Of a DNA stretch of 64,000 nucleotides, positions 1 through 64,000 are shown one piece after another; the stretch's first letter is position 1; the number at the start of each line of letters is the position of its first letter. The DNA is taken from the NCBI GenBank assembly GCA_963712115.1, contig CAVQGX010000040.1, positions 1 to 64,000 of the forward strand, given 5' to 3'. Below the pieces are notes generated by a model that was not told the DNA's origin, searched no databases, and was given only the letters and a program-made list of their open reading frames with translations. The DNA comes from an uncultured delta proteobacterium (GTDB lineage: Bacteria > Desulfobacterota > Syntrophobacteria > BM002). The position numbers and the translations under genes were made by a program.

Positions 1-218
1 GTCTTTGCAGACAAATGCCTAAGTGTACTAAAATCTCCAAAATTTTGGTAATCTGGGCAGGTTTTTGATAAGATCACGTCTCTCAGTTTAAAAGAAACCG
101 TCTTTATCTTAAACAAGGTAAGACACCATCGGCTTTCTTCAACACAAGGGGTGCGAGAATCAAAAAGACTAACTCCCTAGATGACAAACTCCCCAACCAG
201 CGCACCGCAATCCAAAAA

Positions 219-1082
219 TTGCTTCACTATTTGCGTCTTGGCGCCGATGCTATTTCACCCGCACCGATTCACACTGAGTACCGCTTATCTCATTCTATAG
301 CCCTACTCAGAGAGCCTAAAGGACTTCTGCTGGATGCCGGTTGTGGCAGTGGGATTCTCCTGGCCTATCTCTGGCGCAAGGGTTACAGGGCCATTGGCAT
401 CGATATCGACAAACAAGCGGTGGAAGACGCCCGAGAAAGGCTCCGCCAGGCTGGCTTTCCACCCTGGGTCGTGGTGGCGGACGTCGAAAGAGCGCCTTTC
501 AAAGACAAAGCTTTCTCCACCGCAATTACCTCTGAAGTGCTTTGTACTATTAAAAATCCCCGAGTTGGTTTTTCTGAACTCTGCCGGGTTCTTGAAGATA
601 TGGGTATCCTGGTAGCGTCAAACCTGATGAATCAAGGTGAAAAAGATATGTTCTGGGGACAGAAACTCATGAGGGGATTGTGGCCAAACTTTCCCTGGCA
701 TGATGAGCGGAATGAGGAATTTAACTGGTCTTCCTTGAAGGAAATGTCCTCATTTTATGAACCTTACTTTATACTTATTGATTATCGTTACGGGCTGCAA
801 AATATTACCGCCACTTTGAATGACCTATGGCGTCTCACTGGACTCCTCTGGAAGTATAAAACAGTGAGGCTTTTTGTTCATTACCTTGCCTGCTATGTCA
901 ACTTTGTGGCACTAACCATGGAAAAACTATTCATCCCACGGCAACGGCTGGGTTTTTCCGTAATAACGCTGATGAAAAAGAGAGACAATCTTGCGAGTAA
1001 CTCGTCTCCAGAAGTATATGAAGTTGAGCCGGGAAAGACAGAAGAAGAATTGATTCGAGACTCTCAAGGGAAACGCTTCTAA
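219..1082 (+). CDS. Class I SAM-dependent methyltransferase
   Basis: LLDAGCGSG motif I and GIDID motif. The start is uncertain (TTG; an out-of-frame ATG lies at 181). The 3' end overlaps the convergent S26 gene. Confidence 0.8.
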   Translation: MLHYLRLGADAISPAPIHTEYRLSHSIALLREPKGLLLDAGCGSGILLAYLWRKGYRAIGIDIDKQAVEDARERLRQAGFPPWVVVADVERAPFKDKAFSTAITSEVLCTIKNPRVGFSELCRVLEDMGILVASNLMNQGEKDMFWGQKLMRGLWPNFPWHDERNEEFNWSSLKEMSSFYEPYFILIDYRYGLQNITATLNDLWRLTGLLWKYKTVRLFVHYLACYVNFVALTMEKLFIPRQRLGFSVITLMKKRDNLASNSSPEVYEVEPGKTEEELIRDSQGKRF

Positions 1083-1379
1083 CTTATAGACTTTTTTTCC
1101 CCGCGAAATGGCAACCGCCTTGCCGACAATTTCATCCCCACTCACCCACCCATCGTCCCTCGCCTTACTGGCATCAGGCTTGGTCATAAATGACTTCTTA
1201 TTCGTTCCCGATATTTCTACTATCCGGTGGATGATTATGTCCCCTTTGGAGCGATAGGCAATAATATCCCCATGTCTCATCTTTTCTCCGGGGGGCTGAG
1301 AAAAAAATATTATGTCTCCTTCCCTAAGAAAAGGGGACATGCTGTCCCCTTTATATTCAATCTGCATTAATTTCTTCAT
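927..1379 (-). CDS. S24/S26-family peptidase (soluble, Ser-His type), candidate RiPP leader peptidase
   Basis: GDSMSPFLREGD (catalytic Ser), GDIIAY, IIHRIV (His), KPD..D..V..EIVGK; no N-terminal TM helix. Confidence 0.85.
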   Translation of the reverse strand: MKKLMQIEYKGDSMSPFLREGDIIFFSQPPGEKMRHGDIIAYRSKGDIIIHRIVEISGTNKKSFMTKPDASKARDDGWVSGDEIVGKAVAISRGKKVYKLEAFPLRVSNQFFFCLSRLNFIYFWRRVTRKIVSLFHQRYYGKTQPLPWDE

Positions 1380-1501
1380 GGTGCAATAAAGTTCCTAAAC
1401 GTATTGCTCAATAACAAACGGTAAGGTCTGTGACCGCCCTATAAAGCGTGCTGGTAACCAGGCTGCATTGACGTGATGCTGCCTCGCCGGACAAATATCT
1501 T

Positions 1502-1687
1502 TTATTGGCTGCTACCTGGGCTGCATAGAGATGCTGCTGTGCTACCAGTATAACATCTGTTGCTGGCCGGACTGCCGGCATCGCAATCGTTAGTGCTAGT
1601 ACCTGCCTTGCAGCGCCCGGAGCCAATGGCCCGGGAAAGAGGTACTGCCTTGGGCGGTTCATACTCTTTTTTTAGTTTCGTGCTCAT
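1502..1687 (-). CDS. RiPP precursor peptide with CxxG repeats (61 aa; possibly longer, see findings)
   Basis: Leader KKEYEPPKAVPL, core CKAG/CDAG/CYTG/CSPG at 9-10 aa spacing, GGAG RBS upstream, located inside an RRE/rSAM operon. Confidence 0.85.
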   Translation of the reverse strand: MSTKLKKEYEPPKAVPLSRAIGSGRCKAGTSTNDCDAGSPASNRCYTGSTAASLCSPGSSQ

Positions 1688-1744
1688 CTCTAACTCCCAT
1701 GTAGTTGGTCACCCAATGAGGATGACACTAATGCTGGCGAACCT

Positions 1745-2716
1745 TTAGTTTGACAGATACTTTATAAATCCCCTGTCCTTTCTGAAGTGTAGTCCTTGAA
1801 CCGGAACAGTATTCAACAAATCATTTACCATCTTCACCTTTTTAGAAAACAATTTTTTATTGAGATAACAAGCATAGGGTAAATGAGCTAATATAATCTC
1901 TACGGCAAAAGACGGTATGGGAATATCCTCTAAATAGGTATCTTCGTCCTTTATTAAATCAAAGATTTTAAAAAGCTTAGTCTTCCTAAAGTCATTCGTT
2001 TTGAAGCCACCCGTCGGTATTCCAAAAAGGTTGTAGTCAATTTCCTTTTTTTCTACGAATACATGTTCATCCGACAATACGGAGCCCTGAGGGGATAAAG
2101 AAGCAATCGTCGTCTTACCATCTCCTGAGGGAGCGGGGAATAAGAAGCCCCTGCCAGCTATACTTATACCGGCTGCGTGTAATAGGAGGACTTCTTTTTT
2201 TTGGTAAAGAAAAAAACCGGTTAAGGCTAGCAATCGTGGCAGTAGTTCTCTCAGGTAGCGAGATAAATCTTTAATTTTGTCATTTTCCGGAGCGCTAATA
2301 AAGATGTCCGCTTTTTTACTTCGGTAGTCCCCCAAAAACACGTGATTTCTGGCTAACATCAAATTGAAATCTCTTTCATCCCTTTTCTTTAATCTAGCGA
2401 GTAGTTCCGAACAAATGGGATTATGGATAAAATAAGAGATGTATTTTATGTATGCCGGTAGTTCTTTATTGTAGGAGCCATAAAATATGCACTCCATATT
2501 TTTCTGTAGATATGCTTGTAGAAAAACCTGCAATTCCTTGGTGAGGCTGTTTTTTTGTCTTTCAACCAGGTGTATATTTAATCTGGCATTGGGTTTTCCC
2601 TTTTGCCTGGATGTTAATGAATAATTTTCTCTCAAAGATGTCCTGTCTCTATCCTCAAAATCATTCAGATTTGTGCCTACGTCAAACTCGCCAATTGGGA
2701 TTATCAAATCGTACAT
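1745..2716 (-). CDS. HPr-kinase-related P-loop protein (SynChlorMet ScmC-like)
   Basis: LLHAAGI...FLFPAPSGDGKTT...LSDE motifs; position within the cassette. Confidence 0.75.
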   Translation of the reverse strand: MYDLIIPIGEFDVGTNLNDFEDRDRTSLRENYSLTSRQKGKPNARLNIHLVERQKNSLTKELQVFLQAYLQKNMECIFYGSYNKELPAYIKYISYFIHNPICSELLARLKKRDERDFNLMLARNHVFLGDYRSKKADIFISAPENDKIKDLSRYLRELLPRLLALTGFFLYQKKEVLLLHAAGISIAGRGFLFPAPSGDGKTTIASLSPQGSVLSDEHVFVEKKEIDYNLFGIPTGGFKTNDFRKTKLFKIFDLIKDEDTYLEDIPIPSFAVEIILAHLPYACYLNKKLFSKKVKMVNDLLNTVPVQGLHFRKDRGFIKYLSN

Positions 2717-2724
2717 AACAATCT

Positions 2725-3801
2725 CTAAGTTATTATCCTTGTTTTGGGGAACAGCCCTTTTTGATGGGCCTCTTCACAAATTCCAAATGGGGCGGTAAAA
2801 TTACCCTCGGCTCCATAGACCTCGGCCCGACATCCACCCAAGCAACGATTCTTAAATATACACTTTTGGCATATTCCCTCTAGCTTACCAGGGACCTCCT
2901 GCCGCATCTTCTCTAGCAGAGGATGATGATGCCATATATCTCTGAGGCTATCTTCTCTTACATTTCCCATAATCAAGGATGGTTCATTCTGCCCTACTCC
3001 GCAGAAAGACACACTCCCATCAGCCAGAATACCAATGATATTATGGATGTTGCAGCTTCCTTTCAAGCGGGAGAAGATCGACTTTATTGACTGAAAAGCC
3101 ACCGGTAAATCGAACAATACATTAATTCCATTGTTATCTGCATTTTCAATCCGGGAGTTCAAATCCAGCAGTTCCCCCAAGGTTAAAGTTTCAGCTCTCT
3201 TAGTCATATGGGAACCTCTCCCCATTGAACTTATAGTGTTTATCTTGATGGAATGTGCCCGTAAATCTTTGGCCAGAGCAATTGCATCCCAGAGAGAACT
3301 GAGATTTCCACGATGAAGGCTGAATACCATCTGAATAGGTATGTCCTCTTGAGCCAGAGAGTCTAGTCCTCTCAAGGTTTGATCAAAGGCCCCTTTGACT
3401 CCCCGAAATACATCGTGAGCCTCAGCGGATGAGCCATCCAGACTGACACTTATTTGCACTTCCTTGAATCGCTTGAGCGTCCGGGCCATATCCTTATCAA
3501 TGAGAGTGCCATTGGTCTCGATTTGTATTTCAAGACCTTTTTCATAAAAATGCTTGATGAAGTCAATAAGGTCGCCTCTCAAAAAAGGTTCACCCCCTGT
3601 AAGTTTTATGCCGGTAAGGCCAAGGGCAAGGGCTTCATTGATGGCTGGCGTCATCTCCTCCAAGGATAGTTCATTTTTTACCTTGTCTTCGTAGGCATTC
3701 TTGTCCTGGACAAAGGGAGGGGACAACCAGCAGTGTTTACACAAGAGGTTACAGTGCCGGGTTGCATTGAAATATATTGTCGTTAATGCAAACTCTCTCA
3801 T
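2725..3801 (-). CDS. scmF: Radical SAM/SPASM peptide maturase (ScmF-like)
   Basis: CNLLCKHC; SPASM CNIHNIIGILADGSVSFC...CQKC...CLGGCRA...C. Confidence 0.8.
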   Translation of the reverse strand: MREFALTTIYFNATRHCNLLCKHCWLSPPFVQDKNAYEDKVKNELSLEEMTPAINEALALGLTGIKLTGGEPFLRGDLIDFIKHFYEKGLEIQIETNGTLIDKDMARTLKRFKEVQISVSLDGSSAEAHDVFRGVKGAFDQTLRGLDSLAQEDIPIQMVFSLHRGNLSSLWDAIALAKDLRAHSIKINTISSMGRGSHMTKRAETLTLGELLDLNSRIENADNNGINVLFDLPVAFQSIKSIFSRLKGSCNIHNIIGILADGSVSFCGVGQNEPSLIMGNVREDSLRDIWHHHPLLEKMRQEVPGKLEGICQKCIFKNRCLGGCRAEVYGAEGNFTAPFGICEEAHQKGLFPKTRIIT

Positions 3802-4867
3802 ATGTTTCTCGCGCCTCTTGATAAATCTTGTAGCAGGAGGAAGGGTCTAAACCCAATATCCCCTCTCCCGCATAATAGCCCACGGCCGGACATCCCCCGT
3901 GACAATCTGACCTGTGAGCACATTCTTTACACTCTTCTCTTTCATCCACAGTCCGGGTAAACCTCTCTCGAAAATATTTTGTTGGTTCTGCCCTCAACCA
4001 GATATCCTCTAAACTCTGGGTCCGGAGGTTCCCCAATTTTAAATCCCACAATCTATCGCAGGGGGTGATCCAGCCATCCGGCCGGATAACCAGTTTGGTT
4101 ACCGCTCCAGCACAATTGTACATCTCGCCGCCTTTACCACCCTCAGCCGCTGTCTCATGCTGCCAATTCCTGAATTTTTCGCCCATGTCCAAGTAACTGC
4201 CCCCGATAAGAGGACCGTACCTATCTCGTAACCTTTTGACAGTCTCATAAACAAAGATCATCTCAGTTGCGTCCAGGGCAAGTACTTCTCTATTCAAAAG
4301 ACCATTTCCACTGTACATCAGCGGTTCCAACCTTAAAGAGGAAATACCTAAAGAGTCAACCAAGGCAGCGATGTTTTCCAAATCATTTAAGTTATATTTA
4401 GTCACGACCGTAAAAATAGTAATTTTCTCTCTGGCGAATCGGACCAAATGTTGAAGGCCTCTCAATCCTCGTTCAAAAGCACCATCGCCTCTCAACCTAT
4501 CGTGTACAGAGGAATTGGAACCATCGAGGCTGACTAATATTCCATCCAGTCTTCGATTAGTGGTTAATCTGCGGGCTGATGATTCATTGAGCAGGGTGGC
4601 ATTGGTATTTATAGAGAAACGAAGAGGCTGTTCTTGAATGAAGTCCAGAATCTCAAATATGTCTTCTCTTACAAAAGGTTCGCCCCCGGTCAGGACAAGT
4701 TTGAAAATCTTTCGGCGCGAGAGTTCTGCGATGAGGTTTTTTAGCTCAGCTGTGCTCATCTCATCTTTAACGTCTCTGGTGGTGGAAACGTTACAATGCT
4801 GGCAGCGAAGGTTACATCGATTGGTCAGACCGATAAAGACATCCAGTGGTAGTGATGGTATTTTCAT
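3749..4867 (-). CDS. scmE: Radical SAM/SPASM peptide maturase (ScmE-like)
   Basis: CNLRCQHC, TGGEP, SPASM CAGA...PDGWITPC...CKEC...CHGGCPA...C. Confidence 0.8.
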   Translation of the reverse strand: MKIPSLPLDVFIGLTNRCNLRCQHCNVSTTRDVKDEMSTAELKNLIAELSRRKIFKLVLTGGEPFVREDIFEILDFIQEQPLRFSINTNATLLNESSARRLTTNRRLDGILVSLDGSNSSVHDRLRGDGAFERGLRGLQHLVRFAREKITIFTVVTKYNLNDLENIAALVDSLGISSLRLEPLMYSGNGLLNREVLALDATEMIFVYETVKRLRDRYGPLIGGSYLDMGEKFRNWQHETAAEGGKGGEMYNCAGAVTKLVIRPDGWITPCDRLWDLKLGNLRTQSLEDIWLRAEPTKYFRERFTRTVDEREECKECAHRSDCHGGCPAVGYYAGEGILGLDPSSCYKIYQEARETYERVCINDNIFQCNPAL

Positions 4868-5142
4868 CGTTCTATTCTCAAAAATCCTTGGCTCTGCAAA
4901 TCCTCAAAAAAATTTTCCGCATCTTCCCTAATTCTTGAAACCGGGATGTCAGGGTAGTGTTTGGAAACAAGTTCTACTATTTTCTCTTTATTGTGTTTGC
5001 CATCGCAAAGCTTCCACACGTAGGCGCCCAGGGAATTTAGGGCCAATAAATCTCCGCTGTCTGGATCAAAGACGAATCCGCCATCTGGTTCTTCCCTAAA
5101 GATGATGCTGGGGCGAGGCTTGAAAATGTGGTTATCCGACAT
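4864..5142 (-). CDS. scmD: PqqD-family RiPP recognition element (ScmD-like)
   Basis: REEPDGGFVFDPDSG...LNSLGAYVWKLCDG...FFEDLQSQGFL, a PqqD pattern. Confidence 0.8.
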   Translation of the reverse strand: MSDNHIFKPRPSIIFREEPDGGFVFDPDSGDLLALNSLGAYVWKLCDGKHNKEKIVELVSKHYPDIPVSRIREDAENFFEDLQSQGFLRIER

Positions 5143-5419
5143 CGCCAGCCTCCTTAAGAATTTTCATTGACTTAAGTTCTGAGACGAACATCTTAAGGTC
5201 ATTTTTAGCTGTGGCTAAAGAGATTGAGAACTGTTTAGATATTCGGGAGGCGATTTCATCAGAGGTTTTACCCTGTACTATTAAATCCAAAATGAAGCTT
5301 CCGGTCTCATTGAGCAGGCAAGAGGATTTGTCCATGACATGAAAGACCAGAGTGCCCTCTTTAAATTTTGTCTGCAGGATATTTTCAGAATCTAGAGAAT
5401 ATTTCATTGATTTGTTCAT
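5132..5419 (-). CDS. Second PqqD-family RRE
   Basis: LNETGSFILDLIVQGKTSDEIA...DLKMFVSELKSMKIL. Start moved to ATG 5419 (or 5407) because the called start at 5524 lies upstream of the sigma-54 promoter. Confidence 0.8.
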   Translation of the reverse strand: MNKSMKYSLDSENILQTKFKEGTLVFHVMDKSSCLLNETGSFILDLIVQGKTSDEIASRISKQFSISLATAKNDLKMFVSELKSMKILKEAGDVG

Positions 5420-5481
5420 ACTTTTGCTTGTTACTCTCCCCAAAAAGATACAGTTTATATATTTAAGCCTTTGTAATGTAC

Positions 5482-5497
5482 CGCAATTTCCGTGCCA
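5482..5497 (-). promoter_or_regulatory. Sigma-54 (-24/-12) promoter of RiPP cluster 1
   Basis: Reverse complement reads TGGCACGGAAATTGCG (GG-N10-GC), matching the TGGCACG-N4-TTGC consensus. Confidence 0.85.
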
Positions 5498-5715
5498 GTC
5501 ATCTTGAGATCTTGTATTAACCAAAAAGCTTTTGCACTATAGGAAGAAAAGCAAGGGCTTGTCAACGCTCTAACCTAACCTTCCTTCCCAGCTTCTGTAC
5601 CGTCGTGGGTTGGCTAAAGAGGCTATAAAATTGGCAACTGACTACGGACCACGGACAACTGACATTCTCTTAGCTCTTGCCTTTCCGAGCTCAAATCCTT
5701 ATATTCTGTGCCGTT

Positions 5716-6489
5716 ATGGGCAAATTCAAACGTTTCAAGAATCAGACCTTTGCAAAAGTCTACACCAAGATCCCTTCACTGGTTGACCTCTATGCAAAGC
5801 AGGCAGACCTAGTAGTCAATACCACTACTCCATTTACCCTATTGAAAAAACCACTCAACCTCTGCCGAATCGCCCTCGTAACCACCGGCGGTGTCCATAC
5901 CAAGAAGCAGAAGCCCTTTGACATGGCAGACAAAAAAGGCGACCCATCTTACCGCGAGCTTTCTTCAGACATCACCCTGGAACAACTGACCATCACCCAT
6001 GACTACTATAATCATGTTGATGCTCTTGCCGATCCCAACCTTGTGCTACCCATAGAACCTTTGCGCGAACTTTTACAACAGGGGAAGATCGGCTCCATTG
6101 GCCCCAGGTTTTTTAGCTTCATGGGTCATATTATGGGCGACCAGATAAAAACGCTGACCCAAGAGACGGCACCAGAGGTCGCTGCCGCCCTGATCAGTGA
6201 TGGAGTGGACGCAGCCTTTCTAACTCCCACTTGAGGCCTTTGTAACCAATCCGTGGGATTGATTCAGCGTATCTTCGAAGAACGAGGTATATCTACAGTT
6301 TCCATCTCACTCAACTTGGCTATCACCAAGAAAGTCAAGCCGCCCAGGGCATTGTACCCAGGTTTTTCTTTGGGTCATCCCTTGGGACGACCCCACGACA
6401 AGGATATCCAGTTGCAGGTTTTGCAAGACGCTTTAGGGCTGTTGGAGATGGATTTAGAGCCAGGCGAGGTAGTGATTAGGTCATACTAG
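5716..6489 (+). CDS. GrdB/PrdB-like (glycine/betaine/proline reductase selenoprotein B family) selenoprotein; TGA 6232-6234 read as Sec
   Basis: The two ORFs are in frame across TGA: FLTPT-U-GLCNQSVGLIQR (UxxC). Family motifs ALVTTGGV, HDYY..D.N..PI, GISTV, PPRA. Confidence 0.85.
6247..6261 (+). promoter_or_regulatory. Putative bacterial SECIS hairpin
   Basis: CAATCC-GTG-GGATTG stem-loop; the G-starting loop begins 18 nt after the UGA. Confidence 0.65.
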
Positions 6490-6534
6490 ATGCAGAGCGC
6501 CAATGCCAGCGGGCAGCGCGCAGCAGGCAGCCGT

Positions 6535-6760
6535 CTCAACTAGGCACTATGCACTAAGCACTAAGCACTAGGCACCACACAGAAGTAATTGGTGTTCAGT
6601 AGCAAGTAGTTGAGAGGAATTCAATCTTGATTGCTTTTCTCTTTATTTCTGGATTCTGACTCTTGGCTCCTTAATCTTAAATTCGCAATCCGAAATCCGC
6701 AATTCGCAATTATCTGCCTATGCCCTATGCTCCACCTGTCCTGAGCCCGTCGAAGGATGC
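6535..6760. repeat. Intergenic mosaic of heptamer repeats plus a REP-like unit
   Basis: (T)AGGCAC/AAGCAC, AATCCGC/AATTCGC and CTATGCC units; CCTGTCCTGAGCCCGTCGAAGGA at 6735-6757. Confidence 0.7.
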
Positions 6761-6763
6761 CCT

Positions 6764-7966
6764 TCACCTCAACAGGAAGACTCGCAACATCCCCCGGAGC
6801 GAAAAAACATCCAGGGGATCTCTCTCGCCGAGCACTATCTGCCTGGCCACCTTCCTTACATCTGGGTTGCGGGCAGCTTTTCCAATGAGGAGATTGGCAA
6901 AGGATTTGAAGCGGAACAACCGCTGTGCCGCTTGGTACCCCTGATGCCGCCCGTCCAGTGTCTTCCGCAGGCCTACCTCATACCTCCCCAAAATACGGCC
7001 GGTGAAGTCGTTTTTCTCTAAGGCCTCAAGGGCCACAGAGGCAGCCAAGTGTCCACTTTCCAGGGCGCTACTGACCCCCTCGCCTATGAATGGAAATGTC
7101 AGACCAAGGGCCTCTCCCAGAACGAGGAGGCCTGGCGCGTAGGCTCGTGCTCCTTGAAAACCTGTGCGCATAGCTGCTGCTCTCATGGGCGCTATTTGCT
7201 CTGCCATTTGTAGGTAACGGGCCAGTGGTTGAATATGCTTGTAGAATCCCGTCAGATTCTGTCCAAAGCGGGGCATCCTCTTTCGACCGTCGAGAAAAAT
7301 ACCGCAGCCCACGTTAAAAATACCCTGACCCAAGGGAAACATCCAACCGTAGCCAGGTAGGAGGCGTTTATCGTAAATAACGACCATGGAGCTCTCATCT
7401 ATGGTTTCGGTGAGGCGGAAATAACCGCGGACGCCAATGGCACTATGATTCCTATTTTGCAGTACTCCAAAGACCTGCAGAATCCGGGCGTTGGCGCCAG
7501 TTGCTAAAAGAACCAACCTCGCGGCAATACTTATCTCCTGTCCTTCTTCATCAAAGCCCAGAGCTCCAACACAACTTCCATTCTGGACCAGCGGCTCTGA
7601 AACCGTAATTCCTCCAAGAAATTGAGCTCCTCCCTTGCAGGCTTCCTCTAGTAGTATTGCATCCAGCTCCTTCCTCGGCAGGGTGAAAAAATTCCCTTCC
7701 AGCTCACACTCTGTCCCATTCGGTGCCACGAAAAAAATACTGCGGATAGGATGAGCCTTTTCTTGCACCGCTGAGCCAAGGCCGACGCTTTCCAAGATCC
7801 GCAGACTGTCCTCGAGGAGACCGTCTCCGCAGACCTTTTCTCTGGGAAATTGGCTGCGATCTGCCACCAGAACATCGATGCCTTGACGAGCCAACTCCAT
7901 AGCAGCAATGCAGCCTGCCGGTCCGGCGCCAACCACGAGAACGTCGGTTTGTAAATCCCGCTTCAA
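6764..7966 (-). CDS. Geranylgeranyl reductase family FAD-dependent oxidoreductase
   Basis: VVGAGPAG, FPREKVCGDG, GYGWMFP, LVLGEA...GEGV. Confidence 0.88.
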   Translation of the reverse strand: MKRDLQTDVLVVGAGPAGCIAAMELARQGIDVLVADRSQFPREKVCGDGLLEDSLRILESVGLGSAVQEKAHPIRSIFFVAPNGTECELEGNFFTLPRKELDAILLEEACKGGAQFLGGITVSEPLVQNGSCVGALGFDEEGQEISIAARLVLLATGANARILQVFGVLQNRNHSAIGVRGYFRLTETIDESSMVVIYDKRLLPGYGWMFPLGQGIFNVGCGIFLDGRKRMPRFGQNLTGFYKHIQPLARYLQMAEQIAPMRAAAMRTGFQGARAYAPGLLVLGEALGLTFPFIGEGVSSALESGHLAASVALEALEKNDFTGRILGRYEVGLRKTLDGRHQGYQAAQRLFRFKSFANLLIGKAARNPDVRKVARQIVLGERDPLDVFSLRGMLRVFLLR

Positions 7967-8067
7967 CTATTCCCCCATGGAGAGTAACAAGACAAAATTA
8001 TTGGTGGGCGAAGATATTATAACTGGAAAGAAAGGATCAGTATAGCGTTAAGCGCAGAGTGCCTTGC

Positions 8068-8156
8068 ACACTAGGCACTAGGAACCAGGCACTAAGCACC
8101 AACAAGTGCTAACTTTCCTGGTCTTGGTGCCTAGTGCTTAGTGCATAGTGCTTAGT
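8068..8156. repeat. Inverted heptamer (CACTAGG/CACTAAG) repeat block
   Basis: cactaggcactagg...gcactaagcacc followed by ggtgcctagtgcttagtgcatagtgcttagt. Confidence 0.7.
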
Positions 8157-8159
8157 TTT

Positions 8160-9482
8160 TTATAGGGGCCATAGCCTCTGCTCTTCACCAGTACCCCAAC
8201 GGTGGGGTAAAAAGAAAAGATCTTCGATGTGCTCGGTACCGGTCTGGGCCATCAATAGTCGTTCCACTCCCAGAGCGATTCCCGCAGCCGGTGGCATCCC
8301 GTAAATCAGTTCTTTGAGAAACTGTCTATCAGTGGGGACCTCGGGATAGCCCCTCCGTCTCTTTTCCTCTAATGCCCTCTTAAAACGCTCCTCCTGCTCC
8401 ACCGGATCATTCAACTCAGTAAAAGCGTTGGCTATCTCCACACCCGCCACATACACTTCAAATCTCTCGGCAAACTTGGGCCGGCCTGGTTTTCTTGCCG
8501 CAAGTCCAGCCATATTAATGGGATAATCATAGAGGATCTCGGGTTTTTTTAATCCCAGGTGTGGTTCAATAAAATCTAGAAAAAGCTGGTAAAAAAGCGA
8601 GTTAAAATCTCGGCTTTCAACTGCACCATCTCCTAGAAGCCTGAGCGCCTCCGTCCGGAAATATTCCAGGTCATCTACTCCTCTCTCGAGGTTGACCCCA
8701 CAGTGGTGGTCAAAAACTTCCTGCAGACTAGTCCTTGGCCACGGTGGCCGCCAATTAATTTGTCTGGACCGAAAAGCTGAAGAATTTTCAGAATGCAAAC
8801 CTTCGTGGAGATAGATACCAAGTTCCTCCACATCATTCATGATTGCTCGGTAATCAGCATAGGCCCGATACCATTCCAGCATAGTAAACTCGCACTGATG
8901 CAAGGGACCGGTCTCCCCTCCATTTCTAAAGCAGCGGCAGATTTCATAAATGCGCTCCATGCCCGCGCAAAGAGCTTTTTTTAGAGAAAACTCAGGAGAG
9001 GTGGGAAGGTAGCAGCGTTGCCTGCGACCTCGATCATCCAAATAATGGGTGACAAACCCTTGTAAATGGACTTCCAGTCCAGGTGAGACAACCAGCTGGG
9101 GCGTCGGCCACTCGACAAAATCACGGGATGAGAAGAAAGAACGAATCAATCTTAGCCCCTTCGACTTGAGAAGCAGCAGCCGTTTGATTCGGCCCTTGTC
9201 ATGGCGCAAACGATGGAACATGCTTTCCGGGTTGATTGTCGGGTCCTGGGGAGAGACAACAAGTCGGTTGAGACGCAAAACTCTTGGTGGCTGGACCGCT
9301 TCATCCACCAGTGCTTCTACAATATCGCCGCACTTTGGCAGGGTGCTTCCATCAGCAGTAAGCCTCAGTTCACCATCTTGTCCCGCTATCAAAAAGGTGG
9401 GAGGCGTAACCTCCACTACCCTGCCGCGCACCGCTATCTCACCCGGTGCTGACTGAAATTCACAATGACTTTTGTATACCAT
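8160..9482 (-). CDS. epmA: EF-P lysine aminoacylase (EpmA/GenX) with N-terminal extension
   Basis: SPGLEVHL, YLPTSPEF..KK.L, FRNG...H..EFTMLEWY, ERFEVY..GVEIANAFTELNDP, GIALGVERL. Confidence 0.88.
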   Translation of the reverse strand: MVYKSHCEFQSAPGEIAVRGRVVEVTPPTFLIAGQDGELRLTADGSTLPKCGDIVEALVDEAVQPPRVLRLNRLVVSPQDPTINPESMFHRLRHDKGRIKRLLLLKSKGLRLIRSFFSSRDFVEWPTPQLVVSPGLEVHLQGFVTHYLDDRGRRQRCYLPTSPEFSLKKALCAGMERIYEICRCFRNGGETGPLHQCEFTMLEWYRAYADYRAIMNDVEELGIYLHEGLHSENSSAFRSRQINWRPPWPRTSLQEVFDHHCGVNLERGVDDLEYFRTEALRLLGDGAVESRDFNSLFYQLFLDFIEPHLGLKKPEILYDYPINMAGLAARKPGRPKFAERFEVYVAGVEIANAFTELNDPVEQEERFKRALEEKRRRGYPEVPTDRQFLKELIYGMPPAAGIALGVERLLMAQTGTEHIEDLFFLPHRWGTGEEQRLWPL

Positions 9483-9564
9483 TCTCTAATCCTGTTCCAA
9501 AGGTCTTGCATAAAAAGGCCGTATGGACCAATCTCCGTGCCCAAAAGAGTATGGCGACTGGTTT

Positions 9565-9790
9565 AGGAGCCAGGAACCAGGAGTCAGGAGTCAGAATCCA
9601 GAATCCAGGAGAAAAGACCTAAAACGATAATTACAATCCCCTAGCTAGTAACTCCTAGCTCCTGGATTCTTCTCCCTTGGGCCTTGCGCCTGAAGCCTTA
9701 GGCCTGGTGTTAAATTTGCAATCCGCAATTCGAAATTCGCAATAGTTCCCTTCACCCTATGCCCTGTGCTCTATGCTCTATGCCCATACC
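9565..9790. repeat. Intergenic heptamer repeat mosaic
   Basis: AGGAGTC/AGAATCC, AATCCGC/AATTCGC and CTATGCT/CTATGCC arrays. Confidence 0.7.
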
Positions 9791-9845
9791 AAAAAGAAAG
9801 ACCGGTGCACCTGTCCTCCTTACCCGGACGGTCTGGCCGGTCTTC
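9791..9845 (-). terminator. Possible intrinsic terminator of the DUF2914 gene
   Basis: AAGACCGG...CCGGTCTT stem followed on the minus strand by TTTCTTTTT. Confidence 0.4.
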
Positions 9846-9871
9846 AATTGTTTTTGAGTTAAACGAGCTTT

Positions 9872-10288
9872 TTACTGTGTGATTTCAAACTGCAGTTCTT
9901 TCAACACGGTGCCCGCTGCATTAATAACATCTACTCGCCAGGAGCCAATTTCGTGCGCCTGAATAATTTTCGAACTCCAGGTGCGCCAATTGTCTGAGTT
10001 AACGTCCAGCTCTACCCTGGCTCGCTCTTCGGCACCAAAATACCAGACATGGCTGACCTTGGTGGCATCCTGGGCACCGGTAATCTTGGTAAAGCAATAC
10101 AGGGTGCCGACCGAAGCTGAGAAACTCACACCGGCATCCACCGGCTCACGGTCAACCACATCCTGGCAGATAGCAGCCACCGCCACCTCAAGTGAGGGAG
10201 CGTCCTGGGCCACTGCAGCTACAGGCAACCCCAGAAAGGTGGCAACTAGCACGATTAGGACGGCAGGTTTGGACAGAAACTGTTTCAT
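9872..10288 (-). CDS. Secreted DUF2914-like protein
   Basis: Signal peptide (AAVA-QD), LYCFTKI, HVWY, WRTWSSK, GSWRVDV; AAGGAG RBS before ATG 10288. Confidence 0.8.
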   Translation of the reverse strand: MKQFLSKPAVLIVLVATFLGLPVAAVAQDAPSLEVAVAAICQDVVDREPVDAGVSFSASVGTLYCFTKITGAQDATKVSHVWYFGAEERARVELDVNSDNWRTWSSKIIQAHEIGSWRVDVINAAGTVLKELQFEITQ

Positions 10289-10346
10289 GGTTGCTCTCTC
10301 CTTGTTAAAAGGGTTCATAACCTCAGACGGCCTCATTTAAACATAC

Positions 10347-10362
10347 TGGCGTGCTTCTTGCA
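10347..10362 (+). promoter_or_regulatory. Sigma-54 promoter upstream of HD-GYP/ExeA genes
   Basis: TGGCGTGCTTCTTGCA (GG-N10-GC). Confidence 0.7.
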
Positions 10363-10471
10363 ATACAAAAGCACCGCTGGCAAACTTGACAACTGATTTC
10401 TAATGTACTAAATCCCCGACGGAAAGAGTCACAAAAAGCTCGGGGATCATTTCGGGGAATGGTGAAACAAG

Positions 10472-11467
10472 GTGTTACGATTCTCTGACCTAGACAAGAA
10501 GGGTGCTAGGAAGGAAGCCGACACAGAAAGCTCGGTGATTGAGGATCTGTCCCAAGCAAGTGGCATCCAGCTTGACGCCAAAGATTGGTACCAACGCGCC
10601 TGCCGCTTCATGGGGGATGTTTTTGCAAAGGTCCGCAATCAAGAGAAGCCTAATCTGACTGAGGGTGAGGCCCTGATTGAGGAAATTGTCCAGGCCTGCT
10701 TGCAGGGAAACCTGCCTCAGGAATTACTCATCATGGCCCAATATGGAAATGAGACCAGCTCCTTCCTCGTCAATAAAGCGGTCAATGTAACCGTTTTCGC
10801 GATTTTTATGGGAGATAGTCTAGGACTACCCAAGGAACGGTTGGTGGAATTGGGACTCGCTGCCCTGCTCCACGATATAGGCAAAGTACGGGTGCCTGAG
10901 GAAATCCTCTATAAAGAGGCAACCCTCAAAGATGACGAGTTGGAGGTGCTGCGAAAATACCCCCACGATAGTTTCGACATTCTGCAAGGTCTCGGTGACA
11001 AATACCACTACCTCGCCGAATGCGCCCTCCACGTTAACGAGAGGCTGGATGGCAGCGGCTTTCCCCAGGGGCTCAAGGGAGATGCAATCAACCCTTATGC
11101 TAGAGTCATAGGCATACTAGAGCTCTACGAAGCTATGACCCATAACCGACCCCAGCGGCAGAAGCTCTCCCATTTCGAGGCGGTGAAGGAGATCATAAAG
11201 ACGAAAAAAAGCGCCTTTCAACGCGAGCTGTTGAAAGCCTTTCTCAACACCTTCGGCATTTTTCCTCTCCATTGCCTGGTGAAGCTAAATTCCGGAGCCG
11301 TTGGCAGGGTCATCCAAACCTACGAGGAGCAGCCACTGCGACCGAAGATAGAGATCATTGTGGATGCTCAAAATAAGCGGGTAAAGGTGCCGCGGACGGT
11401 TGATTTAAGGGAACAGCAGGTACTATACATCGCAGACGCGCTCACGGAAGAAAATCTCAACGCGTGA
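10472..11467 (+). CDS. HD-GYP domain protein (partly degenerate)
   Basis: LLHDIGK, HVNERLDGSGFPQGL, YEAMT..RP.R. Confidence 0.85.
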   Translation: MLRFSDLDKKGARKEADTESSVIEDLSQASGIQLDAKDWYQRACRFMGDVFAKVRNQEKPNLTEGEALIEEIVQACLQGNLPQELLIMAQYGNETSSFLVNKAVNVTVFAIFMGDSLGLPKERLVELGLAALLHDIGKVRVPEEILYKEATLKDDELEVLRKYPHDSFDILQGLGDKYHYLAECALHVNERLDGSGFPQGLKGDAINPYARVIGILELYEAMTHNRPQRQKLSHFEAVKEIIKTKKSAFQRELLKAFLNTFGIFPLHCLVKLNSGAVGRVIQTYEEQPLRPKIEIIVDAQNKRVKVPRTVDLREQQVLYIADALTEENLNA

Positions 11468-11475
11468 GGTTTAAG

Positions 11476-12276
11476 ATGTATCTGGAACACTATGATCTTA
11501 ATATTCTGCCTTTTGAAAACGCCCCTAACCCGGCTTTCTTTTATCCTTCTTCCATGCATAAGGAGGCTCTGGAACGTTTGCATTATACTGTCTCCCAGGG
11601 AAAAGGGGCCGCCATGCTCATTGGTGGGGTTGGTTGCGGCAAGACCATCATAAGCCATGCCCTGATTGATCGGCTCAGGAAAGACCGCTATCGGGTGGTC
11701 GCCATGAGCAATCCAGCTTTTGAGCCAAAGGAATTTCTCGAAATGACCATGAGACTATTCCAGGTCCCAAATGGATATAGCCGATCAAAAGCGGACATGC
11801 TGCATTTCCTGGAAGGCCAGTTGAAAAAAAATATGGTGGAGGCCAAAGGCTCTGTGCTTATAGTTGATGAGGCCCAGGTTATTCACAACGAAAAAACACT
11901 GGAGGAACTGCGCATGCTTCTCAACCTCCAGTCAAAAACCAAATTTCTGGTTAACCTTATTCTCCTTGGACAATTGGAGTTGACTGAGCACGTTGCCAAG
12001 GTGGCTCCTCTGGATCAAAGAATTTCAATCCGCTACAGACTCACTCCCCTCCCTTATAAAGACTCTCTTTACTACATCAAACATCGCTTGACTGTGGCAG
12101 GTTGCAAGAGATTGCCCTTCACTGCCGAGGCTCTGGAGGCTATTTTCAGATTTACCAAAGGCATCCCTCGGGAAATTAACAACCTCTGCGATCGCAGCCT
12201 ACTTGCCACCTATCTGGCGGACAAGACTATCGTCAGTCATGAAATCGTTGAGGATGCCTGGAAGGATCTTCAGTGA
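11476..12276 (+). CDS. ExeA/GspA-like AAA ATPase
   Basis: MYLEHY.L...PF, Walker A GGVGCGKT, LIVDEAQ, LLGQ.EL, GIPREINNLCD. Confidence 0.88.
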   Translation: MYLEHYDLNILPFENAPNPAFFYPSSMHKEALERLHYTVSQGKGAAMLIGGVGCGKTIISHALIDRLRKDRYRVVAMSNPAFEPKEFLEMTMRLFQVPNGYSRSKADMLHFLEGQLKKNMVEAKGSVLIVDEAQVIHNEKTLEELRMLLNLQSKTKFLVNLILLGQLELTEHVAKVAPLDQRISIRYRLTPLPYKDSLYYIKHRLTVAGCKRLPFTAEALEAIFRFTKGIPREINNLCDRSLLATYLADKTIVSHEIVEDAWKDLQ

Positions 12277-12309
12277 TCACCGGGCACCGCCTTACCCTAG
12301 CCCGGATCA

Positions 12310-12525
12310 AAATCCCCCCGCCCGCCTCGCCTGAAGGCGAAGCCGATGGCGGGCAGGCCTAACCCCCGTTTTAAGACCATTGAACATCGAACAGCAGAAC
12401 AAGGAACCGCAGAATCATGAAGTAATCACTTCATCATTCGATATTCCTTGTTCGATATTCTACTGTTCAAAAAAATTTCTTTAAAACCTACACTGCCCCT
12501 GCGTCAAATTGGGGGGTGGGATTTA
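12310..12525. repeat. Composite palindromic element between convergent genes
   Basis: REP-like CCCGCC...GGCGGG at 12321-12353 and a ~90-bp imperfect inverted repeat at 12380-12470 (TTGAAC...ATGAAGT/ACTTCAT...GTTCAA). Confidence 0.6.
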
Positions 12526-12556
12526 TCTCATGGCAGAGAGCTTTTCCCAGGCGACA

Positions 12557-14407
12557 CTACATGAAATATGGTCCAGTGCCTGTGGACGGTTGGTCCGGTC
12601 GGACCTGCTGGTGGGAAACTATGGAACGATAGTAATCATTGCTCTCCATGAGTGACTCATGGGTGCCAATGGCAATCAGGCGGTTTTGATCCAAAAGAAA
12701 GATCCGATCGGCATTCATGATAGTAGAAAGCCGGTGGGCCACCACAAAGAGGGTCTTGTTCTCGATAACAGATGGGAGAGATAGAAAAATGGTCTTTTCC
12801 GTCTGGCTATCCAACGCAGAGGTTGGCTCATCCAGCACCAGAATGTCCGGATCTTTCACTATGGCCCGGGCTAGGGCCAGGCGCTGTTTTTGTCCTTCCG
12901 AAAGTTTAACTCCATCTTCACCGATCTCGGTCTCATAGCCTTCCGGTAGGCTCGCTATGAAATCATGGATACCAGCAACTTTGGCCGCCCTTGAGACTTC
13001 CTCTTCCCTGGCCTCTGGATTGCCGTAACGAAGGTTTTCCATAATAGATCCGGATAAAAGGAGTGTGCTCTGAGCGACGTAGCCAATCCGCTGTCGCAAT
13101 GAACCAAGTTCATAGTCACGTGCCGGTTGGCCATCGAAGTAAATTTCTCCTGCATTGGGCCTGTAGAAACGGAGGATAAGGCTCAACAACGTGGTCTTAC
13201 CCACGCCGCTGGGCCCCACAATGGCTACCCGTTCTCCGGGTTGAATGCGGAAGGAGATATTGTTGAGCACCGGCTCACGCTCGTCGTAGGAGAATGAGAC
13301 GTTGTTGAACTCAATCTCCCCTCTTAGCCTTTCTGTTTTTTCACCGGCGCCAACATTCTCTTCCGGAATGATGTCATAGAGAGCCGAAACGCGTTCCAGT
13401 GCCGCTCGGGCATTCTGCAATTGAAGGTTGGCACTGGCCAAAAACTGCGCCGGGCCGAATACATAGGCCAGGTAGGCTATAAAAGCCAGTAAAGAACCTA
13501 AACTCCAATGACCCTGAATCACCCAGTAAGCCCCCAAGGCCAGTATAGTGACCTTTGCCATTCCTGGCATGGAATTGATTACCAGATTGGCAACGGAACT
13601 TACCGTGGTCTGCTCCAGGGAAATGTGAAATGCCTCTGACAGTTGGGACATGAAACGTTTAACTGTGCGCGCTTCAGTGGAGAAGGCCTTGATCAAGGAT
13701 ACCGAAGCGAGAGACTCCTGCAACTGGCTCGTGACATTGGCCTGTTGTTCCATATCCTGGTGGCTTAAGACGTGAACTTTCTTTGAGAAGTACCTTATAC
13801 AAAGCACCAGGCCGGGGACGATTAAAAGGACACCAAGGGCAAGCCTCCATTCCAGGTAGAAAAGCAAAACCACTCCGCCGGCAAATCGCAGGAGATTACT
13901 GATTATGTAAGCAATTGTGCTTGAAAAAAACCAGCGCAGCCCATCCACGTCGGAGGAGAGACGGGAAATCAAGTAGCCTGTCTGTTTTTCATCGAAGAAA
14001 GCCTTGGGAAAGCGCAGGACATGGCTGAAAAGATCTTGCTGGATGTCGAGGGTAACCTCCTGCTCAAAGCGGGCAAAATAGAATTGCTGCAAGAGGCCTG
14101 TTAGTTTCTCCGCCAGGGAGATTCCGGCCAGCAGGAGAATGGCTACTGCCAGGAACCCCAGCTCACGACTTAGGATCACATCGTCAACCAGATAACGCAT
14201 GATGAGTGGTTGAGGGATGCCGAGAAAAGAGCTGACCATGATGAGGATGACACCCACTGCACCCTTGCGCCAATGGAGACCGATAAAAGGGTGGAGGTTC
14301 TCGAGGCTGGTCTTTAAAGACCCGTGGCTCGCCTGACCACCAATACGGTCCTCAGGTAGCTTTCGCGAAAGCCCTGATTTTAAATATGTCCACCAGCTGT
14401 TCTTCAC
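12557..14407 (-). CDS. ABC exporter, fused permease/ATPase (MsbA-like)
   Basis: Multi-TM N-domain, GPSGVGKT, LSEGQKQR, ILVLDEPTSALD, AHRLST. Confidence 0.92.
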   Translation of the reverse strand: MKNSWWTYLKSGLSRKLPEDRIGGQASHGSLKTSLENLHPFIGLHWRKGAVGVILIMVSSFLGIPQPLIMRYLVDDVILSRELGFLAVAILLLAGISLAEKLTGLLQQFYFARFEQEVTLDIQQDLFSHVLRFPKAFFDEKQTGYLISRLSSDVDGLRWFFSSTIAYIISNLLRFAGGVVLLFYLEWRLALGVLLIVPGLVLCIRYFSKKVHVLSHQDMEQQANVTSQLQESLASVSLIKAFSTEARTVKRFMSQLSEAFHISLEQTTVSSVANLVINSMPGMAKVTILALGAYWVIQGHWSLGSLLAFIAYLAYVFGPAQFLASANLQLQNARAALERVSALYDIIPEENVGAGEKTERLRGEIEFNNVSFSYDEREPVLNNISFRIQPGERVAIVGPSGVGKTTLLSLILRFYRPNAGEIYFDGQPARDYELGSLRQRIGYVAQSTLLLSGSIMENLRYGNPEAREEEVSRAAKVAGIHDFIASLPEGYETEIGEDGVKLSEGQKQRLALARAIVKDPDILVLDEPTSALDSQTEKTIFLSLPSVIENKTLFVVAHRLSTIMNADRIFLLDQNRLIAIGTHESLMESNDYYRSIVSHQQVRPDQPSTGTGPYFM

Positions 14408-14410
14408 AAA

Positions 14411-15691
14411 CTAACCTTCTTGTTTCAATGAACCTATCCGTTTGACAACCAGGTCATCAATCCATCTAAACCACCTTCTCACATAAGAGAACGGCAGCAG
14501 CCAATTACTGGAGGTCGGGTAACAAAATCGCACAATATCAGGATGGGGAAAAAGCAAACGGAGCAACGACGGAACCCTCTTTAGAAAAAGGGAGGGATTC
14601 GCCAGCGACCGTTTCAGCAAAATAGTCACCCAATGGTGCCGCATTGTGTCTGCCCAAACAGCAGACTCGTCCTCTGTGGGTCGTGGCCAGGTGGAGAAGT
14701 CGTCGAATCCGTCCGGCAGCTCGAGTCCGGCCCAGACTTGAGCCATTTTCAGGCAATGTTCCAAGGGCAGCCGAGCCCTCCAGGCGACGCTCCTCTCCTG
14801 TAATGCTTCCCAGTCATTGTCCACTTGAAGTTGTTGGGCAAGCAATGCCGTGTCATAAATCCAACTTAACCGCATTTCATTTTTATGGATCATTACTAAG
14901 TGAATTGCCGAATGAATGAGATAGTCCACTGGGTGCAGGGTTTCGAAAGCGAGAGTTGGGGTCTCAACCTTCCAACCCCTCTGAAAAAGATCCTGTATGT
15001 CAACCTCTTCACTGCCCTTAAAAAAGGGGTGCAGTTCCCAGTGGACCCAGTGCAGATCAACCGGAAACTTGTTACCGTGATTTCCTTGATGGACAAAGCA
15101 CTCCTCGCGGAAAAAGTCCCTGGCGGTTTCGAACCTCTTTGCCAGGCATCTGTAGCCCAACCTCTCCAATATACCTCGCGCCTGAACCACTTGATCCGGA
15201 ATCACCAACAGGTCAAGATCACAGCTGGACCTCATGGCTGGATCTGGATACAGTGAAAATGCCAGGGCAGGTCCACGCAGAACCAGCACTCGAATACCTT
15301 GTTCCCGGAACGCCTCAATGATTTCCTGGAGCTGCCTTTCCATGTGAAGAGAACGTACAACACTGATGAGAAAATCCTGCCTCATTTCATCGGTGATCGG
15401 TTCCGGTGGGCGACATTCCGGCGGCAAAGAGCCAATTTTTCGATAAACAAAAGGGATTATCCAGTTAGCTCGGAGGAAATTTAGCAGGCTAGACCATTCA
15501 TTTGAAGATGCCGCTGGAGCCAGGGGAGATTCATCTTTCAAAACTGATTTTACGTAGGCAAGAAGTTCATCTGAGAGATTAAGAAGGTACTTATCTGAAA
15601 TTCCACAGAGCTTCATACTCGGGTGAATGCTTTGCATCGTCTCTTTCAACGTGAAAGCTCTTTCGGAATCTATTATGATTGCTTCACTCAT
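14411..15691 (-). CDS. Uncharacterised nucleotidyltransferase (NTP_transf_5-like)
   Basis: VLVLRGPALA...YPDPAMR.S.DLDLLV, VDLHW, LSWIYD. Confidence 0.82.
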   Translation of the reverse strand: MSEAIIIDSERAFTLKETMQSIHPSMKLCGISDKYLLNLSDELLAYVKSVLKDESPLAPAASSNEWSSLLNFLRANWIIPFVYRKIGSLPPECRPPEPITDEMRQDFLISVVRSLHMERQLQEIIEAFREQGIRVLVLRGPALAFSLYPDPAMRSSCDLDLLVIPDQVVQARGILERLGYRCLAKRFETARDFFREECFVHQGNHGNKFPVDLHWVHWELHPFFKGSEEVDIQDLFQRGWKVETPTLAFETLHPVDYLIHSAIHLVMIHKNEMRLSWIYDTALLAQQLQVDNDWEALQERSVAWRARLPLEHCLKMAQVWAGLELPDGFDDFSTWPRPTEDESAVWADTMRHHWVTILLKRSLANPSLFLKRVPSLLRLLFPHPDIVRFCYPTSSNWLLPFSYVRRWFRWIDDLVVKRIGSLKQEG

Positions 15692-15750
15692 CGGAGATCA
15701 CTCTCAGCCTTGTCCACCATTACTCCAACACTCCAATCCTATAAAGTTCA

Positions 15751-15766
15751 AGCAAACTTCATGCCG
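15751..15766 (-). promoter_or_regulatory. Sigma-54 promoter of nucleotidyltransferase/ABC operon
   Basis: Reverse complement CGGCATGAAGTTTGCT (GG-N10-GC), about 60 nt upstream of ATG 15691. Confidence 0.72.
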
Positions 15767-16282
15767 CTGGTTTTGCATCTTGATCTTTGTCTGTTCGGCC
15801 AATGCCGAATGATGAAATTGCCTTTTCCATCTGCACTGAAACAAACACATTGGTGACTGAATTCGAGCTGGGAAGAGGTAGGGTGAAAACAGAAGGTCAG
15901 ACATCGGGGCCGACAGAGGTTGCATTGGCTTTCTGTGTTTGGGGTCCTAGCATTTCAAGTAACAGAAATTTCGAGATCTATAAACCATCACGTCCGCAAT
16001 TACAACCCTTGGGACAAGGAGCCAGGAGCCAGTTTTGCCGGTTTAGCCGGTTGTACTCAGCAGGCAGCAGACAGCTTGCAGCTGGCAGCAAGAAATCTCA
16101 GCTTTACAATGTCCTGTAGGAGCAAGCTTCGCTTGCGATTTGAAGGCTCCCCCCTTTTACAACAAATGACAGCGCAGCCCAGTGACTTAATGACGCCGAA
16201 GGCAAATGACAGTGAAACGTCTCGGCCCAAGAATTGCAATGGTCTGAAGGTCACAACAAGAGTCAATCCTCGGAGAATTTAC

Positions 16283-16582
16283 ATGAACACTTTAGACACC
16301 TGTTTTGCCAAAGAGAAGGATCTCGTCACCAGAGATGTCGCCGGCGAGAGCATTATCGTGCCCATCAAGGGTCACGTGGGTGATCTGGAGGGAGTTTTTA
16401 CCCTTAGTGAAGTGGGCGCCATGATCTGGCAACTCATCGACGGGCAGAAAACCGTTCGGCAGCTAATGGAAGCTGTGAAAAACGAGTACGATGTTGGGGC
16501 CGGGGAGGCGGAAAAAGACCTTTTAGATTTCCTCCGATCTCTCGAAGGTTCCGGACTGATCAAGCCGTCTGGAGCAACTTGA
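16283..16582 (+). CDS. PqqD-family RiPP recognition element
   Basis: LVTRDVAGESIIVPI...FTLSEVGAMIWQLIDG...DLLDFLRSLEGSGLI. GGAG RBS before ATG 16283; the upstream part of the called ORF is repeat-derived. Confidence 0.88.
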   Translation: MNTLDTCFAKEKDLVTRDVAGESIIVPIKGHVGDLEGVFTLSEVGAMIWQLIDGQKTVRQLMEAVKNEYDVGAGEAEKDLLDFLRSLEGSGLIKPSGAT

Positions 16583-16607
16583 AACTGACGATGCCATGCC
16601 ATCACCA

Positions 16608-16634
16608 GTCATCCCCGCGCAGGCGGGGATCCAG
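16608..16634. repeat. REP-like palindrome
   Basis: GTCATCCCCGCGCAGGCGGGGATCCAG. Confidence 0.7.
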
Positions 16635-16698
16635 TTAGGTCGAAGCCTCAAGGCATGCAAGACTGAATTATTGAACACTCTCAGGTTAGAGATAAACC

Positions 16699-17820
16699 AT
16701 GGAAACGGTTAGCTATAAGGATTTTGCCCTTGGCATTTCCCATCGGGTTTCAGGCAAGCGCATCCCCTTGCGCGGGACCATTGAGGTAACCCGTCGCTGC
16801 CCCTTAACATGTGCCCACTGTTACAACAACCTGCCCTTAAAGGATCAACAGGCCCTTGACGGCGAACTTTCCTTCGATGAGCACTGTCGTATTGTGGATG
16901 AGATTGTGGAGGCGGGCTGCTTCTGGCTCCTTTATACGGGTGGGGAGATCTTCGCCAGACAGGATTTCATTGATATCTACAAGCACGCAAAGCAGCAAGG
17001 CTTGCTCATCACCTTGTTTACCAATGCAATCCTGATCAATAAAAAAATCGCCGATTCTCTGGCCGACTGCCCACCTCACTACATTGAAATCAGCCTGTAC
17101 GGACACACCAAGAAAACCTACGAAAAGATAACCGGCAGACCAGGCTCTTTCGAACTCTGCCTGGGAGGAATCCAGTTGCTCATGGAGCGTAAGATCCCCG
17201 TCAAGCTCAAGACAGTTACCATGACATTAAACAAGCATGAGATCTGGGAGATGAAGCGGTTTGTGGAGGAAGACCTGGGCTTGGAATTCAGGTTCGATGC
17301 CATGATCAACCCGCGGCTTGACGGCTCTCAGGGCCCTCTGGCCCTCAGGCTTACACCGGAAGAGGTGGTGGACCTCGATCTGCAGGACCCGGAACGGCTG
17401 GCAGAGTGGAACCGGTTCTGCGAGCGCCATACCGGACCTCGCATCGAGTCAAAACAGTCCCATGACCTCTATCAGTGCGGTGGTGGGGTGGGCTCCTTTG
17501 CCATTGATCCTTCAGGAAACCTCACTCTCTGCGGCATGTCTGCCAGTGCCACCTATGACCTTAGACAAGGTACTTTTCGAGATGGCTGGGAAGATTTTAT
17601 TTCGAGGGTCCGACAGAAAAAGATCACCAGGCAGACCAAGTGTTTTGCCTGTGAGATCAAAGCCATGTGTGGGATGTGTCCAGCCAACGGTGAGTTAGAA
17701 AAAGGAGACCCGGAAGAACCCGTGGATTTTCTTTGCCGCGTCGCCCATCTTCGGGCACATGCCCTCGGCTTGACCGTGCCCCCCCATGGTGATTGTGAAT
17801 ACTGCAAAAATCCTCTCTAA
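16699..17820 (+). CDS. Radical SAM/SPASM peptide maturase
   Basis: CPLTCAHC, TGGE, SPASM CGGG...IDPSGNLTLC...CFAC...CGMCPA...C; adjacent to an RRE. Confidence 0.9.
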   Translation: METVSYKDFALGISHRVSGKRIPLRGTIEVTRRCPLTCAHCYNNLPLKDQQALDGELSFDEHCRIVDEIVEAGCFWLLYTGGEIFARQDFIDIYKHAKQQGLLITLFTNAILINKKIADSLADCPPHYIEISLYGHTKKTYEKITGRPGSFELCLGGIQLLMERKIPVKLKTVTMTLNKHEIWEMKRFVEEDLGLEFRFDAMINPRLDGSQGPLALRLTPEEVVDLDLQDPERLAEWNRFCERHTGPRIESKQSHDLYQCGGGVGSFAIDPSGNLTLCGMSASATYDLRQGTFRDGWEDFISRVRQKKITRQTKCFACEIKAMCGMCPANGELEKGDPEEPVDFLCRVAHLRAHALGLTVPPHGDCEYCKNPL

Positions 17821-17930
17821 AACCCCCTCCCCTAACGCCTCTAGCTCCTCTACCAGTCCCGGCGCACGATCATAGTTCGTGTCCATCTGAAATACAATAA
17901 TCTCCTCCCACCAGAGAATGTTTCGCAATT

Positions 17931-18047
17931 CGTCATCCCGGCCAAGTCCGCCTGCGGCGGACGCGAGCCGGGATCCAGAAAGAATCTTATTATATTTGGC
18001 TTTCACTGGATTCCGGATATCCGCCGGCGGCGGATTCCGGAATGACG
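17931..18047. repeat. Inverted pair of REP-like palindromes
   Basis: CGTCATCCCGG...CCGGGATCCAG and CTGGATTCCGG...CCGGAATGACG. Confidence 0.72.
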
Positions 18048-18134
18048 GGTTAGGGACATTGCGACACAGTCGCCCAGGCAACACTTTGTATAAAAATCAT
18101 AAAATTATTTAATACTTAAGAACTATTTTTATAC

Positions 18135-18670
18135 TGACTCTGTGCCTAGTCCTTAGTGCCTAGTATCAAGCTGCCTTCTGCCTTCCGTCCTCTGACTTCT
18201 GACCTCCGACCTCTGACTTCTTACCCTCTACCCTCTGCCCCATACTCCATGCCTTCCCAAATCCGCAATCCGAAATCCTATTTCCTGTCCTCCGACCACT
18301 GACCCCTACCTTCTACAATAAATGACAGCGAAGCGTATTGACCTAATGACGGCGAAGCCAAGTGACAGCGTAGCGCCTCCTTGGCCATTTGGCCAAATCT
18401 GTCCTCTGTTCTCCGACCTCTGACCTCCGACCTCTGATCTCTCATCAATTCTCTCCGCGTCCCCGCGTCGCCCCTCTGTGCCTAGTGCTTAGTGCATAGT
18501 GCCTAGTGGTCAGCTGCCTGCTGCCTGCTGCCTTCCCAAATCCGAAATCCGCAATTCGAAATCCGCATTTCTGCCCTCTGTCCTCTGACTTCTGACCTCC
18601 GACTTCTGACCTCTTTCCCTCTGCTCCATGCCCTATGCTCTATGCTCATGACCATTTAGCCAATCACCAT
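18135..18670. repeat. Long pyrimidine-rich mosaic of 7-9-mer tandem repeats with internal duplication
   Basis: TGCCTAG, CTCTGAC/CTCCGAC, AATCCGC/AATCCGA, CTGCCTG and CTATGC[CT] arrays; 18138-18290 resembles 18474-18650. Confidence 0.75.
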
Positions 18671-18888
18671 TTGTCCTCTGGCCAAGTTTTTGCAAACCCG
18701 TAGAAAAGGCTACAAAACCGGTAAATTTATAACTATATGATTCTACTTATTTTTTACTATTCCAGTGACCATTTCCGGTCGTTGTTCCCCATCTTGTCAG
18801 CAGAGGAGCAGAATTTTCCAGTTCGATTAGGAACAAAATTACATTTTAACAGCATGAAATATCTAGAAAAAACGTGAATTGCTGAATT

Positions 18889-18904
18889 TGGCACACCCTT
18901 TGCG
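18889..18904 (+). promoter_or_regulatory. Sigma-54 promoter of the giant C25 gene operon
   Basis: TGGCACACCCTTTGCG; IHF-like TAACTATATGATT at 18730-18742. Confidence 0.8.
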
Positions 18905-19018
18905 TAAAAGTTAGCCAATATTAAATGGTTGCTACAGCTTATTGCGCCGGACTTTGATAACTATGATGAAAAGACCTTGCCAAAATAACGCCCCTCTTGA
19001 TTTCTCAGGGCATATCTT

Positions 19019-22000
19019 GTGAAGTCAGCGGGGTACTCAATCTTTCGACGGACTCTCATGCTCCTTTTGTCGACCGTGATTCTTGTGGTCACGGCATCCG
19101 GGGCCCAGCCCATCACCTGGTCCGGCGAACTCCTTACGAACCCGGGATTCGAGACGGGGTTCAACCGGATGGACCAATTCGGACAAAGTGTGAGCATAGG
19201 ATATCAATGCGTCAACAACTGCGACGCGAATCCTCATTCTGGCTCCAACGTGGCATACTGGACGGCCCCTTCTGGCTCATCCAATTATCTCTTCAAACAG
19301 TCAATCTATCAGGTTATGCAAGCGACATCGATGCCGGAAAGGCAGTCATCAATGCGACAGGGTGGTTCATTTCTGATGAGTATCCCTGCTCAAGATTTGT
19401 TTTATATGCAGGTGAGGTTTTATGACGGATCGAGTAGTGAGATCGTTGCCGACAGGTATGACACCGGAACTCAAGAGGTGGCAACTTGGACGCAATACGG
19501 TATCACAGGGTACACCATTCCCAACGGCGCGCGGTCGGTTGAGATTCGTTTCAACACATGGGAGGATACCTGGGGTGGGGGTTCGGCGGACGATTTTTCG
19601 GTGGAGGTGGGAACACCATGCGGTGGTGGCTCCTTTGACCAGTGTGATACCTTCAACAGCTATTCCGGCGATCCGGATTGTCTCTCAAGGCCTACTTTTG
19701 GCAACTGGACCAGCCAGGCCGGTTCTGATGGCGCTAACGGATGGGCTACCGATCCTAATAGTCCCCGCCTCCGGCACTACCGGCCCCGGCACACCAATAG
19801 ACGGATCTTATTTGTATCTGGAAAGTTCGGCAAGTAGCCAGACTTGCGGCAGTGATGTCACTGCCGGAAGTTCTCAGTATGTAGAAAGCAATACCATTGA
19901 TGCCAGTTCATACGCATTATCATTTGAGTTTGACTGGAACATGAATGTCAATGACAATACCGATGCCTCGCTTCATGTTGATGCGTGGAACGGATCTTCA
20001 TGGGATTTAGATGTTAACGGCAGCGCGATCAACAACGGTAACAATACAGACGTATGGGTTTCACAACCGGCGATTGATCTTTCATCCTATACTAATTCGG
20101 ATTTCAAAATCAGGATCAGGTACGTCGTTGGCAATGGCACCATCTATCAGAATGATGTGGCTGTGGATAATCTTTGTATTCATGGAGATTTGCGACTAGC
20201 CACTTCCTCCCTGACCCAAACCCACTACCGCTGGCGCAATGATGATGGGGGAGAATCGGCGTCGGCGGGTTGGTGGAACGTAAGCTATCTTTACAGAAAG
20301 AAGGTCACCTTCGGAACTAGTCACTCTTTGCTCCCTCTTGGTTACACCGTCACGGTGCCCATGGATACCAGACCGGCGAACACCAACGTTGAACTAACAT
20401 CCGGCAACGATGTTCGCGTGGTGTGGCAGCCCACGGCAGGGGGTGCTGTGGAACTGGCCCGAATCGGCGACACCTGGAACAGCACCGCAACGAATATTGA
20501 CTTCCGTCTGCAGTCGGATATCGGCGCCAATCTCAACGAGGATGCGGACGGCAGCTACTACATCTATTACGGTAATGCCGCTGCGGGAACGCCGCCGACC
20601 AATGAAATGAACGTGTATTATTTTGCGGACTTTTTCACTCGAGCGAATAGCTCAACAGTAGGCAATGGCTGGACGGAATGGAACGATGGAACAAGCAATA
20701 TGTACATTCAAGGGAATGCCTTATATTCCCTAGGAAATAATGTTGGACCCCCTGATGCAGGCGTAAAGCAAAGCTTGGGCCTGGGAGCGATCACCGGCAA
20801 TTTCACTTTGTCTTTTAATGTGACCATTCAGACGAATGCAGAGGGGACCTGGACGCATTATGTCAATGTGGGAAATTCAGCCACAATGCTGAACTCCAGT
20901 CGTACGACCGGAGTGGGTCCAGGTATTTACTTCGGTGAAGGCACTCATTTTGTGCCGGACAGTGGAAATTACAATATCAGCAATGATCTGAGCGGCAATA
21001 TGGAGACCGGCGTAACCGGCGCTCAAAGTATCAGAGTGGTGGTGAATACGGGGGCAAACACCTATGACTATTACCGGGGGGGTACCCTTCGCTCATCAGG
21101 ACAGAATTTTGTCAACAACGGTGTGACCCTCAATCAGATTCGTATTGCCAATGACCAGTATAGCAACACCGAGGCTGCCTTCATTTACGACAATGTAAAG
21201 ATCGTTCTGGATGTGGCTGATGCGCCCGAGGAAACTTTGGGCAGTGAAGATGTCTATCAGCCGAGCGGCGCCACCTGGGCGGCCGACGAAGACCAACCGC
21301 TCACCGGTCTGGCCAAGGGCACGAACATCCGTGTCCGCTTCCTTGTATCCAACGAGGGAACTGGGCCTTCAGGTACGGTGGCATATCAACTTGAGGTGGC
21401 AGAAACCGCTGCCTGCGGTTCCGGCAGCTACAGTGCGGTGCCGGGTACTGCTAGTCCTGGTGATCACTGGGAAATTGTGGACTCTGGCTATATTACTGAC
21501 GGGGAAAGCACCTTTAATATTGATCCAGGTCTGACCGACCCGCTGACTGGTAATTTTACAAACGGTGAGCTGCGAGATGATAACTCCAACACAACGGGGC
21601 CCATCGATCTAGGTGCAGGCGATTTTACCGAGATCGAGTTTGCCATCCAGGCGACCAAATCTGCTACAGGCAGTGGTGATTACTGTTTTCGATTATATGA
21701 CACCACGGGTGGCGCACCTCTGGATACCTACTCCGTGTATGCACAAGTGCAGCTGGACGATGGTGTCTTTGGTTACCGAAAACCGATCACTATACCTGCC
21801 GCGAGCATGGGGGCAGGTTGCACGGCGGACCTCACTGACTTCCCGGTGCTTATCAGCATCACAGACTCCGACCTAACGAGCAAGGCGAGAAGTGATGGCT
21901 ATGACATTATCTTCAGGGCTCTGGATGACGGTACCTGCGGGGGGGCGGGGACAGCACCCTGCCACTTGGACCACGAGATTGAAAGCTTTAATAGTTCAAC

Positions 22001-25000
22001 TGGGGAACTCATTACCTGGGTCAGAATTCCCACCTTGTCCTACAACGGTGATACCACCATTTACATGTATTATGGAAACCCCAGTGTCTACGAGGCCACA
22101 GAACGTCCTGCCGGGGTCTGGGATGCCAATTACGTGGGTGTCTGGCATTTACATGAGAGTCCCAACGACGGTGTGGCTGGGCATGTGGATTCCACGGGTA
22201 ACCCTAATGTTGGCACACCACAGAACTTCCAGGATGGTGGTGGGGGCTCGACCAATGCGACTGGAAAAATAGGTGGGGCAGACTATTTTGCCGGCGACGA
22301 TGATCTTGTGGATTGCGGCAACAATGCCATACTCAATGTCAATTATGTCACGGTTGAACTCTGGATCAATATAAATAGCTGGGTGAGTGACGGCGGCATC
22401 CTGGCAAAAGGTGACAACGGTTATCGTCAGTACTGGATGTGGACATATAATTCAGCAGGGTCGTTTGAAGTTGATGAGGGTATCCATCAGAATAATGCGT
22501 GGAATTTTCCATCGGGAGCGTGGACACATCTGGTCTTAATCTATGACGGGTCCAATGTCATCACTTATACAAATGGTGTCCAAGAAAATATTTATCCTCA
22601 AACAACCGGCGTTATCGACAGCCAGACACCGAATTTATTTTTCGGATACATCCCGAGCTACAATTATTTCGACGGCAGCCTGGACGAAGTTCGCATCACC
22701 AATGGAGTGCGAGATCTCTGCTGGATTGAAACCGAATACGCCAACCAGAACAATCCGGGCGATATCGGCAGTCCCGGCTTTTACACCATCGGCGGTGAGG
22801 AAGGCGGCCCGGCCACAGCGGTTGATCTTGTCTCCTTTACGGCCAAAGGTGAGGGGAGCTCTGTTCTGGTGGAATGGGAGACGGCCCAGGAGCTCAACCA
22901 CATGGGCTTTCATCTCTATCGGGCCAGGAGCCCCTGGGGTCCCTTCACCCGGCTCACCGACAAACTGATTTCCGGCCTGACCTCTTCGGTTGTGGGCAGG
23001 AAGTACTCCTATGAGGACAAAGACGTCACCCGGGGAGAGATCTACTACTACCAGCTGGAAGACATTGACATCTTCGGCAAGAAGACCCTCCACGGCCCCA
23101 TCTGTGTGGACTGGGATGGTGACGGCCTGCCTGATGACTGGGAGATCGCCCACGGGCTAAATCCCGGTTTTGATGACGCTGATTTCGATTGGGACGGTGA
23201 CGGGCTGACCAATCTGGAAGAATACCTCCGGGGTACTGATCCCTTCAACCCGGACACTGATGGCGACGGTATCTTGGATGGTGATGAGTCCATAGAAAGA
23301 GACCCGGATGACCAAGATATAGCCGGCACCCTGGGCCCCGGCGTTTACCTGGTGGCATCTGATGAGACGGGCACTACCCTGGAACTGCGCACCGATTCCT
23401 TTGACTTCAATATTGTTCAGGCTGAAGGGCAAGAATTCGAGCGGCTCAGGATTAAAGACTACATCCACGGCTTCACCGATGTGGTGGGCAAACCCGAGCT
23501 TCCCCTCAAGGGAATCCTTTTGGATATTCCGGAAGGATATGGGGCAACCTTAAACGTTTTAGAGACGGAAGATGAGGTGCATACCGGCTACCGGGTCTAT
23601 CCGGTTCCTGAAAAATCTGTGGACGACCAGGATCAACTAGCCCATGTGGGCGAGATATTTGTCATTGATCAAGCAGCATACAGCGTGGATGCTTTCTACC
23701 CTGATGCTGCGGCTCTACTGGGCAAAGAGTATCTCTTCCGGGGCCAGCAAAAGCAGCAGATTTTCTTCCATCCCCTCACCTTCAACCCGGCCACCGGAGA
23801 GCTCCGCCACCACCGCCGCATCCGGGTTCGGGTGGACTATGTAGTCGTGGAAGAGTTGAAGACAGCCGGCCCCGAGCCACACGGTCTGGGCACCACCTGG
23901 GGTGGATAGAGATTCTTTTGATTCACTCTCCATGGTGGAGATGGCGGCGTGGGAACCTCCTTCGACATCTAAAGCTGTCTACAAGATCCTGGTCTCCGAA
24001 GAAGGCATCTACCGCCTGACCAGGAGCTGGCTCCAGGCTCAAGGTTTGACTGCGACCGAACTAGCAGAAATAGATCTCAGCCAGGTACGGCTCTACAACC
24101 TAGGCCAGGAGATTGCCATCTCTGTTTACGATCAAGACAGGGACAACCAGTTTGATCCGGAAGACTACATTGACTTTTACGGCAGGGCTGTGGATGACAG
24201 CTACGCAAAATACACCAGCCAAAATGTCTACTGGCTCACTCTTGCAGGGGGCGTGGGTGCACCAAAGAGAATGGCTGAAACTGACTCCACCCCGGGAAGT
24301 CTCACTGTTCCTGCAACCCACTCTTTTACCGTTCACCATGAGGAGGACAGAAACTATTGGGCCAGGGCTCCTGGCGGTGACTCTCTGGACCGCTACTTCT
24401 TCCACCCCTATGTAATGGGAGAAGATATATCATTCGCTGGAGATCAGGAGATCCGGTCTCCTTCGACCTTTCCTTACCAGGTGTTTCCGGCCAGGGAACT
24501 CTCAAGATAATGCTGGGCGGCACCTGGGACACCGATCACCAGGTAGCTGTCTCCTTGAATGGCACCCCTGTGGATACCTACACCTGGAGCGGTATTGGAT
24601 TTTATGAGGTTCAAATCGACAATGTCGATCTTGTGGACGGAGACAACACGGTTACCCTCGAGTGTTTGACCGGGCAGGATTCCATTGCGGTTGACTGGTT
24701 CGAGGTGACATATCCGAGGAGCTTTGAGGCTAGCAGTGACGTTTTAAGATTCACCCACGAGACAGGCTACCGCTTCCAGGTTGCCGAGTTTAGTAAAGAC
24801 GACCTTCTGGCCTTTGACATTACCTCCCCTGGCGATGTGGAGCGGCTGGTAAATTTTGCAGACCACAGGCGCCGGGCCCTACTATACCCTGGATTTTGAG
24901 CCGGAAATTGCCTCAGGAGAGAGAACCTATCTGGTTCTCACCTCGGATCAGGTAAAAACCCCGGTTGCTATCATCGAGGATGAGTACGGCAACCTGGCCA

Positions 25001-26524
25001 ATACTGCCACCGGTGCCGACTACATCCTGATCACCCAAAAAGACCTGGGTTGGGATGTAAATGGAGATCCCTATTCATGGTTGAGTGATCTTGCGGCCCT
25101 TCGCCAAGCTCAGGGTCTTAGAGTCAAGGTGGTGGATGTGGAAGATGTCTTTGATGAGTTTAGTTACGGCATCTCTGCGCCTGAGGCTATCCTGGATTTT
25201 CTCGCCCATGCTTACACCAACTGGAGTCCGCCTGCACCGCAATACGTGCTCCTGGTGGGAGACAGCACCAGAAATCCCAAAAATAATGCTGATCCTACTC
25301 GTGGGCTGGACAGTGTGACCACTTATCTTCCCACCTATTTGACTTTTACCGAGCATATGGGTGAAACCGCAACAGATGAGTGGTTTGTGAGAGTGAGCGG
25401 AGACGATGCCATCTCTGATCTCTACATTGGCAGGCTCCCGGCAAAAAGTGTTGATGAAGCCACGGTAATGGTCAACAAGATCCTTGCCTACGAGGGTGGT
25501 TTAAACACCAAGAGTTGGGAGAAAAATGTGCTCCTCCTGGCGGATGATCAGAGAGATGGCCCGGAATACGAGTATGAGGCCACTTTTGAAATCATGAACA
25601 ACGATGTGGCAGCCTTGCTTCCTGCAGCAATGAATGATCCAGTCAAGGGTTACCTAAATGACTATTTTGACGCAGATGATCTGAGGGCTGAGATAAAATC
25701 CGAGATAAATAGCGGCACTTTTATAGTCAACTACAGCGGCCACAGCTCCATCCAGATATGGGCGAATCACAGGATAAACTATGAAAATATCTTCAATAAC
25801 TCAGATGTGGCGACCTTGACCAATAGCAGCATGTATCCTTTCTTTGTCAGCATGGGCTGTCTTACCGGCCACTTTGTCTACCCGGAAGACTGGAACAACC
25901 CCTCCCTGGCCGAGGCACTGCTGCGGGCTGAAGACAAAGGGGCAGCAGCAGCCCTCATGTCCACAGGGCTTACCACCACCGAAGGCCAGTATATTTTGGA
26001 TACTGCCCTTTTTGATGCCATCTTCAACCAGGACGTCCGGGTGCTCGGCCAGGCAGTATCTGCTGCCAAGCAGACCCTTATGGCCAATGGTGACTCGACA
26101 TATGAAGAGGTTAATGAGACCTTTCTACTCTTTGGTGATCCGGCCATGACTCTTAGGGTACCACTTCCCCATAGACCTCAGGGGCTCAGTGCCCAAGGTC
26201 AGACCAGCAGTGTTGTCCTGAACTGGAATCAGGCTACAGACTGCAATGGCGGGACTGGTCTCAGGCTACAACCTCTACCGCAGCACCACACCTGGAGGAA
26301 CCTACACCAAGGTGAACACGGTCCTTATCAGCGGAACCCAATACGACGACACCTCGGTTGCAGCTGGAACCACTTACTACTACGTGGTGACCTCTGTTGA
26401 TCCTGATAACGGTGACGAGAGCGTCCAATCCCAGGAGGCGAGCGGTGGCACGCAAAGTGCAAATCATCCAGCAAGCGGAGGCGGAGGTGGAAGCTGTTTT
26501 ATAAATACTGCCACGGGAAAATGA
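19019..26524 (+). CDS. Giant (~2,500 aa) secreted multidomain C25 (gingipain/PorU-like) cysteine peptidase, split by multiple frameshifts
   Basis: Reassembled across ORFs 19019, 18997, 19422, 23902, 24510, 24856 and 26246. Order: signal peptide; LLTNPGFE beta-sandwich; MAM-like (GTTGP...YLYLESS); two DUF2341-like; LamG (FDGSLDEVRI); ATAVDLVSF Ig-like; DxDGDG Ca-binding repeats; C25 propeptide-like; YKILVSEEGIYRL; C25 core with NYSGH and SMGC; LFGDP; Fn3; GGGGGSCFINTATGK. Confidence 0.8.
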
Positions 26525-26580
26525 TTGGAGTATTGGAGTATTGGAGTGATGGAGTATTTGAAAGAAAAGTTGATTCTCAG

Positions 26581-26742
26581 ATGAAAAGTAAGAAGAAAGA
26601 ATATAAGAAACCCGAGGTAAAAAGAGTCAGTTTAGACGCCAAGTGTGCCGTCCTGGCCTTCTGCAAAACCAGTGGGAGCCTTGGCCCTGACGGGGATAAC
26701 TGTGGTGTGCCTCTCCCACCCTGTGCCAGCGAAGGCTCTTGA
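26581..26742 (+). CDS. Cys-rich RiPP precursor peptide (53 aa)
   Basis: MKSKKKEYKKPEVKRVSLDAKCAVLAFCKTSGSLGPDGDNCGVPLPPCASEGS; YxxP leader; directly upstream of S26 and kinase genes. The called N-terminal extension is TTGGAGTA repeats. Confidence 0.82.
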   Translation: MKSKKKEYKKPEVKRVSLDAKCAVLAFCKTSGSLGPDGDNCGVPLPPCASEGS

Positions 26743-26757
26743 GGGTTATCTGACACC

Positions 26758-27243
26758 GTGAAGGCAGCGGATCTTGCATTGAAAACCCAGATCTCATCGC
26801 CGAGTTTTAGTCTTTTGAGCGGTGAGTTGCTTAGCCTTGGCCTCGGAGTGCGTTTCCGAGCCCCTGGAACAAGCATGCAGCCCACCATTCGCCATGGGGA
26901 CGTGATCACGGTTAAGCCTGTAGCGCCAGCCAAACTCAAAAGGGGAGACATTATCCTCTATCGCCTTCGAAGCGGTTTTATTGCCCATCGTATAGTGAAC
27001 ATAGAGGAAAGAAACGGTTGTGGGCTCACCTTTATCTTGCGGGGCGACGCCTCCACCACCTGCGATGACCCGGTGGGACAGGAGCAGATCCTGGGCAAGG
27101 TTGTTTGCCTGGAGCGAAATCATCGAATCATCGACCCTTACCGCTGGAGAGTCAGACTATGGAGCATGCTTTACCTGTGGCTTGCGAGTTTGAAGAGAAG
27201 CGTTTCTCAGTGGTTTTTACCACAAAGTACACAAAGGCAATAA
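26758..27243 (+). CDS. S24/S26-family peptidase (Ser-His type), candidate leader peptidase
   Basis: GTSMQPTIRHGD, GDIILY, AHRIV, RGDA...D..V...QILGKV. Confidence 0.85.
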   Translation: MKAADLALKTQISSPSFSLLSGELLSLGLGVRFRAPGTSMQPTIRHGDVITVKPVAPAKLKRGDIILYRLRSGFIAHRIVNIEERNGCGLTFILRGDASTTCDDPVGQEQILGKVVCLERNHRIIDPYRWRVRLWSMLYLWLASLKRSVSQWFLPQSTQRQ

Positions 27244-27264
27244 TGCAGAGCCCATGGCGCCAAG

Positions 27265-27385
27265 AGTTTGGTAAACAGTAAACGGTGAACGGTAAACGGA
27301 ACTACTCTGCAACATTTCACCGTTTACCATTTACCGTTTACTATGATTTTCTCTATGCTCTATGCCCTATGCTCTATGCCCTTGG
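27265..27385. repeat. Inverted heptamer block (GTAAACG/CGTTTAC) and CTATGC[CT] array
   Basis: gtaaacagtaaacggtgaacggtaaacgg ... tttcaccgtttaccatttaccgtttac; ctctatgctctatgccctatgctctatgccc. Confidence 0.7.
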
Positions 27386-27428
27386 TGTTCTTCGTTTTCT
27401 TTGAGTTTTACTAGCGAGAGAGCAGCGC

Positions 27429-28277
27429 ATGTCAAAAAATTTGGCCATTAGAATTGGAGACGTGGCTATTTCCATTGAAGGAAAGGTCTTCGGGGAAATA
27501 GCGCCGGCCTATCTTCCCTTTGTCGCCCGAGGAAAAACCGACATCAGCCTTCGGCTGCGCCTCGGGATCCCTGACGTGGTGGTTGGAGAAAAAGTTTTCG
27601 AGTCCCCCCCGATCTGGACTCTGTACCGTGAAAACGGTACGTCCTCAATAGTACTTTTCCCAGAGATGGGTGACCTCCAGAGAACCCTCTTTTTGCCGCA
27701 CCATCTCAAACACGCCGACCTTTACTTTGCCGACGACTGTATTCGCTTCATCGATCCTTATTTTGGCCCAACCTTGGAACTTTTGCTCATCCATTACCTG
27801 GCAAAGGGAAGGGGAGTCATCCTTCACGCCTGCGGGATTGTTATTGACGATAGAGGAATTCTTTTTTTGGGGGAATCCGGGGCTGGTAAAAGCACGCTGG
27901 CGAGAATGTGGGCTCAAGAAAATGGTGTTGACATCCTCAGCGACGACAGGGTTATTGTGCGAAAACAGGGTCGTGAGTTCAGGATTTACGGAACGCCCTG
28001 GCATGGCGAGGCCGCATTCGGCATCCCCCGTGAAGCGAAGTTAGAGCGAATTTTTTTCCTCAGACACGGACAAGAGAATTCGCTCAAAGATATGAAAGGG
28101 CTCGATCCGGTATCGCACCTCCTCACCTGTTCCTTTCCCCCACTGTGGGACTCTCAAGGAATGGAATTTGTTCTGGAGTTCTTCAGCCAGGTAACAGCTC
28201 AGGTTCCATGCCAAGAACTCAGCTTCAGACCAGAAAAGAGCGCCCTCGCTCTGGTAAAAAAGATCAGCAAGTGGTAA
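27429..28277 (+). CDS. HPr-kinase-related P-loop protein
   Basis: ILHACGI...LFLGESGAGKST...LSDDR...YGTPWHG. Confidence 0.82.
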   Translation: MSKNLAIRIGDVAISIEGKVFGEIAPAYLPFVARGKTDISLRLRLGIPDVVVGEKVFESPPIWTLYRENGTSSIVLFPEMGDLQRTLFLPHHLKHADLYFADDCIRFIDPYFGPTLELLLIHYLAKGRGVILHACGIVIDDRGILFLGESGAGKSTLARMWAQENGVDILSDDRVIVRKQGREFRIYGTPWHGEAAFGIPREAKLERIFFLRHGQENSLKDMKGLDPVSHLLTCSFPPLWDSQGMEFVLEFFSQVTAQVPCQELSFRPEKSALALVKKISKW

Positions 28278-28495
28278 TGAAGATCCGCCTGATGACTTTG
28301 CCGCCGCCGGAGGTCTCAGGTGTCATTCACTATCAGGTGTCGGAGTATGAACCGGAACCGCAGAAGGAACCGAGAATATAAAATCTCAAATTCCGCATCG
28401 ATTTCAAGGTTTCGCTGCTCAGAGTTCGGCATTCGAATTTCCGATCTGAAGATCCTGAAACCTTTCTCTTTGAAGAATGAGACTTAACTTTGTCA

Positions 28496-29996
28496 ATGGC
28501 CAAACTCAGAAAACAGATTTCCCTACACGGCCAGAGCGCTTTTGCTGGGCCTCCTTGTAGCCCAGGTCATAGCTACCATACAGGTGTATCTGTCCAACCT
28601 CGATCTCCACCGCAAGCTATCGGCCATAAAGGCTGCCGGCTACCTCACCATACCGAACCAACGCATTATGCCCAGCCTCCAGGAATTCTCTCCCGCCTTC
28701 TTTGGCGGTCTTTTTTTCACTCTAAGTGTGGGTGCAGGTCTAACCCTACTCTCCATCGGAGCGGCCTGGGTATGGAATCGGGTGTTTTCACGAAACCGTT
28801 ATATTTTGATCGTTTTTTTGCTGCTCTGGCTTGGTTCTCTGGTGGAGCTGAATCACCGGGGCTTTTCCTTTGGGGCCACATGTTATTTTTTTGCCATACC
28901 CCCTGTGGTTTTCCTCGCTACCCTCAGATGGATACCCCCACGTCCAGGTAATAGGGGGTGGGTCCACGGAGCGCTACACACCATCCCGGTTGTGGTCCTG
29001 GCACTTTTGTGGACACCCCAAATTAACAAAAACTTTTTCGTGGACTTCAGAGACATTTTCCTCCTTTCGAATCCAGTTGGGATAAAGGTTAACGATTTTT
29101 ACTATGACTATACCCTCTACCCGGCGGAGGTCTTCAAGTCTCTGGACCAGAAGCTTCTCAAAACTTGCAGTCTGCAAAACCTTAAAAAGGGTGCCCTGCT
29201 GGCGCGGGTGGAGATGGAATTGCTCGATCGCGACTACCTCGCTGTGGAAACAGATGATGCAGTTGACCTTAAGGTGGTACAAGATGGTGGTATGCTGGCC
29301 TTCAACCATGAGGGCAGGACAATTCTCCAGACCACACTTGCAGATTTTCTCTCCAAACCGGCAACTGAATTGGAAGAATTCTCTGCTAAGAGTGACAGAC
29401 ACGGTTTCTTTCGACATTTTACCTTCTACTCTCTTCTCGTGGGGCTGCCCCTTGCCCTCTACCTTCTCCTCCATACTCTGATCCGTCTTCTCTGTTGCTT
29501 TTTTCTGGATGTTAGGATCTCTTCTTTGATTGCTTCAATACTTTGTCTAATTGTTGGCCTGAGCATCCTGATCCCATTCCACTATATGAGATGGACAGAT
29601 ATGGATTTGAAGGATGTCCCCCGGGCTCTGGCATCAGAGTCCTGGCAGAAGCGAGTTGCCGCCTTGAAGATCATAGAGCGAAAAGGGCTGGAAGTAAGTA
29701 GCTTTCAGCCCTATCCGAAGCTGCTTGCAAGCCCACACATAGCAGAGCGCTACTGGTTGGCGAGGGCACTGGCTGTAAGCCGTCGACCTGAAACCTACAG
29801 AGATCTCTTGGCCTTTCTGGATGATCCCCATCCCAATGTGGTTTCAATGGCCTTCTACGGAATTGGGCAGAGGGGAGATATAAGGGGTGTCAGCGAAATT
29901 CTAACAAGGATCAAAACATCTGATCACTGGTACAACCAATGGTATGCTTACAAAGCCTTGCGGGCCCTAGGATGGAAGCAAAGGAAATCCAGATAA
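28496..29996 (+). CDS. Multi-TM membrane protein with C-terminal HEAT-like repeats (5' frameshift near 28520)
   Basis: Several hydrophobic helices; WQKRVAALK, ERYWLARAL, LDDPHPNVVSMA, WYNQWYAYKAL. ATG 28496 joins the 28542 frame with one indel. Confidence 0.72.
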
Positions 29997-30616
29997 AAAC
30001 CCTGTTCCTCTGCCTTTCTGCAGTAATTGCGGTAGAACTGGGTACATGGGTGGTGACTTCAAAGTCCGGTTACCACCCCATGCTTATTCTGGGTGGCGCC
30101 CGTCTCCTCCAAATACTCCTGATTATCCTGATTGTTGTGACCTGGGGGAAAGGATTACCTTCCATAGGCATGGCTCGATCCGAGATGGTCTCTGGTTTGA
30201 AAAAGGGGCTGCTCTGGTCGGCCGGTTTTGGAGCGATCGGTTCCGTTGCCTGTGTTGGATTGTTCGCTGCCTCCATAAATCCTCTCATCTTAATAAAAGC
30301 CCGCCTACCCACGCAGACCGGGGATCTTGTTCTTTTTTTCATTGTTGGGGGGATGTTAGGGCCCGTAGCGGAAGAGGTCTTCTTTCGGGGAATACTCTAT
30401 GGTTTTTTGCGACGATGGGGGGTGGTAGTGGCGGTGTTTTTAAGTACCCTGCTCTTTGTACTACCCCACGCAATACATCAAAGAATCCCCATTACCCAAG
30501 TAGTGGGAGGAATCGTCTTTGCTGTAGCCTATGAGATCAGCGGCAGCCTGATTGTCCCCATCACCATCCATGCACTGGGCAACCTGGCCATCTTCACCCT
30601 CTCCTTGGTATTTTAG
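29972..30616 (+). CDS. CPBP family (type II CAAX/Rce1-like) intramembrane protease
   Basis: PVAEEVFFRG, LFVLPH, IHALGN motifs. Confidence 0.88.
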   Translation: MEAKEIQIKTLFLCLSAVIAVELGTWVVTSKSGYHPMLILGGARLLQILLIILIVVTWGKGLPSIGMARSEMVSGLKKGLLWSAGFGAIGSVACVGLFAASINPLILIKARLPTQTGDLVLFFIVGGMLGPVAEEVFFRGILYGFLRRWGVVVAVFLSTLLFVLPHAIHQRIPITQVVGGIVFAVAYEISGSLIVPITIHALGNLAIFTLSLVF

Positions 30617-30809
30617 CCTAGTTCGTCTCGCCCGTCTCGCCCGTCTCGCCGTGAAACGTCATATATGCGTCAAATGGCACATATCAGACAGGACACACTA
30701 TCCATTTTAACAGCTCTAACCAGGATAACTTATTGAAAATAATGATATTTAATCTTTAATGTAGCAATTCTCAGGTGGGGAGACCTCAGTATTTAATCGC
30801 TGGAAATTA

Positions 30810-30825
30810 CGGCATAGTGTTTGCA
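30810..30825 (+). promoter_or_regulatory. Sigma-54 promoter of EPS locus
   Basis: CGGCATAGTGTTTGCA; IHF-like TAACTTATTGAAA at 30726-30738. Confidence 0.75.
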
Positions 30826-31045
30826 AGGTATGATTGCGGAATTAAAGGTAGAAAATAACCATCTACTCATGGAGACGTACATTTTTGAAGTTCCTTTTAG
30901 CTTTAGCAACTGGAGGCTACCAGTTAGCTCTGGGGCAAGGACACCTGTACTCTCAGGGCTGAGGACTGGAACCACAGCGTTGCTTTCAATTTCATCTCGG
31001 AAATCGGACTACCCGCTGATTGAGAAATAACTTGGATGGTTAGCC

Positions 31046-34000
31046 ATGGCTAAATATGACATAAGCATTCGCGATTACTCGAGAATCATCCGAAAACGGA
31101 AGAATATTGTCATTGCTGCGGTGATACTTTGCACCATCTCCAGCTATCTCTTTGCTTTATTTGCCTCTCCAGAGCCCAGCTACCGGGCAACCTCCGCCGT
31201 TAAAGTAGAGCGGGTCACAGATCTCACCACCTTACTGTATGGGAGGGTTTCCTGGACCCTGTGGAATAATGTCACCACCCAGGCGGTGGTTATCACCAGC
31301 TTTCCCATAATGGAAGGTACCGCCAAGAAAATGGGGCTGATTCCCGAAAAGCTATCTTCAGCAGAGGTCCGCAACACTGAAAGGTATCTACGAATAGTTA
31401 CCTCCATTAAATCCCAGGTCGAGACCGAGCGGGAAGCTGAGACCAACATCATCAACATCACCGCCACAGCGGCAACACCCAAAGAAGCTGCGCTCATCGC
31501 CAACACTGTTGCCGAAGTGTACCATCAGGCCAACGTGGAAGAGCGAAACCAGAAAGTGCGGGAAACCAGGGAGTTCATTGAGAAGCAGCTGGAAGTGGTG
31601 GAAGGCCGCCTCCAGGAAGCTGAACAGAATCTTCGCACCTTTGAAGAAACTACCAATCTGGTTGCCATCGACGCCCAGACCGCCACTATTCTCAATCGCT
31701 TGAGCAGCCTGGAAACTGAATTTGCCCAGGTACAGCAAAAACGAGGCGTAGTCCAGAGGTTGTTGAAATCGCTCGAAGAAATCAGACAGGGTGGGCACTT
31801 TGGTGCGAAAGCATTTTTTATCGAGGATCCTCCCCCGGAACTCGCCAAGCTGATTGCCAGGCTCAGAGATCTTAGTTTGCGGCGCAAGGTTTTGCTCAAC
31901 GACTATACCAAAGAGCACCCCAACGTCGAGGAGACTAATGCTGAACTCCGAGACGTCCTCTCTGAGATGGACAATGAGTTGAGATCCATGATGGCGACCT
32001 TGAATGATCGACTCCGGGACCTGGAAATTCGTCTCGCCGCTGCAAGGGCAGAGACCAAGAGCATTCCTGAAAGTTCCCTCATTCTGGCGAGGCTCCGCCG
32101 CGAGGTGGATGTAAATGCAGATTTACTCACCCAACTTAAATCTAAATACCAGGAAGTAATGATTCAGGAGTCCGGGCTCATAGAAGAGGTCAAAATCATC
32201 AAGCCGGCCCTCGAGCCCGGCCAGCCTGTCAACATGCCAAACACTTTGATGAACACAGTTACCGGAGCGGTAATCGGCCTGGTTATAGGGTTAGTCCTGG
32301 CCCTGATTGTGGAGACCATGGACACCTCATTGGGCACCATAGAGGATGTGGAGGAGACTCTGGGCGTGCCGGTCCTGGGGGTTATCCCAGCTGTTGATGA
32401 ATTCTCCACCAGAGAGAAAGGGGAAGATGGCGCCAAATTGAAAGATCGGCCGTTGGTAACCCACTTTGCCCCGCGCTCTCCAGTTTCTGAAGCTTACCGG
32501 TCCCTGAGAACCAATCTGCAATTTATCTGGAAGGAAAGAGAAGCAAAAGTTTTTCTTGTCACCAGCTCGTCCCTGCAGGAGGGGAAAACCTACAATGTGG
32601 TCAACCTCAGCCTGAGTCTGGCCCAAGCCGGAGAAAAAGTGCTGCTCATCGATGCTGATCTCCGCAGACCCTCAACCCATAATATTTTCGGCCTTGAAAG
32701 GCAACCAGGGCTCACAGATTACATTGTGGGAATCAGCGACTTGAAACATCCCGGAGAGGATGCATATGAACTGGAAATGGGCAGTCTGCCGGAATTCCGA
32801 ACGTTAGATGGCAGTTGGAAAGGCGTGACCAACACCATCATCGATGTGATGCTCGGCGAGTTCGAATTTGATGAAATCCTGAAAACTCCGGGGATGGATA
32901 ATTTGCATATTATGAATGCGGGTCGAAGTCTTCTCAACCCCGCTGAAATCCTTCGTTCACCCAGGTTTAAAGAGTTCTTGCATGAGGTGAGGGAACACTA
33001 CGACGTTATCATCATAGACACGCCACCGGTGCTGCCGGTGGCCGATGCCTTCGAGGTGGCTCCTGAGGTGGATGGGGTTATCCTGGTTTACGAGGTGGGT
33101 CGCATTGGCCGGGGAATTCTCCATCGAGCCAAGGTGCAACTGGAAAATGTGAATAGCAATGTCCTGGGAGTAATCCTCAACAATGTCAAACCTGATGTGG
33201 CCCCGGATTTCTATCGTTACCGCACGGATTATTACTACGAGCAAAAAAGTGACCAGGAGGCCTCAACACCATCTCTCCCGCTGGAAAGACTTGATTGGCC
33301 AGGGAATAGGAGGGATGCGCAGCATCTTCAGTAAGAAGCGACCGACCTCGGCAACGGAGGGCAAAGGATTAAATCTACTTATTTTGTCGGTACTAATGGG
33401 GCTTGTGCTCATAGGAGGTCTCCTGTGGTTTAAGTCTCCTAATCCCAGCCCCCCAACTAAGAAGTCCCAAAGTCAAAGAGCCAAAATAGTCGCACCCGCC
33501 AGCGACAGTAAGGCGAGCAGCGAATTGCCCAGAGAGTCCAGCAAGGCTGCACCGGCGGTCAAGGTAGAAGAGGCGGTGAGGAGATCTGAACCTGAGCAAG
33601 CACAAGAAAAGCTCTCGGGCGCGGCTAAACAATCGGCTGAAAAAGCAGAACTGGTAGCGGTAAAACCAAGGGTGGCGAATAAGCCAAACCAATTTATCCC
33701 ATTGCAGCTGAGTGAAGCCCAGACCTGGGAAAGTCTGCCCCAAATAGCCGAGATCCGATTAGGGCCGGGCTTTCACACCCCAATACTCCACCTCATTCAG
33801 AGGGGAACTCGGCTGCAGGTGGTGGGCAGAAATGGAGATTGGCTCAAGCTTGAACTAAGAAACGGAAGCACCGGCTGGATCTATCACAGCCTGGCGCAAC
33901 CTGAACGAGAACATGTAAGAAAGCCGCTTACTGCTGTGAAAGAATCGAAGGAAACTTCAGGACCCATTGCAGCACAACCGAATATGATTAAAAAGGCGAG

Positions 34001-34388
34001 TTCAGCAGAAGAGAGGCACTCCCCAAGGCAGAAGGGAGCTGAAACTTACGTTAGTCTACCCAATGTAGCCAAGATCAGATCAGAGCCCAGCATTCACGCT
34101 CCCGTGCTCCAACTGATTCGGAGGGGAACACGGCTTCAGGTAGTGGGCAGAAATGGATATTGGCTCAAGCTTCAACTAAGAAACGGAAGCACCGGCTGGA
34201 TCTATCACAGCCTGGCGCAGCCTGAACGAGAGCTTGTAGAAAAGCCGCTCACTGTGCTCAGAGGATCGAAGGGGATTACAGAGCCCTTTTCTGTAAAAAC
34301 AAATGTGATGCAAAATTCGAGCTTTGCAGAAGAGATTCTCTCTTCAATGCAAAACGGCAGTGAAGTTGCCCTAGTCTATCCAGATTAG
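31046..34388 (+). CDS. wzc: Wzc-like polysaccharide co-polymerase/tyrosine kinase with C-terminal TM and two SH3-like domains (frameshift ~33270)
   Basis: Wzz/GumC coiled-coil, SEAYRSLRTN, Walker A QEGKT, IDADLRRP, DTPP, Tyr cluster FYRYRTDYYY; then TM and two copies of IR..P...I.RGTRLQVVGRNG.WLKL.L.NG.TGWI. Confidence 0.82.
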
Positions 34389-34669
34389 CCAAGATCGGAT
34401 CTAGGCCGGGCATTAATGCTTTAAACCACTTGACGGGAAACGCGGCTACAAAAATAGGGATCAACACCTGTGGCCATTGGCATAAGCTGATGGCTGAGCG
34501 CTGATAGCCGATCGCGCTCATCGAAAACGGCTTTTCGGATGAGCACTAATCATAAACTGTTGAGGCATGGATTTTCCCTGGCTGGCTTGACATCTATTAT
34601 GAAATCTAGTAGGGTCCGCCGGAAATCAACGGGGTGCCAGGCCTCAACCAATTGAGGTGGATTGGAACC

Positions 34670-36855
34670 ATGTCGTTGATATCAAGAAAAAATAACATTC
34701 CTATCCAAATTCTCCTTGGACTGGTCTTTCTTCTCGCTGTCCAGCCAGCCTGCACTATCCAAAGAAGGGCCACTGCAAAACACCCCGAGTCCTACCAGAT
34801 AAAGCCCTGGAGTCTGGCTACTTCAGGCATCTATCAAACAGTTGCGGTGGGAGACTTGAATGGGGACCAGCACAAGGACATTGTCGGTGGTTCTTCTGTG
34901 CCGGGTACAGTAGCCATCTGGTACGGAAATGGCCGAGGGGCCTGGTCCTTTCCTACTTTCCTCGCGGTAAAGGGAGACGTCCGCTCCATTGCCCTGGCTG
35001 ATTTTGACACAGATGGACGTCCAGATCTCGCCTTCAGCATCAAGGGAGACAACCCTGGAATTCAGGTCTGGATGAACCGCGGCCAAGAAGGCTGGGAAAA
35101 GGGCAAGTCTCCAGCGGACACCGGCAAATTCAACGGTATGCGCACCGAAGATATCAATGGAGACGGTAACCTTGATTTGATCGCTGCGGCAGCGGGTATT
35201 GATGGAAATGGTGGCATCAGGGTGTGGCTCGGAGACGGTCAGGGTGGCTGGCTTACCGAAGTTGGCCCCACTGCGCGCGATGAGTATATCGATGTTGAGG
35301 TGGCGGATTTCAACGAGGATGGCCATCTGGACATTGGCGGCTCGTCTATCAGACCGAATGGTGCACTCCGGGTTTGGTTGGGGGACAGCGAGGGAGGCTG
35401 GTCCGACCTGGACCCCCTTGAACTGGGCAATTTTTATGCACTCACAATTGGAGACCTCAATCGAGACGGGCACATCGACCTGTTTGCCGGGACATACCAG
35501 AACGGTATCCGGGTCTTTTTGGGCGACGGCCGGGGCGGCTTCGCCCGACTGAGCCCCCCTGTGAGTAAGGGTAGCTTTTGGAAAGTAATTTCGGGTGAAG
35601 TTGAAGGCGGCGGTGGCCAGGAACTCTTTGCTTCCTCTATGGATTCTCAGGGCATTTGGGTCTGGCAATGGCAGAATGGAAGCCTTTCTCCCCTATCTGA
35701 CTTTTACGGGTCCTCCGGCACTTATTACGACATGGTACTGAGCGATCTGGATTCAGACGGCCGGCAAGACCTGGTGGCCGCAAGCGACGGCCAGGGGGTG
35801 AGCATATGGGCCAAGCAGGCGCAAACACGCTCCTTCTCAGCCGTATCCTTTAGTGGTTTCGGAGCATCATTTACCGACGGCAGAAAGGAAGTTTTCCCCA
35901 TCGATCCCGAGGAAAATGAGGTCTTTGTCACCATTGACGGACGGCCCCAATATAAAATCGGTCCGGAGGACTTGCTGGAGATCAGCCTGTGGAAAGGAGT
36001 GGAGGAAACGAAATACCTTGTACCGGTCCGTCCCGATGGCATGATCACCTTTACTTTTCTCGAGGACATCAAGGTATCAGGCCTTACAGCCCAACAAGTG
36101 GACGACCTGCTCACCACAGAACTGAGCCATTATATCAGACGACCCCGAGTAACCGTACGGGTGAAAGAGTACAACAGCAAATTCGTCTCCTTGTTAGGTG
36201 CAATCAGTACTACAACTGGAATTATTTTGGACCTGATACTCCGAGAGGTTCTCGTTCGGGGCCCGGCAGCTATGCACTCACTGGCAAAACTACTGTGCTT
36301 CAGGCTCTAGCCCGGGCTGGTGGTCCTTCTGAACAGGCCAACCTTCGCCAGGTAAGTATCAGACGTGAGACAGGGCAGGCTGTCACCGTGAATATTAATA
36401 AGGTTATTACCCAGGGAGATGTTAGCCAAAACATCGTTCTGGACGCTGGTGACACTGTGCTGGTTCCTCCAGTTGCTGAAGATCCCAGAAATAGGGTCTT
36501 CGTCTTCGGAGAGGTCAGAAACCCCGGTGTTTTCCCTACCCGAGAAGAAATCACCGTAATGGAAGCAATTGCTCTGTCCGGTGGTTTCGAGCAAAGAGCC
36601 GTACTGGGTGATGCCAAGATATTGCGGGGCGACATGACCAGACCCGAGGTAATAGCCTGTGACCTGAACAGACTCCTGAAAAAAGGAGATATGAGTCAGA
36701 ATATTACCTTACACAACGGAGATGTCCTTTACGTACCCAAGAACACTATTGGCAGGATAAGCGACTTCCTGCGGGAGATTCAGCCCATTCTTGACTTCAT
36801 TCTCTGGCCGGCAAGAGTTTGGGACGGCTACAAGGGTGAGGCACCTTTTGACTAG
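34670..36855 (+). CDS. wza: Lipoprotein: FG-GAP/VCBS repeat domain fused to Wza-like polysaccharide export (poly_export + SLBB) domains (frameshift ~36210)
   Basis: Lipobox-like AVQPAC; repeated GDLNGD/ADFDTDG/DINGDG; YKIGPEDLLEISLW, VRPDG.I, VFVFGEVRNPG, L.NGDVLYVPK. Confidence 0.8.
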
Positions 36856-36923
36856 GCACAAAAAGAGACCTACTGAGCAGGATAGAAAGGTAAAATGTTG
36901 AAATACTTATAATTAATTGAAAA

Positions 36924-37052
36924 TCTCCCCCTTTTGTAAAGGGGGATGTAAGGGGGATTTTTTATCTCGGCTGGATGTTCATTAAACTACTCAGAGATTA
37001 TTAATTGGTAAGCATAGCCAAACAAAACCACCGGCTCAGCCGGTGAGTTTTT
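36924..37052. repeat. Two short palindromes (REP-like)
   Basis: TCCCCCTTTTGTAAAGGGGGA (36926-36946) and AAAACCACCGGCTCAGCCGGTGAGTTTTT (37024-37052). Confidence 0.55.
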
Positions 37053-37096
37053 AAAGTACCAAAATACTGCCGGGCTGGATAACCTACAGTTATTAC

Positions 37097-40000
37097 ATGG
37101 CAAAATATGACATAAATATACGCGATTACTGGCGGATCATCCGCAAACGCAGAACTGTTGTCATCCTGTCTGCCATATTGTTCACCGTCTTTAGCTATCT
37201 CTTTGCTGTGGTGCGCACTCCTGAACCCATCTACGAGGCGACCTCCGCCGTCAAAGTAGAGAAGGCCACTGATCTCACTACCTTACTCCTCGGCACCGTC
37301 TCCTGGACTTCTTGGGACAACGTGGCAACTCAGGCGGTGATTATTACCAGTTTTCCAGTAATCGAAGAATCAGCACGACAGATGGGGCTGATCCCTGAAA
37401 ATGTCTCCCCAGCCCAGGTCCGCAGTACCCATAAATATCTCCAAGTAGTAAATGGACTCAAATCGCAGATCGCAACCGAGCAGGAGGGCAACACCAACAT
37501 CATAAACATCACCGCTAACTCTTCAAATGCCACTGAGGCTGCACTGCTCGCCAACACAGTTGCCGAAGTCTACCGCCAGAATAATGTTGATGAACGGAAC
37601 AAGAAGGTCAGAGAAACCAGGGAGTTCATTGAGAAGCAGTTGGAAGTTGTTGAAAGCCGCCTTCAGGAAGCTGAACAAAATCTTCGCAATTACGAAAAAG
37701 ACACCAAACTGGTAGCCATTGACGCTCAGACCACCGCTGTCATTAGTCGTCTTATCAGCCTCGAGAATGAGGTGGCCGATCTACAGCAAAAGAGAGTTGA
37801 AGTCAAAAGACAGCTTGGACTGCTGCAACAATTCCGTGAGGGGAAGCAGAGTGTCAGCAAAGAAGCATTCTACGTCGAGAATCCCTCTCCCCAACTAGCT
37901 AAGCTCACAGCCAAATTCAGAGACCTGAGCTTGCGGCGCGAAGTCCTCCTCAACGACTATACAGAGGAGCACCCCGAGGTGGATGCTGTCGATGCGGAGC
38001 TGGCGAATGTTCTTTCAGAAATGGAAAAAGAACTGAGGTCCATGCTGACCACAATGGACGGCCGCTTGCAGGACTTGGGAAAGCGGCTCGAAGCAGCACG
38101 GGGTCAGGCAATGGCCATCCCAGACAGTGTTCTTACCCTCGCCAGGCTGCGCCGGGAGGTGGAGTTAAACGGGGATCTTCTTGCCCAGCTCAAATCCAAG
38201 TATCAAGAAGTGATGATCCAGGAATCGGGTCTCATAGAAGAGGTTAAGATCATCAAACCTGCTCTGGAGCCAAGCTATCCTATCAATATGCCCAACACTC
38301 TGATGAACACCGTCACTGGCGGGATAATTGGCCTCGTTGTCGGCCTGGTGCTTGCTTTGATTGTAGAGACCATGGACACATCTCTGGGCACCATCGAAGA
38401 TGTGGAGGAGATTCTAGGCATACCCGTACTCGGCGTTATCCCATCTGTTCAGGAATTTGCCTTTAGTGAGAAAGATGAAACCGGTGTTAAACCAAGAGGT
38501 GAGCCTCTGGTAACCCACTTTGCCCCGCGCTCTCCCGTGTCAGAAGCTTACCGCTCATTGAGGACGAATCTCCAATTTATCCGAACGGATAAGAAGGCAA
38601 AAGCTTACCTGATTACCAGCTCTTCCCTGCAGGAAGGGAAAACCTACAATGTGGTCAACCTGAGCCTGAGTCTGGCCCAGGCTGGGGAAAAAGTCCTCTT
38701 GATAGACGCTGATTTGCGCAGACCCACCGTCCACCATATTTTCGGCCTCGAGAGACAACCAGGGCTCACGGACTACATCGTGGGAACGGGTGAGCTGGAA
38801 CCAAGGCCGGAGAACACTGTTGTACTCGACACGACTCTGACGTTCAACTCCGCGCAGACTGATAACGGCTGGGAAAACGTGACCAACAACATCATTGATT
38901 TAATGCTGGGCGAGTTTGGCATTGATGACATTCTGAAAACCCCGGGGCTGGATAATTTGCATATCATCAACGCCGGACAAGGTCTGCTCAACCCAGGCTG
39001 AAATCCTTAGATCACCCAGGTTCAAGGAGTTTCTCCATGAGGTAAGGGAACACTACGATATCATAATTGTAGATACACCGCCGGTTCTGCCCGTGGCCGA
39101 TGCCTTCGAGGTGGCTCCTGAAGTGGATGGCGTCATCCTGGTTTACGAAGTGGGCCGAATAGGGCGGGGAATTCTAAAGAGAGCCAAGGTGCAACTGGAG
39201 AACGTAAATAGCAATGTCCTGGGGGTCATCCTCAACAATGTCAAACCCGATGTGGCACCGGATTTCTATCGTTACCGGACAGACTACTACTATAGGGCAG
39301 AGGATAGCGGCGAAGAATCGGTTCCTCTTTCCCGCTGGCGTGAATTCGTTCGCCAGCCTCTCCGCACTTTTCAGAACATCATCGGTAAAATGCGGCTTGC
39401 GTCTGAAGCCAAGGGGAAACGAACTGCAATTAGCCTGTTTCTACTCGTTGGCATTCTCGCTCTTGCCGGTCTTGCTTGGCAAAATTATCCAAAAATCAGG
39501 TCTGCAATTGAGAGCCACCCGGATCAGAAAGGGACTAGTGCTCAGAACAAAGCGCAGCAAAAGCCAATCGTTGCCACCACCACGCCCAAGCAAGCAGGAA
39601 TGGGCAGGCCCGATGTTTCTTCTGCAGCGCAATTGCAGAAAACCGGATCAATAGAGCCTCCTCCACAAGGACAAATCCTTGATCAAGAGGAGATCAAACC
39701 TGACCAACCAGCTGCATCCCAAAGGCGTGGCAAAGAGGAGATCAAAGCCACAGATCAGACCACTGAAGAGCAACTGACTAGGGAGACGGTAGTAGTTGCC
39801 CGCACTCCAGTTGCAGAGGATCGGACTGTCGCGGAGAAGAAGCCAGCTGAAGCGAAAGCCTTATCTCCAGAATCATCCATCGAACTTTTGGTGGAAAAAT
39901 GGCGCCGTTCCTGGGAAGAGGGCGACTTGCAGGTTTATATCGGTTGTTATCACCCGGACTTCAGAGCACGAGGCATGAATATTCAGGCCTGGAAAGACTA

Positions 40001-40572
40001 CAAACAGGACCTGTTTAACCGTACTCCTGAGAGGGATGTAAAAATCAGCGACATTAAGGTTGAACTGAACGGTTCGCGCGCGGTGGTCACCTTTAAACAG
40101 CGCTATCAGACCAAGAACTACAAGGGGCTCGGCTTGAAAACGTTTCAGCTCACTAATTACGAGGGTAATTGGGCCATTTTGGAGGAGTCCTACGAGTCCC
40201 TTCCCGCTGTGGTAGAACCGGTCGAGGTTGCAATACAAGGTTTTGTTGAAAATTGGCGTCGGGCTTGGGAAGAGGGAAACCTGCCAACCTATATCGCCTG
40301 CTACCATCCCCAGTTCGAGACAGATGAGATGGACCATCACGGCCTGGAAAAGATATAAGCAGGATCTCTTCAGACGTTCTGCGAAACGGAATGTTCAGAT
40401 CAGTGATATGCAAATTCAAGATAACGGCTCCAGTGCAGTGGTTACTTTCAAACAAAGATACCAGACAGCGAAACACCGAGATCTCGGCCTAAAGACTCTC
40501 CATCTGCGTCGCCATCAAGACCGCTGGACTATCCTTAAGGAAAACTGGCAGCCCCTTTCCGGTCAAGGATAG
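37097..40572 (+). CDS. wzc: Second Wzc-like tyrosine kinase with C-terminal TM and two NTF2-like domains (frameshifts ~38995, ~40340)
   Basis: Close paralogue of 31046; Tyr cluster, TM, then two copies of VE.WRR.WEEG....YI.CYHP.F...WK.YKQDLF...VVTFKQRYQT...LGLKT. Confidence 0.82.
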
Positions 40573-40636
40573 ATACTTCATATGCCGAAATTGTCCTCCA
40601 AGAGCTACTTTAAAAATCGGCGCACCCTCCGCAGCT

Positions 40637-41979
40637 ATGGTTATAATCTTGATTGGTGCTCTTCTGGTGGGCTACCTGCTCACAATGCTCAGCGCCGTCC
40701 ACAGTTTTCTTACTCGTTATTCTGCTCTTGATCTTCGTCTGTGTCTTTGTCTGGCCGGAAGCCGGTCTTTACCTGGTCATCTTTTCCATGCTCCTTTCCC
40801 CGGAAATCATCGCCGGAGATATAGGCGGTAAGGCCACTCTTGGTCGCGGGTTTACCTTGAGACTTGAAGATTTCTTATTGATATTCATTGGCCTCAGTTG
40901 GTTTGCCAGAACTGCCGTGGATAAAACCACAGGTCTTTTTCGAAAGACTCCTCTAAACCAACCCATCGCTGCTTACATTCTTGCTTGTTTTCTCGCCACT
41001 CTTTGGGGAAAGTTCACTGGCAATGTAGAGGGCAAAGCTGGCTTCTTCTTCGTTTTGAAATACTTTGAGTACATGATTGTCTTCTTCATGGTGGTCAACT
41101 ATGTTGACACCGCAGATCAGGCCAAACGTCTACTTTTCTGTCTCTTTCTCACCTGTTTCATAGTTTCCATATATGGGCTTATCCAGATACCCGGCGGAGG
41201 TAGGGTAAGCGCCCCTTTTGAAGGGGAAGTGGGAGAGCCCAATACCTTTGGTGGCTACCTGGTCTTCATGGGAGCTGTAGGCGTGGCTTTGATGGACCAT
41301 TTGAAAGATATGCGGGTACGACTTGGGTTGGCTGTGCTTTTGGGTGTCCTCCTGATAAGCCTTCTCTACACCCAGTCTCGGGCCTCATACCTGGCGGTGA
41401 TTCCAGCTTATCTCGTGCTTAGCCTTTTGAGCCAACGGAGATTCTATCTGATTGCAGGATTGATTGTTGCCCTTGCCCTAAGTCCACTTATCATTCCCCG
41501 TGTGGCCAAGGAAAGAATTGCTTATACCTTCACGCAGCCGGAAGCAAAAGGGCCAGATTCAATTTGGGAAAGTCCGGCTCGATACCTCGGCATCGGCTCG
41601 TATTATTGGTTACAAGCAGGGACTTTCGGCTTGGCGAAAAAGTCCTATTTTGGGTTACGGGGTCACCGGGTACCATTTTATGGATGCCCAATATCCCAGA
41701 ATTTTGGTTGAAACAGGTATTGTCGGCATGCTCGCTTTCGCCTGGCTCGTTTATGCACTTTTTCAGGTGGGGCTCAACACCTGGCGAGATGCACAGGACG
41801 ATCTACTGCGTGGATTATCGGTGGGACTGATCGCCGGACTGGTAGGACTGCTGGTGCATGCCATTGGCGCCAATACTTTTATTATCGTGCGAATCATGGA
41901 ACCGTTCTGGTTTCTTACTGGAATCGTTATCGCTCTATCCGCAATGGGTGAAGAAAGTAAACACGTGCATGCTTTCTGA
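40637..41979 (+). CDS. O-antigen ligase/Wzy polymerase family protein (frameshifted)
   Basis: Multi-TM; RVSAPF, EPNTFGGYL, TQSRASYL, PILGYG, LVETGIVG. Indels near 40700 and 41550. Confidence 0.8.
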
Positions 41980-42490
41980 GAATTCATGATTCAAGCTCAC
42001 CTAAGACTCACGATAAGTCTTTCACTCTTGGCTTCTAGAGCTGACTTTGTAGGATCACAACTTCTCCTCGAACTTACCATTTACTCCTGCTTTTTGCCAC
42101 CTACTGTCAATTATGTCATCTGGCTGGAAGAACGAATGTAGAGGAATAGTTTTTGCACCTTGAGATCTTTTTAACCTATATACATAGAAGCGGTGAGATT
42201 AGTCCTAGGTTGGTACTAAAATACGAAAAATAAGGTCCAACCCGGAGGATGAAAGGCCATATCAGTATCACAGGTATTTTTGTCGGTTGCGTTGTAACCG
42301 AGTTGGCGGAGCTATGTTATCGAGAGGTGGGACAGTGGACAAAAGAAGCCAGAAAATAGATTAATCATTTAGGTCTTAGAGAGGTCAACGATCGAAGGAG
42401 ATGGGGAAAGCCCTCGATAGTAAACCAGTCCCACTACACATGCATCGCCACTTCCCAGGTACTTAACAGATCCACTGAGACGTCGGTTCC

Positions 42491-43648
42491 ATGGAGCGCT
42501 TGAAGATCCTATTTCTTAGCACCTGCTATCCTACGAAAGAGGACCCAGTGGGAGGTGTTTTCGTACGCGAGCATGCTAAAGCAGTTCAGCTTTATCACGA
42601 TGTACGTGTACTTCATTGTGTCGGAACTGACTTTAATCTAAGGCGGCTATGGCGCATGCGACAAGAGACGGATGAAAGCCTTACAGAGGGCGTCCCAACT
42701 TATAGGGTCTGGTATCATAGCTTGCCCATCCCCAAAATTTGGTACTTTTTCTTCATTTGGGTTGTGTTTCAGGCTTTCCGTCAAGTTGTTTCCGAAGGTT
42801 TCCGACCAAATATCATTCATGCTCACTTCTATGATGTGGGCGTTCCCGCTGTTTTAATAGGGAAGTTTTATGATACGCCTGTTGTTGTGACGGAGCATTT
42901 TACTGGGTTTCTGAGGAAAACCATCCGTGGTTTAGAGTCGTGGAAAGCGAAATTTGCTTTTGAAAGGGCGGGCCTCGTTATGCCAGTAAGCAAATCTTTG
43001 CAGAAGGCGATTGAAGGATATGGAATAAACGCTCACTTTGCAGTTGTTCCAAACGTAGTTGACACCAACCTGTTCAATCCCGGTCCATATCCACAGCTTG
43101 ACAATCAGTTGAATCGTCTACTCTTTGTGGGCCTACTAGATGCTTCTCATAAGAAAGGAGTGCCTTATCTGCTCACTTCATTATCCATGCTGCGGCAGCT
43201 GCGGGATGATTGGCTCCTTGATATCGTGGGGGACGGACCTGCGCGACAAGAATATGAACGCATGGCTGAGGATTTGGGGATCCACGATAAGATTGAATTC
43301 CATGGCCTGAAGAGTAAACAAGAGATTTCCGAATTCATGCGCCGAGCAGACATCTTTGTTCTACCCAGCATCTGGGAGAACTTACCATGTGTGCTAATTG
43401 AAGCGATGGCCTGTGGTTTACCTATCGTTGCAACTTTTGTAGGCGGAATCCCAGAATTAATTCATAATGGGATAGGAATTCTGATACCGCCAGGCGATGC
43501 CGACAAGCTTTTGCATGCTATTGTGCAGATGATGGAGTCTCTGAATGGATTTGACCGCCGCGCAATTGCACAAACAGCAATTCAATATTGCCCAGAGTCT
43601 GTCGGCGGACTGATCCACTCAATTTACGAGGATTGTTTAAGAAGATGA
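42491..43648 (+). CDS. GT4 glycosyltransferase
   Basis: FVLPSIWENLPCVLIEAMACGLPIVAT. Confidence 0.9.
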   Translation: MERLKILFLSTCYPTKEDPVGGVFVREHAKAVQLYHDVRVLHCVGTDFNLRRLWRMRQETDESLTEGVPTYRVWYHSLPIPKIWYFFFIWVVFQAFRQVVSEGFRPNIIHAHFYDVGVPAVLIGKFYDTPVVVTEHFTGFLRKTIRGLESWKAKFAFERAGLVMPVSKSLQKAIEGYGINAHFAVVPNVVDTNLFNPGPYPQLDNQLNRLLFVGLLDASHKKGVPYLLTSLSMLRQLRDDWLLDIVGDGPARQEYERMAEDLGIHDKIEFHGLKSKQEISEFMRRADIFVLPSIWENLPCVLIEAMACGLPIVATFVGGIPELIHNGIGILIPPGDADKLLHAIVQMMESLNGFDRRAIAQTAIQYCPESVGGLIHSIYEDCLRR

Positions 43649-44448
43649 ATCCCTACATTAAGCTACCCAAAGTTCCCGTTGTAAATGGACGACAAGAGGT
43701 AATTCTCGGGAAATGTGCGAACAAAAGCGTTCTGCATCTCGGATGTGTCGACTCTGGCCTAGTGCTTGACCGGTTTAATAGAGGAGAACTCATGCATCAA
43801 AAGCTATCAAATGTTGCAAGCGAACTTTGGGGGATAGACATAGATGCAGAAGGTATTTCCTACCTAAGCAGCAAAGGTTTCGACAATCTCATTGCTGACG
43901 ATATTTGTGATCTGGATAGGATTGAGGTACTACAAAAGCAAAGCTTTGATGTGATTGTAGCCAGCGAGATCATCGAACACTTGGAAAACCCTGGGCTCTT
44001 TCTAAACTCTGTAAAAGGTTTAATGGTACCTGAAAAAACAGAATTGATCGTCACTGTTCCGAACGCTTTTCGCATCGATACTCTAATCTGGCTTTTTCGG
44101 GGAATTGAGTATGTCCACCCCGATCACAATTATTGGTTTTCCTACCATACGGCAACTAACCTACTACAAAAAAGTTATTTTGAAATCAGTGACATATATG
44201 TTTATACCTTTCAACCGTTAAGAATTTTACCCAGCAGGATGGGCAGGATTATTGAGGGACAAGAAGGAGTTACAAAGAATCGTGACACCGGAAAGGATCG
44301 CCCTGCCTCAAAGTCTTTCTTCGAACTTTTTTATTCTTATCTCAGATCTTTGCCAAGACGTTTGGTGGTTTCCTTGCTGTACAAAAGAACTCCATTTTGG
44401 GGTGATGGAATCATTATTATAGCGAAATCTACTGGAAATGACTGTTAA
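43645..44448 (+). CDS. Class I SAM methyltransferase
   Basis: VLHLGC, WGIDID, SEIIEHLENPG, TVPN. Confidence 0.85.
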   Translation: MNPYIKLPKVPVVNGRQEVILGKCANKSVLHLGCVDSGLVLDRFNRGELMHQKLSNVASELWGIDIDAEGISYLSSKGFDNLIADDICDLDRIEVLQKQSFDVIVASEIIEHLENPGLFLNSVKGLMVPEKTELIVTVPNAFRIDTLIWLFRGIEYVHPDHNYWFSYHTATNLLQKSYFEISDIYVYTFQPLRILPSRMGRIIEGQEGVTKNRDTGKDRPASKSFFELFYSYLRSLPRRLVVSLLYKRTPFWGDGIIIIAKSTGNDC

Positions 44449-45757
44449 CAGTTTCATCAGAATACAGAGCTTCTTAAAGGATGTAAGTATTAGAAGTCCT
44501 TTTATACAGAATGTCACATCAACATTCCTGGTCCGAGTCCTCTCTCTGTTCTTTTCCATCGTTAACGCAGCCATCATCGCACGCTTGCTAGGACCAGAGG
44601 GCAAGGGGATGTTGGCACTAGCGCTCTTAGTACCAGGGATGTTAGGACTCTTCTTGAGCGGTGGGATTGAGGTGGCCAATGTGTATTTTGCAGGCTCGCG
44701 ACGACTGGATGTGCCTACCCTTTCAGCAAACTCTGTAGCTTTTACGATATTGGCTACAATCGTAGGCCTCGGATTGGTATTTGCTTTGGGGGCTGCTGGC
44801 TGGCTCAAAGTTATAGTTCCAGGAGTTCCTGCCTGGATCTTATTCATCGCAATGTTAGGGTTCCCAATCAGCCTGCTCAATGGCTTTTTTAGCACTATCT
44901 TACAAGGGCTTCAACGAATTGTTACACTTAACCTCATTAGCCTTTTCAATGGCTTTCTAACGTTGATTCTGACTTTAATGCTCGTTGTTGCCTTGAGGTT
45001 TGGTCTGATCGGAGCCCTGGTAGCTACTTTACTATCTGGAGTCTTAAGTCTTATTGTCTTGGTTTTCTTTTTACGTCGCGAAGGTGGTGTTCTTATCCCC
45101 CGTTGGGAACGCTCAGTAGTTCGCTCCACACTTTCTTTTGGTCTTAAAGGTCAGATTGGCAATATGCTCCAGTTTTTTAATTACCGTCTGGACATGTTCA
45201 TCTTGAATGGCTTTCTGGGACCAGCTAATGTAGGAATCTACGCTGTTTCGGTGAAACTCGCGGAGCTTCTCTGGTATCTTCCGAATGCAGTTGGCTTCGT
45301 TATCTTCCCTAAGGCCGCAGCCTCAAGACCCGAAGAGATGAACCGCTTCACCCCGAGGGTATTTCTAATTACACTTGGGTTGACAGCCCTCGGGGGACTA
45401 TGTTTAACCTTGGTCGGACGGCCAGCTATCGATCTCGTTTTCTCCTCTGCCTTTGCTGCTGCTTACGTACCTATGTTGCTGTTGCTCCCAGGGGTAGTGT
45501 TATTAGGAGGGGCCAAAGTATTGACTAATGAAATAGCAGGACGGGGCTACCCTCATTACAACTCAATAAATTCTGGTTTGGCCCTAGTCATTACAGTTGT
45601 GCTCGACCTTCTCCTCATTCCCCGCTATGGGGTAGTGGGTGCTGCACTAGCCTCCAGCGTAGCCTACATAGTAGTTTTCCTTACTGCTATCGGCTTCTAT
45701 TTAACTGTTAGTCGAAAGGCGAAAGGATCATCTCCGCTGCAAGTGTCCACTCCATAG
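44438..45757 (+). CDS. wzx: Wzx flippase (polysaccharide biosynthesis/MOP family)
   Basis: ARLLGPEGKG, NYRLDMFIL, VGIYAVS, LLIPRYGVVGAALAS; many TM helices. Confidence 0.88.
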   Translation: MTVNSFIRIQSFLKDVSIRSPFIQNVTSTFLVRVLSLFFSIVNAAIIARLLGPEGKGMLALALLVPGMLGLFLSGGIEVANVYFAGSRRLDVPTLSANSVAFTILATIVGLGLVFALGAAGWLKVIVPGVPAWILFIAMLGFPISLLNGFFSTILQGLQRIVTLNLISLFNGFLTLILTLMLVVALRFGLIGALVATLLSGVLSLIVLVFFLRREGGVLIPRWERSVVRSTLSFGLKGQIGNMLQFFNYRLDMFILNGFLGPANVGIYAVSVKLAELLWYLPNAVGFVIFPKAAASRPEEMNRFTPRVFLITLGLTALGGLCLTLVGRPAIDLVFSSAFAAAYVPMLLLLPGVVLLGGAKVLTNEIAGRGYPHYNSINSGLALVITVVLDLLLIPRYGVVGAALASSVAYIVVFLTAIGFYLTVSRKAKGSSPLQVSTP

Positions 45758-45990
45758 ACCCAGATTCAACACACCCAACATTCCGATCTAACGCGCCAAG
45801 CATGATCACCACGCTAAGGTTGATGCCAACACATAATATTCATTCATTATTGCTCATGGTTTACACAATCTCCAACAATTTAGTCACTAACACTTTCGGC
45901 ATTCTTCCGTCAAAAATATACACCAGTCTCATGGAACATTAAGACCACTTATAACAGTATACTGTAAATCGCTAATTATCGTAAAATACA

Positions 45991-46998
45991 ATGGATAATC
46001 TTTTTAATTACATCAAAACAGTATACAGACTACTCAAAAGCAGATACCAAATGGTCAAGACACTACCTTCGGTATTTGGTTTTGAAATGACGACGAGATG
46101 TAATTCCCAATGTCCAATGTGCGCACGTCGTGAGATTGAAAATATTCCACAGTATGATATGGAATTTGAAATTATAGAAAAAGTGATCATGGAAGTTAAA
46201 GATTGGTACCAGGGGAGGACACTGTTCAACCTTACAGGTCTGTCTGAACCAACATTATACCCGAAGCTTGTTGATGCTGTCGCTTTGATAAAAAATCACA
46301 TTCCTCAGGCAAAGGTCAAGATAATAACTAATGCCATTGATTTAAATGAAAACCTGTCTGCACGCTTAATAAAAGCAGGGTTAGACCAAATTACGATAAG
46401 CTTGAATGGAGTAAATAAAGTAGATTATCTCAAGCTAAACGGTGTCGATGAATACGAAAATGTCTTAATTAATATAGAATCACTTATTAGAAATAGAGCA
46501 AATGGAAATACCGCCCATCCCATATTGAATATTAACCTCAAAATACACGAAGGAAATATTGAGGATATTCCACAAGCACGGTTACATTGGAGTAAAATTA
46601 TTTTGAAATCAGATGGTATTAGTATTTCTGAAATCCTCCCACTCACAAAAAGCGGCGATACGAACTTTTTCAGGAATTCAACGATAAAGAACAGGTATCC
46701 CTGTACCCATTTGTGGGGAGAAGTTAAACTAGATGTCAATGGGAATATTTATCCTTGCGACGGGAAAGTGATGGATTACAACTTCCGCGAGAAAAGCGAA
46801 CTTTTTCTCGACAATATCAATGAAACCACTATAAATAATGCTTACCTTTCACAGAAAGTTTCTTGGTTTCGCAAAAAACATTTGCAGAATGACATAAAGT
46901 CCTTACCTACCTGCGTTCAGTGCCCAATCTGGTCAATCTTCCCCAACGTCTGGATAGCAAATAGATTTCTGCCATTGTTAAAACGCAAGTGGCTTTAG
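45991..46998 (+). CDS. Radical SAM protein with SPASM/twitch domain (likely glycan-modifying)
   Basis: CNSQCPMC; PCTHLW...DVNGNIYPC...CVQC; inside the EPS locus with no RRE nearby. Confidence 0.85.
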   Translation: MDNLFNYIKTVYRLLKSRYQMVKTLPSVFGFEMTTRCNSQCPMCARREIENIPQYDMEFEIIEKVIMEVKDWYQGRTLFNLTGLSEPTLYPKLVDAVALIKNHIPQAKVKIITNAIDLNENLSARLIKAGLDQITISLNGVNKVDYLKLNGVDEYENVLINIESLIRNRANGNTAHPILNINLKIHEGNIEDIPQARLHWSKIILKSDGISISEILPLTKSGDTNFFRNSTIKNRYPCTHLWGEVKLDVNGNIYPCDGKVMDYNFREKSELFLDNINETTINNAYLSQKVSWFRKKHLQNDIKSLPTCVQCPIWSIFPNVWIANRFLPLLKRKWL

Positions 46999-47009
46999 CA
47001 TCCGTCCAA

Positions 47010-48368
47010 ATGAAAAACGTCCTAATGATCGCATATAATTATCCTCCACTTGCTGGAATGGGTATGCTACGAAGCCTTAAGCTCGCAAAATATTTACCCA
47101 CTTTTGGCTGGAAGCCAATCATTTTGACCGTTTCTACCTCAGTAGTCAAGCACATAAGTTCCCCATATTGGATCTGTGACGAATCTGAAGGTAATCTGCC
47201 CAATGTGAATATCATTCGCACTAAGTTTTTTTCTTTAAATCTGCTAAGTAAATATCTTACAAGCATCTTTCCACATACTAAAAGTAATAAATATGTTGAC
47301 AACGCAGGAGTTAACAAAACTCAGAAATCGAAAAGTATTATAAGAAATGTCTTGTTATCTTTTTGTAATAAATGGTTACTATTTCCAGATAACACTATTA
47401 CATGGTATCCATTTGCTGTAAGACAATCACTGCAATACATAAAACAACAACGCATCAACCTAATTTTTAGCACATCTCTTCCCATAACAAGCCATATTAT
47501 AGCTCGTTCCATTTCAAGAAAAACCAATGTTCCCTGGGTCGCTGATTTCAGGGATCCCTGGTCGCGGCCTCATTACGATGACTCGGGCAGTTTGAGAAAA
47601 CGCATTGACACCTTAATCGAAACTAGAGTTATAAGTAGCGCACATGCATTGACAACTGTCTCCGAGCCACTTAGAGACCGCCTTATTGAAGTGCATAAAG
47701 ATTTTGAAGATGGAATCTTTGTCATCTACAATGGATACGATCCAGATGATTATGGCGCCTCGGAAATTGAATCGCAGCCCTATTTTAATATTACCTTCAC
47801 AGGCAGAATGTACGACATTGATTTTAATGGAAAAGGTAGAACACCCGAACTTCTATTCCAAGCATTAGAGCAACTACACACGGAGGAAAGAATTGACCTC
47901 TGCAAAGTAAAAGTCAATCTGTATGGAGAATACCCAAATGACCTATACCACCTAATATCCAAGTATCAATTGCAGGATTCGGTGAGATGTTTAGGCCCTG
48001 TATCTTTTAGAGAATCCATCGCTGCCCAACAGCATGCCACAATTCTTCTTCTGCTAAATTGGGATGATTCAGACTACGAGGGGATTCTAACCGGCAAAAT
48101 CTTTGAATATCTCGGTGCCTGCAAACCAATTTTGGCCATTCCTTTTTACAATCGAAGTGTTGATACAGTTTTGAATAAAACCAAAGCTGGGATCACAATT
48201 ACAGACTTAGACTCTCTGAAAAATCAACTTTTTAAATGGTATCAACAATATATCAAAAAAGGCAGTATTGCTTATAGAGGAATTAGGAAAGAAATTGAAA
48301 AATTTTCCAGATTAAAAGCTGCTGAGGACATGTCTCGAATATTTGAAGAAGTGCACCACAATAAATAA
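47010..48368 (+). CDS. GT4 glycosyltransferase
   Basis: MIAYNYPP..G.G..R..K..KYL, ADFRDPW, GKIFEYL. Confidence 0.85.
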   Translation: MKNVLMIAYNYPPLAGMGMLRSLKLAKYLPTFGWKPIILTVSTSVVKHISSPYWICDESEGNLPNVNIIRTKFFSLNLLSKYLTSIFPHTKSNKYVDNAGVNKTQKSKSIIRNVLLSFCNKWLLFPDNTITWYPFAVRQSLQYIKQQRINLIFSTSLPITSHIIARSISRKTNVPWVADFRDPWSRPHYDDSGSLRKRIDTLIETRVISSAHALTTVSEPLRDRLIEVHKDFEDGIFVIYNGYDPDDYGASEIESQPYFNITFTGRMYDIDFNGKGRTPELLFQALEQLHTEERIDLCKVKVNLYGEYPNDLYHLISKYQLQDSVRCLGPVSFRESIAAQQHATILLLLNWDDSDYEGILTGKIFEYLGACKPILAIPFYNRSVDTVLNKTKAGITITDLDSLKNQLFKWYQQYIKKGSIAYRGIRKEIEKFSRLKAAEDMSRIFEEVHHNK

Positions 48369-48434
48369 AGTTAAACCATTTGCTAACGTCATTATCATTA
48401 TTTTCAACCGTCAGGCTGTAACGGAGATATTATC

Positions 48435-49418
48435 TTGAGAATTGGCTTGATTGGCGCCGGTGCTATAGCTAAAACAGCATACTTACCTGCTTTAACAAGA
48501 TTATCGCATATTCACCTCAATGCAATTGTTGATAGCAATTCTCAGATCCTTAATGACTTATCTTCTGAGTATCGTTTGGGCTACCTCGGTGATGCAGTCA
48601 CCCAGAGTCTGGAACATGTTGATGCCGTCATCGTGGCTGTCCCAAACCATCTTCATTTTCCTATTTCCAAAACGTGCCTAGAGGCAGGCAAACACGTATT
48701 GTGTGAAAAGCCGATAACCATATCTAGTGAGGAATGTGATGAGTTGATCTATCTGGCAGATAAGTATTCCCTGAAGCTCGCGGTAGCACACACTCGTCGC
48801 TTTTACAAAGCAGCAAAAAGAATCAAGCAAATCATTACGAGCGAGGAACTTGGTGAGGTAAAAACTTTCGATTTTGAGGAAGGGACAGTTTTTGATTGGC
48901 CGACAGCTTCCGGTTTCTTTTTCGATAAACAAAAGGCTGGCGGTGGCGTACTCATGGACATCGGTGTGCATGTCCTCGATTTACTTCTTTGGTGGTTACC
49001 CTACGAAGTTGTGCACCTCGACTGTCAAGATGATAGTTTGGGGGGCGTTGAGGCTTTTACTAGAATCAAAATGGAGATGTCGAACGGCATAAAAGGCAAC
49101 GTAACTCTAAGTCGATTAAGTGTATTAAGAAATGGGTATAGACTTCAGTTTGAAAAAGGAAATATCGAATGGAATCCACTTTTTCCGAAAAGGATTTATG
49201 TTCACAATATTTCTAAGATATCAAAGAAGGTAATAAAGATTAGAAAAGAATTACCTGTAGATGACTTGCTCTCTGATTTTATTGATGCAATTGAGAATGA
49301 CAGAAGGCCTCTTGCATCCGCTGACGATGGTCTTAGAGTTATGCAGTTAATTGAGAGATGTTATCATTCTAGAGAGCCACTCCCCCTAGAATGGCTTAAA
49401 ACAAAAGAGAATTCTTGA
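48435..49418 (+). CDS. Gfo/Idh/MocA oxidoreductase
   Basis: GLIGAGAIA, HVLCEKP, GGGVLMDIGVH. Confidence 0.9.
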   Translation: MRIGLIGAGAIAKTAYLPALTRLSHIHLNAIVDSNSQILNDLSSEYRLGYLGDAVTQSLEHVDAVIVAVPNHLHFPISKTCLEAGKHVLCEKPITISSEECDELIYLADKYSLKLAVAHTRRFYKAAKRIKQIITSEELGEVKTFDFEEGTVFDWPTASGFFFDKQKAGGGVLMDIGVHVLDLLLWWLPYEVVHLDCQDDSLGGVEAFTRIKMEMSNGIKGNVTLSRLSVLRNGYRLQFEKGNIEWNPLFPKRIYVHNISKISKKVIKIRKELPVDDLLSDFIDAIENDRRPLASADDGLRVMQLIERCYHSREPLPLEWLKTKENS

Positions 49419-50497
49419 TGGCATTAAAAGAGAAAAAGGTACTAATTACCGGGTCATCAGGATTTATCGGAGGAAGAATAGCAGAACGATTATGGATTGA
49501 CGATCGTGTAAAGTCTCATTGTTTAATACGCAACTTTTCAAATGCTGCCAGACTGGGACGCCTTCCAGTAAAGATGATTTCCGGGGATTTATTAGAAAGG
49601 GAATCTATTGAGAAGGCTCTAGAGGGCTGTGATGTTGTTTACCATTGTGCCTATGGCAACACGAATGATGCCCAACTTAACAGATCCATTAATGAGGAGG
49701 GCACAAAGAATCTGGGTGAAATGGCCCTTAAAAGTAGTGTAAAAAAATTTGTATATCTCAGCTCAGTGGCTGTTTATGGGTCGAATCCACCCGAGATGGT
49801 TACTGAAGACACACCAGTACAATTTTCGAATGACGAATATGGCAACAGTAAGATCAGGGCTGAAAAGATTTGTGACGGTCTATTAAAAAAAGGATTGCCA
49901 GTAGTAATTATACGCCCCACAATAGTTTTTGGACCATTTTCACCAATCTGGACAATTGGAGCGATAAAAAGGGTCCTTGTTGGTGGTTGGGAAAAAATTC
50001 AAAATATAAACGGGATGTGTAATGCCGTTTATATAGATGACTTAGTCGACAGCTTATTTTCAGTTACCAGAATTGACAAAGCATTCGGCGAAACCTTCAT
50101 AATTTCTGGCAGGTCACCAATTACATGGAATGATTTTTATGGAGCATATATTGAGTTGGCAGGTTTACCCGCACCCCGAATAGTCTCCAAGCGGAAAAAA
50201 ATGGTGAAGTCAAATTTTGGCAATTTATTGAGGATAGGTGTCAATATATCTAGAAAGACTTTCGAGCCCGAGCTGGTTGATTTCTACCTCTTGATGCAGA
50301 AAAAGTATCCACAATTCACCAGAAGCCTTGATGGTCTAATTAGAGGTGGTATCAAATCCAACGAAATAAACAAATTTTCTCAAAAGACGGTCTATTCAAT
50401 TGATAAAGCAAAAAAGATACTAGGGTATTCGCCCAGATCCTTTGAAGAAGGGATGAAAGTAACTGGTGATTGGTTAAAACACCACGCATATATTTAA
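49418..50497 (+). CDS. NAD-dependent epimerase/dehydratase (extended SDR)
   Basis: TGSSGFIG, SSVAVYG, YGNSK, IRPTIVFGP. Confidence 0.9.
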   Translation: MALKEKKVLITGSSGFIGGRIAERLWIDDRVKSHCLIRNFSNAARLGRLPVKMISGDLLERESIEKALEGCDVVYHCAYGNTNDAQLNRSINEEGTKNLGEMALKSSVKKFVYLSSVAVYGSNPPEMVTEDTPVQFSNDEYGNSKIRAEKICDGLLKKGLPVVIIRPTIVFGPFSPIWTIGAIKRVLVGGWEKIQNINGMCNAVYIDDLVDSLFSVTRIDKAFGETFIISGRSPITWNDFYGAYIELAGLPAPRIVSKRKKMVKSNFGNLLRIGVNISRKTFEPELVDFYLLMQKKYPQFTRSLDGLIRGGIKSNEINKFSQKTVYSIDKAKKILGYSPRSFEEGMKVTGDWLKHHAYI

Positions 50498-50521
50498 GTT
50501 TGATCCATTGGTTGAACAGAC

Positions 50522-51688
50522 ATGAACAAGGAGTACAATATATTTATCATTGCCTATTGGCATGATCCTCGCTTTAAGAAGAAAATAGGGGGCCTGATTA
50601 GAATCTTTGATCTGGCGGACAATCTAATCGAGCAAGGTCATAGTGTAAGTCTGTTTTTGCCGAAAATAGGATTTCCCAAGAAGCAGACAGTTGCCAAGGT
50701 AATAGAAATTCTGTTCATCGATCTTCCAATTCTTAGACCTATTTCGTTTCATTTGATGTCCAGTATGGCCCTATTGTTCAAACTTAAGAATCATCCAGAT
50801 TTGCTGTATGCACGGCAGATGAACTCTTTTGTACCGATGTTAATCGCCAAACTATTCAAGATACCTTCATTTTTCGAGATTCCGAATGATCCCTATCTAG
50901 CATATCGATCAAAAAGTCAAATACGGATGTTGCTCGAAAGAATGATAGATAAGTACTCTATTAAACTCTCCGACAATATTGTTGTTCTCTCTGAATGGAG
51001 TAAACGCCGACTGAACCAATTGGGTGGTGTGCCCCTTTCGAAAGTAATGGTCTTGCCAAGCGGTACAGATACAGAGCTGTTTAGGCCTCTGTCGAAGGAG
51101 GAATGCTGCACCAGACTTGGTCTTGACCCTTCATTTTCTTACGTTGGTTTTGTTGGTTCTTTTTTCTTTCATCAGGGCATCGATACCTTAATAGACTCTG
51201 CTCAGAACGTCCTAGAGAGATTCACTGATACTCGTTTTTTGCTTGTTGGCGACGGCCCAATGATGGATACCTGGAAACAAAAGGTAAATCATCAGGGTCT
51301 TGGACGGGCCTTTGTTTTTTCTGGACATGTGCCTTACCAGAATGTCCCAGAGTACATTGGAGTCATGGACATCTGTGTTGCCCCTCATCGCAAGGATACC
51401 AATCAAGCCTCTCCTGTTAAGATTTTTGATTATATGGCCTGCGGCAGACCTATTGTGGCTAGTGATATTGAAGTAATTCGTGAGATTATAGGAGATAGTA
51501 GATGTGCCCTGTTGGTACCCCCAGAGTCTCCTCACCATTTATCTGTCGCTATCACTTCTTTAATTGAGGACGATATATTGTTAAATGCAATGTCCATGAG
51601 AGCAAGACAACATGTAATTGACAACTTTGATAGAAAGAAGATTCCGGAGAATTTGATTTTTGCTCTCAACAAACTAGCTGCCAGATAA
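50522..51688 (+). CDS. GT4 glycosyltransferase
   Basis: SPVKIFDYMACGRPIVAS. Confidence 0.9.
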   Translation: MNKEYNIFIIAYWHDPRFKKKIGGLIRIFDLADNLIEQGHSVSLFLPKIGFPKKQTVAKVIEILFIDLPILRPISFHLMSSMALLFKLKNHPDLLYARQMNSFVPMLIAKLFKIPSFFEIPNDPYLAYRSKSQIRMLLERMIDKYSIKLSDNIVVLSEWSKRRLNQLGGVPLSKVMVLPSGTDTELFRPLSKEECCTRLGLDPSFSYVGFVGSFFFHQGIDTLIDSAQNVLERFTDTRFLLVGDGPMMDTWKQKVNHQGLGRAFVFSGHVPYQNVPEYIGVMDICVAPHRKDTNQASPVKIFDYMACGRPIVASDIEVIREIIGDSRCALLVPPESPHHLSVAITSLIEDDILLNAMSMRARQHVIDNFDRKKIPENLIFALNKLAAR

Positions 51689-51731
51689 TCTTACCGTTAC
51701 GAACAGAATAATCATAGCTGAGAAATTTCAA

Positions 51732-52415
51732 GTGAGAGATCCACAAACCACACATGACGACGAGTGGCGAACTGGATGGAAATCTCTTCCATCAGCTCTC
51801 GAGGATGAAGACAGGTTTCAGCTAGTAAGTGGACTAATCTCGCCACTTTCTCCCCAGACTATTTTTGACCTTGGTTGTGGTGACGGGTATCAAGCTGAGA
51901 TTATAAAAATGACGATGTCAAGTGTAGTAGTAAATGGCTGTGATATTTCTCCTGCCGCTATTGAAAGAGCATCCAAACGAATGGATTCCTGCTACAACTT
52001 GGATATTGACAGATCAGATTTACCAGAAGATTCTGAATCCTATGACATAGTGGTATGCATAGCCGTCTTAGAGCATCTATACGATGTATCTCACGCATTA
52101 AAAGAAATTCATCGGATCCTGATACCCGGAAAATATGTTCTAGTTCAGGTGCCAAATGTTACTTTTTGGAGGTTTCGTCTTGAAATACTCCTAGGCAGAT
52201 TGCCTTACGTTTTGGCAGACGAGAGGCACCTTCATAGTTTCAATAAAAGTTTTCTCTTGGAAAGATTACAGCTTGCAGGATTTACTAACTTCAGCATCTA
52301 TGGCCAAAGACATCGGATCAAATGGCTTGCCAAACTATCTCCCTCACTTTTCAGTGAAAACCTTTTTGTCTTGGCGCAGAAACGCACTGTCGACCCTAAA
52401 GAAACTACTGATTAG
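51732..52415 (+). CDS. Class I SAM methyltransferase
   Basis: FDLGCGDG, GCDIS, VLEHL, QVPN. Confidence 0.85.
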   Translation: MRDPQTTHDDEWRTGWKSLPSALEDEDRFQLVSGLISPLSPQTIFDLGCGDGYQAEIIKMTMSSVVVNGCDISPAAIERASKRMDSCYNLDIDRSDLPEDSESYDIVVCIAVLEHLYDVSHALKEIHRILIPGKYVLVQVPNVTFWRFRLEILLGRLPYVLADERHLHSFNKSFLLERLQLAGFTNFSIYGQRHRIKWLAKLSPSLFSENLFVLAQKRTVDPKETTD

Positions 52416-52452
52416 CTTGTTTCTCTACCCAGATTGATTCTCTGCAAAACTC

Positions 52453-53283
52453 ATGACTCAAGAATCAGATTCAACTGGGAACATTAAATCGCCACAGACA
52501 CTTATGATTAATCTATTTAGGCGCCTGTATGATGGATCAACCCGGATTATTCAAGAAAAATGGATTGGGACTATTCAAGCTGCAGCGGTGGTGAGAAGTC
52601 TCTATCTCACTTGGACTTTGAAAAAATTCATTCCCTCCAACGCACAGTACAATCTCTTAGATGCTGGCAGTGGGGAGGGAGCTCCCTTAACCATAATCCA
52701 GGCTAGACGATTTAGCAAATGCAGTTTTGTAGCTCTTGATTTATATCAAGAACACCCAGCGGGAGGAAATGCTGCTATCGCGGCAAATATCGTGTTTGTT
52801 AAGGATGACCTATTTAGATATTCAGCTAGAAAACAATTTGACATAATTTTTTGCTTAGATGTATTGGAGCATATAGAAAACTATAAAATAGTATTGGAAC
52901 TTTTTAATAAATGGACTAAGTCGGGTGGAAAATTAATCTTACATGTTCCATCAGACCATCAAGTTAGGTATTTTATCAAAAATAATATTTTATTCCGTTC
53001 AAATCAAAAACAACGGTTAGGAGATTATCATATAAGGGAAGGTTTCAATTTAAAAGAAATAATCACCGATATTATTAATGCCCATTTTGAAATAATCTAC
53101 ACTAGATACACATTTTCACCATTTACCTGGTTTTTCAAAGAGCTTTTCACAATGGGCGAGAAAAAAAACTTACCGGGAATTGGTATTATGATCTTACCAT
53201 TCATCTGGTTTAGTGCCAAGCTTGAGAGCCTTTTAAACCTCAGCAGAGGCAATGGAATTCTTATCGTGGCCAGAAAACTTTAA
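52453..53283 (+). CDS. Class I SAM methyltransferase
   Basis: LLDAGSGEG, DVLEHI, GGKLILHVP. Confidence 0.85.
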   Translation: MTQESDSTGNIKSPQTLMINLFRRLYDGSTRIIQEKWIGTIQAAAVVRSLYLTWTLKKFIPSNAQYNLLDAGSGEGAPLTIIQARRFSKCSFVALDLYQEHPAGGNAAIAANIVFVKDDLFRYSARKQFDIIFCLDVLEHIENYKIVLELFNKWTKSGGKLILHVPSDHQVRYFIKNNILFRSNQKQRLGDYHIREGFNLKEIITDIINAHFEIIYTRYTFSPFTWFFKELFTMGEKKNLPGIGIMILPFIWFSAKLESLLNLSRGNGILIVARKL

Positions 53284-53317
53284 CAAAGCTGGTGAGACTC
53301 GCATAGCAAAACTTGTA

Positions 53318-54292
53318 ATGGATCATAAGCTTTCTTCATCTATCACGGCCAATCAAAACCCCGAAAAGGAGAATCAACTCAGCAGGCTTTTCAGAAGCAT
53401 TGCAAGCCGAGCCCCGCTCCTGAAGATGGTTCCCTTTTCTAAACGTCCTCATGGTCTTAGTATCATTATGAGGGTCAAAAATGAGGTGGACTGGATTAGA
53501 CCATCTATCCTGTCAATAATAGATATCGCGGATGAAATCGTGATTGTTGATAATGGTTCAACTGATGGAACATACCAAGTCCTTGAAGAGATGGCTTCCA
53601 AGGAAAAGGGCTTGATCAGTATTTGGCAACGGCCTGATTTAGATCAGTGCTCTCTTTCCAACTTCGCCCTTGAGCAAACACGATTCCGTTGGATATTTCG
53701 ATGGGACGGGGATATGGTGGCTCATACATCAGGAGAACATGCCATTTCCGATCTTCGAGACCGTCTTTTATCTTTAGACTCCCGACATTACTATGTTATC
53801 TATCTCCGCCATATCAACCTTTCCGGAGATCTCTTCCATCAAGACTCTAGAGAAATGGTTCATATCGAAGAATATATACACATATATTCTGAGGCAGCAA
53901 GATACATCCATCCAGGGCGGTTTGAAGCCATTAAGGTTCCCAAATACTACAAGGTTCTGTTCTGGTACGAACCATATAGTTTCCATGTAAATGTCAAGCC
54001 AGCAAGGCGCATGCTTCTTCGATATTTCTGGGAAAATTGGATGGAGCTAAGAGATTATCAAAGATTTCCTACTTTAGAGGATTACGTAAGTCAGAAAATA
54101 GAAGGGGAATTTGGAACTTCATCATGGGAAGAGGCTGAGAAAATTTGTGTCCACAAAATCCTTCAGCATCACGTGCATTTTGACCAGGAAGTCTTTGGGC
54201 CTTATCCAGAATTACTGAAGGCTCTTCTCGAAAGCCAGAAATATAAGATCATATACACAGATGGGAAGATAGTCGGAAGAGAGGAAAATTGA
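53318..54292 (+). CDS. GT2 glycosyltransferase
   Basis: MRVKNE, IVDNGSTDGT, WDGD; start uncertain. Confidence 0.82.
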   Translation: MDHKLSSSITANQNPEKENQLSRLFRSIASRAPLLKMVPFSKRPHGLSIIMRVKNEVDWIRPSILSIIDIADEIVIVDNGSTDGTYQVLEEMASKEKGLISIWQRPDLDQCSLSNFALEQTRFRWIFRWDGDMVAHTSGEHAISDLRDRLLSLDSRHYYVIYLRHINLSGDLFHQDSREMVHIEEYIHIYSEAARYIHPGRFEAIKVPKYYKVLFWYEPYSFHVNVKPARRMLLRYFWENWMELRDYQRFPTLEDYVSQKIEGEFGTSSWEEAEKICVHKILQHHVHFDQEVFGPYPELLKALLESQKYKIIYTDGKIVGREEN

Positions 54293-55428
54293 ATTCCGCT
54301 GCAAACAAGAGGGCAATTCTTTTCGTCATCGATGGCCTGGAGTTTGGGGGAGGAGAACGGCTCTTTCTGCAATTAGCCTCAAAGCTGAGAGATCGCTACC
54401 ACTTTTTTGTGGCAACAGGCAGTGGGGGGAAGTTTGCCCATGAGTTAAGAAATTTGGACATAGAGGTATTTTCCCTAAACATGACCCGACAACTGGCTCT
54501 TAAGCCATTCTATCAGATTAGAGATATTATCAGGCGTAGGGAAATCAAATTGGTGCATAGCCAAGGCGCACGAGCAGATTTTTTTAGCAGGATCGCGGGT
54601 AGAAGGGCCAGAGTGCCTCATATCGTATCCACAATACAAATGCCAGTGGAAGGATTTGAGGTTGGCTTTTTGCGGAGGATGATCTATAGGCTCATGGATC
54701 AGTTTTCGGGGCGATACGTCGATCGTTTCATAGTGGTCTCAGAATCTTTGAGGAAAACCTTAACTGAGGGGCGTGGGATCTCCGATGACCGGGTCGTAAA
54801 AATATACAATGGCATCGAACTTGATCAATTTCACCCCGATCTGAAGCGCTCAAACCTGAGGAAGCAATGGGGTATCACTACAGAGGAACCCATCATCGGT
54901 GCTATTGGTAGATTGGTCTGGCAAAAGGGATTCGAGTATCTAATTGAGGCGATGCCAGAAATTTTACAGGATATTTCCCAAGCGAAGCTTCTATTAGTAG
55001 GGGAAGGGCCACTGCGCCATGAACTAGAAGTTTTAGCTCGGGAGCTAGGTGTATATACGAGAGTGATCTTCGCCGGTTTTCGCTCAGATATTCAGGACCT
55101 CCTTTCCATTATAGACATTCTTTCTGTTCCTTCTCTCTTGGAAGGCTTTCCAATGATAACCCTTGAAGCCATGGCCATGGCGAAACCTATTGTCGCCACT
55201 CAAATCGAAGGTATTGTTGAACAAATATCGGACAACGACGAAGGGATTCTTGTGCCACCAAAAGACACCGAGGCTCTAGCATCAGCTATCCTGAAACTTA
55301 TTAAGGACAGAGAACTTGGGAATCGGCTGGGAGTAGCTGCGAGAAGTAAAATCGAACGCTGCTTCTCGGTTGACAAAATGGTTAAAGAAACAGAAATGGT
55401 TTATCTTTCTCTCCTTGAATCGACCTAG
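54289..55428 (+). CDS. GT4 glycosyltransferase
   Basis: GGGER, QKGF, EGFPMITLEAMA. Confidence 0.9.
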   Translation: MNSAANKRAILFVIDGLEFGGGERLFLQLASKLRDRYHFFVATGSGGKFAHELRNLDIEVFSLNMTRQLALKPFYQIRDIIRRREIKLVHSQGARADFFSRIAGRRARVPHIVSTIQMPVEGFEVGFLRRMIYRLMDQFSGRYVDRFIVVSESLRKTLTEGRGISDDRVVKIYNGIELDQFHPDLKRSNLRKQWGITTEEPIIGAIGRLVWQKGFEYLIEAMPEILQDISQAKLLLVGEGPLRHELEVLARELGVYTRVIFAGFRSDIQDLLSIIDILSVPSLLEGFPMITLEAMAMAKPIVATQIEGIVEQISDNDEGILVPPKDTEALASAILKLIKDRELGNRLGVAARSKIERCFSVDKMVKETEMVYLSLLEST

Positions 55429-55429
55429 A

Positions 55430-56281
55430 ATGAAAACGTGTCCCTATTGCGGTAAATCAGGGAATTTGTATCTTGCGATGACATCCAGAAGTTACTACCG
55501 GTGTCTCGGCTGCGATCTTATCTTTAGGGATATCTCAGAGTCCCATGATGATGTGGTCGCCACTTACCGTGATGATTATTTCAGCGACTATTCCACCGAT
55601 CAGTTAGGAGGACAACGGGTAAGGTTATTTGATCACATATTAGATTTATTGGCAAAACATGGTGAAGCGGGAAGATTACTTGACGTAGGCACCGGCTGTG
55701 GCCTTTTTCTGGTCGCTGCGCAGAAACGACAATGGGAAGTTAAAGGAGTTGAACCCTCAATGCAATCAGTCGAAGTGGCTCGTCGCCAGAATGGTCTCGA
55801 TGTCTTTACTGGCACTCTTCAAGAATATGCCGAAAACAGCAGATTTGATGTGGTCACCTTTATCAACGTCCTTGACCATTCATCTCTGCCATGGTTTGAA
55901 ATCAGACGGGCCAGCCAGCTTCTTCGACCGGGAGGTCTAATTTACCTCCGCTTCCCCAACGGTTTGCTCCACAGCCGAATCTACCGTTTGGCCCACAAAT
56001 GGAACTTTAGCTATCTGCTGCGCAGATTTCTGGTATTTCACGTGTATTCCTTTACACCAGGATACATCAGGGGGCTTTTGCGCGATCATGGCTTTATCCA
56101 GTCCACCATTCAAAACTCTCCTCCCTCGGAAGGGGATCCCTATGAGCTTTTTCGAGACCCAAGCTTTGCAACTTACGTCAAACGACTCATCTATTTAATT
56201 GCCAAATGTACTGAAACCATCAGCTGTAGACGATTGCTCTTGGGTACGTCACTGGAAGTCACGGCGCTAAAGCCAAATTAA
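55430..56281 (+). CDS. Zn-ribbon class I SAM methyltransferase
   Basis: CPYC...C.GC, LLDVGTGCG, GVEPS. Confidence 0.85.
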   Translation: MKTCPYCGKSGNLYLAMTSRSYYRCLGCDLIFRDISESHDDVVATYRDDYFSDYSTDQLGGQRVRLFDHILDLLAKHGEAGRLLDVGTGCGLFLVAAQKRQWEVKGVEPSMQSVEVARRQNGLDVFTGTLQEYAENSRFDVVTFINVLDHSSLPWFEIRRASQLLRPGGLIYLRFPNGLLHSRIYRLAHKWNFSYLLRRFLVFHVYSFTPGYIRGLLRDHGFIQSTIQNSPPSEGDPYELFRDPSFATYVKRLIYLIAKCTETISCRRLLLGTSLEVTALKPN

Positions 56282-56430
56282 CTTTACGCCCGCTGACCGA
56301 ATATACGTTCAACATCTCAGAGTAACCTCATGATTTGTGGCTTCCTGCTAACGCAAACCCAAATTACAGATTGCTTACTAGAAAGCGGAGAGCTAGACCA
56401 AAATAGCCTCGGCAAGATTGGGCTCAGCCA

Positions 56431-57657
56431 TTGGACCAATCCTTGAACATCCTTCTCGTTGCAGACGTAACCATAGCTAGAATCATTGGTGGAGCCGAGC
56501 GGGTGTTGTATGAGGAAAGTACCCGTCTCGCCAAAAAAGGGCATGCCGTCCGCGTCCTAACCCGCAAGTTACCTTATCATAAAGCCGATGTGGAAAATAT
56601 TAATGAAGTTGAAGAGCATCGATATAATTTCGAGGAGAAGCTCTTTCCATTCTTTTTCAAATCTATCATGTCTGATTGCAGAAGGACATTTCGCTCTCTG
56701 GAAGAAAATATCTCCTTTGACATCATAAATTTCCACCAACCATTTTCTGCAATAGGTGTCCTCTCTTTAATCGGCAGTCGCAGGGTTCCTTACATTTATA
56801 CATGCCACTCCCTGTCATTCGAGGAGTACATTAGCCGATCATCTTCCCCTGGTAATCCTATAAAGTGGATACTTCACCACTTACAAATTAGCGCCAGAAA
56901 ATCCATTGAGCGAACGGTCCTGAAGAGATCTGATCAGATCGTAGTTTTGAGCGAATACACCCGGGAGAAACTTCAGCGAACATATGAGTTGCCATCTTCG
57001 AAGGTAAGTGTAATTCCGGGGGGGGTTGATCTCGAGCGCTTTAGACCATCTACTGACAAGGCTCAAGTTCGGGCTCGCATTGGTTTACCAGAGGACAAAT
57101 TCATTCTCTTTACGGTCAGAAACCTTGTCCCGCGCATGGGCTTGGAGAACCTCATCTCAGCCTTCGAAATTGTTCAAAATGGTCGCCCAGACCTCTTACT
57201 GGTGATTGGAGGTGCCGGCCCGTTAGAACCTTCACTCAAGGAACAAGCCAGGAGATGCGGAGTAGAGGACTTTGTCCGATTTGCCGGTTACATTCCTGAC
57301 GAAGACTTGCCATCTTATTACCAGATGGCAGACCTTTTCATTCTCCCCACAACCGAATTGGAAGGATTCGGCCTGGTCACCGTAGAGGCACTGGCCTCTG
57401 GTCTGCCCGTGCTTGGTACCCCGGTTGGAGGAACCAAAGAAATCCTAACCAAACTTGGATCGGATTATTTATTCGATGATTCAACTCCCCAGTCGATTGC
57501 CAACGGCATACTTAAATCCCTGAATGGTTGGGCCACAAATCAGGCAGCCTATAAGAACATCTCTGAGACTTGCCGGAAGGTTGCCGAACATCACTATTCC
57601 TGGGACAACCATGTGAGCAAGTTGGAAGATCTCTTCTATTCCATGTTAGGTAATTAA
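56431..57657 (+). CDS. GT4 glycosyltransferase
   Basis: GGAER, EGFGLVTVEALASG. Confidence 0.9.
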   Translation: MDQSLNILLVADVTIARIIGGAERVLYEESTRLAKKGHAVRVLTRKLPYHKADVENINEVEEHRYNFEEKLFPFFFKSIMSDCRRTFRSLEENISFDIINFHQPFSAIGVLSLIGSRRVPYIYTCHSLSFEEYISRSSSPGNPIKWILHHLQISARKSIERTVLKRSDQIVVLSEYTREKLQRTYELPSSKVSVIPGGVDLERFRPSTDKAQVRARIGLPEDKFILFTVRNLVPRMGLENLISAFEIVQNGRPDLLLVIGGAGPLEPSLKEQARRCGVEDFVRFAGYIPDEDLPSYYQMADLFILPTTELEGFGLVTVEALASGLPVLGTPVGGTKEILTKLGSDYLFDDSTPQSIANGILKSLNGWATNQAAYKNISETCRKVAEHHYSWDNHVSKLEDLFYSMLGN

Positions 57658-57663
57658 AAACCT

Positions 57664-59581
57664 ATGTGTGGCATTTGCGGTAAGATCTCCCTGAAAAGTG
57701 AGACCATCTCATCCGATCTGATCTTCAGGATGATGTCTTCCCTGGCCCATCGAGGTCCTGATGATGAGGGATCCTATATTAAGAGTGTAAGGACCAACGG
57801 TGGCTCAAACCTCACTCTAGGCCTCGGTCATAAAAGACTGAGCATCATTGATCTTTCGCCGGACGGCAGACAGCCCCTAACAAACGAGGACGAAAGTCTT
57901 TGGTTAATTTTCAACGGTGAGATTTACAATCACCCTACCCTGCGCCAAGAGTTGATGGCCCGGGGTCATCTTTTCAGGTCCCAGACGGATTCTGAAGTCA
58001 TCCTTCACCTTTACGAGGAAAAGGGTATCGATGCACTCCAGGACTTCAACGGCATGTTTGCCTTTGCTCTTTGGGATGAAGCCAAACAAAGGCTTTATCT
58101 TTGTCGTGACCGCTTGGGAATAAAACCCCTGGTCTATTTCCAAGATAACGCTTCTCTCGTTTTCGCTTCCGAAATTCAGGCGTTGCTGCAAGACAAGAGC
58201 ATCCCCAGGGAACTGGACTGGGAGGCCCTGAGACTCTACCTTACATTCAACTATGTGCCGGCCCCTTTAACCATATATCAAGGAATAAGTAAGCTACTGC
58301 CCGGACATTATCTCCTTTGGGAAAAGGGCAGCGTTTCCACCCATCAATACTGGGACATTCCCTCGAATGACCAATCAAATTCCTCCGACGATTTTCATCA
58401 GCACAGCCAGAACACTCCGGCAGACACTCGAGGACGCCGTCAAACTCAGAATGATTGCCGACGTTCCCCTGGGGGCATTCCTGAGTGGTGGTGTGGATTC
58501 CAGTATTATTGTGGCACTCATGGCCAGAAACTCTGCAAACCAGGTCAAAACCTTCAACATCAGCTATCCAGACTTGCCCGTGTACGATGAGAGCAGCTAC
58601 GCCCGCGAAGTAGCTGCCATGTACAACACCGATCATCATGAAATCAGGCTCAATTCAAATGAAATACTTCAAATTATCCCTGAAGCTCTTTCCTCATTAG
58701 GAGAGCCATTTGCCGACTCATCCATGCTGCCAACCTTTGTGGTCTCAAGGGAAACGAGAAAAGATGTGACCGTTGCGCTGGCCGGTGATGGTGGCGATGA
58801 ACTCTTTGCCGGCTATCGGTTATATCTTGGGGAGACCTTCTTTAAATACTATGACTATTTTCCACAATGGTTCAGGAGGTACGGTCTTGAAAGTTGGATT
58901 TCTCTTCTGCCAGACTCTCGCAACATAAAGTGGTTGGAATATGTCCGGAGGGTAAAGAAGTTTATCCGTGGTGCCCGGGGTGACCTTATTAACCGTTTAT
59001 TCCTGTGGAGAGAAGTGTTCTCGGACGAATTAATAACTGCCCTTTTGAATGGGGAGCCAAAATCCCATGAATCAGAGTCTGGTGAATCCTGGCTGAGAGC
59101 AATTGACCGGTGGCCCGAAGACGACCTCAATCGTCTGCTCTACGTGGAAGTCAAAGACTCCCTCCCCTGCGACATGCTCACCAAGGTGGATTTGATGAGC
59201 ATGAAAAAAGCTCTCGAGGTTCGTGTTCCTTTTCTGGATCACCGGGTAGTTGAGCTGGCTTTTCGGATACCGGGCTCTATGAAATTAAGGGGTTTAAAGA
59301 GAAAATACATCCTAGTGGAGACCTTCAAAGATCTCCTCCCCCCTAGCCTGCTGCACCGTCCGAAACAAGGCTTTGAAGTGCCTATCAGCGCCTGGTTAAA
59401 AAAGGATTTGAACCATATGCTAGAGGAATACCTCTCACCTCAATTGCTAAAAGACCAGGGCATCTTTAGCTCAAAAGTGGTCGAGGGTTTGAAAAGGGAT
59501 CTTATGCTAAATCGCCGAGACACTTCGTGGCTTCTGTGGAATCTCATCGTTTTCCAGCACTGGTATTCAGGTCAAAAGTGA
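57664..59581 (+). CDS. asnB: Asparagine synthase (glutamine-hydrolysing)-like amidotransferase (frameshift ~58390)
   Basis: N-terminal MCGI, HRGPD, FNGEIYN; FLSGGVDSS, GDGGDELFAGY, EVRVPFLD, KQGF. Confidence 0.88.
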
Positions 59582-60842
59582 ACAAGCATATTAAAGTCAT
59601 CCACATAATCACCCGCCTGGACATGGGCGGCTCCGCGCAGAATACTCTGCTTACGGCTTTGAACCATGATCCCCAGCGTTACAGTGTCTGTCTGATCAAG
59701 GGCTCATCGCACGAATCTGCCATGACCGAGGCGGAGACTCAACTCGTAAACGAGCAATTGGCAGACTGCCAAGAAAACAGGGCATCGAAATCATTGATCT
59801 TCCCTCACTGGTTCGACGCATTTCATCCTTTAAATGACATTGAAGGCTTTCGTCTCCATTTTTCGATCTTCTCCGCAGATCGAAGCCGGACATCGTTCAT
59901 ACCCACACCTCAAAGGCTGGAATACTGGGTAGGTTGGCTGCCTGGATGGCCCGGGTTCCCATCATCATTCACACCCCCCACGGACACGTTTTTTACGGTC
60001 ATTTCGGCAGGTCGCTGTCCAGGATATTTCTTCAGATGGAAAAACTGCTTGGCAGAATCACTCATCATCAAATTGCCCTCACTCCGGAAGAATGCAATGA
60101 CTATCTGAGTTTGAGCGTGTCAAAACCCAGCAACACCACCGTTATCCACAGCGGAGTGGATGTCCATCGATTCATTGAGGGAGCCAAACAGCGTCCCAGA
60201 AAGAGAAAGGAGTTAGGCATCCCAGCCGATTCGCTCGTGATAGGGTACGTGGGCTGGCTCATCCCAATTAAAGGAGTCACCTATTTGGTGAGTGCCATGG
60301 CAAAAGTCGCAGAAAAATACCCGAAAAGTCTATTAGTCCTGGTTGGCAAGGGAGATGACAAGGGTGAGGAGGAAGTTCATTTAAGAAAGCAAGTAGAAAA
60401 TCTAGGCCTAGCTGACAAGGTACATTTTTTGGGCTGGCGCTCTGATGTGGATGAGATCATGGGCTGTTTCGACATTTTCGTTTTACCATCTCTGAATGAG
60501 GGTATGGGCAGGGTTTTGGTGGAGGCCATGGCAGCAGGTTTGCCCATTGTGGCCAGCCGGGTCGGCGGCATTCCTGACCTGGTAAAAGATGGCAAAAATG
60601 GCCTTCTCGTTCCTCCTGCGGATGCTCCTGCCCTGGCAAAAGCCATTTCCGACCTCCTCAAAGACAAGGAAAAACGGAACCGGATGGGAGAAGCCGGCAA
60701 GAAGATGTGCCGTCCTTACAGCGCTGAGGCGATGGTGGAGCAAATCGATGATCTATACAAAGAGCTTTTAAAAAAGTACACCCACAACCGAGATTCTCGG
60801 GTCCGATTTTTGCTAGATAAACACAGCGAAGAGCTCAAATGA
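59578..60842 (+). CDS. GT4 glycosyltransferase (frameshifts ~59765-59880)
   Basis: HIITRLDMGGSAQNT; HTPHGHVF; EGMGRVLVEAMA. Confidence 0.82.
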
Positions 60843-60861
60843 TCGAGGAGTTACAGTTTCC

Positions 60862-61548
60862 ATGACGGTGGTCGCCATCCATCAGCCGCAGTATCTCCCC
60901 TGGCTGGGCTATTTCGACAAGTTGGACCGCTGTGATGTCTTCTGCTTATTGGATACAGTTCAGTACAAGAAAAACGAATTCCAAAACCGTAACCGGATCA
61001 AAACTGCTGATGGCTGGCAATGGCTCACCGTTCCCGTGACCTATCGTTTTCCTCAGCGAATTAATGAGGTGGGAGTTAATCAAACGGTGGACTGGCAGCG
61101 GAAACATCTGGAGGCCTTAAAAACCAACTACAGTAAGGCCCCATTTTTTGACACCTATTATGCAAGCTTTGACAAGTTCTACCAGAAGTCCTATGAGATG
61201 ATAGTAGACGTCAATGTGGCATCTATCGATCTACTAGTGCAGCTTTTGGGGCTCGAGGGGAAGTTGGTCTTGGCCTCATCGCTTCAGGTGGAAACAGAAG
61301 ACCCTACTCTCCGTCTAGTGGAAATTTGCAAGATCCTGGGGGGAGATTTTTATCTTAGTGGCAGAGACGGTGCCAAGTACATGGATGTTGATATGTTCCA
61401 GAATCACAAAATCGAGGTCCTCTTTCAGAATTTCAAACACCCACAATATCCGCAGTGCTACGCGCCATTTGAACCTAATATGTCTGTTGTAGATCTTCTA
61501 TTCAACTGTGGCCCGGAGAGTTTGGCCATCATCAGAGAGGCAGAATAA
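60862..61548 (+). CDS. WbqC-like protein
   Basis: AIHQPQYLPWLGYF, NRNRIK, NYSKAPFF, YLSG, SVVDLLFN.G. Confidence 0.88.
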   Translation: MTVVAIHQPQYLPWLGYFDKLDRCDVFCLLDTVQYKKNEFQNRNRIKTADGWQWLTVPVTYRFPQRINEVGVNQTVDWQRKHLEALKTNYSKAPFFDTYYASFDKFYQKSYEMIVDVNVASIDLLVQLLGLEGKLVLASSLQVETEDPTLRLVEICKILGGDFYLSGRDGAKYMDVDMFQNHKIEVLFQNFKHPQYPQCYAPFEPNMSVVDLLFNCGPESLAIIREAE

Positions 61549-62175
61549 ATGATCAAACGTATGAACATCTTGGCAATCGGAGCACATCCCGATGACATCG
61601 AGTATGGTTGTGCTGCAACGCTGATCAAATATGCCGAACGAGATCACCGCATTCACCTCATGGTCCTTACTAAGGGTGAAGAGGGAGGCGAAAGCGAGGT
61701 ACGCCATGAGGAGCAGCTTGCAGCGGCCGAAATTATTGGGGCCAAGCAGGTTTTCTGGGGAGGGTATCGTGACACCCAGATGCCTCTCAATAAAGAACTG
61801 ATCGACAAGATTGAAGAGGTACTTGTGGATGTAGAACCGGATCTTATTCTCGTCAACTACGGGGACGACACCCACCAGGATCATCGCGTTCTCACCGAAG
61901 CCACCATGTCTGCCACCAGGTATGTTCGCAATGTCCTCTTTTTTGAGGTCCCCACCACCCAGAACTTCAACCCCCAGGTCTTTGTTGACATCTCCGACAC
62001 TCTGGAACGCAAATTTCAGGTTCTAAAGGCACATGAATCTCAGGTTATGAAGACCAACATCGAGAACATGTCCATTGTTGAACTCGCAAGCGCAAACGCC
62101 ACTTTCAGGGGAATACAAGGCAGGGTAAAATTCGCTGAAGCTTTTGCCCCTTTGCGACTCTTCATAAATATCTGA
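61549..62175 (+). CDS. PIG-L family deacetylase
   Basis: AIGAHPDDIE, DTHQDH, AHESQ. Confidence 0.88.
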   Translation: MIKRMNILAIGAHPDDIEYGCAATLIKYAERDHRIHLMVLTKGEEGGESEVRHEEQLAAAEIIGAKQVFWGGYRDTQMPLNKELIDKIEEVLVDVEPDLILVNYGDDTHQDHRVLTEATMSATRYVRNVLFFEVPTTQNFNPQVFVDISDTLERKFQVLKAHESQVMKTNIENMSIVELASANATFRGIQGRVKFAEAFAPLRLFINI

Positions 62176-62188
62176 TCTGGCAGGTGCA

Positions 62189-63250
62189 GTGGAACGAAAC
62201 GTGACCATCACTCATTCCCGCCCTTCTCTGGACGATGAGGAAATCCGCCTTCTTCAAAATGTCCTTACCTCCGGCCAACTCGCCCAAGGCCCACAAGTAA
62301 GAGGTTTTGAAGAGGAACTGGGAACTTTTCATGGACTTCCCCCTGGAGTTGCCACCTCATCGGGCACGGCCGCTATCCATGTGGCTCTACTCTCCTTGGG
62401 AGTTGGCCAGGGTGACGAGGTCCTCCTGCCCTCTTATGTGTGCTCCGCCCCTCTGCATGCCGTTTATCACTCTGGAGCGACACCGGTGCTGGTTGATGTA
62501 GATCCGGTAACCGGCAATATGGATCCCAATGATCTCAAAAGACGGCTTACCCCCAAATCTAAGGCGATCATTGTGGTTCATCTCTTTGGATTGCCTGCAA
62601 ACCTTGGGGAGATATCGACTCATGGTCTTCCAGTGATCGAAGATTGCGCTCAGGCATTAGGGGCAGAATTAGGCAGTGAAAAGGTTGGGACTCTCGGTAA
62701 CTTGGCCATATGCTCATTCTATGCAACCAAGATCATCACCACCGGAGAAGGAGGAATGCTCCTTTCCCAAGACCTCGCTCTACTGGAAAGAGCAAGAGAT
62801 CTCAGGGATTACGACAAAAAGAAAGATTTCAAGGTGCGCTTTAATTACAAAATGACAGATCTTCAGGCGGCATTGGGTCGCAGTCAACTACAAAAACTTG
62901 AAAGATTCTTGGGCCAGAGAGAAGCATTGGCCGGAGCTTACAACAAACAACTGGCAACGCTTCCTTGCACTCTACCTCCATCACAAGAAGGGAGAATCTA
63001 TTATCGGTATGTAGTCTCGAGTCAGGGAAATGTCAGGGAACTGATCCAAAAACTATTGAATATGGGCATAGAGGTTGCAAGACCGGTTTACCGACCACTA
63101 CACCGATACTTTAAACTGGAAGATTATCCCGGTGCTGAGATGGCCTGGAAGTCTCATATATCACTGCCAATCCATCCATCCCTCACGTCTCAGGATGTGC
63201 ATCGAGTGTGCCAGGCTTTGCATCAGGTTTTGAAGGAGAATTCTCAGTGA
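62189..63250 (+). CDS. DegT/DnrJ/EryC1/StrS sugar aminotransferase
   Basis: SSGTAA, IEDCAQ, SFYATKIITTGEGG. Confidence 0.9.
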   Translation: MERNVTITHSRPSLDDEEIRLLQNVLTSGQLAQGPQVRGFEEELGTFHGLPPGVATSSGTAAIHVALLSLGVGQGDEVLLPSYVCSAPLHAVYHSGATPVLVDVDPVTGNMDPNDLKRRLTPKSKAIIVVHLFGLPANLGEISTHGLPVIEDCAQALGAELGSEKVGTLGNLAICSFYATKIITTGEGGMLLSQDLALLERARDLRDYDKKKDFKVRFNYKMTDLQAALGRSQLQKLERFLGQREALAGAYNKQLATLPCTLPPSQEGRIYYRYVVSSQGNVRELIQKLLNMGIEVARPVYRPLHRYFKLEDYPGAEMAWKSHISLPIHPSLTSQDVHRVCQALHQVLKENSQ

Positions 63251-64000
63251 AAAAAAATCATCAACTTCTCCTACCTGCCTGGTATTACTTTGCAACCTTA
63301 CTCTTGCTCGGATTCGTATTTTTTCCGGCCACCCGTAACTTTTTCGCCCTAACGGGCAGACGCTGGCTCTATATCCTGATATTAGCTTTCACTTTCAGTG
63401 GATTGACCACACCCATTTGCAGGGGTCTCGCAAAGCACTGGGGTCTGGTAGATAACCCCAGTGGGCACAAAATTCACAAGGAACCAACACCTCTTTTGGG
63501 TGGGGCTGCTGTTTTTCTCGGATTTTTCCTGCCACTCCTCATCAATGGCATCTTCAGCCGCGAGTTCGGGGCCATCCTGATCGCTGCCATGATCCTCTTT
63601 ATTTTAGGGGTGTTTGATGACACCTTGAACTTGAAGGCCCATGTCAAACTGATTGTTCAAATTGTTCTTGCCGTTGGTCTGACCTTCGTTGGAGTCCGGC
63701 TTGTCCTTTTTCCCGAAACTGCCCTACTCGGCAGCATTGTCAATCGTCTTCTGTCTGTGATCTGGATCGTCGGTATCACCAATGCCATGAATTTTTTCGA
63801 TGGCATGGACGGACTTGCCGCCGGGGTCTCTGCAATTATTGCTTTCTTTCTGGCCATTGTCGCCATGCAGATGGACTCTCCCTTTGTAGGCTGGGCGGCT
63901 GTTGCCATGCTGGGCGCCTGCCTCGGATTTCTGCCATATAACTTCCGACCATGGAAGCGAGCCCTCATCTTTCTTGGCGATGCAGGAAGCACTACCATCG
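63247..64000 (+). CDS. wecA: WecA/MraY-family undecaprenyl-phosphate sugar-phosphate transferase (partial, runs off window)
   Basis: Translated by hand from GTG 63247: VDNPSGHKIHKEPTPLLGG, GVFDD, NAMNFFDGMDGLA, FLGDAGS. Confidence 0.85.
   Translation, partial: MKKNHQLLLPAWYYFATLLLLGFVFFPATRNFFALTGRRWLYILILAFTFSGLTTPICRGLAKHWGLVDNPSGHKIHKEPTPLLGGAAVFLGFFLPLLINGIFSREFGAILIAAMILFILGVFDDTLNLKAHVKLIVQIVLAVGLTFVGVRLVLFPETALLGSIVNRLLSVIWIVGITNAMNFFDGMDGLAAGVSAIIAFFLAIVAMQMDSPFVGWAAVAMLGACLGFLPYNFRPWKRALIFLGDAGSTTI

What the first reader, a model, noticed from the sequence alone, without database searches (positions are those of the whole stretch)
12557..30616. RRE/radical-SAM RiPP-like system built around a giant secreted C25 (gingipain/PorU-like) protease and next to an EPS locus
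Seen in the sequence: ABC exporter and nucleotidyltransferase (minus strand), PqqD and rSAM/SPASM, then one sigma-54-led run of giant C25 protease > 53-aa four-Cys precursor (YxxP leader, ends ...CASEGS) > soluble S26 peptidase > HPr-kinase-like protein > HEAT membrane protein > CPBP protease. Established: RREs bind YxxP-type leaders; in paeninodin/pseudomycoidin-type lasso clusters an HPr-kinase-like enzyme phosphorylates the precursor's C-terminal Ser and a nucleotidyltransferase accompanies it; the C25 protein PorU is a sortase that conjugates proteins to a glycan. Inference: a non-lasso, rSAM-crosslinked peptide is phosphorylated and then nucleotidylated or glycosylated at its C-terminal Ser, exported, and acts with the C25 enzyme or EPS at the cell surface rather than as an antibiotic. 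I know of no characterised pathway with this combination.
Basis: partly seen in the sequence, partly recalled or inferred. Interest (0 to 1): 0.88.

Follow-up and report, generated by a model that had tools for sequence, protein, structure and literature searches.

The report
Radical-SAM variant of phosphopeptide (LPP-like) cassette
This locus is one copy of a widespread, untested gene set that most likely cross-links, phosphorylates, trims and exports a small three-cysteine peptide, and that often sits beside a giant secreted cysteine protease and slime (polysaccharide) export genes in uncultured bacteria.

Summary
The 53-aa peptide belongs to a strongly conserved precursor family. I found 75 distinct sequences with a YxKPx[ILV] leader, an AVLGxCK junction, three conserved Cys and a near-invariant C-terminal Gly-Ser.

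The core order PqqD, rSAM/SPASM, precursor, HprK-like kinase, S26 peptidase recurs in 80 fetched loci from many phyla. At least 565 loci were confirmed in the collection. A C25 giant protease lies within 10 kb in 27 of 80 loci, and Wzc/Wza in 14 of 80. However, two complete genomes that carry the cassette have no C25 gene, so C25 is a frequent accessory and not the centre of the system.

The kinase, RRE, S26, ABC and nucleotidyltransferase set was characterised in 2026 as "linear polyphosphorylated peptides" (PMC13381572). That paper does not mention radical SAM or C25.

In this assembly the C25 gene is split into at least six frame pieces. Near-identical public contigs lack the extra bases at four of the five breaks, which points to assembly error.

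This scan has noted the same cassette on other DNA (25 findings in at least 21 genomes).

Verdict: a new variant of a known kind, with no experimental characterisation.

The parts
10472..12276 (+). HD_5 (HD-GYP-like) gene 10472-11467 and AAA_22 ATPase gene 11464-12276. This pair recurs beside the cassette in other phyla.
   Evidence: Pfam. Homologous pairs cluster in 10 of 80 loci each.
12557..14407 (-). MsbA/HlyB-type ABC exporter without a peptidase domain (LppD-like)
   Evidence: TIGR02204 E 4e-135, below its equivalog cut-off. Same-type ABC found in 21 of 80 loci.
14411..15691 (-). PF14907 (NTP_transf_5) nucleotidyltransferase-fold protein (LppN/PsmN-like). A D158-x-D160 motif is present.
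   Evidence: 166.7 bits, cut-off 31.2. Sequence read. Present in 45 of 80 loci.
16283..16582 (+). Discrete PqqD-family RRE (99 aa). The ORF is open from 15920.
   Evidence: The paralogue is 99 aa. Complex prediction with the precursor gave weak support.
16699..17820 (+). Radical SAM enzyme with a SPASM-type C-terminal Cys cluster
   Evidence: The best solved relatives are PqqE and SkfB. Present in 66 of 80 loci.
18084..18137 (+). AT-rich element shared with the paralogous locus on contig C39, where it lies about 130 nt upstream of the precursor
   Evidence: Read.
18889..18903 (+). Exact sigma-54 type -24/-12 consensus, 116 nt upstream of the C25 start
   Evidence: There are two exact matches in the window; the other (5483-5497, minus strand) heads the neighbouring SCM-like cassette.
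19019..26524 (+). Giant secreted C25 (gingipain/PorU-like) protein gene, about 2,500 codons. Domains: signal peptide, DUF2341, LamG, TSP3, C25 propeptide, PorU-like N-terminal region, Peptidase_C25 (25021-26154), FN3-like region. It is split in this assembly into at least six frame pieces, with breaks near 19.4-19.8 kb, 23882, 24443, 24861 and 26257.
   Evidence: Catalytic His and Cys align with gingipain R. Orthologues in G008, G010, L029 and L045 are single ORFs of 1798+ to 2961 aa.
26474..26512 (+). C-terminal Gly-run plus CFI-box-like tail of the C25 protein
   Evidence: NF041763 scored 14.4 bits against a cut-off of 15.9, and 15.6 bits (16 with its neighbours in the frame). The same tail occurs on C25 orthologues and on 9 ORFs of this genome.
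26526..26558 (+). Four copies of an 8-base GGAG-containing repeat between the C25 gene and the precursor. The repeat is very abundant in sediment metagenome contigs.
   Evidence: the last depth bin rises to 945, with loose ends on both sides.
26581..26742 (+). Precursor peptide (53 aa; an alternative start at 26521 gives 73 aa). It has a YKKPEV leader motif, an AVLA|FCK junction, three conserved Cys and a C-terminal GS.
   Evidence: No Pfam or NCBIfam model matches it.
26758..27243 (+). Soluble archaeal/SipW-type S26 peptidase (LppS-like), the likely leader peptidase. GTSMQPT Ser, AHR His and GD Asp are present.
   Evidence: Present in 65 of 80 loci. LppS function and its S/H/D catalytic residues are from PMC13381572.
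27429..28277 (+). HprK/PEPCK-fold P-loop kinase of the Pfam ScmC family (LppK/PadeK-like). The GESGAGKS P-loop and the DD metal motif are invariant or nearly so.
   Evidence: Model pLDDT 93.3. Fold hits to HprK/P and PEPCK at E about 5e-6.
28542..30616 (+). Polytopic membrane protein with C-terminal HEAT repeats (28542-29996; its 5' end is probably lost to another indel) and a CPBP/Rce1-type intramembrane protease (29939-30616). This accessory module occurs only in Desulfobacterota.
   Evidence: HEAT in 10 and CPBP in 9 of 80 loci. HEAT found in 9 of 17 genomes of the genus, 8 of them with the kinase.
31046..36310 (+). Start of the adjacent EPS locus: Wzc-type BY-kinase fused (after a frameshift) to SH3b repeats, then a Wza-like exporter. 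Glycosyltransferases, a flippase, DegT, WbqC and AsnB follow to 64000.

Best explanation
The locus is a ribosomal-peptide maturation cassette. It is a radical-SAM-containing relative of the linear polyphosphorylated peptide (LPP) pathway.

Proposed steps, all inferred from homology; none was shown here:
1. The discrete PqqD-type RRE binds the Y-x-K-P-x-[ILV] leader of the 53-aa precursor and presents it to the enzymes.
2. The rSAM/SPASM enzyme cross-links the core through its three conserved Cys, most likely as thioether bridges of the sacti- or ranthipeptide kind.
3. The HprK/ScmC-type kinase adds one or more phosphates to a Ser. The best candidate is the near-invariant C-terminal Ser, as in paeninodin and pseudomycoidin.
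4. The PF14907 transferase may decorate the phosphate, as PsmN does with hexose.
5. The soluble SipW-type S26 peptidase removes the leader, probably after AVL[GA]. That would leave a core of about 27 residues.
6. The MsbA-like ABC pump exports the product.

The giant C25 protein, the HEAT/CPBP pair and the EPS genes are accessory neighbours. They point to a role at the cell surface or in the matrix and not in the cytoplasm.
For: - Gene content: see the observation check.
- Conserved cassette order in the 80 fetched loci: kinase 80, precursor 72, rSAM 66, S26 65, PqqD 62, NTase 45, MsbA-like ABC 21. 1246 kinase homologues were found in the 5.8-billion-protein set.
- Precursor alignment of 50 sequences: P11, C28, K29 and C41 are invariant; Y8, K10, L18, A23, L25, C48, G52 and S53 are at least 90% conserved.
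- Kinase: the P-loop and DD motif are conserved in 57 sequences. The fold matches HprK/P and PEPCK. All 120 listed homologues carry Pfam ScmC.
- An rSAM-kinase fusion occurs in G039.
- RRE-precursor complex prediction gave weak support: ipSAE 0.47 against a best control of 0.03. The mark was reached by 58 of 80 solved complexes and 2 of 110 mismatched pairs. At 0.60 or under it was reached by only 7 of those 80 solved complexes and by both mismatches that passed. Runs agree in at least 88% of contacts and partner pLDDT is at least 51. The pass may reflect likeness to solved RRE-leader complexes.
- Experimental precedent (PMC13381572, sections read): LppK polyphosphorylates a Ser, LppS cleaves the leader with help from the RRE, and these clusters lie in capsular polysaccharide loci.
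- Experimental precedent (PMC6993621, passages): phosphorylation of the C-terminal Ser, and PsmN-dependent hexose on the phosphate.
Against: - No chemistry was tested here. No RNA evidence was available.
- In LPP the phosphorylated residue is Ser3 of the core, not a C-terminal Ser, and LppN had no detectable activity. The site and the NTase step are therefore guesses.
- The family has no conserved Ser near the predicted cleavage site.
- The rSAM scores far below every curated maturase cut-off, so its reaction type is open.
- NTase and ABC are missing within 10 kb in many loci.
- The precursor lacks the LPP leader-core junction motif.
- The recurring C25 link is not explained by this model.
Confidence: 0.7

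Rival explanations
1. The mature phospho- or glyco-peptide is a handle or substrate of the C25 enzyme. A PorU-like transpeptidase would join the peptide (through its new N-terminus or the invariant Lys) to surface proteins or to itself, while the C-terminal phospho-sugar ties it to the polysaccharide. This would be a non-Bacteroidota counterpart of sortase attachment in type IX secretion.
For: - C25 lies within 10 kb in 27 of 80 loci, and often directly abuts the cassette.
- Within the genus, the giant C25 type was found only in genomes that also have the kinase: the 5 related genomes where it was found, plus G000 itself. It was found in none of the 9 without the kinase.
- Catalytic His and Cys are kept.
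- PorU is described as a sortase that links cargo C-termini by an amide bond to a seryl or glycyl sugar made by Wbp/Vim enzymes (PMC7468200, abstract and passages).
- The window's EPS locus holds genes of the DegT, GFO/IDH/MocA and AsnB families, the types named WbpE, WbpB and WbpS there.
Against: - Two of five cassette-bearing whole genomes have no PF01364 match, and two more have C25 only far from the cassette.
- The paralogous locus in this genome has no C25.
- DegT, AsnB and oxidoreductase genes are common in any EPS locus.
- PorU equivalog scores are below cut-off (197.5-266.7 bits against 420).
- No T9SS partner genes were looked for.
Confidence: 0.12
2. The product is an exported antimicrobial peptide (bacteriocin-like). 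The CPBP protease and the HEAT membrane protein would serve as immunity factors and the ABC pump as exporter. The EPS and C25 neighbourhood would be incidental.
For: - CPBP/Abi-type proteins are commonly annotated as bacteriocin self-immunity factors (recalled, not tested here).
- A dedicated ABC exporter is present.
- Thioether peptides made by rSAM enzymes include antimicrobials such as subtilosin and SKF; AlbA and SkfB are among the weak matches.
Against: - The precursor core is conserved across many phyla, unlike the fast-diverging cores typical of bacteriocins.
- HEAT/CPBP occur in only 9-10 of 80 loci.
- The C25 and EPS links recur too often to be incidental.
Confidence: 0.1
3. The peptide is a sacrificial scaffold for a small molecule or cofactor, in the manner of PQQ or mycofactocin. 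The rSAM enzyme would modify the conserved C-terminal residues, the peptidase would release them, and the kinase plus NTase would convert the fragment into a phosphorylated or nucleotide-linked compound.
For: - The rSAM aligns over its full length with the mycofactocin maturase MftC (E 1.3e-23) and partly with PqqE (E 3e-23) among curated models. PqqE is the joint best solved relative, with SkfB.
- The C-terminal Gly-Ser is nearly invariant.
Against: - All these rSAM scores are far below cut-off.
- Three Cys spread over about 20 residues and the CK and GP motifs are conserved, which suggests the whole core matters.
- An MsbA-like exporter and an S26 leader peptidase fit a peptide product, as shown for LPP.
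Confidence: 0.06

Closest known systems
Linear polyphosphorylated peptide (LPP) clusters lppA-K-B-S-D-N of Bacillota (Popov et al., Nat Commun 2026;17:6633, PMC13381572; abstract and sections 6, 7, 11, 12 read)
   Same: - Discrete RRE, HprK-like kinase, archaeal/SipW-type S26 leader peptidase, MsbA-like pump and an uncharacterised NTP transferase.
- A YxxP-type leader.
- No lasso cyclase.
- Location inside or beside polysaccharide loci.
   Different: - Here an rSAM/SPASM enzyme sits between the RRE and the precursor.
- The precursor has a different junction (AVLGxCK in place of VLxHQxIxFETxxS), three conserved Cys and a C-terminal GS.
- The frequent C25, Wzc/Wza and HD_5/AAA_22 neighbours are specific to this family.
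- The hosts are Desulfobacterota, Acidobacteriota, Chloroflexota, Nitrospirota, Omnitrophota and others, whereas the paper calls LPP restricted to Bacillota.
- The paper has no occurrence of 'radical SAM', 'SPASM', 'rSAM', 'C25' or 'gingipain'. Its supplements could not be seen.
SynChlorMet (SCM) cassette of TIGRFAMs/NCBIfam (ScmC, ScmD, ScmE, ScmF). It is defined bioinformatically and its product is unknown (description recalled; model names).
   Same: - PqqD-like protein, rSAM/SPASM enzyme and a ScmC-family HprK-like protein.
- The window's own SCM-like cassette at 927-5524 also has an S26 peptidase.
   Different: - One rSAM here, not two.
- Scores are far below the equivalog cut-offs: ScmC 15.5 against 125, ScmD 29.3 against 100, ScmE 68.7 against 400, ScmF 55.9 against 400.
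- A different precursor, plus NTase and an ABC pump.
Phosphorylated lasso peptides: paeninodin (PadeK) and pseudomycoidin (PsmK, PsmN). PMC6993621, passages read.
   Same: - An HprK-family kinase acting on a C-terminal Ser.
- A transferase of the 'uncharacterised nucleotidyltransferase' family that adds hexose to the phosphate.
- A discrete RRE, a YxxP-type leader and an ABC pump.
   Different: - There is no lasso cyclase and no B2 cysteine protease in the cassette.
- The leader peptidase is S26.
- Cross-linking, if any, is by an rSAM enzyme.
Sactipeptide/ranthipeptide maturases (AlbA, SkfB, PapB, StsB)
   Same: - rSAM with a SPASM-type auxiliary Cys cluster.
- A Cys-bearing core.
- Dependence on an RRE.
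   Different: - The RRE is a separate protein, not an N-terminal domain.
- Matches are weak (AlbA 57.3 bits against 850, StsB 77.9 against 625, SkfB 45.2 against 300; PapB is not among the 25 best rows for this enzyme).
- No kinase or S26 is known to me in those pathways (recalled).
PorU, the C25-family sortase of the type IX secretion system (PDB 6za2; PMC7468200)
   Same: - Peptidase_C25 domain with catalytic His and Cys.
- PorU-like N-terminal region.
- A neighbourhood of surface-glycan genes.
   Different: - About 2,500 aa with lectin-like and adhesin-like domains and a CFI-box-like tail.
- Found in a Desulfobacterota MAG.
- Scores are below the PorU equivalog cut-off.

Membership tests
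LPP pathway (Popov et al. 2026) | Archaeal/SipW-type signal peptidase I homologue with a Ser-His-Asp catalytic set, co-located with a discrete RRE | tested here: met
   TIGR02228 scored 60 bits against a cut-off of 51.85. GTSMQPT, AHR and GD motifs were read. A PqqD gene lies in the cassette.
LPP pathway (Popov et al. 2026) | HprK-like kinase, uncharacterised NTP transferase and MsbA-like transporter in the core set | tested here: met
   Kinase fold and motifs. PF14907 at 166.7 bits. MsbA-related model E 4e-135. No direct comparison with the LppK/N/D sequences was possible because they were not available to me.
LPP pathway (Popov et al. 2026) | Precursor with the YxxPxVLxHQxIxFETxxS motif and a phosphorylated Ser3 of the core | tested here: not met
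   Only the YxxPx[ILV] part is present. The junction is AVL[GA]xCK, and no Ser is conserved at core position 3.
LPP pathway (Popov et al. 2026) | Linear product: no cyclising or cross-linking class-defining enzyme | tested here: not met
   An rSAM/SPASM gene lies in the cassette in 66 of 80 loci.
SynChlorMet cassette (NCBIfam equivalogs) | Proteins reach the ScmC, ScmD, ScmE and ScmF cut-offs; two rSAM/SPASM genes | tested here: not met
   Scores against cut-offs: 15.5/125, 29.3/100, 68.7/400, 55.9/400. Only one rSAM gene is present. Membership of the broader Pfam ScmC family (PF27840) is supported indirectly, since all 120 listed homologues carry it (name).
Phosphorylated lasso peptides | Asn-synthetase-like lasso cyclase and a B2 transglutaminase-type leader protease in the cluster | tested here: not met
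   Neither family appears among the Pfam or NCBIfam hits of the cassette genes. The only Asn synthase (57664-59581) carries a GATase domain and lies 27 kb away in the EPS locus.
Phosphorylated lasso peptides | C-terminal Ser as the phospho-acceptor | not testable with these tools
   The C-terminal Ser is at least 90% conserved. Whether it is phosphorylated needs mass spectrometry.
Sacti-/ranthipeptides | rSAM with CX3CX2C and SPASM auxiliary clusters acting on core Cys to form thioethers | tested here: inconclusive
   The Cys motifs are present and three core Cys are conserved. All curated maturase models score far below cut-off. The chemistry is not testable here.
PorU-type C25 sortase | Peptidase_C25 domain with the catalytic His-Cys dyad | tested here: met
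   PF01364 at 279.8 bits. The His of GH and the Cys of GC align with the gingipain R catalytic motifs.
PorU-type C25 sortase | Reaches the T9SS sortase equivalog score; T9SS partners present | tested here: not met
   NF033707 scored 197.5 bits (window piece) and 266.7 bits (intact orthologue) against a cut-off of 420. T9SS partner genes were not searched.
CFI-box putative sorting motif (NF041763) | C-terminal motif reaching 15.9 bits | tested here: inconclusive
   14.4 bits on the isolated tail, and 15.6 bits (16 with its neighbours in the frame) in the genome search. The model also rings in 10 of 14 control genomes at E<=1.

The most novel reading that the evidence does not exclude
The cassette makes a cross-linked peptide whose C-terminal Ser carries a phosphate-sugar. 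A PorU-like C25 transpeptidase uses that peptide as an attachment handle, tethering giant surface proteins (some bearing Gly-run/CFI-box tails) to the exopolysaccharide. This would be a ribosomal-peptide-based cell-surface anchoring system outside the Bacteroidota.
Probability: 0.1. Interest if true: 0.9.

Novelty: new variant of a known kind. Interest (0 to 1): 0.66.

Why it matters
- The kinase/RRE/S26/pump/transferase half of this pathway was first characterised in 2026. That paper called it restricted to Bacillota and left its biological role unknown.
- This family shows the same enzyme set in many uncultured phyla, joined to a radical SAM enzyme and a much more conserved Cys-bearing core.
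- It also gives two recurring genomic partners, a giant secreted C25 protease and Wzc/Wza-type polysaccharide export genes. These make the suspected link between such peptides and biofilm or surface biology directly testable.
- The precursor family and the single-rSAM cassette have no curated model reaching its cut-off in the libraries searched here.
- The locus also shows how assembly indels can hide a 2,500-residue gene.

Tried and rejected
- **Literature.** These returned no paper: HPr kinase + radical SAM + PqqD + nucleotidyltransferase; SynChlorMet (29); NTP_transf_5 (39); HPr kinase + RiPP + radical SAM + SPASM (40); HprK + radical SAM + precursor peptide (47); CFI-box (56). The search radical SAM + RiPP + HPr kinase gave one paper, whose single passage concerns lasso clusters. 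ScmC/ScmD/ScmE gave only unrelated acronyms (87). None of my searches surfaced the LPP paper. I reached it through earlier notes of this scan and then read it.
- **Expression.** No RNA holder was listed for the stretch, so nothing can be said about expression.
- **CFI-box tails versus HEAT/CPBP.** I tested whether the tails depend on the HEAT/CPBP pair. The 14-position model gave weak hits in 17 of 17 genomes of the genus, while HEAT is in 9 of 17. But the model also rings in 10 of 14 control genomes at E<=1. The test is uninformative, and I make no claim of a sorting pair.
- **Sequence-only PDB search with the kinase.** It gave only P-loop-level matches (best HprK E 0.039). The fold search was needed.
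- **C25_e profile artefact.** My C25_e profile picked up two S26 ORFs (L073, L079). These were dropped, giving 27 C25 loci and not 29.
- **Clustering artefact.** Single-linkage clustering merged the S26, NTase, C25 and Wza groups, and several large unnamed clusters were not identified; the one example checked had no Pfam match. I did not count those clusters.
- **5' frame break of the C25 gene.** It could not be placed. The contigs there are about 96% identical and carry four insertions and one deletion. N-terminal parts of orthologues do not align.
- **Rejected reading: pseudogene.** I rejected the idea that the C25 gene is a decayed pseudogene. Near-identical public contigs lack exactly 1, 2, 1 and 1 bases at 23882, 24443, 24861 and 26257, which brings four of the five breaks into one frame.

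Full report
**Observation**

The window is contig C40 of a 70-contig, 94%-complete genome. The closest loci carry titles of Syntrophobacterales or Syntrophobacteria MAGs.

- An MsbA/HlyB-type ABC exporter and a PF14907 nucleotidyltransferase on the minus strand.
- A PqqD-family RRE. It is most likely 16283-16582, 99 aa, as in the paralogue.
- A radical SAM enzyme with CX3CX2C and a seven-Cys SPASM-type C-terminus, read directly. The local Pfam SPASM model did not fire.
- A giant C25 gene.
- A 53-aa peptide with four Cys that ends in Gly-Ser.
- A soluble archaeal-type S26 peptidase.
- An HprK-like P-loop protein, a polytopic HEAT-repeat membrane protein and a CPBP protease.

Downstream, the rest of the window is one long EPS locus. 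It holds Wzc, SH3b repeats, Wza, a second Wzc, six GT4 genes and one GT2 gene, a flippase, methyltransferases, an rSAM/SPASM gene, AsnB, WbqC and DegT.

An exact TGGCAC-N5-TTGC lies 116 nt upstream of the C25 start. The only other exact match in the window heads the neighbouring SCM-like cassette. These are consensus matches, not evidence of function.

**The C25 gene**

In this assembly the gene is at least six open pieces in alternating frames between 19019 and 26524. Orthologues are single ORFs:
- at least 1798 aa in G008;
- at least 2383 aa in G010;
- at least 2328 aa in L029;
- 2961 aa in L045.

I laid Logan contigs of four public sediment and estuary runs on 19000-26600. Contigs with only 1-5 other differences over 270-547 bases lack:
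- one base at 23882 (three runs);
- two bases at 24443 (four runs);
- one base at 24861 (two runs);
- one base at 26257 (three runs; only part of the depth there).

These are exactly my frame junctions, and the deletions bring four of the five breaks into one frame. The 5' break, somewhere between 19.4 and 19.8 kb, could not be placed.

The breaks are therefore most likely assembly errors or strain variants. The gene is intact in the population. Other genes of the window show similar overlaps: Wzc/SH3 against the single 1114-aa ORF of the paralogue, AsnB, and the HEAT gene start.

The catalytic His and Cys of the C25 domain align with those of gingipain R. The protein ends in a Gly run followed by a CFI-box-like tail. 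That tail scores 14.4-15.6 bits against a cut-off of 15.9. The same tail is on the C25 orthologues of Desulfobacterota and on nine ORFs of this genome.

**A conserved family**

The genome holds a second copy on contig C39. Its order is PqqD, rSAM, an insertion that looks like toxin-antitoxin genes (by eye; these ORFs were not scanned), precursor (83% identical), S26, kinase, HEAT, CPBP, Wzc-SH3, Wza. It has no C25.

I fetched 80 of them, all but one titled as MAGs. Their titles span Desulfobacterota, Acidobacteriota (including Aminicenantes), Chloroflexota, Nitrospirota, Omnitrophota, Armatimonadota, KSB1, Desantisbacteria, Aerophobetes, Planctomycetes, Myxococcota and Bdellovibrionota.

Using HMMs built from the window's own proteins, the usual order is PqqD, rSAM, precursor, kinase, S26, often followed by NTase and an ABC pump. 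Counts in the 80 loci:

| Gene | Loci of 80 |
|---|---|
| Kinase | 80 |
| Precursor | 72 |
| rSAM | 66 |
| S26 | 65 |
| PqqD | 62 |
| NTase | 45 |
| MsbA-like ABC | 21 |
| ABC-2 permease | 9 |
| HEAT | 10 |
| CPBP | 9 |

Many contigs are short, so the misses are lower bounds.

The precursor family has 75 distinct sequences. In an alignment of 50, P11, C28, K29 and C41 are invariant. Y8, K10, L18, A23, L25, C48, G52 and S53 are at least 90% conserved. The window's fourth Cys, in the leader, is specific to its clade. No Pfam or NCBIfam model matches the peptide.

**Neighbours**

After I dropped two false S26 hits, a C25 protein lies within 10 kb in 27 of 80 loci. It often directly abuts the kinase or S26 gene. 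Further counts:
- Wzc or Wza: 14 of 80 loci.
- Any EPS-type neighbour (Wzc, Wza, AAA_22, HD_5, DegT, WbqC): 23 of 80 loci.
- Among the 25 loci with at least 8 kb on both sides: 12 have C25, 10 have an EPS-type gene, and 18 have either.

The HD_5 plus AAA_22 pair just upstream of the window's ABC gene recurs in 10 loci each, in other phyla.

Within the genus, the giant C25 type (E about 1e-82) was found in 5 of 17 related genomes, and in G000. All of them have the kinase. It was found in none of the 9 genomes without the kinase. Related genomes are not independent samples.

Against a strict dependence, I searched five whole genomes that carry the cassette. Two have no PF01364 match at all. Two others have C25 only far from the cassette. 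C25 is therefore a frequent accessory and not the core.

**What is known**

The kinase model (pLDDT 93.3) matches HprK/P and PEP carboxykinase folds at E about 5e-6. Its P-loop and DD motif are conserved in 57 sequences. All 120 listed homologues carry Pfam PF27840, which the Atlas names ScmC. The curated SCM equivalogs are nevertheless missed by a wide margin. A separate, better-scoring SCM-like cassette lies at 927-5524 of the same window.

Earlier notes of this scan led me to Popov et al. 2026 (PMC13381572). I read its abstract and sections 6, 7, 11 and 12. It reports the following:
- They lie in capsular polysaccharide loci.
- LppK adds up to four phosphates to Ser3 of the core.
- LppS removes the leader with help from the RRE.
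- LppN showed no activity.
- The authors call the family restricted to Bacillota and its role unknown, with a speculation about biofilm.

The paper does not contain the words radical SAM, SPASM, rSAM, C25 or gingipain. I could not see its supplements.

For lasso peptides, PsmK phosphorylates the C-terminal Ser and PsmN is needed for hexose on the phosphate (PMC6993621, passages).

**Reading**

The locus is best read as a radical-SAM variant of the LPP pathway. The RRE would bind the leader, for which the complex prediction gave weak support (0.47 against a best control of 0.03). The remaining steps are inferred:
- The rSAM enzyme cross-links the three-Cys core.
- The kinase phosphorylates a Ser. 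The only conserved hydroxyl residue in the core is the terminal Ser.
- The PF14907 enzyme may decorate the phosphate.
- The S26 enzyme cuts after AVL[GA].
- The ABC pump exports the product.

None of these steps was shown here. The recurrent C25 and EPS neighbourhood points to a surface or matrix role. The most novel reading still open is that the peptide is a handle for a PorU-like transpeptidase. That reading rests on analogy with type IX secretion (PMC7468200, abstract and passages), and the C25-free genomes weaken it.

**Verdict**

This is a new variant of a known kind. The same cassette has been noted repeatedly by this scan on other DNA (25 findings in at least 21 genomes).

Noticed in passing
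window 927-5524 (minus strand): A separate SCM-like cassette. It holds two PqqD genes, ScmE-like (219.7 bits) and ScmF-like (312 bits) rSAM/SPASM genes (both below the 400-bit cut-offs), an HprK-like gene, an 84-aa candidate precursor ORF (1408-1662) and an S26 peptidase. An exact sigma-54 consensus lies at 5483-5497.
   Followed up: partly
window 18142-18647: A 500-bp intergenic field of many different 7-base tandem repeats (units such as GTGCCTA, TCTGACC, TCCGAAA, GCTGCCT), each present in 3-7 copies, between the rSAM gene and the C25 promoter region. Related repeats lie upstream of the precursor in the paralogous locus.
   Followed up: partly
window 26526-26558: Four copies of an 8-base GGAG-containing repeat just upstream of the precursor. 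In sediment metagenome contigs, depth in the last bin (26366-600) jumps to 945, with loose ends on both sides. The short motif therefore occurs in very many other contexts.
   Followed up: no
window 33183-33334, 57664-59581, about 28490-28545, about 39000-40358: Further overlapping-frame breaks in Wzc-SH3 (a single 1114-aa ORF in the paralogue), in the AsnB-type asparagine synthase, and probably at the HEAT gene start. The contig seems to carry many small indels.
   Followed up: partly
G000 contigs C3, C12 (two), C28, C38, C39, C42, C48 and window 26222-26524: Nine ORFs of this genome end in a Gly run followed by a CFI-box-like motif. Several share a conserved preceding domain. This looks like a set of cargo proteins with one C-terminal signal.
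   Followed up: partly
L005 12200-14200 (G000:C39): The paralogous cassette is split between the rSAM gene and the precursor by about 2 kb of small genes on the opposite strand. They look like toxin-antitoxin pairs. This reading is by eye from the sequence and was not scanned.
   Followed up: no
L016 1441-3462 (G039:C52): A 673-aa fusion of a radical SAM domain with the HprK-like domain, followed by a second rSAM gene.
   Followed up: no
window 45991-46998: A third kind of rSAM/SPASM gene lies inside the EPS biosynthesis locus, between the flippase and a glycosyltransferase.
   Followed up: no
L103 (G010:C146) 3-7154 and 8230-9764: The contig's last ORF ends with the same residues that begin its first ORF. 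Either the giant C25 gene is present in tandem or the contig ends overlap.
   Followed up: no
G011:C1:265768-265872: A 35-residue remnant of the kinase gene lies just upstream of the HEAT gene in G011, while the intact cassette is 3.25 Mb away. This looks like a decayed second copy.
   Followed up: no
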